From contig JAOUFA010000001.1 in the NCBI GenBank assembly GCA_029858545.1, positions 1-39,439 on the forward strand: a stretch of 39,439 nucleotides of DNA, given 5' to 3'. Made by a program: the position numbers and the translations under genes. Origin of the DNA: Betaproteobacteria bacterium. GTDB taxonomy: Bacteria; Pseudomonadota; Gammaproteobacteria; Burkholderiales; SG8-39. The notes under the pieces were generated by a model that had not been told where the DNA came from, did not search any database, and worked only from the letters and a program-made list of their open reading frames with translations. Below, in pieces: positions 1 through 39,439 of this stretch (positions are counted from its first letter, which is position 1; every line of letters begins with the position of its first letter).

Positions 1-333
1 GACCACTCAGGGCCCGGGACCCGGGAAGTGTAACAGCGCATCGGATCGCGCGGCAGACGGTCGCGGTCGCGACCCGCCCCGCTCGCGGCGCGCGGCTGCA
101 CGGCGATGCCGCGTCGCCGTGCAGCCGCGCGGCCGAGTACGCAGCGTCGAGTACGGTGCCGTCGCGAGTGCGATCACCGTCGACCATGCGAACCGCGCGA
201 TACCGGGCGCGGGCATGAAAGGACATTCCTGCCCCGGGTCCCAGGCAATCGAAACGCGACTTGCCCCTCGACACCCGCCGGTTGATAGTCGCAGCCGCTC
301 CGCGGCCGTCAGCGACGGCTGTCGCGATGACGG

Positions 334-498
334 CAGCGGCTCCCAGAAAACGCGGTAGCCGTCGATGGCGAAGCCGTTGCCGTGGGTGGTCACCAGACAC
401 GGACCCTTGCCGATGCCATAGCGGCGCATCTCTATGTTCACGCCGTCGGTCATCCGGACGGTGAAGGAATCGTCGGGCTTGGGGGCTGCGGCGCTCAT
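334..498 (-). pseudogene. alpha/beta-hydrolase-fold protein, N-terminal ~55 aa remnant
   Basis: ORF 7..498(-). The first ~55 aa (MRRYGIGKGPCLVTTHGNGFAIDGYRVFWEPL) resemble the N-terminus of alpha/beta hydrolases. The rest is Arg/Ala/Pro-rich, and no GxSxG nucleophile elbow appears in the minus frames I translated. Confidence 0.3.
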
Positions 499-658
499 CG
501 GCGGATTTCTTCCTCGGAAAACGATGGCTTCTAGCAGCCTGGCGCTCCCGCTTCGGGCGCATCGCCGCGGCGTGGCGATGCGACCGGGTGCGCACGCAGC
601 GCATGATCGGGTCGGAGCGCAGCGTGTGCGCCGTCCGGCCGTTGAATTCGTTTCGTTC

Positions 659-2623
659 TCAGTCCGTGCGCGAACGGGCCGCGGGTGCGGGCGATCTTCC
701 CGGATGCAGCAGTAGCTGGCAGGCGACGGTCAGGCCGCCGGCGATCGCCCCGGCCATGTCGGTCCAGGCGGCCCAGTGGGCGATCTGGTCGGGAATCAGG
801 AGGCAGGTTCCGGACACGACGAATCCCGCCCGCAGCCACGGGACGATGGGCCCGGCCAGGTAGCCGACCATGCCCGCGGATATCAGCCATACCCCGATGA
901 TCGCCGTGGCGATTGCGGTGGCCGTCTCGACCGTCGAGCCGCCCTGCAGCAGCAGGGCCGGTGAGAACATGAACAGGAACGGAACGATATAGGCGGTCCA
1001 GCCCAGGCGCATCGCGACGAATCCGGTGCGCATGGGCGGCGCGCCCGCGAGGCTCGCGGCAAAGAAGGCGCCGATCGCCACGGGGGGCGTGATCATCGAC
1101 ATCATGCCCAGATACAGGATGAACATGTGGGAGGCGAGCGGCGAGAACCCGACCTCCACCAGCGAGGGCGCGACGAGCACGGAGAGCAGGACATAGACGC
1201 CGATGGTCGGCATGCCCATGCCCAGGACGATGCACAGGATCGCGGCGATGATCAGCAGCGCGATCAGATTCCCGGCACCGATCTTGACCAGCAGCAGAGT
1301 CAGGGCGAATCCGAAACCGGTGGCCTGCAGTATGCCGCCGATGAATCCGGCCGCCGCGGCGATGATCAGGATGTCCAGGCTGGCCAGTCCGGTCGCGACC
1401 AGGGCATGGACCAGCACGCGGAATTTCATCCGCAGCCCCTTGTAGCCGAAGGCGATGCCGATGCCGCCCACGACCAGCGCGGAGATCAGCGCTGCGAATT
1501 CGGCCTCGCGGTTCTCCCAGAACAACAGGTAGATCAGTACCGCGAACGGGAGGATGAACACGAAACCCGATTTCAGGACCGGTGCGAGCCTTGGAATGTC
1601 CTCCTCGGGCACGCGCTTGATTCCCTTCTTCGCGGCCTCGAGGTCGATCTGGATGAACAGCGAGACGTAATACAGGACCGAGGGGATGAGCGCGGCGATG
1701 ACGATGTCCCGGTAGGGGCGCTGCAGGAAATCGGCCATCACGAAGGCGACAGCGCCCATCACCGGCGGCATGAGTTGGCCGCCGTTCGATGCGGTCGCCT
1801 CGACCGCCGCGGCCTGCTGCGGGCTGAAGCCGGATTTCTTCATCATCGGGATGGTGATCACCCCGGTCGCGAGAATGTTGGAGACGACCACGCCCGAAAT
1901 GGTGCCGAACAGGCTCGAGGCAAGAACGGCGATCTTGGCCGCCCCGCCGCGAAAACGCCCCATCAGACCGAGCGACAGATCGTTGAAGAAGCCTGCCCCC
2001 CCAGATTCGGACAGGAGCTGGCCGAAGAACAGGAACGGGATCACCACGGTCACGCCGACCATCATGATCAGGCCGAACAGCGCACTGGTATCGACGCCCA
2101 GATAGACCATCATCCGGTCGAACTGGACCTCCCGCGTCTGCATTGCGCCGGGAACCAGATGGCCGACCAGCGAATAGAGGATGAAGAAGGCGAGTATGAC
2201 CACCAGCGGCGCGCCCACGGTGCGGCGCAGCCCCTCGGCGGTCAGTGCCAGCAGGATACACGCGGTGACCAGACCTTCGACCGGCGCCTCGAACATCCGG
2301 GTCGACAGATCGGGAAAGTTGTAGGTGACATAAGCGCCGGTGGCGAATGCGACGATCGCGAGCAGCGCGTCGTACCAGGGCAGCGGGCCGCGCACGACCC
2401 CCTGGCTTGCCGGGCAGTGCAGGAACACGAGCGCGAGGGCGGCGGCGTAGGTTGCCGCGAGATACTGTTCGGGCAGGAACAGCAGTCCGACGAAGCGGTA
2501 GAAATCGATCGCCCAGAGCAGTGAGCCCACGGCGATGGCGATGGCCAGCGCGGGGCGCAGCACGCGCACCGTCGGCGAAAGTGGCGGTGCGCTGCCGCCC
2601 GACGATGCGTCGTTCAGAGCCAA
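659..2623 (-). CDS. TRAP transporter fused permease (TAXI-type 4TM/12TM DctQM fusion)
   Basis: 654-aa highly hydrophobic ORF with many TM segments and typical fused-permease length. It lies 36 nt downstream of a TAXI solute receptor on the same strand. The start is a TTG, so the exact start is uncertain. Confidence 0.9.
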   Translation of the reverse strand: MALNDASSGGSAPPLSPTVRVLRPALAIAIAVGSLLWAIDFYRFVGLLFLPEQYLAATYAAALALVFLHCPASQGVVRGPLPWYDALLAIVAFATGAYVTYNFPDLSTRMFEAPVEGLVTACILLALTAEGLRRTVGAPLVVILAFFILYSLVGHLVPGAMQTREVQFDRMMVYLGVDTSALFGLIMMVGVTVVIPFLFFGQLLSESGGAGFFNDLSLGLMGRFRGGAAKIAVLASSLFGTISGVVVSNILATGVITIPMMKKSGFSPQQAAAVEATASNGGQLMPPVMGAVAFVMADFLQRPYRDIVIAALIPSVLYYVSLFIQIDLEAAKKGIKRVPEEDIPRLAPVLKSGFVFILPFAVLIYLLFWENREAEFAALISALVVGGIGIAFGYKGLRMKFRVLVHALVATGLASLDILIIAAAAGFIGGILQATGFGFALTLLLVKIGAGNLIALLIIAAILCIVLGMGMPTIGVYVLLSVLVAPSLVEVGFSPLASHMFILYLGMMSMITPPVAIGAFFAASLAGAPPMRTGFVAMRLGWTAYIVPFLFMFSPALLLQGGSTVETATAIATAIIGVWLISAGMVGYLAGPIVPWLRAGFVVSGTCLLIPDQIAHWAAWTDMAGAIAGGLTVACQLLLHPGRSPAPAARSRTD

Positions 2624-2659
2624 TCCGGTCCGATCAGTTTCCCGATTCGCGGCCGGGAC

Positions 2660-3646
2660 TCACTTTCCCGTCGCGATCCCCGCTTCCTTGAAGAACCTGA
2701 GCGCGCCCGGGTGGTACTGCAGTCGATCCTGGGTCGCGGCCATCCCGGCCTGCGTGAATGCGCCGAAGGATGGATGGCCGGCCACCAGCCCCGGCTTGTT
2801 CCCGTGCGCGGTCTTGACCACCTTGTATACGAGATCCGCGGGGGTGTCCTTGTGGGTCAGCAGGACGATGTAATACTCCATCAGATTGGTCGGGCCGATC
2901 ACGCCGGGAAAATTCGGCGCGGGCTGAACCAGCGCGACGTGATATTCGCTGCGCACGGCACGCATTCTCGCGTTGGCCTGAGGAGAATTCTCCATATTGA
3001 GGAAGCGCACGCCGCCGTCGATCGAGGCGTGAATTTCGGCAACCTTGGGTCCACCGATGGCAAACATGAAGGCGTCGGACTTGCCCGCCTTGAAGTCCTC
3101 CGCCGCGCGCAGCAGATCGGTCGTCGGCACGGGCGAGGTGTCCTTGAGGCTGAGCCCGGCATTGGCGAGCAGCCCGTCCCAGAGCGCGATGCCCTGTTTG
3201 AACGAGGTCCATTCGCTGCCGACGCGCTTGCCCTTCATGTCCGCAACCGTCTTGATGTCGGAATTGTTGCGCACGATGATGCCGACGCGAAACGGGAATA
3301 CGGTGAAGGCCACCCGAAGATCCTTCATCGGCCTGCCCTGGTGCTGATTTATACCGGTAAACGCGTCACCGGCCTCCTCGTTGCTGGTATAGGCGAATTC
3401 GGCCTGCTTGTTCTGCACCGCGCCGATGATCGCGGCAGGCGAGCTGAAGGTGAGCAGGCGCATCTGCAGATCGGAATGCTCCTGGACCACCTTGGCGATC
3501 GCGGCCGCCTGCACGTTGTTTATCGATCCCGGCGGCAGTGTCGAGATGGCGACCGTCTGCGCCGCGGCCTGCCCAGTGGCCAGCACCGCGAGCATTATCG
3601 CGGCAGCGACCGTCGCCAGCGCGCTTCTGCACAAGTTTCTGATCAT
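2660..3646 (-). CDS. TRAP transporter solute receptor, TAXI family
   Basis: 328 aa with signal peptide MIRNLCRSALATVAAAIMLAVLATGQAAAQ. TAXI/immunogenic-protein-like sequence (LTFSSPAAIIGAV, FAIGGPKVAEI, YHPGALRFFKEAG). AGGAGG Shine-Dalgarno 7-8 nt upstream of the ATG. Confidence 0.9.
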   Translation of the reverse strand: MIRNLCRSALATVAAAIMLAVLATGQAAAQTVAISTLPPGSINNVQAAAIAKVVQEHSDLQMRLLTFSSPAAIIGAVQNKQAEFAYTSNEEAGDAFTGINQHQGRPMKDLRVAFTVFPFRVGIIVRNNSDIKTVADMKGKRVGSEWTSFKQGIALWDGLLANAGLSLKDTSPVPTTDLLRAAEDFKAGKSDAFMFAIGGPKVAEIHASIDGGVRFLNMENSPQANARMRAVRSEYHVALVQPAPNFPGVIGPTNLMEYYIVLLTHKDTPADLVYKVVKTAHGNKPGLVAGHPSFGAFTQAGMAATQDRLQYHPGALRFFKEAGIATGK

Positions 3647-3807
3647 TTTCGGATCCTCCTCCTTGAGAGCGTTCCAGGGCGCCCGGCGGCTGCGGCCGTA
3701 CGCCAGGTACGGCCGGCATGCCGAGTTTCGGCCACCGGCTGCGAACCATCATTCTACGCGAACGGGCCGTCCGGCGTTCCCCAAAGGCACGCGCAAGGAT
3801 GGCCGCA

Positions 3808-4215
3808 CTATTCCACCTTGGCGCCCGAGACGGCGATCACCTTGGCCATCTTGTCGAAATTCGAGCGCAGCAGCTGATCGAACGCCTCGGGCGACAGCGC
3901 CAGGGGCTCGAGGCCTTGCCTGGCCAGCCGTTCGACGATCGACGGGTTCTTCACCAGGGCATTCAATTCCGCGACGTTCCTGGCCGGCACCGTGGAACTG
4001 GCTATCAGCATGTAGCCGCTGGTGCCGACGACCGCGACGCCGGCGAAGTCCCGGATCGGATCGTAGGGCAGCTTGGCGTAGAGCGAACCGTTGATAGTGT
4101 GGCTCGCCGCCGTAAAGAGCAGCGGCTGCCCGTCCGGCGCCGCTTTCGCCACCACCGACGTGCCGATGGTTCCCCCGGCGCCGGCGCGGTTCCGATCATT
4201 GCAGCTTGCAGCCAC
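3808..4215 (-). pseudogene. Bug/TctC-family tripartite tricarboxylate transporter substrate-binding protein remnant
   Basis: Retains NRAGAGGTIGTSVVAKAAPDGQPLL...LPYDPIRDFAGVAVV, then jumps straight to the C-terminal KNPSIVERLARQGLEP...FDKMAKVIAVSGAKVE. The N-terminal ~60 aa and roughly 130 internal aa of a typical ~320-aa Bug protein are missing. Confidence 0.75.
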
Positions 4216-4284
4216 TTGGGTCGGGTCATGCAGGATCCTCGTTCAGGGTGCGCGTTTTCGCTGAACCGCCCGGCATCGAAACGC

Positions 4285-4785
4285 TCAATACTTGACGAGA
4301 CTTGGCAGGTAAGTGGCGATCTCCGGGAACACCATGACCACGATGGTCAGCAGGATGATCGCGTACAGAAAGGGAAAGATCCCCCGGAAGATGGTATTCA
4401 GGGATCTCCGGAGCGATGCCCTTGATCACGAAGACGTTGACGCCGACCGGGGGCGTGATCACTCCCATTTCGCCGGTCAGGACGATGATGACCCCGAACC
4501 AGATCGGGTCGAAGCCGAGCTTCTGGACGATGGGATAGAAGATGGGGATGGTCACGACGATGAGGGCCATGGAATCCATGAAGAATCCGCCCAGGAAGTA
4601 GATCAGGATGATGATCGCCATGACCGCCATCCTGTGGATATCGAGACCGCCCACCCAGTCGGCGAGCTTGAACGGAATGGCCGATACCGCCAGGAAATGG
4701 CGCGAATACCACCGCGCCGGCGATGATGAACATGACCATGCAGCTGGTGCGCAGCCCGTCCTTCCCGGTTTCCACGAGCTCCTTC
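4285..4785 (-). pseudogene. TRAP large permease (DctM) C-terminal remnant with two frameshifts
   Basis: DctM-like text is split over three minus frames: LKELVETGKDGLRTSCMVMFIIAGAVVF / ARHFLAVSAIPFKLADWVGGLDIHRMAVMAIIILIYFLGGFFMD...ITPPVGVNVFVIKGIAPEIP / IFRGIFPFLYAIILLTIVVMVFPEIATYLPSLVKY*. Shifts lie near 4700 and 4388. The 5' two-thirds of the gene are cut off at repeat copy A. Confidence 0.75.
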
Positions 4786-4949
4786 AACTTACCACTAGAC
4801 TCTGCCGCAATCGCTCTCCTCGGGCGCGCGTCGCGGAGCGAGATGGACATAATGCGCATTGCAGACCGCTCAGGGCGCGTTCCGGCGCGGGATTGTCGTG
4901 CGCAGGCAAGCTGTTCAGACTTTCGAGGCGCATTGATTTCCCTATCCGT
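4786..4949 (+). repeat. 164-bp structured interspersed element, full copy A
   Basis: AACTTACCACTAGACTCTGC...GATTTCCCTATCCGT. It differs from copy B at 8 positions, all within element nt 21-51, and is ~85% identical to copy C with no indels. Confidence 0.95.
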
Positions 4950-5082
4950 CGGCGGATGGCCTGCCAGGGCGGCGACAACGGCGTCGGCCGCCACCGTCGC
5001 GGCGAGCGGACGTGACCGGACTGCAGATCGGGCTCACGCCTGGTCCTCGCGAGCATGCGAATGTGGGCCTGCCCCTCTTCGC

Positions 5083-5470
5083 TCAGCGCTTGCCCAGGTA
5101 CAGTCGCGCCACGCGCTCGTCGTCGATCAGACGCGGTGCCTGGTCCTGGTGGATCTGGATTCGGCCCAGCTCCGTCATGCGTCCGCGGTACTCGCGACAG
5201 GAGACCATCGGGAAAACGAATGTTATGCCGGCTCCTTGGCCGCGGTATACCTTCGGGACGGTTGGCTCAGGAACGACATGGCGTGTTCGATGAGTCGAAA
5301 GGTCACCCGGTAGGCGCGCTGCGCAGGAATATCGCCTCCGGTAATCATGAGGAATTGAATTTCATCTCCCATGCAGGCCAGGTACGGTGGCCCAATAGCA
5401 GACCCCGTGTATGATCCATGCAAATGCCAGGGCAACAAGCGGCCCTGGTCCTTTCGCCGCTGTCCCGAGA
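5083..5470 (-). pseudogene. decayed HAAT/LivF-like ABC ATPase C-terminal remnant
   Basis: The minus frame ends ...GAGITFVFPMVSCREYRGRMTELGRIQIHQDQAPRLIDDERVARLYLGKR*, which fits the TILLVEQN...DRGYVLE.GRI....YLG pattern. Upstream, another frame reads FSGQRRKDQGRLLPW, a possible degenerate LSGGEQQ signature. Weak and fragmentary. Confidence 0.3.
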
Positions 5471-5581
5471 ATACCCACCGGGCGTCCGGGCCAAACAGCC
5501 CCAGTATTCCGATCATCGTCGCCTTGGCGTCAGGCCGTGTGACGCAACTGCAACCGTTCATCGAACGGGGGGGATAACAAC

Positions 5582-8500
5582 ATGGGACCGGCGTGGAAGA
5601 CAGGCAATTCTGTTCTTCTTCGCCATTGGCGCAGGATAGGCACAGGTCTGAGCAGGGCGCGCACGGCCGGAAGTAGCGCAGCGGAAAAATCTTTCGACGA
5701 AGAGCCGCCGCTGCGGGCGGAATTGTTCAGCACCGAGCAGATGGAGCAGCACGGCGCGCGTCTCGCCTCGGTCCACCGTTTAAAGCCTGGCCGTGTGCCG
5801 GACCAACTGCTGTCGCGGCTGGCCGCGAACGAGACTGCGCTGGTCGAAACCTGCGATCGGCTGACCGTAGCGATCGCGGAAACGCACCGCATCACGCCCG
5901 CCGGGGAATGGCTGCTCGACAACTTCTATCTCGTCGAGGAACAGATCCGCACGGCCCGGCGCCACCTCCCCAAGGGCTACAGCCGGGAACTGCCTGCCCT
6001 GGCCGAGGGCGCTTCGGCCGGACTGCCGCGCGTGTATGACCTTGCCCTTGAGACCATCGCCCATGGCGACGGACGGGTGGACCCGGACAGCCTAGGCCGT
6101 TTCATCACCGCGTACCAGACAATAACCCCCCTCAGGCTGGGCGAGTTGTGGGCCATTCCCATCATGCTGCGTCTGGCGCTGATCGAAAATCTGCGCCGCG
6201 TCGCAGTGCGCATCGCCGGCGGCAGGATGCATCTTGATCTGGCCGTCGAGTGGGCGAGCAAGCTGACAAGAATCGCCCGCGACGATCCGAAAAACATGAT
6301 CCTGGTGATCGCGGACATGGCGCGATCGAAACCGCCCATGACGACGCCATTCGTGTCGGAACTGGCGCGGCGCCTGCAGGGACACGGTCCCGCCCTGGCC
6401 TTGCCGTTGACCTGGATCGAGCAGCAACTGGCCGCATCGGGCTTGAGCATCGAGCAGCTGGTACGGTCGGGAAATCAGCAGCAGGCGGCCGATCAGGTTT
6501 CCATCAGCAACAGCATCGGCAGCCTGCGCTTGCTCGGAACCATGGACTGGCGCGAGTTCGTCGAGACCATGAGCGTGGTCGAACAGACCCTGCGCACAGA
6601 ACCGGGCGCGGCCTATGCCGCGATGAACTTCGCCAGCCGCGACCGCTACCGCCATGTCATCGAGCAAGTGGCGAAGGCCAGCGGACTTTCCGAAGCGGCG
6701 GTATCCAGCCACGCCATCGCGCTGGCGCGGGCGGGTGCGGCCCGGGGCGGACAGACCGACAGAATGGCGCATGTGGGCTATTACCTGATCGACCGGGGGC
6801 TGACCGAGCTGGAACGCGCGGCCCAGGCACGCCTTCCATTGGCGGCGATGCTGCGGCGCTGGGCAAGCCGGAACCCGTTGTTGGTCTATCTGGGCACCAT
6901 CACGCTGCTCACGCTGCTGCTGACCAGCGGCCTGTTGGCGGAGGCGCAGACGCAGGCCAGCGATGTGCTCACTCGGGGTGAGATCCATTGGGTGCTCGCA
7001 TTGACGGTCATACTCGCACTGCTGGCCTCCAGCCAACTCGCGGTCGCGCTGGTGAACTGGCTGGCCACATTGCTGACGTCGCCGCATTCGCTGCCGTGCA
7101 TGGACTACTCGGCGGGCATCCCGCCGGAATCACGCGCCCTGGTGGTGGTCCCGACCATGCTCACCAGCCCGCAGAACATCGACAGCCTGGTCGAGGCGCT
7201 GGAAGTGAGATTTCTCGCCAATCGCGACGACAACCTGCACTTCGGGCTGTTGACCGATTTTCGCGACGCTGCCGAGGAAACGCTGGCCGGGGATGCGCCG
7301 CTGCTGGATCTTGCGCGGCAGCGGATCGACGCCATGAATGCGCAGTACGCGCGCGGCGGCAAAGACATCTTCTTCCTGTTTCATCGCCCGCGCCGCTGGA
7401 ATCCCCACGACAAGATATGGATGGGTTACGAGCGCAAGCGCGGCAAGCTGGCGGACCTGAATGCGTTGCTGCGCGAAGGAAACGGTGAAGGCTTCTCCCT
7501 GGTGGTCGGCGCGACCGCGGCACTCGCCGGCGTGAAATACGTGATCACCCTGGACACGGATAGTCAATTGCCGCGCGATGCCGCGCGCCAATTCGTGGGC
7601 GCCATGGCGCACCCGCTGAACCGTCCGGTCTACGACGCGGCCCTGGGGCGGGTCAGCGCGGGCTACGGCATCTTGCAACCGCGGGTGAGCGTGAGCCTGT
7701 CCGGCGCAAGCCAGTCGCGCTATGCGCGCCTGCACGGCGGCGAGCCCGGCATTGACCCGTATACCCGCGCCGTCTCCGACGTCTACCAGGATGCGTTCCA
7801 GGAAGGTTCGTTCATCGGCAAGGGGATTTACGACCTCGATGCGTTCGAACAGTCGCTCAAGGGACGCTTTCCCGAAAACCGGATCCTCAGCCACGATCTT
7901 CTGGAAGGCTGCTACGCACGCGCCGGGTTGTTGAGCGACGTGCAGCTATACGAGGAGTACCCGGCCCGCTACCTCGCCGACGTCAACCGCCGCTACCGCT
8001 GGATCCGAGGCGACTGGCAACTTGCGGCCTGGGTGCTGCCGTGGGTGCCCGGTTCCGACGGGCGGCTGCGCAAGAACCCCCTCTCCGCGCTGTCGCGCTG
8101 GAAGCTGTTCGACAACCTGCGCCGCAGCCTGGTGCCAGCGGCGTTGACGCTGCTGTTGCTGCTGGGCTGGACGCTGTTTTCTTCATCCCTGCTCTGGACC
8201 CTGGCGGTGCTCGGCATCCTTTTGATCCCGCCGGTGCTGGCCACTTTGCCGGAGGTGTTGCGCAACCCCGGCGACATGCGTCCGGATCAGCATCTCGCTG
8301 CAGCAGTCCACGCCGCCGGCCAGCGCATCGTCCAGACCGGCTTTGCCCTGGCGACGCTGCCCCATGAGGCGTTCTACAGCCTGGATGCGATCTTGCGTAC
8401 CCTCGGGCGTTTGCTGGTCACGCACAAACGGCTGCTCGAATGGAATCCCTCCGGCGACCAGGAACGACTGAGCCGCAGGGACCTGGCCACCTCGTTCCGC

Positions 8501-11500
8501 GCCATGGGGTTCGCACCCACCCTCGCCGCCGGCACGGCCATTTATCTGGCTGCGTCCGATCCGCCCGCGCTGCCCGTGGCGGGCTCCATCCTGATTCTGT
8601 GGCTGGTGTCCCCCGCGATCGCCTGGTGGATCAGCCTGCCCCTCACCCGCCGCGCGGCTCGGTTGACGACCGAGCAGACCCGTTTTCTCGGCAGGATCGC
8701 GCGCAAGACCTGGGCCTTCTTCGACACCTACGTCGGTCCGGAAGATCATTGGCTGCCCCCGGACAATTGCCAGGAATACCACGACGTTCTCACGGTGGCG
8801 CATCGCACATCGCCCACAAACATGGGGCTGGCCCTGCTGGCGAATCTGACTGCCCACGACTTCGGTTATATCCCGGCCGGCGTGCTGGTCGAGCGCACGT
8901 CCCATACCCTGAAGACCATGGCGGAACTGGAACGGCATCGCGGCCATTTCTTCAACTGGTACGACACGCAATCGCTGCGACCGCTGCACCCCGTCTACAT
9001 CTCAACCGTGGACAGCGGCAACCTGGCGGGCCATCTCCTGACCCTGCGTCCGGGCCTGATCGAACTCATTGACCGCCCGATCCTGGAGACCCGCTGGTTG
9101 GACGGCCTGGGCGATACCGTGGGGATCCTGGAGGAGGCAGCGGGCAAGGCCGCACCGGCAACGCTGATCCAATTCCGGCAGGACCTCGAAACGGCATGCG
9201 CATCCCTGCCGACCACGCTCCCGGCGGCACAGATGCTGCTCGACCGGCTGGCGCGATCCGCCGAGGCGATCGGCGACGAACTGGGGAATGAGCCCGAAAG
9301 CCAGGCGGGCTGGTGGGCACAGGCGTTGGTCCGGCAATGCAATGCACACCGCGACGAGCTGACGTTTCTTGCGCCCTGGGCCAATCTGGCGCAAGTGCCC
9401 GAGGGCCTCGGCGATCTTCCCGACGTCGATGCGATCCCGACGCTGCGCGCCCTGGCGGAACTCGAAGTCGCCACGTCGAGCCGCCTCGCGAACCTGTCGG
9501 AGGCGGACGCGACGCCCGCGCGGGCGACGTGGCTGACCGAACTGCGCCGCCGCGTCGCGCAGGGCAGCGAGCACGCCCGGGCCCGCATCGCGGCCATCCA
9601 GAGTCTTGCGCTGCAGGTCGGCGAATTTGCGGACATGGAATATGGCTTCCTGTACGACAAAGCATCACGCCTGCTGAGCATAGGCTACAACCTGGACGCG
9701 CGGCGGCTGGACGCGAGTTACTACGATCTGCTGGCTTCGGAAGTGCGCTTGTGCGTGTTCGTCGCCATTGCCCAGGGAAAAATTCCCCAGGAGAGCTGGT
9801 TCGCGCTCGGCCGCTTGCTCACGCGCGCCGGCGGCGAACCGATCCTGCTGTCGTGGAGCGGCTCGATGTTCGAGTATCTGATGCCGCAACTTGTTATGCC
9901 GAGCTACGAGCACACCCTGCTCGACCAGACCGCCCGGGCGGCGGTGGCGCGGCAGATCGAGTACGGGCAGCAGCACGGCCTGCCATGGGGCATGTCGGAA
10001 TCCGGTTACGACACGGTGGACGTGCATCTCAATTACCAATATCGCGCCTTCGGCGTGCCCGGCCTGGGGCTGAAACGTGGGCTCGCCGAAGAGATGGTCG
10101 TCGCGCCCTACGCCTCGGCGCTGGCGTTGATGGTGGCGCCGGAGGCGGCCTGCCTGAACCTGCAACGGCTCGCCGCCGCTGGCGCGGAAGGGCAGTTCGG
10201 TTTTCATGAGGCCATCGACTACACCCCGGCACGACAACGACGCGGCGAATCCCATGCCCTGGTGCGCTCCTACATGGCCCATCACCAGGGCATGAGCCTG
10301 CTCGCCCTGGCCTGTCTGCTGCTGGGTCGTCCGATGCAGAAGCGCTTTGCCTCCGATCCGCTGTTCCAGGCCACCCTGCTGTTGCTGCAGGAGCGGATCC
10401 CCAAGGCCTCGGCGTTCTATGCCCACGCCGCCGAACTCACCGGCATCCAGGCAGGCGCGGGCAGCCCGCAGATGCCGATCCGCTTGCTCGACAGCCCCGA
10501 CACGCCGGTCCCGGAAGTGCAGTTGCTCTCGAACGGCCGCTATCACGTCATGGTGACCAACGCGGGCGGCGGCTACAGCCGCTGGAAGGACTTGGCTCTG
10601 ACGCGCTGGCGCGAGGACGGCACCCGTGATCATTGGGGCACGTTCTGCTACCTGCGCGACGTGGAAAGTGGCGCGTTCTGGTCCACCGCGCACCAGCCCA
10701 CCTTGCGCCGGGGGGCAAGCTACGAAGCGATCTTTTCGGAAGGGCGCGCGGAATTCCGCCGCCGCGATCGGGGTGACGATTTCGATTTCGACACCCACAC
10801 CGATATCGTCGTATCCCCGGAAGACGACATCGAACTGCGCCGGGTGCGCGTCACCAACCGTTCCACCGCGCGTCGGACGATCGAAGTCACCAGCTACGCG
10901 GAGGTGGTGCTGGCGGACCCCGCCGCCGACGCGCTGCATCCGGCGTTCAGCAATCTGTTCGTGCAGACCGAGATCGTTGCGGCGCGCCAAGCCATTCTCT
11001 GCACCCGCCGCCCACGCTCGCGCGACGAACAGACGCCCTGGATGTTTCATTTGATGGCCGTGCATGACGGGGACGTCGACGGGTTTTCCTATGAAACCGA
11101 CCGAGCACGCTTCATCGGCCGGGGACGCAGCCTCGCCGCGCCCCAGGCGATGGACACCGCCGCGGCGCTGTCCGGCAGCCAGGGCTCTGTACTGGACCCG
11201 GTAGCGGCTATCCGCTCTCGGATCACTCTCGCACCGGGACAGTCGGCCAACGTGGACCAGGTCTATGGCATCGGCGACAGCCGCGAAGCCGCTTTGAATC
11301 TCGTGGAGAAATATCAGGACCGGCGCCTTGCCGACCGTGTCTTCGAATTGGCCTGGACCCATGCCCAGGTGGTGCTGCGACAGATCAACGCGGGGGAAGT
11401 GGACGCGCAACTCTACGGACGCCTGGCCAATTCGATCCTCCACGCCAATACCTCGTTGCGCGCCGACAGCAGCGTGCTCACGAAAAATCGGCGCGGGCAA

Positions 11501-14386
11501 TCCGGCCTGTGGGGCTATGCCATTTCCGGTGACCTGCCCATCGTTTTACTGCGTATCGGTGACCTGACCAATATCGAGCTGGTGCGCCAGCTCATCCAGG
11601 CCCACGCCTATTGGCGCCTGAAGGGACTGGTGGTGGACATGGTGATCTGGAACGAGGACCGCGCCAGTTACCGGCAGGTGCTGCAGGACCAGATTCTGGG
11701 CCTGGTGGCGGTCGGTCTGGAAACCCAGGTGATGGACCGGCCGGGCGGCATCTTCATCCGCTCGGCAGAGCAGATTTCCGAGGAAGACCGCACGCTGTTC
11801 CAGACCGTCGCGCGCGTCATCCTTAGCGACAGCGCGGGAACACTGGCGGAACAGGTCAATCGCCTTGCCGCGGTGCAGGTGCGCGTGCCGCGACTCGTGG
11901 CGAGCCGGCCCAAGTTTCCCGAACTGCCCGCCGCCTTCGAACTGCCGCACCGCGATCTGATCCTGTCCAACGGGATCGGCGGGTTCACCCCGGACGGGCG
12001 CGAGTACGTCATCACCACCACGCCCGAACAGCCCACCCCGGCGCCGTGGGTGAATGTGCTGGCCAATCCCGACTTCGGCTGCGTCATCTCGGAGAGCGGC
12101 CAGGCCTATACCTGGGGCGAGAACGCCCACGAGTTCCGCCTCACGCCTTGGCACAACGACCCGGTATCCGACGCCGGCGGCGAGGCCTTTTACCTGCGCG
12201 ACGAGGAAAGCGGCCAATTCTGGTCACCCACGCCGCTGCCCAGGCGCGGCGCGACTCCCTACGTCAGCCGGCACGGCTTCGGCTACAGCGTGTTCGAACA
12301 TTGTGAGAACGGCATCCGATCCGAGCTGTGGGTCTATGTGGCCCAGGATGCGCCGATCAAGTTCTCCGTGCTCAAGGTGCGCAACACCTCGGGCCAGCCG
12401 CGCCGGCTTTCCGCCACGGGCTACGTCGAATGGGTGCTGGGCGACCTGCGGCCGAGATCCGTGATGCACGTGACCACCTCGGTTGCCATTGAGGTCGATC
12501 CCTACGTCGGAGCACTCTACGCGCGCAACCCCTACAACACCGAGTTTCCCGACCGGGTCGCGTTCTTCGATGTGGACGACGCGAACCGGAGCGTCACCTG
12601 CGACCGCGCCGAATTCATCGGCCGCAACGGCAGCCTGGAAAATCCGGCGGCGATGGCGCGCACCCACCTGTCCGGCAAGCTGGGCGGCGGTCTGGATCCC
12701 TGCGCCGCGATTCAGGTGGGCTTTGATCTTGCCGACGGGCAGGAACGCGAGATTACATTCAGGCTCGGCCTGGGAGGCATGCCGGGCGGCGGCGAAGTCG
12801 GTCACCTGGTGCATCGCTTCCGCGGCGCCGACGCCGCGCGGCGGGCATTGGAAGGCGTCTGGCAATATTGGAACCACACTCTCGGTGCGGTCCAGGTGAC
12901 GACGCCCGACACGTCACTCAATGTGCTGGCCAACGGCTGGCTGTTGTACCAGACCATGGCGTGCCGCCTGTGGGCTCGCAGCGGCTATTACCAGTCGGGC
13001 GGCGCGTTCGGCTTCCGCGACCAGTTGCAGGACGCGATGGCGCTGGTACACGCCGAGCCGGGGCTGCTGCGCGCCCAACTGCTCCTGTGCGCAGGCCGTC
13101 AGTTCCAGGAAGGCGATGTCCAGCATTGGTGGCATCCGCCCTCCGGCCGCGGTGTGCGCACCCATTGTTCCGACGACTATCTGTGGCTGGCCCTGGCCAC
13201 CTGCCGCTATGTGCAGTGCAGCGGCGACACCGGCGTGCTGGATGAATCCGTCGCGTTCCTGGAAGGCCGTCCCCTCAACCCGGACGACGATTCCTACTAT
13301 GACCTGCCCGGCTACTCCGAGGGCGTAGAGAGCCTCTACCAGCACTGCGTGCGGGCTATCCGGCACGGACTGCAATTCGGCGAACACGGCCTGCCGCTGA
13401 TCGGGTCGGGCGACTGGAACGACGGCATGAACCGGGTGGGTATTCAGGGCAAGGGAGAAAGCGTGTGGCTGGGCTTCTTCCTATACGACGTGTTGCGCCA
13501 GTTCGGCGATCTGGCGCGCCGCCAAAATGACGCCGCCTTCGCCGAATTCTGCGCAGTGGAAGGCAAGCGCCTGCGCGCGAACATCGAGCAGCACGGCTGG
13601 GATGGCGCCTGGTATCGCCGCGCGTGGTTCGACGACGGCACCCCCCTCGGCTCCGCGGGCAACAGCGAATGTCAAATCGATTCGATCTCGCAAAGCTGGG
13701 CGGTGCTCTCCGAGGCGGGCGACAGCGAACGCGCGCATATGGCCATGCAGGCCGTCGACGCCCGGCTGGTGCGCCGCGACCACGCCCTCATCCAGTTGCT
13801 CGATCCCCCCTTCGACAAGTCCAACCTGGACCCGGGCTACATCAAGGGCTATGTGCCGGGTGTACGCGAGAACGGCGGTCAGTACACCCACGGCGCCATC
13901 TGGGCGGCTATGGCCTTCGCCGCCCTAGGCGACAGCCGCCGTGCCTGGGAACTCACCACCATGATCAACCCGGCCAACCATGCAAAATCACCCGAGGCCA
14001 TCGCGGCTTACAAGGTGGAACCCTATGTCATGGCGGCCGACGTCTACGCCGTGACGCCCCACATCGGCCGCGGCGGCTGGACCTGGTACACCGGCTCGGC
14101 TGGCTGGATGTACCGGCTCATCGTCGAATCGCTGCTGGGTTTGCGGCTGGAGGCGGACCGGCTGCACGTTACTCCTTGCCTGCCGACACATTGGACCGAA
14201 GTGACAATCCACTATCGCTACCGGGAAACGGTCTATCACATCGCCGTTTCGCAAATCCGGGCGGGCGGCGATGGGAAAACTGGCGTAATGCGTATCAGCG
14301 TCGATGGTGTCGAATTGCATGACCAGGCGATTCCGCTTTGCGACGACCAACGGGAACACTCGGTCGCAGTGACGGTGCACGTGTAG
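5582..14386 (+). CDS. ndvB: cyclic beta-1,2-glucan synthase-like protein (NdvB/ChvB/Cgs type: GT84 glycosyltransferase, cyclization/glucoamylase-like domain, GH94 phosphorylase)
   Basis: 2934 aa. TM clusters flank a GT domain (ALVVVPTMLTSPQNID...LDTDSQLPRDAA...GYGILQPRV). The middle domain contains RTSPTNMGLALLANLTAHDFGY...FFNWYDT...STVDSGNL and SWSGSMFEYLMP...GMSESGY. There are two GH94 N-domains (LLSNGRYHVMVTNAGGGYS; LSNGIGGFTPDGREYVI) and a GH94 catalytic core (GFRDQLQD...VQHWWHP...GSGDWNDGMN). The first ~40 aa may be an over-extension. Confidence 0.85.
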   Translation: MGPAWKTGNSVLLRHWRRIGTGLSRARTAGSSAAEKSFDEEPPLRAELFSTEQMEQHGARLASVHRLKPGRVPDQLLSRLAANETALVETCDRLTVAIAETHRITPAGEWLLDNFYLVEEQIRTARRHLPKGYSRELPALAEGASAGLPRVYDLALETIAHGDGRVDPDSLGRFITAYQTITPLRLGELWAIPIMLRLALIENLRRVAVRIAGGRMHLDLAVEWASKLTRIARDDPKNMILVIADMARSKPPMTTPFVSELARRLQGHGPALALPLTWIEQQLAASGLSIEQLVRSGNQQQAADQVSISNSIGSLRLLGTMDWREFVETMSVVEQTLRTEPGAAYAAMNFASRDRYRHVIEQVAKASGLSEAAVSSHAIALARAGAARGGQTDRMAHVGYYLIDRGLTELERAAQARLPLAAMLRRWASRNPLLVYLGTITLLTLLLTSGLLAEAQTQASDVLTRGEIHWVLALTVILALLASSQLAVALVNWLATLLTSPHSLPCMDYSAGIPPESRALVVVPTMLTSPQNIDSLVEALEVRFLANRDDNLHFGLLTDFRDAAEETLAGDAPLLDLARQRIDAMNAQYARGGKDIFFLFHRPRRWNPHDKIWMGYERKRGKLADLNALLREGNGEGFSLVVGATAALAGVKYVITLDTDSQLPRDAARQFVGAMAHPLNRPVYDAALGRVSAGYGILQPRVSVSLSGASQSRYARLHGGEPGIDPYTRAVSDVYQDAFQEGSFIGKGIYDLDAFEQSLKGRFPENRILSHDLLEGCYARAGLLSDVQLYEEYPARYLADVNRRYRWIRGDWQLAAWVLPWVPGSDGRLRKNPLSALSRWKLFDNLRRSLVPAALTLLLLLGWTLFSSSLLWTLAVLGILLIPPVLATLPEVLRNPGDMRPDQHLAAAVHAAGQRIVQTGFALATLPHEAFYSLDAILRTLGRLLVTHKRLLEWNPSGDQERLSRRDLATSFRAMGFAPTLAAGTAIYLAASDPPALPVAGSILILWLVSPAIAWWISLPLTRRAARLTTEQTRFLGRIARKTWAFFDTYVGPEDHWLPPDNCQEYHDVLTVAHRTSPTNMGLALLANLTAHDFGYIPAGVLVERTSHTLKTMAELERHRGHFFNWYDTQSLRPLHPVYISTVDSGNLAGHLLTLRPGLIELIDRPILETRWLDGLGDTVGILEEAAGKAAPATLIQFRQDLETACASLPTTLPAAQMLLDRLARSAEAIGDELGNEPESQAGWWAQALVRQCNAHRDELTFLAPWANLAQVPEGLGDLPDVDAIPTLRALAELEVATSSRLANLSEADATPARATWLTELRRRVAQGSEHARARIAAIQSLALQVGEFADMEYGFLYDKASRLLSIGYNLDARRLDASYYDLLASEVRLCVFVAIAQGKIPQESWFALGRLLTRAGGEPILLSWSGSMFEYLMPQLVMPSYEHTLLDQTARAAVARQIEYGQQHGLPWGMSESGYDTVDVHLNYQYRAFGVPGLGLKRGLAEEMVVAPYASALALMVAPEAACLNLQRLAAAGAEGQFGFHEAIDYTPARQRRGESHALVRSYMAHHQGMSLLALACLLLGRPMQKRFASDPLFQATLLLLQERIPKASAFYAHAAELTGIQAGAGSPQMPIRLLDSPDTPVPEVQLLSNGRYHVMVTNAGGGYSRWKDLALTRWREDGTRDHWGTFCYLRDVESGAFWSTAHQPTLRRGASYEAIFSEGRAEFRRRDRGDDFDFDTHTDIVVSPEDDIELRRVRVTNRSTARRTIEVTSYAEVVLADPAADALHPAFSNLFVQTEIVAARQAILCTRRPRSRDEQTPWMFHLMAVHDGDVDGFSYETDRARFIGRGRSLAAPQAMDTAAALSGSQGSVLDPVAAIRSRITLAPGQSANVDQVYGIGDSREAALNLVEKYQDRRLADRVFELAWTHAQVVLRQINAGEVDAQLYGRLANSILHANTSLRADSSVLTKNRRGQSGLWGYAISGDLPIVLLRIGDLTNIELVRQLIQAHAYWRLKGLVVDMVIWNEDRASYRQVLQDQILGLVAVGLETQVMDRPGGIFIRSAEQISEEDRTLFQTVARVILSDSAGTLAEQVNRLAAVQVRVPRLVASRPKFPELPAAFELPHRDLILSNGIGGFTPDGREYVITTTPEQPTPAPWVNVLANPDFGCVISESGQAYTWGENAHEFRLTPWHNDPVSDAGGEAFYLRDEESGQFWSPTPLPRRGATPYVSRHGFGYSVFEHCENGIRSELWVYVAQDAPIKFSVLKVRNTSGQPRRLSATGYVEWVLGDLRPRSVMHVTTSVAIEVDPYVGALYARNPYNTEFPDRVAFFDVDDANRSVTCDRAEFIGRNGSLENPAAMARTHLSGKLGGGLDPCAAIQVGFDLADGQEREITFRLGLGGMPGGGEVGHLVHRFRGADAARRALEGVWQYWNHTLGAVQVTTPDTSLNVLANGWLLYQTMACRLWARSGYYQSGGAFGFRDQLQDAMALVHAEPGLLRAQLLLCAGRQFQEGDVQHWWHPPSGRGVRTHCSDDYLWLALATCRYVQCSGDTGVLDESVAFLEGRPLNPDDDSYYDLPGYSEGVESLYQHCVRAIRHGLQFGEHGLPLIGSGDWNDGMNRVGIQGKGESVWLGFFLYDVLRQFGDLARRQNDAAFAEFCAVEGKRLRANIEQHGWDGAWYRRAWFDDGTPLGSAGNSECQIDSISQSWAVLSEAGDSERAHMAMQAVDARLVRRDHALIQLLDPPFDKSNLDPGYIKGYVPGVRENGGQYTHGAIWAAMAFAALGDSRRAWELTTMINPANHAKSPEAIAAYKVEPYVMAADVYAVTPHIGRGGWTWYTGSAGWMYRLIVESLLGLRLEADRLHVTPCLPTHWTEVTIHYRYRETVYHIAVSQIRAGGDGKTGVMRISVDGVELHDQAIPLCDDQREHSVAVTVHV

Positions 14387-14396
14387 AACCCGTGTC

Positions 14397-14560
14397 AACT
14401 TACCACTAGACTCTGCTCCAATCGCCTTCTTCGGGCGGGTGTCGCGAAGCGAGATGGACATAATGCGCATTGCAGACCGCTCAGGGCGCGTTCCGGCGCG
14501 GGATTGTCGTGCGCAGGCAAGCTGTTCAGACTTTCGAGGCGCATTGATTTCCCTATCCGT
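14397..14560 (+). repeat. 164-bp structured interspersed element, full copy B
   Basis: Starts 10 nt after the ndvB-like stop codon (TAG 14384-14386). It is identical to copy A over element nt 52-164. Confidence 0.95.
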
Positions 14561-14984
14561 GTCCGATACGGTTCAGACCTTGCGTTACCTGCCGCCGACG
14601 ACCATACGCGTCGTTGCCGATCAACAGGGCCGTGACCATGCAAGTCTGTTGCCACATGAATTGATCGGCCAGGGACTGGAAGCTGTGCCGCCCGAGACAG
14701 CGGCGCACATTGTGCGCAGCGAGGAAGCTACCCTCCGCACATTGGTTGCGGTTGCCGAAGAGCTGGCCGCGACGCAGGCCAGTACGATACTGAAAGGGGC
14801 ACACACCCAGACACGCGACAACCTGTCGACGGAAATTAACCGGCTCAAGGCCTTGCGCCGGGTAAACCCGAACATCCGGGAAGACGAAATCGAACACCTC
14901 GAATCACATTGGCAAATACTGAGCCGGGTACTCGATACCGCCAAACCCCGGCCGGATGCAATCCGGGTGATTGTGGACACCTGA
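14561..14984 (+). pseudogene. rapA: RNA polymerase-associated SNF2 ATPase RapA/HepA, C-terminal ~140 aa fragment
   Basis: ...LRYLPPTTIRVVADQQGRD...STEINRLKALRRVNPNIREDEIEHLESHWQILSRVLDTAKPRPDAIRVIVDT* matches the extreme C-terminus of RapA (E. coli ...RLEALRAVNPNIRDDEL...RLDALRLIV). Homology begins immediately at the right edge of repeat B, and there is no 5' part of the gene. Confidence 0.8.
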
Positions 14985-15025
14985 TCCGTATCGCGTACGC
15001 TCACTGGTGAACGAAAGGCCGGACA

Positions 15026-15049
15026 CCCGGGAATCTCCAGCGTCCCGGG
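15026..15049. terminator. 7-bp GC hairpin between convergent rapA fragment and methyltransferase gene (weak terminator candidate)
   Basis: CCCGGGA-N10-TCCCGGG. There is no clear U-tract on either strand. Confidence 0.2.
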
Positions 15050-15061
15050 CGCCGCATGAGA

Positions 15062-15895
15062 TTAGGCGGGTTTTCGCGCGATCATTTCCACCGGAGCCAG
15101 CAATCCGGCGCTGACGTTTTCGACCAGGTTCTTTATCTTGGCAGGTGTGGTTGCCTGCATCAGCGTGTGCAAACCCAGCGGCGGCGGGCCACCATTTGCC
15201 TCTGTTTTCGCTTTCATCTGCTTGAAAAATTCAAGCCCGAATTCCCTCCGGTTCGTCTCCGCCGTAATCACAAAGCCTGCTGCGCCAAGAGCTTGCCTGT
15301 ACTGGTCCGGTGTCGCCAGGCTGCTGGTCATTCTATCCGTCGCCCAGGTTGCGGGATAATTCGCCTCACCGTCGCCGATCTGCATAATATCGTAAGCCCC
15401 GAACACCGCTCCCGGTCGAAGCACACGGTATACCTCGGCAAACAATTTCTTTTTATCCGCAATATTCATTCCAACATGCAACATAATCGCTCCGTCAAAT
15501 GACTCATCCTCGAACGGCATTGACAGTGCGCTCCCCTGTTCCAGTGTGACCTGCCTTTCCAGTCCGACCCAGGAACAAAGCGCATTACCGGTATCGATAT
15601 ATTCCTGTGTCAAATCGATACCGGTTACCCGTGCGTTGGTCTTTTTTGCCGTATACCGCGCTGCACCACCAAGCCCGCATCCGACATCCAGCACGTGATC
15701 CTTGTCTGTAAATTTCATTTGCTGCAGCAGGTGATCGGTTGCCAGGCGTCCGCCAATATGAAATTCGTCGACCGGTCCGAGGTCCTCCACGGTTATCGAG
15801 TCCACGGTTTTTCCCAGCTTGGGAATCGCCACCTGGATCGCGCCCAACAAATCCCCGTGGGTGTAGTGTTTCGATATCGCGTTTTCAATAGACAT
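15062..15895 (-). CDS. class I SAM-dependent methyltransferase
   Basis: 277 aa. SAM-binding motif I VLDVGCGLGGAARYTA, followed by VTGIDLT and LRPGAVFGAYD. GAGGAG Shine-Dalgarno upstream. Confidence 0.85.
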   Translation of the reverse strand: MSIENAISKHYTHGDLLGAIQVAIPKLGKTVDSITVEDLGPVDEFHIGGRLATDHLLQQMKFTDKDHVLDVGCGLGGAARYTAKKTNARVTGIDLTQEYIDTGNALCSWVGLERQVTLEQGSALSMPFEDESFDGAIMLHVGMNIADKKKLFAEVYRVLRPGAVFGAYDIMQIGDGEANYPATWATDRMTSSLATPDQYRQALGAAGFVITAETNRREFGLEFFKQMKAKTEANGGPPPLGLHTLMQATTPAKIKNLVENVSAGLLAPVEMIARKPA

Positions 15896-15992
15896 AATCA
15901 GATCTCCTCTCGTTATAGGCGGTTTGTGAAATTCGCCGATGCGTCACCGGCTGCAATAGAATTTCTTTGATCCGACAATTTACTCATCAGCA

Positions 15993-16823
15993 TCAGCTCG
16001 ACCTGATCATTTCCGGCATCGAATCCGGGTATCGCATTACCGCTTCATCAAGCAGGAACAGCTTGTCGGGAGGAACCTGTGGCCAGGCATGATGGGAGGT
16101 GTGTCGGAAGAATCCGTCGCTGACCCGCTTGCCATTTGTCATCCTCAACAAGATCTTTACAAACCCCGGTATCTTTTTGTCCAGCCCAAAGCGGTAGGTC
16201 TGCGTGTGTGAAAACCAGGAGAAACTCAGCCACGCAATCGCGCTCATTAATCGCACGGCCAGCACTACCCCCAGGTACTTCTCCCAGCCGAAACTCAGGA
16301 CGAACAGGACCAGTAGCGGCAGGTAGATGGCCAGGCGGATCCAGCGACTGGTCGTGATATTCCTGTTGCGGATATCGATCACGAGCTGCGCTTCCTCGAA
16401 GAACGTGCAATAAAACAGCGAACGCCAGAATCCACCGGACTCGTAGATGGAATGCGGATCCTTTAGCATATCTCCGCCCGGTACCTTGCCCGGCATGTGT
16501 TCCAGGTGATGCGTAAAGTGTTTCTTCCGGATGGAATCGATGGGCTCGGCCCACGGAACCGCAACAACTGCAAAATGCTCAGCCATGAGCTCAATCGCCC
16601 GCGGCCACCGTCGCAGCTGGTCGGTATGCATGCGATCGTGGGCGCCCATAAAGAACCGCATGTAGAGGAGATGAAATAGCAGGTAGAAAACGGGCCAGCT
16701 CAGGTAGTCCAGCGCGTAGGCAAATATGACTACGTACGTCATCGCGGTCATAAGGGTCACTTCTACGTCCAGAGCTCTCTTGGACTCTGCCGGTATATTG
16801 AATTCCTCGTCACCGATTTTCAT
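15993..16823 (-). CDS. membrane fatty-acid desaturase-family protein (three His boxes)
   Basis: 276 aa, hydrophobic. His boxes HDRMH, HFTHHLEH and HTSHHAWPQ, spaced as in the di-iron membrane desaturase/hydroxylase family. Confidence 0.75.
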   Translation of the reverse strand: MKIGDEEFNIPAESKRALDVEVTLMTAMTYVVIFAYALDYLSWPVFYLLFHLLYMRFFMGAHDRMHTDQLRRWPRAIELMAEHFAVVAVPWAEPIDSIRKKHFTHHLEHMPGKVPGGDMLKDPHSIYESGGFWRSLFYCTFFEEAQLVIDIRNRNITTSRWIRLAIYLPLLVLFVLSFGWEKYLGVVLAVRLMSAIAWLSFSWFSHTQTYRFGLDKKIPGFVKILLRMTNGKRVSDGFFRHTSHHAWPQVPPDKLFLLDEAVMRYPDSMPEMIRSS

Positions 16824-16886
16824 ATCAACTTTCCCTGCGATTCGCCATCTCTAGTCGTATTAATCCCTATGCATCGAGTGCATCCG

Positions 16887-17081
16887 TCAGACCGGACTGA
16901 TCAGGCTCTGGCCGCCAATGCCCCAGTTGTTCTCGCTTACCTCCTCGATTAGCACCCAGGTGATGCCCCGCATGGCCTCGCCCTCAATGGACACCATGGC
17001 ATCGGTCACCTTCTGGATCATTTCCCGCTTCTGTTCATCGGTGAAAACATTTTTGATCACGCTGATGGTCACCAGTGGCAT
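16887..17081 (-). CDS. 4-oxalocrotonate tautomerase-family protein
   Basis: 64 aa beginning MPLVTISV, which gives the catalytic Pro1 after Met removal. Tautomerase-like length and beta-alpha-beta pattern ([21 protein letters not shown]). Confidence 0.85.
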
Positions 17082-17242
17082 GCACTCCCTCCTGTTGCGA
17101 TTTACGGGCTTTTCCAGTTATTTCATGCATCCTAAATCCATCAATCTCCGGATACCTGAAGTCGGCCAGGAGGTTTTATGGAGATTTTGTGGAGATAGTT
17201 TGCTAATTTGATATCTGGGGTATTTCCAGGGGGAGACTTTCG

Positions 17243-18778
17243 GTGCGGCTGATTTTCGGGGAATACGTGCTCGATACAGAGCTATTCGAACTGCGTCACA
17301 ACGGTGAGCGGTCCCCGCTTGAGCCGCAGGTATTCAACCTGCTGCTGTACCTGGCCCGCAACAGGGATCGTATCGTCAGCCGCCAGGAGCTGCTCGACAA
17401 ACTATGGGCTGGAAAGATAGTTACCGAATCGACCTTGAGCAGCCGCATCAAGGCCGCGCGGCAGGCAGTCGGTGACAGCGGGCACAACCAGAACTGCATC
17501 GCCACGTTCAATCGCCGTGGATACCGTTTTGTAGCCGAAATCGTCGAAGAACGGGAGCAGACAGGTAAGGAGTCAATTGACGTCTTTCCGAAGATGCCTG
17601 CTCCGCATCGGGATCAGCCCTCGCTGGCCGTTCTGCCCTTTGCACATAACCCGGGTGACGAAAAGATAGCGTGGATTGCCGAGATGCTGGGCGAAGACAT
17701 CAGTATCCAGCTGGCCCGAATCCCGGGGTTCCTGGTGATTTCGCGTAATTCCACCGCGTACTATCGCGGCCGCGAATTCACCATAGACCAGATCGGTCGC
17801 GAACTGGAAACCGATTACGTTATCGAGGGTTCGGTCTGGAATACCGGCGACAAGCTGCGTGTATCAGTACAGTTGCTGGAAACCTCCAGCGGCCGGTTTC
17901 TGTGGGCCAACCGCACGGAGTTACCGGCCAACAAACTCGGGGATTACCAGGATGACGTGGTGCGCGAAATCGTTGGTCAAATCGAGCCGGAACTGAACCG
18001 CGCCGAACTGCTTAGTTTGCGTCAACACAGACCGGTTGATCTCGGCGCGTGGTCACTCTATCGCCAGGGCCATGCGCTGCTCGGGATCAAAGGCTGGAGC
18101 GAAGAGACCTTTGCCGAAGCAGCGGACCTGTTACGCCAGGCAATTGCCCGCGATTCAGAACTGGCGTTTGCACATGCTTACCTGGCGCTGCTACTAGCCA
18201 TCGGGCATTTGATCGGCCTGGTCACGGACGATGCCAGTCGCGAGGAAGCGGTCGTCGCAGCGGAAACCGCTTTGGCACTCGATGGCCAGGACCCGGATAT
18301 TCTTGGCTACGTAGGCTGTGCGTTTGCCGACATGGGCGAGTTCCAGCGCGGCATCGGTATGATGCGACGCGCGGTTGAACTGGACCCGAGCAATGCGCAG
18401 GCGCATGCGGCACTTGGTTCCGCGCTACTGCACATAGGCGAGTTAGAGGGCATCGAAGAAATGCGCTACGGCATTCGCATCAGTCCCCGTGACAACCGTC
18501 TCGCTGCCTGGGGCGCCATGCTGGCACGCGGTCTATTAAGTCTCGGCAAGGTTGACGAGTCGATTGAGGCAGCGGAACACGCGTGCCGCTGTGACGACAA
18601 GATCTTCCTGCCACGCGTGGTACTGGCGGTGGCACAAAACACCGCGGGCAACCTGCAGGCCGCCCGCGCCGCGCTCGACGATGCACGCCGCATCCGGCCG
18701 CAACTGTCGTTGAATGACATTGCACGTTTTGCCAGCCCGGAGGAAATCTCAAGCCTTTCGCAAGCCGGCCTGGTCTAG
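17243..18778 (+). CDS. transcriptional regulator with an OmpR/CadC-type winged-helix DNA-binding domain and C-terminal TPR repeats
   Basis: 511 aa with a GTG start and GGGGGAGA Shine-Dalgarno. The N-terminus FELRHNGERSPLEPQVFNLLLYLARNRDRIVSRQELLDKLWAGKIVTESTLSSRIKAARQAVGD is a trans_reg_C-type domain. The C-terminal half has TPR-like repeats (AHAYLALLLA, DPSNAQAHAALGSALL). Divergent from the tautomerase operon. Confidence 0.8.
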   Translation: MRLIFGEYVLDTELFELRHNGERSPLEPQVFNLLLYLARNRDRIVSRQELLDKLWAGKIVTESTLSSRIKAARQAVGDSGHNQNCIATFNRRGYRFVAEIVEEREQTGKESIDVFPKMPAPHRDQPSLAVLPFAHNPGDEKIAWIAEMLGEDISIQLARIPGFLVISRNSTAYYRGREFTIDQIGRELETDYVIEGSVWNTGDKLRVSVQLLETSSGRFLWANRTELPANKLGDYQDDVVREIVGQIEPELNRAELLSLRQHRPVDLGAWSLYRQGHALLGIKGWSEETFAEAADLLRQAIARDSELAFAHAYLALLLAIGHLIGLVTDDASREEAVVAAETALALDGQDPDILGYVGCAFADMGEFQRGIGMMRRAVELDPSNAQAHAALGSALLHIGELEGIEEMRYGIRISPRDNRLAAWGAMLARGLLSLGKVDESIEAAEHACRCDDKIFLPRVVLAVAQNTAGNLQAARAALDDARRIRPQLSLNDIARFASPEEISSLSQAGLV

Positions 18779-18797
18779 TTTTTTACAGCACTGACAT

Positions 18798-19081
18798 TCA
18801 ATTTCTGTCCTGAAAAATCATCTCAGCGCCCTTCTCCGCAATCATCGTGGTCGGCGCATTGGTGTTACCAGAGATGATGGTCGGCATCACCGATGCATCG
18901 ATCGCCCGCAATTCCTGGATACCGTGCACGCGCAATTTCGCATCGACCACCGCCAGCGCATCAACACCCATTTTTCAGGTGCCCACCGGGTGAAAAATCG
19001 TAGCGCCGAGATCACCTGCGGCAATCAACAACTGTTCATTCGATTGAGCCACGAGCCCGGGTCGGAACTCCTCCGGACGAT
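18798..19081 (-). pseudogene. GMC-family (choline dehydrogenase-like) oxidoreductase, C-terminal ~93 codons with an in-frame TGA
   Basis: YRPEEFRPGLV...[67 protein letters not shown]. The TGA at 18975-18977 replaces the Cys of the conserved GTCKMG motif. The 5' ~450 codons are cut off at the left edge of repeat C. Confidence 0.8.
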
Positions 19082-19245
19082 AACTTACCACTAGACTCTG
19101 CTCCAATCGCCCTCTTCGGACGCGTGTCGCGGAGCGAGATTGACTTAATGTGCAATGTAGACCGTTCAGGGCGCGCTCCAGCACGGGATTGTCGTGCGCA
19201 GGCAAGCAGTTCAAACTTCGGGGTCGGATTGATTGGCCTATCTCT
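19082..19245 (+). repeat. 164-bp structured interspersed element, full copy C (second subfamily)
   Basis: Collinear with A and B without indels. It differs from B at 24 of 164 positions and shares subfamily-specific bases with partial copy D. Confidence 0.95.
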
Positions 19246-19417
19246 TAACAGACCCGACAAGCGTGCTCTGGCCGAGCATCATCTCGGACACTGCCAGAGC
19301 TGTTTTTCGCGCGCTGAAATGGAACGCCTGCTGTCCGAACGGATCAAGGAGTCGGACGCACAGAAAGCCCCCGATCAGCTCAAGGCGCGTCTCCGCGCCC
19401 TTTTGAAGGATTCATAG
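19246..19417 (+). pseudogene. zf-HC2 (ZAS-type) anti-sigma factor, N-terminally truncated fragment
   Basis: ...RALAEHHLGHCQSCFSRAEMERLLSERIKESDAQKAPDQLKARLRALLKDS* contains the H-x3-C-x2-C motif of small ZAS anti-sigma factors. The first ~25-30 aa and the start codon are missing. Homology begins at the right edge of repeat C. Confidence 0.55.
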
Positions 19418-19651
19418 GTACGGCCGGCGTCGAGCATTTGGCGTACCTCGCGCATGAGATGCCACTTGAGCGCGGGCTACTAGAACCGAGCGCTCGCGCG
19501 TGCCACGCTTGACTTGGCGCGCGTCGCGACCGCTTTTTTCACCCCGCACATCGCCCTCAAGTGCTAGAGTGCGCGCCCCATATGCTCGTGACCGCTGCCG
19601 CGACTCGCGCTGGACGATAATCCGCGCAGGCTTCACACGAACGCAACCCGA

Positions 19652-20902
19652 ATGATCTCTTTCAACCGCAAGGTGGCACTGGGCATAGGCTCGGTGTCGT
19701 TGTTCCTGGCCGCAATGGCGGCCCCGCTGGCCTGGTGGGTGGCGCGCGGGAACGCGGAAGAAGCCATCGTGGCCATGGCGTTGGAAGAATCGGAACGCCT
19801 GTTGCAGCACGAACCTTTCCGGCCACAGGGCCCGCAAGCGCAGGAGCATGCCCAGGCAGCCGTCCAGGCGCTGGTGGGTGGCTTGTTCGACATCGCCGAG
19901 CTCTACGCCGCCGACGGCCGGAAACTGGCCGAAGCAGCCACCCCGATCGGCGACACACTGGAACACGATCGGCCCCAACACCGTATCCCGAGTTACAGCA
20001 AGCCCTATTACGAAAGTCAGCGGCTCGCGCCCGATCGCTGGACGCTGCGCGTGTTTGTCCCGTTGAAGCTGGGCGAACAGGGAGTCATCCACGGATATTT
20101 CGAGGGTGTGCGCCTGATGCCGCGCTGGCAACGCGAACAGATTCGCAACGATGCGCTCAAAGAGGCGCTGATGGTATCGCTGGCCGCGCTGATCTGCGGC
20201 GCAGTGCTCTATCCGGTGGTGATTCGCCTCTTCGCTGAGAACCAGCGCCAGGCGCGTGAGCTACTGGAATCACACATCACCATGATGGAGGCCATGGGGC
20301 GCGCCATTGCACGGCGCGATTCCGACACGGGTACCCACAACTACCGCGTGGCTTGGATGGCCGCGTCGCTGGGCGAAGCCGTAGGCCTGCACGGCTCGCG
20401 CATGAAGGCGCTGATCGCCGGCAGCTTTCTGCACGACGTGGGCAAGATCGGCATCCCGGACGACATTCTGCTCAAGCCGGGCCAACTGACCGAACACGAG
20501 ATAGCTGTGATGCGCACCCATGTGACCATGGGCGAAGAGATCGTCACCGGCGCGGGCTGGCTAGAAGGCGGACGCGAGGTGGTGGCGGGCCATCATGAGA
20601 AGTGGGATGGCAGCGGCTACCCGCGTGGCCTGGCTGGCGAAAACATCCCGCTGGTGGCGCGGATCTTTGCCATCGTCGATGTGTTTGACGCCCTGTGCGC
20701 GCGCCGCCCGTACAAACCGTCGCGGGATCTGCCCGCCGTGCTGGAAGTGATGACCGAAGGCGCCGGCCGGCACTTCGACCCGCACCTGCTCAAGGCGTTC
20801 GTGGGTCTGGCGCCACGATTCCATCAGGCGATCATCAAGGCCGACGAGACACAGGCACGCGCACTGCTTGACCAGATGGTGCGCAAGCATTTCGACCTGT
20901 GA
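19652..20902 (+). CDS. HD-GYP domain protein (putative c-di-GMP phosphodiesterase) with an N-terminal 2-TM sensor region
   Basis: 416 aa. TM1 at ~8-30 and TM2 at ~175-197 (LMVSLAALICGAVLYPVVIRLF). HD-GYP core motifs HDVGKIGIPDDILLKPGQL and GHHEKWDGSGYPRGL. Confidence 0.9.
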   Translation: MISFNRKVALGIGSVSLFLAAMAAPLAWWVARGNAEEAIVAMALEESERLLQHEPFRPQGPQAQEHAQAAVQALVGGLFDIAELYAADGRKLAEAATPIGDTLEHDRPQHRIPSYSKPYYESQRLAPDRWTLRVFVPLKLGEQGVIHGYFEGVRLMPRWQREQIRNDALKEALMVSLAALICGAVLYPVVIRLFAENQRQARELLESHITMMEAMGRAIARRDSDTGTHNYRVAWMAASLGEAVGLHGSRMKALIAGSFLHDVGKIGIPDDILLKPGQLTEHEIAVMRTHVTMGEEIVTGAGWLEGGREVVAGHHEKWDGSGYPRGLAGENIPLVARIFAIVDVFDALCARRPYKPSRDLPAVLEVMTEGAGRHFDPHLLKAFVGLAPRFHQAIIKADETQARALLDQMVRKHFDL

Positions 20903-20979
20903 GCCGACGGCCAGCCTCTGCGGCCGACCGCCCTCCACAAATCAGTCGCTCGGCGAAATGAGCCGCGCGGCGCAGAGCA

Positions 20980-21488
20980 GAGCTTTTGCACCGCCTCCTG
21001 CGTGGACACCAGCACCTCCAATTCGATCCGAGGTGCTCAAGCTCCTCGTCGCCGAGCATGCCATCGGCGAGCGGCTCGCGGCAGGCCTGCTCGCCTGGCG
21101 CCACAGCGGCTTCTCGGTGCATAACGCCGTACGCGTTCGAGCAGGGGATCTGGAGGGCCGCAAGAAGCTCGCGCACTACACGCTGCGCGCGCCGCTTTCC
21201 CTGGAGAAGATGACCTATGACGCAGGGAAAGGCATGGTCATCTACCGCTCGCACATGCACAAGAGTCTAAAGCGCAATTTCCAAGTGATGTCCGGCGCGC
21301 AATGGCTCGAACTGCTCTGCCGCCATATTCCGGACCGGTTCGAAGATCTGGTGCGCTACGTTGGCTGGTACTCGACAAGGGTTCGGGGCGATCGGGCTGC
21401 GCTGGCGCCGCGCGCTGTGGTCGCGCAAGGCGCCGGCGAACGCGTATCTGGTAGAGTGTCGGGAACGAGCGCCGGCCCGGGAGCCTAG
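20980..21488 (+). mobile_element. IS91-family (HUH Y2, rolling-circle) transposase, C-terminal fragment only
   Basis: ...EVLKLLVAEHAIGERLAAGLLAWRHSGFSVHNAVRVRAGDLEGRKKLAHYTLRAPLSLEKMTYD...YRSHMHKSLKRNFQVMSGAQWLELLCRHIPDRFEDLVRYVGWYSTRVRG matches the conserved C-terminal third of IS91/ISCR-type transposases. There is no N-terminal Zn-finger or HUH region and no recognisable IS ends. Confidence 0.75.
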
Positions 21489-21491
21489 GCA

Positions 21492-21521
21492 TTGACAAAA
21501 GGTGCCGAAGATCCGTAGATT
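21492..21521 (+). promoter_or_regulatory. candidate sigma70 promoter for the SBP/liv operon
   Basis: TTGACA (21492-21497), an 18-nt spacer, then TAGATT (21516-21521). It lies 65 nt upstream of the GTG start at 21586 and begins 4 nt after the transposase-fragment stop. Confidence 0.4.
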
Positions 21522-21585
21522 CGCTCCCGGTTTCGGTGACATGCGCGAATCTTCGCGCTGCACACACCACAGAGGAGGAACCACA

Positions 21586-22785
21586 GTGAAACGCAGAATT
21601 CTTCTTGCAGGCGCCGCGTCGACGGTACTCGCTGTTGCCTTGTCGGCCGGCACGGCATGGGCGCAGCAGACGGTCAAGATCGGTGCGGTCGCGCCCAAGA
21701 CGGGCCCGCTCGCTGCAGGCGCAGCGGTCACCCACTGGCCGAACATCCAGCTCTGGGCGCACCAGGTCAACGAGCGCGGCGGGCTGAAGATGAAGGACGG
21801 CTCCCGGCGCAAGGTCGAGATCATCGAGTACGACGACCGCACCAATCCGGGCGAGACCATCAAGGCGGTGGAACGGCTGGCCACGCAGGACAATGCCGAT
21901 TTCATCATCGCCCCCTACAGCACGGGACTCAACGTCGCGGCGGCGCCGGTCTATGCCAAGCACGGCTATCCGCAAATCACCGCTACGTCGATCACCGACA
22001 AGATTCCCGAGCTGACCAAGCGCTACCACAGCATCTTCTTCGCGCTCGGATCGACCACCGGGCTGGCGGGATCGGTCGCCGACGTTCTCGGCAAGATGCA
22101 TCGCGAAGGCAAGATCGGCAAGCGCATCGCGATGGTGAACGTCGCGGATGCCTTCGGCATCGAGATTGCGGAATCGGCGCGCGCGGCGTTCAAGAAGGCG
22201 GGCATGGAACTCGTCTTCGACCGCTCCTACCCGCTCGGCACGCAGGACGTATCGCCGATCGTGAAGGCGGCGAAGGCGGCGAATCCGGATGCGTTCATCG
22301 CCTGGTCGTATCCGCCCGACACCTTCGCACTGACGGAACAGGCCAAGATCGAGGGTCTCAACGTCAAGGCCTTCTACACCGCGGTGGCCACCGCGTTTCC
22401 GGCCTACGGCGGCAAGTTCGGCAAGTCGGTCGAGGGTCACCTCGGCGCAGGCGGCGTGAACCTCGAGAGCCCGGACATCAAGGCCTATTTCGACGCCCAC
22501 AAGAAGATCACCGGCAAGGCGCCCGATTTCTGGGCGAGCGCGGTGACCTATGCGTCCCTGCAGGTGCTCGAGCAGTCGATCGAGGCCGTGGGCCTGGATC
22601 GCAAGGCGGTGATCGACCACATCAACAAGAGCACTTTCAACACCGTGATGGGGCCGTGGAAGTTCGTCAACCAGTCGATCGAGAAATACTGGACAGTGGG
22701 GCAGTGGCAGGGCGGCGCGTTCCACGGCGTGGCCTCGACGGGGCTGCCGGGCGCAAAGCCCGCGATCGTCAAAGCCGGCTGGTAG
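21586..22785 (+). CDS. ABC transporter substrate-binding protein (Leu/Ile/Val-binding-like, Peripla_BP_6)
   Basis: I moved the start to the in-frame GTG at 21586 with GAGGAGGA Shine-Dalgarno. Signal peptide VKRRILLAGAASTVLAVALSAGTAWAQ. Typical VKIGAVAPKTGPLA...ERGG...D fold text. Confidence 0.9.
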   Translation: MKRRILLAGAASTVLAVALSAGTAWAQQTVKIGAVAPKTGPLAAGAAVTHWPNIQLWAHQVNERGGLKMKDGSRRKVEIIEYDDRTNPGETIKAVERLATQDNADFIIAPYSTGLNVAAAPVYAKHGYPQITATSITDKIPELTKRYHSIFFALGSTTGLAGSVADVLGKMHREGKIGKRIAMVNVADAFGIEIAESARAAFKKAGMELVFDRSYPLGTQDVSPIVKAAKAANPDAFIAWSYPPDTFALTEQAKIEGLNVKAFYTAVATAFPAYGGKFGKSVEGHLGAGGVNLESPDIKAYFDAHKKITGKAPDFWASAVTYASLQVLEQSIEAVGLDRKAVIDHINKSTFNTVMGPWKFVNQSIEKYWTVGQWQGGAFHGVASTGLPGAKPAIVKAGW

Positions 22786-22816
22786 TCAGGCCTCAATCCG
22801 GTTTGCGCGTCAACCA

Positions 22817-22855
22817 CCCCGGTGCCTGGGTCAGGCACCGGGGTATGTTTTTTTT
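22817..22855 (+). terminator. intrinsic terminator/attenuator between the SBP gene and the permease genes
   Basis: 10-bp perfect GC-rich stem CCCCGGTGCC-N7-GGCACCGGGG, followed by TATGTTTTTTTT. It ends 6 nt before the livH-type ATG at 22862. Confidence 0.7.
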
Positions 22856-22861
22856 CATGCC

Positions 22862-23728
22862 ATGGACATCCTGATCACCGGCATTCTTCTTGGTGCGACC
22901 TACTCGCTGATCGCGATGGGTCTCACACTCCAGTACGGCGTCGCACGCATCATGAACCTCGCCAACGGCGAGATGCTGGTGGCCGGCGCGTTCGGTGCGT
23001 TCTGGGTGTTCACCTCGCAGCACCTCAGCCCGTACGCGGCGGCGGTGTTCGTCGTCCCGGCGGCGTTCCTGCTCAACTGGGTGATCTACCGTGTCCTGAT
23101 GCGCCCTCTCGTGCGTCGCGCGAAGAACCGCGGCATGCTCGAAGTGGACACCATCCTGGCGACCTTCGGGCTGAGCTTTGTCTTTGTCGGCGTGATGCTG
23201 CTCGCCTTCGGCGGCAATTTCTTCACCTATTCCTACCTGGCTGAACCCTATGTCGTGTTCGGCAGTCCGTTCGGCCAGAATCGGCTGGTGGCGAGCGCCG
23301 CCGCCGCGCTGCTGTGCGGCCTGCTCTACTGGGGCATCCACCGGACGCGTCCCGGCATGGCCATCCGCGCGGTCGCCGTGGATCCGACCGCGGCGGGCCT
23401 CGTGGCGATCAATGTGCCGCAGGTGTCGGCCTTCGCATTCGCCCTGGGCGGCGCCGTGACCGCCGCGGGCGGCATTGCGCTGAGCAGCTTCCTCACCATG
23501 GATGCATCGATCGGCGTGGTGTTCACCATGAAGGCGCTGATCATCGTGATCATGGGCGGCGTGGGCGATGTGCGCGGCGCGATGATCGCCTCGCTGATCC
23601 TGGGCCTGGCGGAAACCGCGGTCGCCAGCCTGATCGATCCCGGCCTGACGCTGGCCGCGGCCTATCTGCTCTTTGTGCTGGTGCTGCTGTTGCGGCCGGA
23701 GGGGCTGTTCGGGAGGCGGTCCTCGTGA
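22862..23728 (+). CDS. livH: branched-chain amino acid (HAAT-family) ABC permease, LivH-type
   Basis: 288 aa, MDILITGILLGATYSLIAMGLTLQYGVARIMNLANGE..., a typical LivH N-terminus with ~8 TM segments. Confidence 0.9.
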   Translation: MDILITGILLGATYSLIAMGLTLQYGVARIMNLANGEMLVAGAFGAFWVFTSQHLSPYAAAVFVVPAAFLLNWVIYRVLMRPLVRRAKNRGMLEVDTILATFGLSFVFVGVMLLAFGGNFFTYSYLAEPYVVFGSPFGQNRLVASAAAALLCGLLYWGIHRTRPGMAIRAVAVDPTAAGLVAINVPQVSAFAFALGGAVTAAGGIALSSFLTMDASIGVVFTMKALIIVIMGGVGDVRGAMIASLILGLAETAVASLIDPGLTLAAAYLLFVLVLLLRPEGLFGRRSS

Positions 23729-24660
23729 GCCGTCGCGAGAGCGCGTGGCTGGTCGCTGCGGCAGCGGCGTTCGTGCTGCTGGCCTGTCTGCCGCTGCTGC
23801 GTCACGGCTATCTGCTGTCGATGGGCGTCAGCATCGCCATGTATACGGTGCTCGCGACCTCGTGGGCGATGTTCTCCGGCCCGACCCACTATATTTCGCT
23901 CGCCACCGCCGCCTTCTACGGCATCGGCACCTATGTGGTGGCGGGCGGGCTGGGCAGCCTGCCGTACCCCGTGCTGGTTGCGCTCGCCGGCGCCGCGGGC
24001 GCCGTCGCGGCCCTGTTGGTGGGCGTGGCTACGCTGCGGCTCTCGGGGGTGTACTTCGTCATCTTTACGCTCGGCCTCGCGGAGCTCGTGCGCCAGATCG
24101 TGACCTGGGTGCAGAACAATTTCACCGGCAGCCGCGGCATGTACGTGCTGACCGAGATCACCGAGCCGATCATCTACTGGGAGCTGCTCGCGCTCGCCGC
24201 GGCGGCCTACCTGATCGGCTGGCGCGTGGTGCGCTCGCGGCTGGGGTTTGCGCTGCGCATCATCGGCAATGACGAGACGGTCGCGGCGCATGTCGGCATC
24301 CACGCGGCATCGTGCAAGCTCATCCTGTTCGTCATCTCCGGCATTTTCGCGGCGATGGTCGGTGCGGTGATGGCGCCGCGCTACACCTATATCGAGCCCT
24401 CCACCGCGTTCGCGGCGGAGCTCTCCTTCCAGGTGGTGATCATGGCGCTGCTCGGCGGCGTGCATCGCCTGTGGGGTCCGCTGGTCGGCGTGATCCCCTT
24501 CGCCATCCTGTGGGAGCTGATTGCCGCGCGCTTTCCGACACAGACGGTGCTGCTGCTCGGCATCGCTTTTCTGCTCATCGTGTACCTGATTCCGAACGGC
24601 GTCGTCGGCCGGCTGGAACAGATAGTCCAGGCGGCCAGGCGCCGCGCCACCCGTGTCTGA
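23725..24660 (+). CDS. livM: HAAT-family ABC permease, LivM-type
   Basis: I set the start to the GTG at 23725, a GTGA overlap with the livH stop. The long ORF from 23314 overlaps livH in another frame. Contains LATSWAMFSGPTHYISLATAAFYGIGTY and GNDETVAAHVGI motifs. Confidence 0.85.
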   Translation: MSRRESAWLVAAAAAFVLLACLPLLRHGYLLSMGVSIAMYTVLATSWAMFSGPTHYISLATAAFYGIGTYVVAGGLGSLPYPVLVALAGAAGAVAALLVGVATLRLSGVYFVIFTLGLAELVRQIVTWVQNNFTGSRGMYVLTEITEPIIYWELLALAAAAYLIGWRVVRSRLGFALRIIGNDETVAAHVGIHAASCKLILFVISGIFAAMVGAVMAPRYTYIEPSTAFAAELSFQVVIMALLGGVHRLWGPLVGVIPFAILWELIAARFPTQTVLLLGIAFLLIVYLIPNGVVGRLEQIVQAARRRATRV

Positions 24661-25387
24661 GCCTCGCGTCCTCGAATTGCACGGGGTGAGCAAGCGCTTC
24701 GGCGGACTGCTCGCGGTCAATGCGCTCAGCTTCGACGTGCGCGAGAACGAGGTGCTCGGCCTGATCGGTCCCAACGGGTCGGGCAAGACGACGGTCATCA
24801 ATCTGATCTCGGGCGCCCTGCAACCGACGGACGGCGAGATCTATCTGCGCGAGCATATGATCTCGGATCAGCCGCCGCGCGCGATCGCGCGCTCGGGCGT
24901 GGCGCGTACCTTCCAGCTCGTGCGCCTGCTGCCTTCGCTGACCGTGCTCGAGAACGTCGTTGCCGGCGCCGTGTTCGGCCACAAGCGCCTCTGGGGAGGA
25001 TCGGCGCGCAAGCATGCGCTGCGCCAGCTGGAGAGGGTGGGGATGCGGCACGCGGTCGACGCGCCCGTGGCGTCCCTCACTTACATCGACGAGAAGCGCA
25101 TCGAGCTCGCGCGGGCGCTCGCGTCCGATCCGGTGTTGCTGCTGCTGGACGAGTGGCTCGCCGGACTGAACCCCACCGAACTGCAGGTCGGTATCGAGCT
25201 GATCCGCAGCCTGCGCGTGGAAGGCCGCACCATCGTGCTGGTCGAGCACGTCATGGACGCGATCCGCAGCCTGTGCGACCGCTGCGTGGTGATGAACAGC
25301 GGCGAGAAGATCGCCGAGGGCACCCCCTCGACGGTCCTCGCCGACAAGGAAGTGATTCGCGCCTACCTCGGGGAAGACCATGCTTGA
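24653..25387 (+). CDS. livG: HAAT-family ABC ATPase, LivG-type
   Basis: 244 aa. Walker A GPNGSGKTT, the LivG-specific insertion, Walker B LLLLDEWLAGL, and end VIRAYLGEDHA. GTG start with an 8-nt overlap with livM. Confidence 0.9.
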   Translation: MSEPRVLELHGVSKRFGGLLAVNALSFDVRENEVLGLIGPNGSGKTTVINLISGALQPTDGEIYLREHMISDQPPRAIARSGVARTFQLVRLLPSLTVLENVVAGAVFGHKRLWGGSARKHALRQLERVGMRHAVDAPVASLTYIDEKRIELARALASDPVLLLLDEWLAGLNPTELQVGIELIRSLRVEGRTIVLVEHVMDAIRSLCDRCVVMNSGEKIAEGTPSTVLADKEVIRAYLGEDHA

Positions 25388-26462
25388 GTGCCGGGGGATA
25401 TCGGTCAGCTACGGCCGCCATCAGGCGCTCGCCGATGTGGCGCTGCAGGTCGCGCCCGGCGAGATCACCGCCATTCTCGGCGCCAACGGGGCGGGCAAGA
25501 CCACCCTGCTGAACACGATCGCGGGCCTGGTGCCGGGCGCGGGCGACGTCGCACTCGACGGGCGCTCGCTGCGCGGCCTGCCCCCGCACCTGATCGTCGA
25601 AGCCGGAGTGGCGCTGGTTCCGGAGGGTCGGCGCATTTTCGGCGACCTGTCCGTGATGGAAAACCTGCTGCTGGGCGCCTACGCAAAGCGCGCGCGGGCC
25701 TTCGAGCGCGAGGGCCTCGATCGGATATTCGCGCTCTTTCCCAAACTCGACGAGCGCAGGCGGCAGCTCGCACGGACCATGAGCGGCGGCGAGCAGCAGA
25801 TGGTCGCGATCGCGCGGGCGATGATGTCCTCGCCCAGGATCCTGATGCTGGATGAGCCCTCGCTCGGGCTCTCGCCGTTGCTGTGCGCAGAGCTCTTCCG
25901 GGCGCTGGTGCAGGTGCGCAAGACCGGCGTGGGCATCCTGCTCGTCGAGCAGAACGCGCGGCAGGCGCTGGCGATCGCCGACCGCGGCTACCTGCTCGAG
26001 AACGGCCGCATCGTGGGCGCGGACCTGGCCGCGAACCTGATGCAGGATGCCGCCGTGCAGAGGGCCTATCTGGGCGGTGCTGCCGCAGTCTCCGCGGCGG
26101 CGCCCGTGCCGGGCGCGGGGCTGCCGCAGCAGCCGGAGCAGCTGCCGGCTGCCGCATCATCGGTGCGCAGCGCGCCGCCGCAGGCGTTTGCGCCGCGGCC
26201 CGCGCCGGAGATCGACCTGCTCATCGACGGCTCGCTCGATGCGCTGGTGCGCAACGCGGCGGACATCCAGACCGAGCATGTGCGCACGGTGCGCGACGCG
26301 CGCCTGGTGCGCAAATCACCGGGCGGGGCGGCGGCCGGGGCGGGATCCCGCCCGGCTCCCAGGGTGCGCGCCGCGGCGCGCGCGGCGGATGCGTCGTTGC
26401 TGGAGGCGATCGCGAAGATCGAGGCGGCGGCGCAGGCTGCGGCCAGACACGGGAAACGGTAG
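25380..26462 (+). CDS. livF: HAAT-family ABC ATPase, LivF-type, with a ~125-aa C-terminal extension
   Basis: Walker A GANGAGKTT, signature MSGGEQQM, Walker B ILMLDEPSLGL, and the canonical end VQRAYLGG at ~aa 236. The frame then continues for 125 more codons with high GC3 to TAG at 26462. Confidence 0.85.
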   Translation: MLECRGISVSYGRHQALADVALQVAPGEITAILGANGAGKTTLLNTIAGLVPGAGDVALDGRSLRGLPPHLIVEAGVALVPEGRRIFGDLSVMENLLLGAYAKRARAFEREGLDRIFALFPKLDERRRQLARTMSGGEQQMVAIARAMMSSPRILMLDEPSLGLSPLLCAELFRALVQVRKTGVGILLVEQNARQALAIADRGYLLENGRIVGADLAANLMQDAAVQRAYLGGAAAVSAAAPVPGAGLPQQPEQLPAAASSVRSAPPQAFAPRPAPEIDLLIDGSLDALVRNAADIQTEHVRTVRDARLVRKSPGGAAAGAGSRPAPRVRAAARAADASLLEAIAKIEAAAQAAARHGKR

Positions 26463-26489
26463 GTTGTCACAAGGACGGAGGAGGCCGGT

Positions 26490-27947
26490 ATGGCACGAGT
26501 TTTCGAGGGGATGTTCATAGGCGGCCGGTCGCTGTCCACCGGTCAGACGTTCGCCGACCTCAATCCGGCGGACGGTTCGGTGTGGGCGCAGGTCCCGGAC
26601 GGCGGACGGCATGAAGCGCGTGCGGCGATCGAATCCGCAGAGGCGGCCTTTCCAGCCTGGTCGGCGCTGCCGTTCACCCGGCGCGCGCACTACATGATGA
26701 AGATCGCCGAGGTGTTCGAGAAGCGCCGCGCGCAGATCGTGGAGGCGCTGCAGGCCGAGGGCGGCGGCTGGTTCGGAAAGGGCATGTTCGAAACCGGCTA
26801 CGTGCCGGAGATCTTCCATGCCGCGGCCGCCTCGACCTATACGCCGATCGGCGAGATCATTCCTTCCGAGCACGGCAAGGTCTCGCTCGCCATGCGCCAG
26901 CCGCTCGGCGTGGTCTCGGTCATCAGCCCCTGGAACTTCCCGGTGTTGCTCACCGGCCGCGGCATCGCCTTCGCACTGGCGGCCGGCAACACCGTCGTCC
27001 TGAAACCTTCCGAGGAAACACCCTACTGCGGCGGGCTGCTGTTCGCCGAGGTGTTCGCCGAGGCGGGGGTGCCCGACGGCGTGCTGAACGTCGTCACCTG
27101 CTCGCGCACCAACGTGCTTCCGGTCGGTCAGGAGCTGATCGACAATCCGCGGGTGAAAGGGGTCTCCTTCACCGGCTCGACGGCGGTCGGCCGCCAGATC
27201 GCGGCGCGCGCCGGTGCCCATCTGAAGAAATGCTGCGTCGAGCTCGGCGGCAAGGATTCGCTCATCGTCTGCGAGGACGCCGATCTCGAGCGTGCGAGCG
27301 CGGCGGCGAATTTCGGCAGCTTCATGCACCAGGGCCAGATCTGCATGTCGGTCGAAAAGGTGCTGGTGCACGAGAGCGTGTACGACGAATTCCTGCGGCG
27401 CTTCATCGAGCGCGCCGCGCGGCTGAAGGTCGGCGATCCGCGGGACAAGTCGAACATCATCGGTCCGCTGATCAACGACAAGCAGGCCGCCAAGGTGAAG
27501 GAGCAGATCGACGACGCGGTGGCGCGCGGCGCGAAGGTCGTGCTCGGCGGCAAGGTCACCGGCCGCTTCGTCGAGCCGACCATCCTCACCGGTGTCACGC
27601 CGGACATGAAGGTCTACCAGGACGAGACCTTCGGGCCGGTCGTGCCGGTGATTCCCTTCCGCAACGACGCCGAGGCCATCGCGATCGCCAACGACACCGA
27701 GTACGGCCTGTCCTCGGGGGTGATCACGCGCGACGAGCAGCGCGGCCTGTCCATCGCGCGACGCCTCGAGACCGGCATGTGCCACATCAACTGCTCGTCG
27801 GTGAACGACGAGCCGCACGCCCCGTTCGGCGGCGCCAAGGCCTCCGGCATGGGGCGCCACGGCGGGCGCTGGGCGACCGAGACGTTTACCGAGACCCGCT
27901 GGATCACGCTCGATCGCGGCGGACGGCCCTATCCACCCATGTTCTAA
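26490..27947 (+). CDS. NAD(P)-dependent aldehyde dehydrogenase (ALDH superfamily) 1
   Basis: 485 aa. VISPWNFPVLL, the Glu motif ELGGKDSLIV, and the catalytic Cys in HQGQICMS. Confidence 0.9.
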   Translation: MARVFEGMFIGGRSLSTGQTFADLNPADGSVWAQVPDGGRHEARAAIESAEAAFPAWSALPFTRRAHYMMKIAEVFEKRRAQIVEALQAEGGGWFGKGMFETGYVPEIFHAAAASTYTPIGEIIPSEHGKVSLAMRQPLGVVSVISPWNFPVLLTGRGIAFALAAGNTVVLKPSEETPYCGGLLFAEVFAEAGVPDGVLNVVTCSRTNVLPVGQELIDNPRVKGVSFTGSTAVGRQIAARAGAHLKKCCVELGGKDSLIVCEDADLERASAAANFGSFMHQGQICMSVEKVLVHESVYDEFLRRFIERAARLKVGDPRDKSNIIGPLINDKQAAKVKEQIDDAVARGAKVVLGGKVTGRFVEPTILTGVTPDMKVYQDETFGPVVPVIPFRNDAEAIAIANDTEYGLSSGVITRDEQRGLSIARRLETGMCHINCSSVNDEPHAPFGGAKASGMGRHGGRWATETFTETRWITLDRGGRPYPPMF

Positions 27948-27983
27948 CGCGCGCGACCAAGACGCCATCGAGAGGAGAACGAC

Positions 27984-29558
27984 ATGACAAGCGAACTCAC
28001 TATGCTGCTGACGGCACTGGTCGTTGCGGCGATTGCCGTGGTGATCTGGGGGGCCTTCTATCAGCGCGCCTCGCGCGAGACGAGTCTCGTGCGCACCGGG
28101 GTCGGCGGGCGCAAGATCGTGATGGACGGCGGCACCATCGCGCTGCCGTATTTCCACGAAGTGCAGCGCGTGAACATGCAGACGCTGCGCCTGGAGGTGC
28201 GCCGCAGCGCGGAGAGCGCGCTGATCACGAACGACCGCATGCGCGTGGATGTGGGGGCGGAGTTCTATGTCTCCGTCGCGGCGACGCCGGAAGGTGTGGC
28301 GAAGGCGGCGCAGACCCTGGGCAACCGGACCTTCAGCCCCGACAAGCTGCGCGAGCTGATCGACGGCAAGCTGATCGACGCGCTACGATCGGTCGCGGCG
28401 CGCATGACGATGGACGAGTTGCACGAAAACCGCGGCACGTTCGTGAGCGAAGTCGCGCAGGGCCTTGCCGCGTCGCTGGCGCGCAACGGTCTCGAGCTCG
28501 ACTCGGTGTCTCTCACCGCCCTCGACCAGACCCCGTTCAGCGCCCTCGACGAGAACAACGCTTTCAACGCCGTCGGTATGCGTCGCCTCGCGGAAGTCAT
28601 TGCCAACTCGAAGAAGGAGCGCGCGCAGATCGATGCCGAGTCCGAAGTGTCGGTGCGCAAGGCGGCGATGCTCGCCGCCAAGCAGACGCTGCAGATCGAG
28701 CTGGAGGAGCAGGAAGCGGAACTTTCCCAGGTGCAGAAGATCGAGGCCCTGAAGGCGGCGCAGATCGCCGAGGTCATCAAGCGCAAGGCCGAAGGCGAAC
28801 TCGAGGGGGCGCGTGCCCGCATCCAGATGGAGCAGTCCATCCGCGCGGCGGAATTCGCCAGGGAAAAGGGCCTGCTCGAAGCCGATATCGCGCGCGAGCG
28901 CGACCGTGCGGCGGCGGATCTCGTGCGCGCGGAGTCGGTGCGTGCGACCGAGGCCATTGCCACGGCCAAACAGGTGGCGGAGGCCGAGCGCCGCAAGGAG
29001 ATCGCGCTGCTCGCCGCACGCCAGGACAGCGAGATCGTGGCGATGCGCCTGCGCATGCAGGCGGCGGCGGAGAAGGACGCCGCGCTCGACCGCGCCAGGG
29101 CACGGCTGGAGGATGCGCGTGCGGACGCCGACGCGACGGAAATCCGCGCCGCCGCCCGGCGCAAGGAGCAGCTCGCGCAGGCGGAGGGCCAGCGCGCCAT
29201 CATCGACGCGGAAAACAAGATCGACCGCCATATCGTGGCGATGAAGGTGGATCTGGCGCGGCTCGAGGCCCTGCCCAGGATCGTGGCCGAGATGGTGAAG
29301 CCGGCGGAGAAGATCGAATCCATCCGCATCAACCACATGTCCGGGTTCGGCGGCACGCAGGGTGCGGCGGGTGCCAAGCCGCCGCTCAATCAGGCGATCG
29401 ATTCGATCCTCGAGATGGCGGTGCAGCTGCCGGCGCTGCGCATGATCGGCGACGAACTGGCCATGGACCTGGAAGGCGGCGTGGCGAAATTCGCGGCGCG
29501 CGCGTTGGACGGGCGCAAGGATGCGGCGGAGCCCGCGCCGGAGCCGAAGAAGAGTTGA
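27984..29558 (+). CDS. flotillin-like SPFH/Band-7 domain protein (YqiK/FloT-like)
   Basis: 524 aa. N-terminal TM LLTALVVAAIAVVIWGAFY, an SPFH domain (RTGVGGRKIVMDGGTIALPYFHEVQRVNMQTLRLEV...), and a long Ala/Glu/Arg-rich coiled coil. Confidence 0.85.
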   Translation: MTSELTMLLTALVVAAIAVVIWGAFYQRASRETSLVRTGVGGRKIVMDGGTIALPYFHEVQRVNMQTLRLEVRRSAESALITNDRMRVDVGAEFYVSVAATPEGVAKAAQTLGNRTFSPDKLRELIDGKLIDALRSVAARMTMDELHENRGTFVSEVAQGLAASLARNGLELDSVSLTALDQTPFSALDENNAFNAVGMRRLAEVIANSKKERAQIDAESEVSVRKAAMLAAKQTLQIELEEQEAELSQVQKIEALKAAQIAEVIKRKAEGELEGARARIQMEQSIRAAEFAREKGLLEADIARERDRAAADLVRAESVRATEAIATAKQVAEAERRKEIALLAARQDSEIVAMRLRMQAAAEKDAALDRARARLEDARADADATEIRAAARRKEQLAQAEGQRAIIDAENKIDRHIVAMKVDLARLEALPRIVAEMVKPAEKIESIRINHMSGFGGTQGAAGAKPPLNQAIDSILEMAVQLPALRMIGDELAMDLEGGVAKFAARALDGRKDAAEPAPEPKKS

Positions 29559-29572
29559 GCCGGGAGAACGCC

Positions 29573-31060
29573 ATGCACCACGGACAGCCCGATATTGCCA
29601 TCACCAATCTGATCATCGACGGGAAGTGGACCGCGGCGCAGGGCGAGAGCCGCTACGACATCTGCAATCCGGCGCGGCCCGACGAGCTGGTCGGCTGCGC
29701 GGCCATGGCCTCGCGCGAGGATGTCGATCGCGCCGTGCGCGCGGCGCACGCGGCCTGGCCGGCGTGGTCGAAGCTCTCGTATGCGCAGCGCGCCGCATAT
29801 CTGAAGCAGATCGCCGACGCGCTGGTGGCCGACCAGGATGAGCTCGCGGCGCGCATCCGGCTGTTCACGCGCGAGCACGGGAAGATCCTCAAGGAATGCG
29901 AAATCGAGATGTCGCGGCTGGGCGACCGGTTTCGCCTTGCCGCCACCTACGCCGATCGCCTGGGCCGCGAAGAACAACTGCCCGGACCGCCGTTCGACAC
30001 CCTGATCGGGCGCCAGGCGCGCGGCGTGGCGGCCCTCATCGTGCCGTGGAACTGGCCGCTTTCGATCCTCGGCGCGAAGCTGCCGCAGGCGCTGCTGGCG
30101 GGGAATACGGCGGTGGTCAAGCTCTCGCCCTACTCTCCGCTCGCGTCGGCCCAGACGATCCGGCGCATGGCGCAAATCGTGCCGCCCGGCGTGATCAACC
30201 TGCTCACCGGCACCACGATCGAGTCGGGCGACGCGCTGGTGTCGCACCCGCTGGTGCGCAAGATCAATTTCACCGGCAGCGTCGAAGTCGGCAAGCACGT
30301 CATGGCCATGGCGGCGCGCAATCTCGCGCACGTCACCCTCGAGCTGGGCGGAAACGATCCCGCCATCGTGCTGGAGGACGCCGAACTCGATGCGGCGACG
30401 ATCCAGCGCATGGTCACCGCGACCTACATGTCCGCCGGCCAGATCTGCATGGCGCTGAAACGCCTGTACGTGCACGAATCGCGCTACGAGGAGCTGGTGA
30501 GCGCCTTCACCGCCGCAACGGCGCGCTACGTGGTCGGGGACGGTCTCGATCCCCGCGTCACCATGGGGCCGGTGAACAACCCGCGTCGTCACGAGGCCAT
30601 GCGCGACATGGTCGCCGAAGCGCGCGCGCGGGGGGCCGAAGTGCGCGAGGTCGGAACGATCGCCGACGAGGGCGTGTTCGCGCGCGGCTACTTCCACCTG
30701 CCGACGGTCGTACTGACCTCCGACCACAGCCTGCGCGTGGTGCGCGAGGAGCAGTTCGCGCCGGTGCTGCCGATTCTCCCCTTCCGCGACGAAGCGGAGG
30801 CGATCCGCCTCGCGAACGATTCGGAGCTTGGGCTGTGTTCGTCGGTCTGGACGCGCGACCGCGAACGCGCGCTGCGGATCGCCCGCCAACTCGAGGCCGG
30901 GTACACCTACCTCAACGGCCACGGCGCGCTCGCGCAGGATTTCCGCGCACCCTTCGGCGGCTTCAAGCAGAGCGGGATCGGCCGCAACCTCGGCTACGAG
31001 GGCGTCCTGGAATTCCAGGAGTACCACAGCGTCTCCGCACCGCAGGGCTGGCTCTTCTAG
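29573..31060 (+). CDS. NAD(P)-dependent aldehyde dehydrogenase (ALDH superfamily) 2
   Basis: This is the real gene inside the artefactual 1276-aa ORF 27230..31060. Its ATG is at 29573 (MHHGQPDIAITNLIIDGKW). Contains IVPWNWPLSI, ELGGNDPAIV, SAGQICMA and the GGFKQSGIGR tail. Confidence 0.9.
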   Translation: MHHGQPDIAITNLIIDGKWTAAQGESRYDICNPARPDELVGCAAMASREDVDRAVRAAHAAWPAWSKLSYAQRAAYLKQIADALVADQDELAARIRLFTREHGKILKECEIEMSRLGDRFRLAATYADRLGREEQLPGPPFDTLIGRQARGVAALIVPWNWPLSILGAKLPQALLAGNTAVVKLSPYSPLASAQTIRRMAQIVPPGVINLLTGTTIESGDALVSHPLVRKINFTGSVEVGKHVMAMAARNLAHVTLELGGNDPAIVLEDAELDAATIQRMVTATYMSAGQICMALKRLYVHESRYEELVSAFTAATARYVVGDGLDPRVTMGPVNNPRRHEAMRDMVAEARARGAEVREVGTIADEGVFARGYFHLPTVVLTSDHSLRVVREEQFAPVLPILPFRDEAEAIRLANDSELGLCSSVWTRDRERALRIARQLEAGYTYLNGHGALAQDFRAPFGGFKQSGIGRNLGYEGVLEFQEYHSVSAPQGWLF

Positions 31061-31097
31061 CCCGGCCTCGATCCGGGCCCTGACTCCGGGCCCTGAC
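31060..31097 (+). repeat. 6-bp GC hairpin overlapping a 13-bp tandem duplication, directly after the operon stop codon
   Basis: GCCCGG-N7-CCGGGC (31060-31078). TCCGGGCCCTGAC occurs twice in tandem (31072-31084 and 31085-31097). There is no U-tract. Confidence 0.5.
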
Positions 31098-31112
31098 CTG
31101 CGGGGGTCGGAG

Positions 31113-31625
31113 TCACGCTGGAGAAGTGTCGAGTGCCATCGGCATTCCGAGGCAGACAGATTTCACCCGGTCCCGCATCTGCGGCGAGTCGGCCGGATGG
31201 CGATAGGCCCGAAACACTTCATTCGAGGAATCGCCGGCGCGAACGGGAGCCATAAACGGATCGACATATTCCCACACGATCTCGCCGGCAGGCGTGATTT
31301 CAAAAAGCCGCCCCCATTGCCCTTCGCAGATGAGTGTATTGCCGCCGGGCAGGCGCTGCGCGCCGCTGATGTGCGGGCTGAAAAATGTATGGGCGAGCCT
31401 GGCACGATTCTCCCATACGATCTTGTGCGTGCGCGGATCGAGTTCGACAACACGGGAGAATGGATTATTCGGCGTGTTGATGCCATTGGCGAACAGCGTG
31501 ATGTTCCCGTTCGGGAGGGGTGCGCAGTCGTGCTGCATTCCGAAGCTGTCGTCGCGGTGCGCCCACTCTAGTTTCCGGGTGCTCTTGTCGATCAGCCCGA
31601 TCGTATTGAGACGGCGAAAGCTGAA
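31113..31625 (-). pseudogene. arylsulfotransferase (ASST)-like beta-propeller protein, C-terminal ~170 aa fragment
   Basis: The open frame reads FSFRRLNTIGLIDKSTRKLEWAHRDDSFGMQHDCAPLPNGNITLFANG...SRVVELDPRTHKIVWE...GEIVWEY..., fitting the HHD..LPNGN..FDNG / ..IVWEY pattern of ASST-family proteins. An upstream stop lies at 31626-31628 and there is no N-terminal half. Confidence 0.5.
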
Positions 31626-31676
31626 TCAGGCCTGCGAGCGCTCGCGTCACATGCGCTTTGTCGAGCTGGCTGTTTC

Positions 31677-31772
31677 GCGCAATGTAGACCGTTCAGGGCG
31701 CGTTCCAGCACGGGATAGTCGCGCGCAGGCAAGCTGTTCAAACTTCGGGGTCGGATTGATTTGCCTATAGTC
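31677..31772 (+). repeat. interspersed element, right-end partial copy D (element nt ~69-164)
   Basis: GCGCAATGTAGACCGTTCAGGGCGCGTTCCAGCACGGGATAGTCGCGCGCAGGCAAGCTGTTCAAACTTCGGGGTCGGATTGATTTGCCTATAG is collinear with copy C. The left boundary is fuzzy, and similarity fades upstream of 31677. Confidence 0.85.
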
Positions 31773-32368
31773 TTCGCAGCAAGTCGGGTGTTCGGCGCCG
31801 ACTGCTCGCAGCTGGCGAGCTACGAGGTCCCGATTGGTGGACCTTGACCGCCGGCTCGCCCGTGCCGCGGCGCGGCCCCTTCCAGCGGGGCGTCGCCGCC
31901 GCTATGGTGCCGCCCGCGCGCAGGCCAGCCATGCTCGACGCCGGTAGAAGATGAGCTCTCCGCAGCCGGCGCCGACGGGCTCGCAGGCGCCCGCCGTCCT
32001 GCGCCTGAGCGCCATGCGCGTGGGAGCTTGATGGCTTTCGGCGGCGGAGGCTACAGCCCGGAGACGCTTTCGGTGGCGCGGTGCTCGAAGCGCTGCTGGA
32101 GGCCTGATTCGGGGCGCTGATTCAGGCGGATTGATTGCGGCGCGTTGAGGCATGGCAGCGCGTTGATCGATGACGCCGCGGCCATATTCGCCGGATTCTC
32201 GAGCATCGGTGCCGCTGCGTGCGGCGCGAGGTAAGACCGCATCGCGCGCGCTCTAGAGGATCAGGAGTTCTATCGCAGCGTGAGCGCGGGCGGCATCCTG
32301 CGTGTAGAACCGGACGAGGCGCGCGGCCGCGACGGAGCGGACCGCGGAATTCCCCGGCCGCGCGGGCG

Positions 32369-33280
32369 TCAGCCCGGCGCGCGCCTTGTACGGCTGGGCA
32401 GAACCACCGTGCCCAGCGAGGCGAGCACGAGCGCCAGCGCGCCGATGTCGCTCGCGCCCGGACGCTCGCCGAGCAGGACCATGCCGGATGCCACGCCGAC
32501 CACCGGCACGGCAAGTATCGAAAGCGAAGCGACACCCGCCGAGGTCAGCCGCACGAGCCTCAGCCACGCCCACTGGCAGAACAGCGCGGCGATGAGCGCG
32601 CTGTAGAAGGCGCCGAACATCGGCCCGGCCGACAGGCCGAACGGATGCAGCGGCCCGCGCTCGAGGAGCAGCGTCGCGGCTAGCAGGGGTACGAAAGCGA
32701 TCAGGCTCATCCAGGCCGTGTACGCGCTCGCCGGCACGTCCACCGCCCATCGCTTCATCAGCACCGTACCGACCGCCCACGACGCCGCGGTACCGAGCAG
32801 GAGGAGCGCGCCGAGCGGGGCTCGACCGACCGCGTGCAGCTCGCCACCGAGCAGGAGCGCCATGCCGGACATGCCGAGGACCAGTCCCGCGAGGCGCCGA
32901 CGCGTGATCGGTTCGCCGAGCAACCAAGCGCCGAGCGGAATGCTCCACACCGGAAAGGTGTAAACGACAATCGCGGCGCGCCCCGAATCGACGAGTCGCA
33001 GGCCGTACGCCATGCTCACGCTCCAGGCAATCGAGTTGAAGAACGCAACGCCCGCGATGCGCGACAGCGCACCGCGCGGCAACGCGAGCCGCGCCCCGCT
33101 GATCCAGGCCGCCGCAAACAACCCGATCGTGCCGACGCCCACCGCGAAGGCGCGAAAGCGCAACGGCGGCATCTCGCTCAAAGCGAGCTTCATGAGCGGC
33201 CAGCTCATGCCCCAACCGAGCACCAACCCGACCAGCAGCCAGATCGCCGCGGCGGGGATCGCGAATCGTGTTCCGCTCAT
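32369..33280 (-). CDS. EamA/DMT-family transporter
   Basis: 10-TM-like hydrophobic protein with two EamA halves (WGMSWPLMKLALSEMPPLRFRAF...; AASWAVGTVLMKRW...). I chose the start at internal Met 33280 (MSGTRFAIPAAAIWLL), because the upstream 26 aa are Arg/Gly-rich. Confidence 0.8.
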   Translation of the reverse strand: MSGTRFAIPAAAIWLLVGLVLGWGMSWPLMKLALSEMPPLRFRAFAVGVGTIGLFAAAWISGARLALPRGALSRIAGVAFFNSIAWSVSMAYGLRLVDSGRAAIVVYTFPVWSIPLGAWLLGEPITRRRLAGLVLGMSGMALLLGGELHAVGRAPLGALLLLGTAASWAVGTVLMKRWAVDVPASAYTAWMSLIAFVPLLAATLLLERGPLHPFGLSAGPMFGAFYSALIAALFCQWAWLRLVRLTSAGVASLSILAVPVVGVASGMVLLGERPGASDIGALALVLASLGTVVLPSRTRRAPG

Positions 33281-33807
33281 CGCCGGACCGCCACCGTCGC
33301 GGCCGATTCGTGCGCGACCAGGGCGCCGAGCAGATCGCGTCGCGCCACCGCGCCGCACAATGCGCCCGCGAGCTCATCGGCGCACGCAGGCCAGGCAAGT
33401 ATGGCCGGGAGCGGGATCGCAAGACCGGCTGCGGAGATCTGACGCATCGTGCTTCCTTTCGCGGGGGAAGGCGTATACCGGAATACGCAGGGGGCGGCAT
33501 TATGGCGCGGATCGGGTGCGGCGCGCAGACTGTCCGCGCGATCGGGTCCGGCCGCCGCCCCGGTCGACTCACGGGTGAGCTTTCGGCGGCCCGATGCAAA
33601 ACGTAGCGATACCCATTAATACTTGGCGCCCCCATCAACACTTCTGCCGAGGAAGGCGTGCCATCGTGCCTGGGACGAAGCCGAGCGTTTCCTTGACGGC
33701 CCGCGCGCCCGAATTCTTCATCCTGTAATGCGGCGCCGACGGCCTAGCGGGCGATCCGCTGGCCGAGGGCGGCCTGCCGGCGGATCCGGCGGCATAGGTG
33801 AAACGGG

Positions 33808-35814
33808 TCAACCCACTATCGGCCTGACCCCCAACCACGGCGTAGGGCTGGCGGGCGACAGCGACCCGAGCGGCACGCTAGCGAGCGCCGCCCCCGCCTT
33901 GTCTGCCTGAAAGACGACAGGCAGGCTCAGGGTCAGCGTGGTTCCCGCCTCACCGGACTCCCAGGCGATCTCGGCCCCAATCGCCTGGGCGCGACGCATC
34001 TGGTTGGCCAGGCCCTTGCCATTGCCGTTCTGCGCCTGCTTCACCTGGAATCCTTTGCCGTTGTCGGTGATCGTCACCAGCACCCGGCCATCGCGTACGC
34101 CGGTGGCAACGCGTATTTCGGTAGCCTCGGCGTGCCGCATGATGTTCGTGATGGCTTCCTGCAGGATGCGCAGGATGTGCAGGGCGTTCCGCGGATTCAG
34201 CCAGTCCATCGGCGGGACCGCCTGAACCTCCCAGCGCATGGCGATGCCGGTGCCCTCGAGACGCGGCTCCAGCCGGAACCGGAGCGTGGCGAGCAAGAGC
34301 AGCAGGTCGGCATCCACCACCTCGTAAGAATCGATGGCCAGCTTGAGATCGTCGATGCACCCCCTGATCACAAGAGCGATCTTGTCCTTGTCCATACGCC
34401 CGTGCTCCGCCATGCGCAAAGCGCTGGTCAGCGACGAGCCCAAGCCGTCATGCATGTCCTGCATCAGGCGCTGGCGCTCTTGATACAAGCTCTGCCGCAG
34501 CTCGATTTCCCGCAGCAGCTTGTAGCTGCGGGTCAACTCGGCCTCCCGCGCCTGCAAACGCGCCTCGAGACCGGCATTGGCCTGTTGCACGTCGTCGGCC
34601 GCTTTGCGTCGGATCATGTTGAAGCGATAGGCCAGCGCAAAGGCCAGCAGCAGCATTTCGAAAACTGAACCCAGCTGCCATCCGTTCATCGTGAAAGCGT
34701 TGGGGGGCAGCACTCCGTAGCCTCTCAATCCAACCACCAGGACACCGGATACCCACAGGGAGTAAGCGATCACAAAGAAGGTGGCCATCCGCTGCTTCTT
34801 GACGAAAGCACAGTAGATGCCCACAAACAGGATCAGCAGCAGGGTCGCAAGCCCAATTTGGGAGGATGGCGCCGTGAAGGTCTCAATCGAAACGGCAAAT
34901 CCCACCGAGAGCAGCAAATGAATGCCTATGAAAGCCTGGATCAACCGGTCCAGTCGCGGGACCAGTTCCCGCGTGCCCAAGAGCCGGCGCATGAACGCCA
35001 GCAAGGCCGCGTACGTGTATGCGCCCAGGACACTGACGGCGATGTCCGACCACCACGTGGTATCTGGCCAGATGAATTCCTTGCCCCAGCCGTTTCCTGC
35101 CGAAGTGGTGAGCGCCATGCAGATGCCAAAGACGACATACGACAGATAGACCCCATCGCGCAGCGCGATGAAGAGCAGGAGATTGAACAGGAGCAAAGCC
35201 GTGACCATGCCGAAGTACCATGCCTGGGTGACATAGTCGTCTCGCGCCATGGCAGCATAGGCCTCCGGCTCCCACAGCCTGGCTGGAATCTGCATCACGA
35301 TCGTCGACCGGATGCGCAGGTAGACCACCTGATCGGAACGAGCCGGCAGGACCAAGGGGAAGACAAAAAAACGGTTCGGATAGGGGCGGGTGAAGAACGG
35401 CTTCGCGGCGCCGGTGGCAACGGATTGATAGCGCCCGTCCGCGGCGGGCTGATGCAACTCAATGTATGAAAGCAGGGGATAGCCGATTTCCAGCATCTGC
35501 TTGACCGGCTGCCCGGATGCATTGCGCAAAGTCAGGCGCAACCAATAAGCCGAACGGGTACTGCGATAGTTCAGAACCTCGGCCGGTGGTCGCACCGTGG
35601 CAAAGCGGGCAGCCACGTCTGGCTTTTGTACGTCGGCCAAGGTCAATGCCTGACCGGGATCTTCGAGGATGGCGAAGTACTCGGTCAACGACGCTGCGCC
35701 CTGACCCGGCTGGCGGGCATCGAGCACCCTGTCCGTCGCCATGGCCTGAACGGACCACGGGAGCAGGATCAGCGCGCCGAGGCTAAGGCAGAAGACCCTG
35801 ATTGCGCGCTTCAT
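33808..35814 (-). CDS. sensor histidine kinase, 7TMR-DISM type (DISMED2 periplasmic domain, 7TM, HisKA_3, HATPase_c)
   Basis: Signal peptide MKRAIRVFCLSLGALILLPWSVQA. DISMED2-like region (YWLRLTLRNASG...FVFPLVLPA...YLRIRS), seven TM helices, H-box ERQRLMQDMHDGLGSSL, and ATPase motifs ILQEAITNIMRHA and DNGKGF. An upstream TTG at 35844 is an alternative start. Confidence 0.9.
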   Translation of the reverse strand: MKRAIRVFCLSLGALILLPWSVQAMATDRVLDARQPGQGAASLTEYFAILEDPGQALTLADVQKPDVAARFATVRPPAEVLNYRSTRSAYWLRLTLRNASGQPVKQMLEIGYPLLSYIELHQPAADGRYQSVATGAAKPFFTRPYPNRFFVFPLVLPARSDQVVYLRIRSTIVMQIPARLWEPEAYAAMARDDYVTQAWYFGMVTALLLFNLLLFIALRDGVYLSYVVFGICMALTTSAGNGWGKEFIWPDTTWWSDIAVSVLGAYTYAALLAFMRRLLGTRELVPRLDRLIQAFIGIHLLLSVGFAVSIETFTAPSSQIGLATLLLILFVGIYCAFVKKQRMATFFVIAYSLWVSGVLVVGLRGYGVLPPNAFTMNGWQLGSVFEMLLLAFALAYRFNMIRRKAADDVQQANAGLEARLQAREAELTRSYKLLREIELRQSLYQERQRLMQDMHDGLGSSLTSALRMAEHGRMDKDKIALVIRGCIDDLKLAIDSYEVVDADLLLLLATLRFRLEPRLEGTGIAMRWEVQAVPPMDWLNPRNALHILRILQEAITNIMRHAEATEIRVATGVRDGRVLVTITDNGKGFQVKQAQNGNGKGLANQMRRAQAIGAEIAWESGEAGTTLTLSLPVVFQADKAGAALASVPLGSLSPASPTPWLGVRPIVG

Positions 35815-36460
35815 ACACGGCTTCTGTCTTGGAGTGGACTTCAAGCTTGGCGTAGATACGCCGCACGAAGGTGATGACCGTATGGTTGGAAACGGACATC
35901 AGCGCGGCGATCTCGCGCGAAGTAAATCCCTTGGTAATGCATTCCAGCACCTCCTGCTCCTTGTCCGACAGGGCGACGCGTGGTTTGGCGGGCTCCCGGG
36001 GCTCGCCAAGGATCGCGCCAGACGGCACGGGTTGCCGAAACCGCGTCAGGATCTTGCGCGCGATCTGCGGGCTGATCGGGCTCCCCCCGCCATGCAGGCT
36101 GCGAATTTCGTTCACCATGTTCTGGGGCGCGCTGTCCTTCAGCAGATAGCCGGCGGCGCCGGCCTCGATCGATTGCAGGACATGCATTTCGTCGCCAAAC
36201 GTGGTGCAGACCATGATGTTGCAGGTCGGCCACCTTTCATGCGCGGCGCGAATCACGTCGATGCCCGACCCGTCGGGTAGCCCCAGGTCCACCAGCAGCA
36301 CGTCGGCCGGCGTCTGCTCGAGCAACCGCAGGCCCTGCGCGCGCGAACTTGCCATGGCGCGCAAGGCGATATCGGGCGCAGTCTCGATGGCCGCTATCAA
36401 CGCATCCTGGAAATTGACATCGTCCTCGACCAGGACGACGTGGATCAGCGATTGCTCCAA
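35783..36460 (-). CDS. NarL/FixJ-family response regulator (REC domain plus LuxR-type HTH)
   Basis: IHVVLVEDD...DVLLVDLGLPDGSG...GAAGYLLKD, then LSDKEQEVLECITKGFTSREIAALMSVSNHTVITFVRRIYAKL. The start is uncertain: TTG at 36460 is the nearest in-frame start, and the ORF-track extension to 36622 is non-homologous. Confidence 0.85.
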   Translation of the reverse strand: MEQSLIHVVLVEDDVNFQDALIAAIETAPDIALRAMASSRAQGLRLLEQTPADVLLVDLGLPDGSGIDVIRAAHERWPTCNIMVCTTFGDEMHVLQSIEAGAAGYLLKDSAPQNMVNEIRSLHGGGSPISPQIARKILTRFRQPVPSGAILGEPREPAKPRVALSDKEQEVLECITKGFTSREIAALMSVSNHTVITFVRRIYAKLEVHSKTEAVYEARNQGLLP

Positions 36461-36620
36461 TGATGTGTTTGACCGCAAGTTTGAGTCTCCCGGCCCGTCA
36501 TCGTGACACAAAAAGGCCGATCTGGACCGCAGCCCTTGTCCCCCGTTCGTGGGACAGACCCGCTGCGGGCCGCTCGTTAGGATTTCCTGTATCGAAGAAT
36601 GACTAACAGGACGAGCCCCC

Positions 36621-36971
36621 ATGAGACATTACAACCGTTTTGTATTCACGCTCGGCGCCACCGCCGCGCTGTTGTTTTGCACCGCCACCGCCACCGCCAC
36701 CGCGTCTAGCCCATCGTATGAACAAGGCCTGGAAGCGGCCCGCGAATACCGCTATTCGCTGGCACTCACGCATTTCACCGTCGCGGCGGAGCACGGGGAT
36801 CAGGATGCGCAACGCAGCCTGGGATTGATGCTCCTGCATGGGGAACGGCTCTATGGGCGCGAGGTGCGCCGTGACGAAGAACAGGCGAAGCGTTGGCTGC
36901 GGGCGGCTGCGGCCCAGGGCTGCGCAATCTCGTCCCACATTCTCAAGAAACTCGCAAAACACGCCAATTGA
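36621..36971 (+). CDS. small secreted Sel1-like repeat (SLR/TPR-family) protein
   Basis: 116 aa. Signal peptide MRHYNRFVFTLGATAALLFCTATATATA. SLR-like text AAEHGDQDAQRSLGLMLLHGE...EEQAKRWLRAAAAQGC. Divergent from the response regulator. Confidence 0.65.
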   Translation: MRHYNRFVFTLGATAALLFCTATATATASSPSYEQGLEAAREYRYSLALTHFTVAAEHGDQDAQRSLGLMLLHGERLYGREVRRDEEQAKRWLRAAAAQGCAISSHILKKLAKHAN

Positions 36972-37130
36972 CCCGGTTCTTGCTGCGCCCCGGCAGGATG
37001 GAATCTACTGACCCCAGCCGGGTGAAGACTGATTCCACCCTCAGGTGCGCGAGGGGAATCCTTCATCCCCCCGGCCCTAGTCGGCACAAACAGGAGATCG
37101 GCAAATCCTTCCGGGCGTGAAGTCTGAAGG

Positions 37131-37180
37131 GCGCAGGCAAGCTGTTCATGCTTCGGTGCTGGAATGATTGGCCTATCGCT
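37131..37180 (+). repeat. interspersed element, right-end partial copy E (element nt ~115-164)
   Basis: GCGCAGGCAAGCTGTTCATGCTTCGGTGCTGGAATGATTGGCCTATCGCT is collinear without indels with nt 115-164 of copies A-D. It ends 1 nt before the cupredoxin gene stop codon on the opposite strand. Confidence 0.75.
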
Positions 37181-37717
37181 TTATCGCACCTCGATCACGC
37201 CGCGCATCCCGCCTTCGTAGTGCCCGGGGACCAGGCAGGCAAAATCGACCGTGCCCGCCTGGGTGAACTGCCAGACGATCCCGCCGCGCCGGCCGGGCGC
37301 GACGCGCGCCATGTTCGGCGCGGCGTGTTTCATGTGGGGCTGCGCACGCATCATCTCGGCGTGCGCCTTCAGGTCCGCGCTCGAACCGATCGCCATGTCG
37401 TGCTCGCTGCCGCCCGCATTGCGCAGGAAGAAGCGCAGGGTCTCGCCGGCCTTGACCTGCACGCGAGCGGGCGTGAAGCGCAGGTCGTCGCTCATCACGA
37501 TCTCGACCGTGCGCGACACTTTCGCCGGATCGCCGGGCCGGCCGGCGGTGCCCATGTCGTGACGCATGCCGGGCATGTCGTGCTGCATGCCGGGCATGTC
37601 GTGCCGCATGCCCGGCATATCGTGCGCGGCGCCGTGCGAAGCACTGTGTTTCTCCTCGGCGGCCAGCGCGCCCGCCGGCGCGACGACGAGCGCGAGGATG
37701 CAAATCGATTTTTTCAT
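37181..37717 (-). CDS. periplasmic cupredoxin-domain copper-resistance protein (CopI-like) with a His/Met-rich repeat
   Basis: 178 aa. Signal peptide MKKSICILALVVAPAGALA. (HDMPGM[RQ]) x3 plus a partial fourth unit HDMG, then a cupredoxin fold with type-1 Cu ligand pattern (EHDM ... FACLVPGHYEGGM). AAGGAA Shine-Dalgarno. Immediately downstream of copB. Confidence 0.8.
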   Translation of the reverse strand: MKKSICILALVVAPAGALAAEEKHSASHGAAHDMPGMRHDMPGMQHDMPGMRHDMGTAGRPGDPAKVSRTVEIVMSDDLRFTPARVQVKAGETLRFFLRNAGGSEHDMAIGSSADLKAHAEMMRAQPHMKHAAPNMARVAPGRRGGIVWQFTQAGTVDFACLVPGHYEGGMRGVIEVR

Positions 37718-37751
37718 GGGGTCGTTCCTTTCGGTGTCAGATGATGCTCGG

Positions 37752-38585
37752 TCAAAACCAGAAACGGATTCCCGCGACAGCGCGGGTCACGCCGGGAGGC
37801 TGGCCGGCCGCGCGCGCCAGTTCGGCGGTCGCGCCGACCATCAGTGTCCGCTCGATGCCGAGGTAGGGCGCGAACTCGCGCCGGATCTCGTAGCGGAGCC
37901 GCAAGCCGGCCGTCATATCGCTCAAGCCACGGCCCTCGCCGCGCTCGGCGTCCTCCTTGCCGTACGCGTTCGCCTCGAGGCGCGGCGCGAGCACCCAGCG
38001 CTGCGTGAGCAGCGACTCGTATTCGGCGGCGACGCGCAGCGCCGTGCGACCGTTCGCACCCGCATAGGCGGTCGCGTCGACATGGAACCAGTACGGCGCG
38101 AGCCCTTGCACGCCGACGGCGAGCCAGCCGCGGCCCGGCTCGGCGCCGCTGTCGTAGCGCGCCCCCAGCTGCGCATCCCAATAGGCGGCGACGGCGTGCG
38201 ACCACAGCAATTCGGTACGCGCCTCCTGGAGCCTGCCCTGCTCGCGATGTCCCTCGGCCTTCAACACCGCGCGATCGTAGTCGCGTCCGTACCAGCCGAT
38301 GACTTCGTAAGCCGCCGCGGTCTCGTCCTCGGCGCGCTGCGCCTCGAGCCGCTCCACGACCAGAGCGCCGAAATTGTGTTCGTCGGCGAGCCGCGGACGA
38401 CCGAGCGGCCCGAAGTCCTGGCCTCCCGAGTAGGCGTGCGGATCACGCGCGTCGGCGGGCGCCGAGCCGCCCTGCATCGAGCCGTGGGACATCGTGCCGG
38501 GGTCCGCCGCGCTCTGCGCCAGCAGCGGCGACACTGGCAGCAGGGCGATACACGCGCTCAGCAGCAGTCGTGGACATGCGTTCAT
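37752..38585 (-). CDS. copB: copper resistance outer-membrane protein CopB/PcoB
   Basis: Start at the ATG at 38585 (MNACPRLLLSACIALLPVSPLLAQ) with GAGGAA Shine-Dalgarno. CopB hallmarks: LVVERLEAQ...YEVIGWYGRDYDRAVLKAEG...WDAQLGARYD...GIRFWF C-terminus. Confidence 0.9.
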   Translation of the reverse strand: MNACPRLLLSACIALLPVSPLLAQSAADPGTMSHGSMQGGSAPADARDPHAYSGGQDFGPLGRPRLADEHNFGALVVERLEAQRAEDETAAAYEVIGWYGRDYDRAVLKAEGHREQGRLQEARTELLWSHAVAAYWDAQLGARYDSGAEPGRGWLAVGVQGLAPYWFHVDATAYAGANGRTALRVAAEYESLLTQRWVLAPRLEANAYGKEDAERGEGRGLSDMTAGLRLRYEIRREFAPYLGIERTLMVGATAELARAAGQPPGVTRAVAGIRFWF

Positions 38586-38610
38586 GTCGTTCCTCGTTTC
38601 CCGGTTCACG

Positions 38611-39439
38611 TCAGCTCACCACGACGACACGGAACATGCCGGCGTCCATGTGGTGCAGCAGGTGGCAGTGCCAGGCCCAGCGGCCGAGCGCGTCCGCGGT
38701 GACCAGAAACGACAGCCGTTGCGCCGGCTGCACCGCGAGCGTGTGACGGCGCGCGAGAAACCGTCCCTCCGGCGTCTCGAGTTCGCTCCACATGCCGTGC
38801 AAATGCATCGGATGAGTCATCATCGTGTCGTTGTGCAGGATGATGCGCGCGCGCTCGCCGTAGCGAAGGTGGACGGGCGAGGACTTTCCGAACTCCAGGC
38901 CGTCGAACGACCAGGTGTAGCGCTCCATGTTGCCGGTCAGATGAAGCTCGATCTCCCGCTCTGCGCCCCGCTCGTCGAGCGGGCCGCCGAGCGTGCGCAG
39001 ATCGGCATAGGTGAGAACGCGCCGGCCGTTGCCGCGCAGGCCGATGCCCGGGTCGTCGAGGTTGACGCGCGGCGTGTCGACGCGCATGTCCACGCTCGGA
39101 CCGTATTCGCTGCGCGCATGGCGCACCCGACGCGAGGCGCCCGAGGGCGCCTCCGCCGCACCGTGCGCCGCGTGCGCGCCGTGGTCCATCGCGGCGCCGC
39201 CCGCGGCGGGGCCGTGCATGGCGTGCTCCCCGCGGTCCATCGCGGACGCGGCGGCCGCCGCCGGCGCGGCGCCGTGCATCGCGTGCGCCCCGTGATCCGG
39301 TTGCCCGGCGGCAGCAGCCGCCGCCGGCGTGCCGTGCATGGCGTGCGCGCCCTGATCCATCCCCGCGTGCGACATCCCGCCCATGTCGCCCATCATGTCG
39401 GCCATCGTCAGCCACTCGGGCTGGTCGGGTGCGGGGACC
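38611..39439 (-). CDS. copA: multicopper oxidase CopA/PcoA, C-terminal part (5' end outside the window)
   Basis: His/Met-rich loop, then cupredoxin domain 3 with Cu-ligand motifs HPMHLHGMW and WAWHCHLLHHMDAGMF. The frame stays open to the window edge. Confidence 0.9.
   Translation of the reverse strand, partial: VPAPDQPEWLTMADMMGDMGGMSHAGMDQGAHAMHGTPAAAAAAGQPDHGAHAMHGAAPAAAAASAMDRGEHAMHGPAAGGAAMDHGAHAAHGAAEAPSGASRRVRHARSEYGPSVDMRVDTPRVNLDDPGIGLRGNGRRVLTYADLRTLGGPLDERGAEREIELHLTGNMERYTWSFDGLEFGKSSPVHLRYGERARIILHNDTMMTHPMHLHGMWSELETPEGRFLARRHTLAVQPAQRLSFLVTADALGRWAWHCHLLHHMDAGMFRVVVVS

Follow-up and report, generated by a model that had tools for sequence, protein, structure and literature searches.

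A 164-nt non-coding repeat at the junctions of a mosaic region in an uncultured proteobacterial genome

Introduction

In the IS91/ISCR family, the oriIS terminus at the origin end reads ...ACTTCCTATAC(C). Transposition of IS91 needs only 89 bp of terIS and 82 bp of oriIS; cleavage at terIS is imprecise, and the target tetranucleotide, 5'-[C/G]T(T/C)(G/C), abuts oriIS (PMC13181058). Right-end fragments of IS801 from Pseudomonas syringae, 229-679 nt long, are mobilized in trans with a left border of only a tetranucleotide, and in the genome they act mainly as recombination sites (PMC3189936). Small bacterial elements of this sort, non-autonomous and devoid of both inverted repeats and target duplications, are hard to detect and seldom described.

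Here we describe a repeat of 164 nt from the window, by which we mean the whole 39,439-nt stretch of DNA that was analysed. It resembles the IS801 fragments in being short, non-autonomous, exact at the origin end and loose at the left border. The latter also lack inverted repeats and target duplications, are moved in trans and lie beside rearranged DNA. Unlike the present element, however, they are pieces of a known 1.5-kb insertion sequence in the same genome. The two are unrelated in sequence save for a weak terminal motif, here neither a parent element nor a Y2 transposase is known, and the 164-nt form has a recurrent left end of its own and a high local density. The element is also similar to ISCR elements (ISCR1, ISCR2/ISVsa3, ISCR27), with their single functional origin end, capture of adjacent DNA and mosaic junctions, but in these a transposase gene of about 1.5 kb precedes oriIS. 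We tentatively favor, at a probability of roughly 0.4, the view that the element is a new non-autonomous repeat mobilized in trans by an HUH/IS91-like single-strand mechanism, its copies then serving as homology for deletions.

Copies and their surroundings

A scan of the window by nhmmer, with a profile made from nine full copies, finds five sites, A to E (E 1e-56 to 4e-8, far beyond chance; Table 1), and no sixth, the next match having E 0.34. Repeat finding, alignment and nhmmer thus confirm five co-oriented copies, three full and two right-end partial, as proposed in an earlier reading made from sequence only. All five lie on the plus strand, a bias that is statistically insecure when taken alone (p ~0.06).

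Table 1. Positions of the repeat copies and associated features in the window
Feature	Position	Strand	Remarks
Segment in window and contig L060, absent from sister haplotype L003	341..14396		
TctC fragment	3808..4215	-	profile 21-104 of 274; broken end without element copy
DctM fragment	4226..4654	-	Pfam, profile 306-383 of 413; 5'-truncated end faces left end of A
Copy A, full length	4786..4949	+	right-end type R1 (...TTTCGAGGCGCATTGATTTCCCTATCCGT); repeat finding, alignment, nhmmer profile
Copy B, full length	14397..14560	+	right-end type R1; repeat finding, alignment, nhmmer profile
Central imperfect 52-nt hairpin (TGCGCA...TGCGCA)	14464..14515	+	as in copy B
Nearly invariant 30-nt family core	14499..14528	+	as in copy B (CGGGATTGTCGTGCGCAGGCAAGCTGTTCA)
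rapA 3' fragment	14559..14984	+	RapA_C profile 222-359 of 360; 5'-truncated at right end of B
Low-GC module	14561..19081		GC 0.56; bounded by B and C
GMC oxidoreductase C-terminal fragment, 57 aa (GMC_oxred_C)	18798..18971	-	Pfam; left of C
Copy C, full length	19082..19245	+	right-end type R2 (...TTCGGGGTCGGATTGATTGGCCTATCTCT); repeat finding, alignment, nhmmer profile
Zinc anti-sigma factor remnant	19246..19417	+	motif …AEHHLGHCQSC…; N-terminus missing at right end of C
Arylsulfotransferase (ASST) C-terminal fragment	31113..31538	-	Pfam; left of D
Copy D, partial, last 96 nt	31677..31772	+	profile columns 69-164
Copy E, partial, last 50-56 nt	~37125-37180	+	profile columns ~109-164

The full copies are each 164 nt long with zero indels among them. 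Exact counting reproduces the earlier figures of 8 differences in 164 between A and B and 24/164 between B and C, without indels, and gives 26/164 for A and C. Copy D, which is C-like and terminates in CCTATAGTC, has 10 mismatches in 96 to C and 18/96 to A/B; for E the values are 8/50 and 13/50. Since D and E differ less from C than from A/B, all three form a second subfamily, which had been proposed for C and D and is now joined by E.

Most of the copies abut damaged genes. The flanking fragments named in the sequence-only reading are borne out by Pfam (DctM, RapA_C, GMC_oxred_C and ASST) and by the anti-sigma motif. Copy B begins 10 nt past the stop codon of a 2934-aa glucan-synthase-like gene, and E adjoins the stop codon (37181-37183) of an intact minus-strand cupredoxin gene. 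That copies sit at every synteny break, as had been claimed, is too strong a statement because the TctC fragment is truncated without an adjacent copy. The B-C module, comprising the rapA fragment, a methyltransferase, a desaturase-like gene, a tautomerase, a TPR regulator and the GMC fragment, is compositionally foreign: GC elsewhere in the window is 0.65-0.71, and the shifts in composition fall at B and C. Of the proposal that the region was assembled module by module, the different origins of the modules are thus upheld by GC, but such assembly, though plausible, is indistinguishable from insertion followed by deletion between copies. No transposase, recombinase, HUH transposase or relaxase was found in the 39-kb window or the related contigs, in keeping with the earlier remark that no autonomous partner is adjacent.

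The family outside the window

The five sites are best explained as members of a previously undescribed 164-nt family of non-coding, non-autonomous repeats. The element has no match in Rfam, PLSDB plasmids, IMG/VR or 185k species genomes. The Rfam search, a check that had been suggested earlier, gave 0 matches at the gathering threshold over the whole window, so that membership of an Rfam RNA family is rejected; under permissive settings copy B comes closest to sX8, with 13.6 bits where 50 would be required (E = 3). Among the collections searched, related copies are confined to metagenome contigs. The window's own organism is present in two samples, and further copies come from one JGI sample. 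The range so far is one uncultured high-GC proteobacterial lineage plus a few co-occurring contigs. Ten full-length copies are known in total, seven of them outside the window. One contig of 9.6 kb, L012, carries five copies (three full ones on the plus strand, two partial ones on the minus strand), and contig L034 holds a relative at roughly 70% identity.

Two unequal ends

The right end (...TGATTNNCCTATCNNT) is base-exact and in the same register in all 12 copies that bear it, full or partial. Its sharpness had been recognized before, but the true end lies 3-4 nt further, at CCTATCNNT. The left edge previously given, AACTTACC, is clear-cut in all three full copies of the window, yet four of the ten full-length copies known (L016, L012b, L030 and L012a) have a ragged one; the left end (AACTTACCACTAGACTCTG...) begins 0-9 nt further in. 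The partial copies D, E and L012e retain the right end, and L012d and L034 keep a left or middle part with the right end absent.

Terminal inverted repeats are absent: the left end, AACTTACCAC, has no similarity to the reverse complement of the right end, ACGGATAGGG. Nor is there a target-site duplication, matches between a copy's own flanks being no better than mismatched controls. A classical, DDE-derived MITE is rejected for want of terminal inverted repeats and of a fixed-length target-site duplication. No conserved target was found in the flanks, the left ones finishing in TTC, GTC, GAT, AGC or CAC. On the right, the dinucleotide [G/C]T follows CCTATC(N) in 11/11 copies, always as GT in subfamily 1 and as CT in subfamily 2. 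Given this perfect co-variation, the dinucleotide, which could be an IS91-type target, probably belongs to the element.

These ends bear on another candidate of the sequence-only reading, IS200/IS605. A miniature of that type (PATE) would move as a single strand through a Y1 TnpA, with the direction of replication setting its orientation. It would share with our element the absence of inverted repeats and target duplication, a strand-specific hairpin and the co-orientation of copies within contigs. Its hallmark, a conserved 4-5-nt target in the left flank, is absent, however; the left end is ragged where IS200/IS605 ends are exact; neither tnpA nor tnpB is seen in the window or related contigs; and GC skew changes sign along the window, giving no replichore assignment. 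We regard this origin as very unlikely.

Internal anatomy

The element has no coding capacity: GC3 is 0.51-0.65 in all six frames (genome GC 65%), and the 24 substitutions that separate B from C are accompanied by about 12 amino-acid changes. Its most conserved part is the core, an 18-nt piece of which, GCGCAGGCAAGCTGTTCA, is retained even in copy E and in the relative L034. In the central hairpin, 87.6% of cells are paired and three pairs are compensatory. Many pairs are G.U and the minus strand folds worse; because of the G.U/G.T pairs, the pairing is limited to the plus strand. The folding energy is nevertheless no better than that of shuffled sequence (z +1.1 and +1.8), and no promoter or terminator signal was found in the element.

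Like ERIC, REP/BIME and REPIN sequences, the element is non-coding, dispersed, high-copy and lineage-specific, and a substrate for recombination. Those sequences are palindromic and fold strongly, whereas the element folds no better than shuffles and its two ends are unlike. REP, REPIN and BIME are rejected on these grounds, as a stable full-length hairpin is absent and only the 52-nt imperfect one is present. The lack of terminal inverted repeats and the folding scores also favor the earlier view of a discrete unit over that of a REP-like palindrome.

A broader form of this idea is that of a passive, dispersed ERIC/REP-like intergenic repeat, possibly a structured transcript or a protein-binding site, with junctions produced by homologous recombination or gene conversion. 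It assumes no dedicated transposition chemistry and a genome region rich in pseudogenes. The conserved core and the plus-strand hairpin would suit such a repeat, as would the very high local density in L012, the absence of a transposase throughout the window and related contigs, the TctC fragment that lacks a copy, the mosaic nature of the copies and the hybrid that sits at a deletion (see below). Homologous processes, however, leave unexplained a base-exact right end at more than 10 unrelated loci, which include positions 9-10 nt past stop codons and others abutting truncated genes. The shuffle-like folding and the absence of a promoter or terminator signal and of an Rfam family also speak against it. 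We consider a passive repeat unlikely, if worth keeping in mind; it would amount to ordinary repeat-mediated genome erosion in an uncultured lineage.

Likeness to IS91/ISCR and a possible mode of dispersal

The terminus CCTATCC(GT) resembles the ends of ISCR oriIS, ...CTTCCTATAC(CC) (PMC13023784, PMC8894482), a weak likeness that we take as suggestive. The match to ISCRs covers 12-17 of 20-28 nt and, in subfamily 2, does not stand out. With scores of 17/28 against the ISCR2 terminus, the ends of A and B share a place among the best five of 78,800 window positions; against the ISCR1 and ISCR H42 references, the ends of A, B and D rank only 170-1208. The ends of C and E lie beyond rank 2000 with each of the three references, and for the ISCR27 20-mer about 140 window positions do no worse than the element ends. 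The element has in common with IS91/ISCR the absence of inverted repeats and target-site duplication, a termination end that is imprecise, and one-ended products retaining the origin end, L012d and L034 being exceptions. None of the enzyme families put forward in the sequence-only reading (IS91/ISCR, IS200/IS605 or IS110) could be established; for IS91/ISCR the likeness to oriIS is suggestive only, and a transposase is absent from the window and related contigs.

The homology boundary also shares its register with the RP4 nick, which follows CCTATCCTG (PMC3772185). This nick-like CCTATCC in RP4 register recalls the recombination between oriT copies by the relaxases TrwC of R388, MobA of R1162 and NikB of R64, in which directly repeated sites can delete the intervening DNA, as is proposed here (PMC4902927). 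An oriT of MOBP type is rejected: the nick core ATCCTG is absent, the termini being ATCCGT, ATCTCT, ATCGCT and ATCCTT (consensus in PMC3772185); there is no inverted repeat within about 10 nt of the terminus; and no relaxase is known here.

In the mechanism that we favor, an enzyme encoded elsewhere would handle the two ends differently and disperse the element in trans. The likeliest chemistry would be a reaction of the single-strand, rolling-circle type, carried out by an HUH nuclease akin to that of IS91/ISCR or to a relaxase. It would begin at the right end, which is conserved, and terminate without precision at the left. Early stops would yield right-end fragments like D and E, and read-through could take neighboring DNA along. 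The dispersed, co-oriented copies would then act as portable homology, and recombination between them would delete or swap the DNA in between, leaving single copies between truncated genes and blocks of different origin. We infer mobility from dispersal to unrelated loci, because neither empty sites nor fresh simple insertions were observed; remnants of head-to-tail junctions did not exceed background. Most probably, then, we are dealing with a small mobile parasite by which DNA is reshuffled and deleted. Should its mobilizer be a rolling-circle/HUH protein, the element would represent a miniature form of that class that has reached high copy number and possesses a recurrent left end of its own. 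It would then offer a natural setting in which to study the capture and shuffling of neighboring genes.

Recombination between copies

The copies are mosaics of one another, in which left and right types assort independently. Two of the three exchange points lie inside the core interval 102-133 and the third at columns 49-60. A window-like haplotype, L060, and the sister haplotype L003 come from the same ENA sample. The latter matches window positions 1-340 at 96.5% identity, after which 24 nt and a hybrid copy replace the whole segment up to copy B. The hybrid is C-like on the left and in the middle (100% and 98%) and of R1 type, as in B, on the right (95%). It marks a 14-kb deletion or replacement, and its position at the junction that lacks the segment is direct evidence of recombination between copies. 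The unit had been called recombinogenic earlier, a description that the mosaics and this hybrid support. The element stands at most junctions of a mosaic region, and two co-existing haplotypes capture one such event.

Mosaic copies between unrelated modules also bring integrons to mind. Like the repeats of integron attC arrays (60-140 nt; the VCRs of Vibrio are an example), the copies are co-oriented and species-specific. Unlike attC arrays, the locus has no intI, no inverse-core and core sites, no symmetric hairpin, and large multi-gene modules with gene fragments. An attC site proper is rejected: RYYYAAC and GTTRRRY cores are absent by eye (GTTCAGA has C at R), there is no integrase in the window, and the modules measure 4.5-12 kb.

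More generally, the element could mark the borders of cassettes as a target of site-specific recombination, in the manner of attC or of direct oriT repeats recombined by a relaxase. Modules between co-oriented sites would be excised as circles with one site and re-enter at a site or pseudo-site, and strands would cross over either within the invariant core or at the right end. Co-oriented sites at the module borders, two of them bracketing the foreign B-C module, agree with this; so do the independent left and right halves, the two exchange points in the core and the ability of relaxases to recombine two oriT copies (PMC4902927). Contig L012 adds a unit of the form right part-ORF-left part, with a shared variant core, that is apparently a clean insertion in a hydrolase gene fragment. 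However, homologous crossovers are expected in the core interval anyway, as it is the longest identical stretch, and the third exchange point falls outside it. The L012 unit has an overlap of about 40 nt that a simple crossover does not predict, and the continuity of the hydrolase rests on E ~0.2. Integrase, relaxase and intI genes are all absent nearby, as are inverted core sites of attC type, and the modules, with many genes in both orientations and gene fragments, are unlike integron cassettes. On balance a cassette site is improbable. The narrower version, in which the element is the cis site of a chromosomal cassette system run by an HUH nuclease or relaxase, is quite improbable. Modules would peel off as single-stranded circles with one site and re-insert beside another site or pseudo-site, building and reshuffling multi-gene arrays; the permuted L012 unit, the site-bracketed B-C module and the independent halves fit such a scheme. 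If true, it would be a functional analogue of the integron with rolling-circle chemistry and cassettes of several kilobases.

Lastly, the junctions might be artefacts of metagenome assembly, in which unrelated contigs were joined via the shared repeat. Metagenome assemblies are the sole source of the window, breaks in Logan contigs fall within A, within B and 29 nt short of C, and the window ends coincide with contig ends elsewhere. Against this, A, B and C differ at 8-26 positions and are thus resolvable at k = 141. We find the artefact hardly credible, as L060 spans A and B at 100% identity to the window, and L003, a contig from another haplotype at 99.7% identity, runs through both C and the right junction of B.

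Copies of the element and the genes beside them

Alignment and repeat finding recovered, at exactly the positions proposed by the sequence-only reading, five copies of the element, all on the + strand (see table). A profile made from nine full copies detects these sites and no others in the window, with E-values from 1e-56 to 4e-8, the next match standing at 0.34. Exact counts bear out the divergence that had been reported: A and B differ at 8 of 164 nucleotides and B and C at 24 of 164, with no indels. The grouping of C with D is also upheld: D, which has the last 96 nt, and E, which has the last 50, both resemble C more than they do A or B.

Locations of the element copies, of gene fragments in the window and of further copies in a JGI sample
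Feature	Location	Strand	Source
Copy A, full	4786-4949	+	window
Copy B, full	14397-14560	+	window
Copy C, full	19082-19245	+	window
Copy D, right-end partial	31677-31772	+	window
Copy E, right-end partial	~37125-37180	+	window
TctC (Bug-family) fragment	3808-4215		window
DctM C-terminal fragment, left of A	4226-4654	-	Pfam
RapA_C fragment, starting at the right edge of B	14559-14984	+	Pfam
GMC oxidoreductase tail, 57 aa, left of C	18798-18971	-	Pfam
Zinc anti-sigma motif, N-terminally truncated, right of C	19246-19417	+	
Arylsulfotransferase tail, left of D	31113-31538	-	Pfam
Three full and two partial copies	L012, 9.6-kb contig		Ga0224495
Two co-oriented copies	L016 and L030, one 35-kb contig		Ga0224495
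~70%-identical relative, just downstream of a CusR/CusS (cusRS) pair, 67% GC contig	L034, 2577-2707		Ga0224495

Truncated genes had been said to abut most of the copies, and Pfam confirms the neighboring fragments at A, B, C and D; E adjoins an intact cupredoxin gene at its stop codon, where a cupredoxin-copB-copA cluster begins. That the copies mark every synteny break in the window was too strong a statement: the TctC fragment is broken without any copy beside its broken end, and the region thus holds gene debris independent of the element. This fragment keeps profile positions 21-104 of 274 and directly adjoins the DctM fragment. The copies of the window are co-oriented as described (5 of 5), but this strand bias alone lacks significance; elsewhere, both copies on one contig are co-oriented and L012 carries three + and two - copies.

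In each of the five truncated genes adjoining copies in the window, the 3′ part is what remains and the gene is oriented away from the element, on the - strand to its left and on the + strand to its right (p ~0.03 under random orientation); one L012 case breaks the pattern. The 7-nt sequence CCGTGTC occurs directly to the left of B (14387-14396) and again across its right end (14554-14563). As no other copy has a flanking repeat of this kind, it is probably a coincidence or microhomology used in junction formation.

Ends and internal structure

A sharp right edge is indeed shared by the copies, but the edge as first described was too short and extends to CCTATCNNT. The right end, which reads ...TGATTNNCCTATCNNT and has CCTATCCGT as its + strand terminus, stands in identical register in every copy possessing one: ...TGATTNNCCTATC followed by three more bases, which are CGT or TCT according to subfamily. 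The left edge is sharp in A, B and C, but less so in copies found elsewhere. The left terminus starts AACTTACC; six copies have the left end AACTTACCACTAGACTCTG in full, and it starts 1-9 nt further in for four others. Terminal inverted repeats are absent from the copies, and comparison of their flanks gave no target-site duplication.

The nearly invariant core of the element is 30 nt long (CGGGATTGTCGTGCGCAGGCAAGCTGTTCA). Upstream of the GGCAAGCTGTTCA end of this core is an imperfect hairpin of 52 nt, into which the first 17 nt of the core also fall. In 87.6% of cells the pairing holds; three pairs are compensatory, and several G.U pairs can form on the + strand only. As the sequences are closely related, this is modest evidence for the hairpin. 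Overall, the element folds no better than shuffled sequence, and a consensus scan found no promoter or terminator inside it.

Several identities can be set aside. A coding gene fragment is excluded by a GC3 of 0.51-0.65 in all six frames in a 65% GC genome and by the majority of changes being non-synonymous; in addition, ORFs called across the element gave 0 matches in 5.8 billion protein clusters. A known RNA family is excluded too, Rfam giving no match at the gathering threshold and none under permissive settings. The differences between B and C, judged by eye, are not adenine-specific (13 of 24 are transitions), contrary to a diversity-generating retroelement. Inspection of the copies by eye matched the XerC arm of a dif/Xer site at 8 of 11 positions only, and the XerD arm is absent. 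The defining tests were likewise negative for a classical MITE, REP/REPIN, an IS200/IS605 PATE, an attC site, a MOBP oriT and all Rfam families. Inverted right-end fragments beside E and beside the L016 copy are noise.

Recombination between copies

An ENA sample containing the organism of the window gives a direct view of recombination between copies. One contig of this sample (L060) is 100% identical to window 1-14664; another (L003) matches window 14396-25895 at 99.7% identity but diverges to the left of it, where it runs through a hybrid copy and 24 nt into a 96.5%-identical version of window 1-340, truncating the ORF at window 7-498. The L003 haplotype is without window 341-14396. Its hybrid copy is C-like in the left and middle (100% and 98%) and ends in the right-end type of A and B (R1), as in B (95%). 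A crossover between two co-oriented copies would explain the junction most simply. In the copies at large, R1 and the right-end type of C (R2) occur in free combination with various left and middle types, and exchange points lie at columns 49-60 and 102-133 of the 164-column element profile. GC content is 0.56 in the 4.5 kb that separate B from C, against 0.65-0.71 in the other blocks, with the shifts falling at B and C, so that at least this module is foreign DNA between two copies.

Window 1-340 is thus present in one ENA sample in two versions, 100% and 96.5% identical, and both ENA contigs stop 23 nt before the window start, which hints at a further repeat or branch point immediately beyond it. 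The contigs recovered by exact-protein lookup past the window ends stop where the window stops.

Distribution

The element was found in three samples (ENA ERZ27296335, SRA SRR7132115, and JGI Ga0224495). The organism of the window is present also in the ENA assembly (contigs L003, L060, and L061) and in a Logan assembly, whose contigs end inside A and B and at 29 nt to the left of C, the behavior expected of a real repeat. A scan of JGI metagenomes returned 51 loci, 47 of them chance 23-mers in gut contigs; the genuine copies are at four loci on three contigs, in sample Ga0224495 only. PLSDB plasmids lack the element, three different element blocks as queries found nothing real in IMG/VR, and at the level of a 20-nt core it is absent from the 185,579 species-representative genomes of GTDB, where the search gave two chance matches only. 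For taxonomic placement, plasmid matches went no higher than 70% identity, and the samples are cited in no paper. The L034 relative lies near a copper-sensing pair and E adjoins a copper cluster; an association of the element with copper-resistance islands is possible.

How the element may move

The mobility of the element, inferred from its dispersal, and its recombination are well supported; the class of enzyme that we favor, HUH/rolling-circle, is only a lead. The exact right end and the ragged left end point to a process that handles the two ends differently, and several fragments keep the right end. The best-known process of this kind in bacteria is rolling-circle transposition by the HUH Y2 transposases of the IS91/ISCR family. 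The absence of inverted repeats and of target duplication and the ragged left end are traits that the element shares with this family. In IS91, transposition starts at the origin end (oriIS) and terminates imprecisely at the other (terIS), and ~170 bp of end sequence is enough for transposition (PMC13181058). In Pseudomonas syringae, right-end fragments of IS801 of 229-679 nt are mobilised in trans (PMC3189936).

We consider it most likely, at a probability of roughly two in five, that an enzyme with end-asymmetric action, probably HUH/rolling-circle, moves a non-autonomous element whose dispersed copies would then act as portable homology. The nearest counterparts of the element are the IS801 right-end miniatures and the ISCR elements, which share its asymmetry, junction position and recombination role; integron attC arrays, in which co-oriented sites likewise lie between modules; and ERIC and REP repeats, which are, like the element, dispersed and non-coding. 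No autonomous partner lies close by, as the sequence-only reading had noted for the adjacent DNA: the window and the related loci contain no transposase, integrase or relaxase.

The terminus of the element resembles published and retrieved ISCR ends (GGCG..TTGA....CCTAT.C), and its boundary coincides in register with the RP4 nick. An objective test of the resemblance makes this likeness a weak one. Among 78,836 positions of the window, about 140 equal the element ends in their match to the ISCR27 20-mer; against ISCR2, the ends of subfamily 1 (A and B) tie for the top five and those of subfamily 2 are unremarkable. Inside the giant glucan-synthase-like gene, CTTCTTCCTATACG (window 13461-13488) is nearly the ISCR2 oriIS terminus by chance, which illustrates the weakness of arguments from the terminus alone. 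A candidate target dinucleotide co-varies with subfamily, and no head-to-tail junction remnants stand above background.

A different reading would make the element the cis site for cassette-like modules, in a system driven by an HUH nuclease or relaxase; the structure of one unit on L012 (4988-6313, minus strand) keeps it alive. The unit, of 1,324 nt, lies between "...RRIPGAEL" and "VIVENKAGARHL..." and is made up of element columns ~101-164, then a 368-aa signal-peptide ORF, then element columns 1-~143. Its ends overlap by ~40 element columns and have in common the variant core CATTGCGGCGCGCC(G/A)GCC. Once the two flanks are joined, a weak match to an alpha/beta-hydrolase C-terminus runs on across the junction (E ~0.2); unjoined, they give no match. 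The unit appears to be inserted cleanly into an alpha/beta-hydrolase gene fragment, and it looks like an integrated circle, a rolling-circle multimer or a stretch of more than one unit cut out of an element-cargo-element array. We nevertheless hold the cassette-like reading to be improbable.

Internal repeats in window genes

Two genes of the window contain repeats of their own. At 39150-39371 on the minus strand, four tandem repeats of 51-60 nt encode the Met/His-rich stretch MDHGAHAMHG... of a CopA-type multicopper oxidase, a class in which such repeats are ordinary. The gene for a 2934-aa protein has a 52-nt internal direct repeat (10649-10700 and 12191-12242, 79% identity), which is consistent with its duplicated GH94 domains.

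Follow-up and report, generated by a model that had tools for sequence, protein, structure and literature searches.

A dispersed 166-nt repeat in a betaproteobacterial lineage is probably a transposase-less miniature of an IS91-family insertion sequence

Background

What kind of genetic object is a sequence of ~166 nt that recurs between genes, always on the same strand, along the DNA of a single bacterium? The question is raised by the window analysed here, the whole stretch of 39,439 nt from a Betaproteobacteria bacterium (contig JAOUFA010000001.1), and a preliminary description had answered it with a fold, proposing that the repeat is a structured RNA or single-stranded DNA element built from four nested helices. 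Based on the copies, their neighbours and their relatives in other metagenomes, we conclude instead, with a probability of roughly 70%, that it is a miniature derived from an IS91-family insertion sequence, non-autonomous and spread within a single uncultured lineage.

Elements of the IS91 family and ISCR elements are known chiefly for moving resistance and virulence genes while remaining at low copy number. A derivative this short, with no transposase of its own and multiplied to about one copy in every 4-8 kb, would correspond in bacteria to the non-autonomous Helitrons, and if such copies also stand beside truncated, compositionally foreign blocks, rolling-circle elements could reshape chromosomes on a large scale and beyond plasmids. 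The repeat also matters in practice, as it breaks short-read assemblies of the window's lineage, in which contigs end or switch partners within it, and can pass mistakenly for an RNA gene. As a compact pair of ends (~166 nt), the mini-element could be used to examine the recognition of ori and ter by Y2 transposases.

Copies and boundaries of the repeat

Repeat searching and MAFFT alignment recovered five copies of the ~166-nt repeat in the window, all on the + strand and at the positions first reported for them. Three are full: copy A (4786..4949, 94% identical to B), copy B (14397..14560, the full mini-element to which element positions refer below) and copy C (19082..19245, 84% identical to B). 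The other two hold the 3' part only; in copy D homology is clear over the 3' ~95 nt (31677..31772), the preceding 5' part (31607-31676) being diverged, and copy E (37126..37182) is a right-end fragment consisting of the core and the 3' arm. About 15 further copies were found on metagenome contigs of the window's lineage and of two related lineages, which brings the family to ~20 dispersed copies with sharp boundaries on five independent contigs, at a density of about one copy per 4-8 kb. Copies of the window's lineage are 61-95% identical to one another and ~65% identical to copies of another lineage. A second region of the window's lineage (L059, 20 kb) carries four full and two partial copies. 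Orientation is uniform within loci, with co-orientation of all five window copies, of all four full copies in L059 and of all three copies in L066.

The distribution of the family is narrow. A 23-mer of the core gave two chance matches and no real copy in 185,579 species-representative genomes, and in the metagenome collection its real copies were confined to JGI Ga0224495, the 47 other matches being a coding 23-mer of gut Clostridium. A blastn search of the plasmid collection returned no match to the element, and a six-frame translation compared with 5.8 billion proteins gave a single match, which led to L059. The organism of the window was also present in ENA ERZ27296335 and SRR7132115, at 99.8% identity. 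In a search for empty sites, the repeat was absent from two loci with glucan-synthase homologues 83-84% identical to that of the window (L057, L058), and the relatives were not syntenic.

The full copies share a common anatomy, for which all positions given here are those of copy B on the + strand. The 5' edge of the element reads (C)AACTTACC-ACTAGACTCTGCTCC, and the motif AGACTCTGCTCC lies at 14408..14419 on what we read as the ter side. It is followed by a local GC-rich hairpin, CGCCT-TCTTC-GGGCG (element nt 27-41, 14423..14437), which is a candidate subterminal palindrome. The core, GCGCAGGCAAGCTGTTCA (14511..14528), is the same in all five window copies save for one T/A position, and within the window's lineage the 18-mer GCGCAGGCAAGCnGTTCA, which lies between the two ends, is nearly invariant; other lineages have a different GC-rich, palindrome-like sequence at the core position. 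Two GGATTG motifs are nearly invariant as well. The terminal motif on the 3' (ori) side is ATTGATTTCCCTATCCGT in copy B (14543..14560), with the consensus GGATTGATTnnCCTATC, and is common to every copy.

Truncation of the repeat is polar. The 3' part alone is kept in D, E, a solitary module at L014, copy r3 of L059 and copies c1/c2 of L066, so that across copies the 3' end is constant and the 5' extent variable, as expected of a constant ori and a variable ter. There was no pair of inverted repeats of at least 8 nt in and around copy B (14380-14580, seed 6), and no direct repeat in the flanks of the 10 full copies that were aligned at both boundaries. A classical MITE was accordingly rejected, as both terminal inverted repeats and duplication of the target site would be expected of it. 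In 16 of 17 copies CCTAT is followed by C-N-N-T, but these 4 nt track the subfamily (CCGT or CTCT) and may for that reason belong to the element; beyond them we found no flanking consensus, and there was no clear tetranucleotide of the CTTG/GTTC type at the ori end.

Secondary structure

In the preliminary description, helices P1 (nt 26-31/51-56), P2 (59-64/127-132), P3 (68-73/114-119) and P4 (81-84/102-105) were drawn on the strength of paired substitutions between copies, and the bases it quoted were confirmed throughout. At pair 31:51, A and C have C:G where B has T:A; at pair 64:127, A and B have A:T where C has T:A; at pair 84:102, A and B have C:G where C and D have T:A; and at pair 70:117 the C:G of B becomes T.G in C. 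Copies B and C carry CTTCGG at nt 33-38, copies C, D and E carry it at nt 135-140, and the loop ACTTTCGA is present in A and B. The 26 differences between B and C fall 9/6/11 across the three phases and thus show no codon periodicity, as had also been stated. A small protein or other coding module was rejected on this count and because four open frames out of six are what is expected at 65% GC.

A family of structured non-coding RNA genes, either an sRNA or a guide like omega-RNA or bridge-RNA that folds into P1-P4 on the + strand, would draw on these real compensatory pairs, on loops of the C(UUCG)G type and on G.T wobbles that can pair on the + strand only. In the alignments, moreover, the share of cells that were paired and the score for covariation were both higher than in column shuffles: on the 13-copy alignment, 82% of the P1-P4 cells were paired and double changes occurred at 7 pairs, compared with 3.0 +/- 1.2 in shuffles. 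A control structure slid by +2 columns, however, had double changes at 6 pairs, nearly as many as P1-P4, and P1 pair 30:52 and P2 pair 60:131 were unpaired in 8 of 11 copies. The sole robust covariation is that of pair 84:102, which is perfect (C:G in five copies, T:A in five) and probably reflects a single event on the tree. Decisive against P2 and P3 are the two copies at L060, ~65% identical and from another organism, which retain only 1-2 of the 6 pairs of P2 and 2 of the 6 pairs of P3, along with 4 of 6 in P1 and 3 of 4 in P4. The paired substitutions were thus not confirmed to amount to a fold beyond chance, and the nested fold is not conserved in the diverged copies.

Thermodynamic and database comparisons gave the same picture. 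Relative to dinucleotide shuffles, the minimum free energies of the RNA were those of a less stable molecule for copy B (z of +1.90 for the + strand and +1.55 for the - strand) and copy C (z of +1.39), and the two strands of copy B folded as DNA were also less stable than shuffles (z of +0.82 and +1.06). RNAalifold yielded no usable consensus from either 4 or 13 copies, the latter alignment giving -4.6 kcal/mol with a covariation term of +1.13, in which a positive sign is penalising. The whole window had no match in Rfam 15 at the gathering threshold, and copies B and C at E <= 10 gave nothing or noise only (E 2.5-2.6), a negative result that covers those omega-RNA, HEARO and bridge-RNA models that are present in the release. 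Neither a sigma-70-like promoter nor an intrinsic terminator was seen inside copies B or C, and no TnpB, IscB or IS110-type recombinase gene was found in the window. The density of the repeat is far beyond that of sRNA gene families, and some partial copies consist of the 3' third only. With no thermodynamic signal, no consensus fold and P2 and P3 lost in diverged homologues, the ~160-nt guide or regulatory transcript once suggested was not supported. We concluded that the repeat is most likely not a folded regulatory RNA and that nothing points to an RNA product, leaving a structured RNA gene family with only a slim chance of being correct.

Local hairpins are another matter. At nt 27-41 all five pairs form in 6 of 10 copies and four of the five in one more, the form CGCCY-loop-GGGCG being kept in most copies with differing loops. 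This hairpin shares its 5' strand with P1, with which it competes, and overlaps the first of the proposed TTCG loops; in the L060 and L066 copies it is shifted by one register. In the 3' region each variant can form some stem, and there is no common register.

Flanking genes

The copies are intergenic and often lie 0-30 nt from stop codons (B, E, L032, L059a). The 8.8-kb cyclic-glucan synthase gene (NdvB, 2934 aa) sits between A and B, and copy B begins 10 nt past its stop codon. Directly at the 3' end of B there is a C-terminal fragment of a RapA gene (14562..14984, + strand), with RapA_C beginning 1-2 nt after the copy (the Pfam match starts at residue 42 of the ORF, which is nt 14562). This fragment forms the left edge of a low-GC block, and the right edge is formed by a C-terminal fragment of a GMC oxidoreductase gene (18807..19070, - strand), which ends ~12 nt before the 5' end of copy C. 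Fragments of TctC (N-terminal) and DctM (C-terminal) lie to the left of copy A (3808..4717, - strand), a C-terminal fragment of an arylsulfotransferase gene lies to the left of copy D (31113..31538, - strand), and copy E ends at the stop codon of a cupredoxin gene. The block between B and C (14.5-19 kb) has a GC content of 55-57%, compared with 65-69% elsewhere, and is a candidate for a captured segment.

Different short-read assemblies attach different flanks at the repeat, and some of the mosaics may therefore be artefacts. The junction from NdvB through copy B to RapA is spanned by two overlapping ENA contigs.

Another explanation is a site-specific recombination site with an arm-core-arm layout like that of attC or attP, which would bound gene cassettes in a co-oriented array, with crossover in the invariant core by a tyrosine or serine recombinase. 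Partial copies do start or stop at the core, 5' and 3' variants combine in all four ways, copies are co-oriented, GC content differs between inter-copy blocks, and at L059 a single secreted-protein gene stands between a core with 3' arm and a 5' arm with core, with a shared 19-mer. The flanks that would be the target at L059 are gene fragments, however, and not an empty site; the mosaics may be assembly chimeras; and no integrase or recombinase gene was found in the window or the related loci. The repeat also shows no long imperfect hairpin like that of attC and folds more weakly than shuffles, and a recombination site would leave the link to IS91-type transposases and the common end motifs described below unexplained. 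We consider it quite improbable. An integron attC site or cassette array in the strict sense was rejected for the same weak fold and missing integrase, for the absence of an inverted repeat and for ends that, in place of RYYYAAC ... GTTRRRY, offer only AAC at the 5' edge. Xer/dif sites, DGR templates and domain V of group II introns were dismissed by eye, as their defining motifs, symmetry or enzymes were missing.

Association with IS91-type transposases

The window contains an internal fragment of 375 nt from an IS91-family transposase gene (Y2_Tnp, HUH; 21023..21398, + strand). It is not adjacent to any copy, and its flanks have no similarity to the element, but its homologues led to three loci (L060, L061 and L066) that link the repeat to IS91-like elements. 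L060 and L066 come from two samples and from other organisms, with GC contents of 61-62%. In both, an IS91-type tnpA gene, whose product has HIH as its HUH motif, YVGWY as its tyrosine motif and the Pfam domain Y2_Tnp (PF04986), precedes a full copy of the repeat on the same strand, at a distance of ~85-105 nt. Between gene and copy lies a degenerate form of the 3' motif (GGATTGATTGCCCAGC), with the copy immediately after it. The two arrangements are homologous and hence count as one ancestral event, not two.

At L061, the third locus, the stop codon of tnpA is followed 226 nt further on, on the same strand, by the motif GGATTGATTTGGCTATC. The 21-nt terminal motif there, GGATTGATTTGGCTATCTTTT, agrees with the element in 18 of its 21 positions, a significant likeness given that none of 500 shuffles scored as high. 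This motif closes the non-coding stretch downstream of tnpA, and there is no full copy there. Two further loci with tnpA homologues (L062 and L063) hold internal gene fragments only, without ends. None of the homologues of the transposase piece that were searched belongs to an intact autonomous element of this subgroup; the close ones (at least 60% identity) are all 220 aa or less, i.e. right-end fragments.

Among annotated proteins, the nearest relative of the associated transposase is WP_224963446.1 (39.8% amino acid identity over 187 residues), which belongs to an IS91-like element present in 13 copies on the Trichlorobacter lovleyi plasmid pIAE1 (NZ_CP058410.1). The copies of this element that we compared have one right end, ...AAATTCCTATTCC, and three alternative left starts; one copy of 462 nt keeps the right end only, and the right terminus is tandemly reiterated. 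In its variable left ends and its right-end-only copy the Trichlorobacter element thus resembles the mini-element. It differs in being autonomous, with a transposase of 445 aa and a length of 1.7-1.8 kb, whereas the mini-element has no transposase gene, and its internal non-coding sequence could not be aligned with the mini-element. The left boundary of the long Trichlorobacter form begins AAACTCTGCTCC, to be compared with AGACTCTGCTCC at nt 12-23 of the mini-element. The 10-mer ACTCTGCTCC is found at nt 2-12 of the mapped Trichlorobacter left end and at nt 13-23 of the mini-element, and the pattern A[AG]ACTC[TG]?GCTCC, which holds it, occurred only at those two kinds of place in the loci searched. 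Shuffles reached this 10-mer match in 22 of 500 trials, with its position not yet taken into account, and we regard the likeness of the 5' motif to the Trichlorobacter left end as suggestive. The right end also resembles the ...GATTTCCCTATCC of the mini-element, a similarity that is not significant alone.

These results bear on two further explanations. The first is a non-mobile host intergenic repeat comparable to REP/BIME or ERIC sequences, whose role would lie at the level of DNA (protein binding, domain organisation and stabilisation of transcript ends are the roles we considered) and for which the IS91 neighbourhood would be a coincidence or a target preference. Positions between genes and close to stop codons, as well as the near invariance of the 18-nt core and both GGATTG motifs, would suit it. 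A host repeat would hardly be expected to adjoin truncated genes, though, or to be missing from both of the similar glucan-synthase loci; a 3' end that stays constant while the 5' ends vary is the hallmark of polar copying, and at L061 the terminal motif stands downstream of tnpA without a full copy. We consider this explanation highly unlikely.

A non-autonomous element of the IS200/IS605 type, palindrome-associated and moved by a Y1 TnpA to sites 3' of a TTAC-like target, would likewise have neither inverted repeats nor target duplications. At the 5' edge of most copies, just before the element or as its first bases, stands CTTACC, TTGC or TTCC, which approach the IS608 target TTAC; the orientation of the copies is biased, and small hairpins lie near both ends. 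The two end hairpins are dissimilar, however, the genes found beside copies are of the Y2 (IS91) type, and no gene for Y1 TnpA or TnpB was seen in any of the loci analysed. Rfam, which covers any IS605-associated RNA families that it holds, gave no match at the gathering threshold or at E <= 10, and variable 5' ends are not known as a feature of the IS200/IS605 family. The odds of this origin seem to us very small.

Proposed mechanism of spread

The behaviour of the repeat fits that published for the IS91 family point by point, and for this reason we read it as a mini-element of IS91 type that is probably moved in trans. The family transposes by a rolling circle, and its HUH transposase, which has two catalytic tyrosines, acts on single-stranded DNA. 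IS91-family elements have neither inverted repeats nor target duplications and transpose from a start at oriIS to a stop at terIS, through an active intermediate that is a single-stranded circle (PMC13181058). A working mini-IS91 was made from the two ends, 89 bp on the left and 82 bp on the right, the right one having been shown to be sufficient, and termination fails in 1-14% of events, in which neighbouring DNA is carried along (PMC13181058). For IS801, right-end fragments of 229, 360 and 679 nt transpose, and upstream (left) DNA is recruited in vivo (PMC3189936).

By analogy with these elements, the ter-like 5' end of the mini-element would consist of (C)AACTTACC-ACTAGACTCTGCTCC followed by the short GC-rich hairpin, and the ori-like 3' end of the GC-rich core, a variable hairpin-prone stretch and then GGATTGATTnnCCTATC. 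A transposase supplied from elsewhere would nick one strand at the 3' (ori) end, and the nicked strand would be displaced toward the 5' end and released by a cut at the ter-like end, after which it would close into a single-stranded circle and insert at another site. Insertion of this kind would leave no inverted repeats and no target duplication. Early termination would give copies with the 3' part only, such as D and E, and missed termination (one-ended transposition) would carry along the DNA to the left of the copy. We infer this transposition in trans, the cleavage positions and the one-ended capture from the parallel with IS91 and IS801.

One-ended transposition would account both for the truncated foreign genes at the copies and for the low-GC block between B and C, which may have been captured beside the ori end of B. 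Hairpins, where they form, would serve as features by which the single-stranded DNA is recognised. Among the earlier suggestions were hairpins in single-stranded DNA of the HUH type, and the direction of that suggestion agrees with the 3'-terminal motif and gene neighbourhood that the repeat has in common with IS91-family elements and, less securely, with the common 5' motif. More speculatively, the 4 nt that follow CCTAT, which vary with the subfamily of the 3' arm (CCGT or CTCT), might mean that in this IS91 branch the sequence of the element itself determines the choice of target, as it does in IS608.

The mechanism could be extended to the whole 39-kb window, which would then be a capture array in the manner of Helitrons and ISCR elements, built by the mini-element. 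Each one-ended transposition would have landed beside the ori end of the previous copy, leaving co-oriented copies spaced by foreign blocks, for example the glucan synthase gene between A and B and the 55-57% GC block between B and C. We offer this extension tentatively and think it doubtful.

Comparison with known systems

Short length, high copy number, intergenic position, absence of a transposase gene and presumed movement in trans are features that the mini-element has in common with MITEs and with the palindrome-associated elements of the IS200/IS605 type. It differs from classical MITEs, which have terminal inverted repeats and target duplications, in possessing neither, and from the palindrome-associated elements, which accompany Y1 TnpA and TnpB, in that neither gene was seen near it.

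ISCR elements and Helitrons provide a parallel through polar capture of neighbouring DNA and of gene fragments and through co-oriented arrays, capture in the window being an inferred process. ISCR elements retain a transposase gene, however, and the mini-element has none. Helitrons resemble it in that their non-autonomous copies outnumber the autonomous ones, but they are eukaryotic and encode a Rep-helicase.

With IS91, IS801 and IS1294 the mini-element shares the lack of terminal inverted repeats and of target duplications, two unlike ends that may each form a subterminal palindrome, and an ori end that is constant while the other end varies. Members of the IS91 family carry adjacent DNA, as the mini-element would also do under the mechanism proposed here. 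The mini-element is set apart by having no transposase gene, by a copy density far higher than usual and by the want of a clear tetranucleotide of the CTTG/GTTC type at its ori end, and its end sequences are presumably unrelated to those of IS91 and IS801. Its length of ~166 nt is close to that of the mini-IS91 of 89 + 82 bp (PMC13181058).

A natural precedent is found in the IS801 miniatures of Pseudomonas syringae (Bardaji et al. 2011, PMC3189936). Formed by one-ended transposition, they lack a transposase gene, retain the right (ori) end and terminate at an internal site that resembles ter. These miniatures arise afresh from full-length IS801 and form no large family, in contrast to the mini-element, whose 166 nt include a conserved 5' motif of its own and which has diversified into subfamilies, an indication of its repeated propagation. 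The literature that we searched covers the IS801 miniatures, and no amplified, diversified family of IS91 type without a transposase gene was described in it. The repeat is thus best filed with the derivatives of the IS91 family, to which it adds, as the new feature, an amplified and diversified family of mini-elements.

Gene surroundings of the element copies

The interval between copies A and B of the roughly 166-nt repeat is occupied by a gene for a GH94 cyclic beta-1,2-glucan synthase of 2934 aa (window 5582-14386). Homologues of this protein from other MAGs, 83-84% identical to it, had entirely different neighbours, and the glucan synthase gene may therefore have relocated. The gene also contains a 52-nt direct repeat with 79% identity (10649-10700 and 12191-12242), which probably originates from the two GH94 supersandwich domains of the synthase. 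From copy B to copy C, the GC content of the window was 55-57% (14000-19000) versus 65-69% elsewhere. This low-GC block, which exactly fills the B-to-C interval, starts within a RapA gene fragment and ends within a GMC-oxidoreductase fragment, and it looks like imported DNA.

Several copies lie beside stop codons. The glucan synthase stop codon is followed after 10 nt by the start of copy B, the copy at another locus (L032) begins about 15 nt past a CusS stop codon, and the end of copy E meets the stop codon of a cupredoxin gene on the minus strand (junction at 37177-37183, gene at 37181-37717). Four tandem repeats of 51-60 nt were found at 39150-39371 inside a multicopper-oxidase (CopA-like) gene, also on the minus strand, and these are probably Met/His-rich coding repeats.

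In L059, a second region of the same lineage, a secreted protein of 354/368 aa with no Pfam match is encoded on the minus strand (4926-6227, equivalent to 4994-6295 of contig L010), with the element core and 3' arm upstream of the gene and the 5' arm and core downstream. The two bordering pieces have in common the 19-mer GCATTGCGGCGCGCCRGCC, and the unit is neighboured by a truncated alpha/beta hydrolase on one side and a TctC fragment on the other. The flanks of the copy near L059 9215-9388 diverge among three assemblies (L010, L014 and L059); contig breaks or chimeras are caused by the 166-nt repeat, which is longer than the assembler's k-mer.

IS91-type transposases and related elements

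In the window itself, an IS91-family Y2 transposase gene is represented by an internal fragment (20868-21488, with homology at 21023-21398). All close homologues of this fragment in a set of 5.8 billion proteins were at most 220 aa long and are therefore C-terminal fragments rather than full genes. At locus L061, an IS3-family element with an rve integrase core (4093-5633) lies directly upstream of a truncated IS91-type gene, and toxin-antitoxin genes are abundant around both. For the IS91-like element of Trichlorobacter lovleyi pIAE1 (L065), the left ends had three different starting points, and the right terminus, ATTCCTATTCC, was reiterated in tandem two or three times at some copies (41599-41640 and 1002-1024).

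Follow-up and report, generated by a model that had tools for sequence, protein, structure and literature searches.

This locus raised the question of what kind of DNA is represented by a short repeat that occurs five times on one strand, keeps the same right terminus in every copy and lacks part of its left side in two of them. The initial annotation had taken the terminus to be the oriIS end of an IS91/ISCR-type element and the partial copies to be products of one-ended transposition. Both ideas were examined by comparison with related elements that carry a transposase gene (tnpA) in metagenome contigs.

Repeats, transposase remnants and gene fragments in the window

The window (the whole stretch of DNA analysed, 39.4 kb, 65% GC) carried genes of proteobacterial appearance, including those for a TRAP transporter, a cyclic beta-1,2-glucan synthase of 2934 codons, an ABC transporter cluster, a two-component system and copper resistance. 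A repeat search found one repeat family with five members, A to E, all on the + strand and all located between reading frames. The spans given by this search were 4784–4949 for A, 14395–14560 for B and 19080–19245 for C, each of full length; D and E consisted of the right-hand part only.

The copies were delimited with a profile of IS tails, and D and E were left out when this profile was built. Copy A was located at 4786–4946 (profile match 4782–4946) and ran from AACTTACCACTAG to GATTTCCCTATC. Copy B was located at 14397–14557 (profile match 14395–14557) and copy C, which ended in GATTGGCCTATC, at 19082–19242 (profile match 19079–19242). These three copies were full solo units of ~161 nt with a common left boundary, each covering profile positions 83–246. 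Copy D (31678–31768/31769) kept the right ~91 nt, covering profile positions 155–245, and ended in GATTTGCCTATA; copy E (37125–37177; E = 8.5e-6 against the tail profile) kept the right ~53 nt, covering positions 194–246, and ended in GATTGGCCTATC. The left parts lacking in D and E had been put at 68 and 114 nt; the truncation itself was confirmed, and the profile gave about 70 and about 110 nt.

Identity to copy A was 95% for B and 83% for C, and A and B shared, beyond the unit, TC on the left and CGT on the right. Multiple alignment of all copies showed that their similarity ended 0–3 nt past CCTATC, in agreement with the earlier remark that it stops just after CCTAT. Exact matches to GATTKKCCTAT were found in the window at 19231, 31758 and 37166, with a chance expectation of 0.04. 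Allowing up to 3 mismatches, GGATTGATTKKCCTAT matched all five copies and one further site that is likely a chance match (expected 0.53), while the left end AACTTACCACTAGACTC had exactly three matches in the window (4786, 14397 and 19082; expected 0). The description of five collinear copies with the fixed right terminus GATTKKCCTAT was thus borne out by motif searches, alignment and profile. An 18-mer of the unit, GCGCAGGCAAGCWGTTCA, was invariant. Copies D and E both began with GCGCA and had no TT-containing site at the left end.

A transposase remnant had been annotated at 20980–21488 as a C-terminal fragment, adjacent to no copy, and as the only such remnant in the window. Homology was restricted to 21022–21402 (+ strand), where the Y2_Tnp match was an internal fragment of an IS91-type tnpA with both ends missing, corresponding to about residues 225–350 of a 455-codon frame; its DNA was 96% identical to the IS copy in locus L107 of the metagenome set described below. 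This remnant was indeed unlinked to any unit, and it was not the only one. A second, degenerate tnpA remnant, overlooked before, was located at 32136–32251 (+ strand), 364 nt to the right of copy D, within the region encoding ...PMxVIALIDD... (the C-terminal zinc-ribbon region), and no tail followed it. No unit adjoined either remnant, and the window contained neither an intact IS nor a tnpA-linked unit. Because the window has no intact transposase, recent movement, if any, would have depended on a genomic copy located outside it. The seven IS-derived pieces of the window, i.e., the five units and both tnpA remnants, were all on the + strand.

Several gene fragments were found beside the units. 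The segment 3808–4654 held pieces of TctC (profile positions 21–104 of 274) and DctM (306–383 of 413), the C-terminal half of an arylsulfotransferase was encoded at 31113–31625, and a short Sel1-repeat reading frame lay at 36621–36971. The left side of copy D adjoined the arylsulfotransferase gene, which lacked its 5' part. The missing half was not evident to the right of D when the six reading frames were inspected by eye, so a simple insertion into this gene does not account for D. Given the gene fragments beside the units, the region is heavily rearranged. Degenerate direct repeats of 51–60 nt (~66–74% identical) were also observed at 39136–39371, inside a multicopper oxidase (CopA-like) gene on the − strand; they probably correspond to the Met/His-rich region of the CopA-like protein.

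Tails downstream of tnpA in related elements

Searching the protein collection with the 124-residue core of the 21022–21402 remnant yielded hundreds of relatives with 60–86% identity. Many database relatives were frames of ~210–217 residues that started at an internal methionine (MLAWRHSGFSVHN...) and kept the 3' half and the tail. This suggests that the 5' half is disrupted or missing in many metagenome copies of this IS, although their number may be overestimated owing to contig ends and the C-terminal query. The full-length TnpA of L092 (444 residues from the first ATG) contained the Pfam domains Zn_Tnp_IS91 and Y2_Tnp and scored 148.5 bits against NF033538 "IS91 family transposase" (cut-off 125). 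The same protein scored 121 bits against NF052416 ISCR_clade_Ia (cut-off 925), which places it outside that ISCR clade. Compared with plasmid-borne IS91/ISCR-type transposases, the window fragment shared 26–42% identity over its length.

Metagenome contigs were scanned with an alignment of transposase C-terminal halves, and 80 loci (numbered with the prefix L) were taken from at least 546 confirmed matches. These loci were selected solely for encoding relatives of the Y2 transposase remnant of the window. In about 45 of the 80, the stop codon after ...YHPVPDIA could be located, and the next 215–260 nt ended in GGATTGATTNNCCTATC. The motif was on the same strand as tnpA, and the sequences past it were, beyond 0–3 nt, unrelated among loci. 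About 215 nt past the tnpA stop of L084, for example, the DNA reads GCGGGATTGATTTGGCTATC, and the tail of L085 aligned with the window unit from AATTTACCACTAGACTC onwards. For the subgroup with tails beginning GTTGCTGAACGA, the last ~160 nt aligned column by column with the window unit. The alignment was collinear from AAYTTACC to CCTATC across 12 complete tails, two contig-truncated tails and copies A–C, and nhmmer placed D and E on the same tail profile. The closest relative was L107, whose tail was 86–90% identical to A–C. Both the IS tails and all solo units ended in GGATTGATTNNCCTATC.

In full elements of this subgroup, the order was the tnpA stop, ~86 nt ending in an internal motif that resembles an origin (GGAATTGATTGCCCAGC), the ~160-nt unit, the terminus GGATTGATTNNCCTATC and a [C/G/T]TTN target. 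On the upstream side, alignments showed conservation back to ~170–230 nt before the ATG; they gave no base-exact position for terIS, the left end of the full element, because the copies start at different points. The published layout of IS91 is terIS, tnpA, oriIS and target tetranucleotide (PMC13181058), so the fixed right end in the window is the oriIS side. With the same terminus downstream of the tnpA of relatives, the proposed IS91/ISCR-type oriIS end found direct support.

A related terminus was sought on plasmids as well. An annotated IS91-family element on two resistance plasmids, which we take to be ISCR-type, was identical between the two up to ...GACAGTTCCTATCAGT and then diverged. 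The TTCCTATC core that the initial annotation had given for oriIS ends is real: it was present at the end of the plasmid element and resembles the NNCCTATC core of the tails studied here. Tandem repeats of the terminal motif or of a TATCC(C)TT junction were observed in L102 (1766–1811, where the last 31 nt are repeated), L153 (1324–1380, reading CCTATCCCTATCCCTTTATCCCTTTGATTTACCTATCCCCTATCCC), L106 (1287–1315) and the tail of L127; they may be traces of slippage or of multiple nicking events at the origin end.

All distinct non-window junctions with the terminal motif in the fetched loci were collected (n = 42). The third base after TATC was T in 41 of them, and the lone exception looks like a chance match to the motif. 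The fourth base was T or C in 37 of 42, and the second was C, T or G. These bases read as a target tetranucleotide of the form xTTx, which in most cases lies one base past TATC. The IS91 target tetranucleotide is of the GTTC/CTTG type with an invariant T at position 2 (PMC13181058), and the T at the third base fits this family rule; a target match earlier described as loosely compatible has thereby become firmer. Within the window, the right flanks of four of the five copies fitted the rule (A, CGTC; B, CGTG; C, TCTT; E, GCTT). Copy D, with TATA|GTCT, fits only if the target directly abuts the end.

Target duplication is not expected upon insertion of IS91-family elements. None was found at A or C, and B was flanked on both sides by the 6-nt direct repeat CGTGTC, its context reading …AACCCGTGTC|AACTT … CCTATC|CGTGTCCG… (window 14386–14566). 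The repeat at B may be due to chance, or partly to the TC and CGT bases common to A and B.

The best stem next to the terminal motif had a mean of 4.31 bp vs. 3.69 ± 0.16 bp in shuffled sequences, and stems of at least 5 bp were present in 19 of 42 sequences (8.3 expected). Many relatives had a palindrome of 5–9 bp directly before the terminal motif, with arms that differed between lineages (CCGGC/GCCGG, GCCGC/GCGGC, GGCCC/GGGCC and CCCGGCGC/GCGCCGGG). The window copies reached a best stem of only 2 bp in this test and had no perfect subterminal palindrome; they may be decayed. Most units contained a compound hairpin in their left part (GCTCCG...CCCC-loop-GGGG...CGGAGC), and the repeat search listed no pair of inverted repeats inside a unit.

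Solo units and their possible origin

The tail profile was searched against the window and all fetched loci. Solo units starting at the A–C boundary (profile positions 85–89) were found in L103 (6152), L108 (7161), L125 (7800), L126 (7186), L137 (1320) and, on the − strand, L133 (1275). A unit in L105 (2602), whose alignment starts at profile position 73, is probably another, and four further units started at the shared boundary but ran into the contig end. The left flanks of the solo units were all different. Other solo pieces had different starts yet reached the terminus: two in L085, one in L101, one in L126 (9157) and one in L163 (925). The last two both started at profile position 144, and this common start in two independent solos argues for left ends that would be directed by sequence rather than random.

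The right end was kept in all 17 informative solo pieces, i.e., those whose right side did not run into the end of a contig. Copies linked to tnpA that lacked the right end were found in L097, L125, L132 and L085, and the tail of L132 stopped at profile position 86. The rule that truncated copies always keep the right end thus applies to solo pieces and fails for some tnpA-linked copies.

Full elements had the unit preceded by TGGAATTGATTGCCCAGC, a direct repeat of the terminal motif, and then AATTT. A second IS subgroup kept a similar internal motif, e.g., GGATAGATTGCCATGTGGATTTTTACC in L098, L109 and L111. Solo units started 0–2 nt past the internal motif; their first bases were TTTACC in most of the metagenome copies, and the window units read AACTTACC. 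The left boundary of the unit is therefore a target-like CTTA/TTTA (AA|CTTA or AA|TTTA) beside an origin-like motif. About 11 of the 13 solo pieces in metagenome loci L093–L137 were situated 0.3–3.5 kb downstream of a full IS and on the same strand; their placement and strand bias suggest local, orientation-biased hopping, as expected of a single-stranded DNA transposon.

The unit is homologous to the tails, it is located downstream of tnpA in the relatives, its right flank carries the target signature, and it recurs as a solo piece with a precise left boundary. We consider it highly probable that the repeat corresponds to the last ~160 nt of the oriIS-side right end of an IS91-family element, and that A–C are mini-elements formed by one-ended transposition. 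The distribution of the unit would point to its mobility. According to the mechanism proposed, the transposase would initiate at oriIS and stop early at the target-like site just past the internal origin-like motif, and the resulting short piece would be inserted next to a new xTTx target. Since movement cannot do without the origin end, the right end would be kept; the opposite end would vary with the point of termination.

One-ended transposition, as claimed at the outset, is the best reading of A–C as right-end mini-elements; D and E may instead be relics of deletion. These two copies could have arisen in the same way but with atypical stops, or they could be ordinary insertions from which the left part was subsequently lost. 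Later deletion is at least as likely for them as rolling-circle mis-termination, and it is favoured for D because D sits against a truncated gene.

Extending deletion to the whole set, so that all five copies would be relics of full-length IS insertions whose left parts and tnpA were later deleted or recombined away and only the complete IS would ever have moved, is distinctly improbable. The broken genes beside the copies (TctC and DctM at 3808–4654; arylsulfotransferase at 31113–31625), the two tnpA scraps and the left ends of D and E without target-like sequence agree with such a history, and most IS801 fragments in finished genomes were attributed to rearrangements (Bardaji et al., PMC3189936). 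However, random deletion would not repeat a left boundary within 2–3 nt in A, B, C and at least six unrelated metagenome contexts, and it would not leave the right end intact in every informative solo piece. A two-origin release is possible, if rather unlikely; it is a variant of one-ended transposition that leaves the IS91 assignment unchanged. The direct repeats GGAATTGATTGCCCAGC and GGATTGATTNNCCTATC would both serve as nick sites, one for initiation by the transposase and the other for termination, giving a single-stranded circle of one unit that would then integrate. Rolling-circle plasmids with two origins initiate at one and terminate at the other. The internal motif is conserved as a direct repeat of the terminal motif in two IS subgroups, the solos start within 2 nt of it, the AATTT that follows fits T at +3 and +4, and the L132 tail stops at profile position 86, as expected after excision of a unit. 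Against this, the window lineage has AACTT after the motif, one base out of register, and in other IS subgroups (L084, L088 and L095) the terminus is the same but no internal motif is obvious. Early ter-like termination and two direct-repeat origins both fit the left boundary.

A host intergenic element unrelated to transposition (REP-like, small RNA or regulatory site) would account for copies that are all intergenic and on one strand, yet it is hardly credible for a unit with end-to-end homology to an IS91-family tail. No Rfam match was found, folding of the single strand was no better than that of shuffles (z = +1.1 to +2.3), and promoter or terminator consensus was absent in or beside the units. 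A structured RNA or REP-like element was rejected: no Rfam family was matched in the window, and neither strand showed a fold signal when treated as RNA or as DNA. Indels displace the stems from unit to unit, and RNAalifold, run on 28 units, accordingly yielded no consensus structure. A classical MITE was also rejected: the ends of the unit are not inverted repeats of each other, and the unit is a one-ended derivative of its parent IS.

Outward promoters are present at the oriIS of ISCR1; a consensus scan detected none in or next to A and C. When representative genomes were scanned with the 18-mer GCGCAGGCAAGCWGTTCA, 83 loci were obtained and none extended past the seed, i.e., they were chance matches. 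The plasmid collection contained no match to the unit, and no close plasmid relative was found for the 14–22 kb stretch of the window. Searches for proteins identical to the products of two window genes gave no match.

Genes between the units and comparison with known systems

The interval between B and C (14561–19079, ~4.5 kb) had a GC content of 56.1% vs. 65–67% in neighbouring intervals, and it resembles foreign DNA whose borders coincide exactly with two origin-end units. This interval encodes a methyltransferase, a desaturase-like protein and an OmpR-type/TPR regulator. Copies A and B are direct repeats bracketing the glucan synthase gene (5582–14386), and B starts 10 nt past its stop. 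The nearest relatives of this gene were in L170 (86% DNA identity) and L171 (80%), where the downstream DNA was unrelated; neither of them had a unit or a clean empty site after the gene. The GC-poor interval and the glucan synthase gene between A and B are consistent with gene capture. Solo ends might act as portable rolling-circle origins, with the transposase supplied in trans, bring in the DNA on their left side and so assemble a same-orientation array of cargo plus origin end; this we regard as unlikely. If true, it would represent ISCR-style capture of ordinary chromosomal genes in an environmental bacterium, and the internal origin-like motif would be a built-in means of shedding mini-origins.

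The five repeats and the two transposase scraps can be annotated as IS91-family right-end fragments, and the region as a rearranged, IS-scarred mosaic. The terminal motif GGATTGATTNNCCTATC, the third-base-T target rule and the architecture of the tail describe a widespread environmental subgroup of the IS91 family (at least 546 loci), which was matched to no named IS in a comparison made without ISfinder. That ~160-nt solos recur with an internal copy of the terminal motif at their boundary suggests that short origin-end pieces are a general product of the family. Such pieces bear on how rolling-circle elements, including ISCR elements near resistance genes, move neighbouring genes.

The element shares with ISCR a (T)TCCTATC core at the oriIS end, the frequent lack of a recognisable terIS and the association with mosaic, captured DNA. 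Unlike ISCR, its transposase misses the cut-off of the ISCR_clade_Ia model, and it is found in an environmental, chromosome-like region without resistance genes.

In common with IS91, IS1294 and IS801, the element encodes a Y2 HUH transposase that begins with a zinc-binding domain, is arranged as terIS, tnpA and oriIS, and has a conserved terminus after tnpA, next to a target tetranucleotide whose position 2 is T. It may also share with them the lack of terminal inverted repeats and, in most relatives, subterminal palindromes. The element differs from the three by its terminal sequence GGATTGATTNNCCTATC and by a distinctive C-terminal extension of the transposase ending in TYHPVPDIA. Its target is also looser (CTTN, GTTN or TTTN, usually one base after TATC) than that of IS91, which is strictly GTTC or CTTG.

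To our knowledge, the mobility of short origin-end pieces has so far been shown for IS801 alone. Right-end fragments of IS801 of 229, 360 and 679 nt were described in Pseudomonas syringae pv. phaseolicola (Bardaji et al. 2011, PMC3189936). They were bounded by a tetranucleotide resembling the left end, were mobilised by one-ended transposition and made up about a quarter of the captured IS801 insertions (PMC3189936). Like these fragments, the solo pieces described here retain the origin side on the right, and their left end is discrete and falls at a short target-like sequence; truncated fragments derived from rearrangements also occur in both elements. The unit differs from the IS801 fragments in its smaller size (~160 nt) and in a left boundary that falls at a second, internal copy of the motif seen at the terminus. 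It belongs to a different element, whose transposase is only distantly related to plasmid IS91/ISCR-type transposases. Transposition was shown for the IS801 fragments, whereas the mobility of the window unit is deduced from its distribution. Right-end debris of rolling-circle IS is thus already known, and the window provides another example of it rather than a new system.
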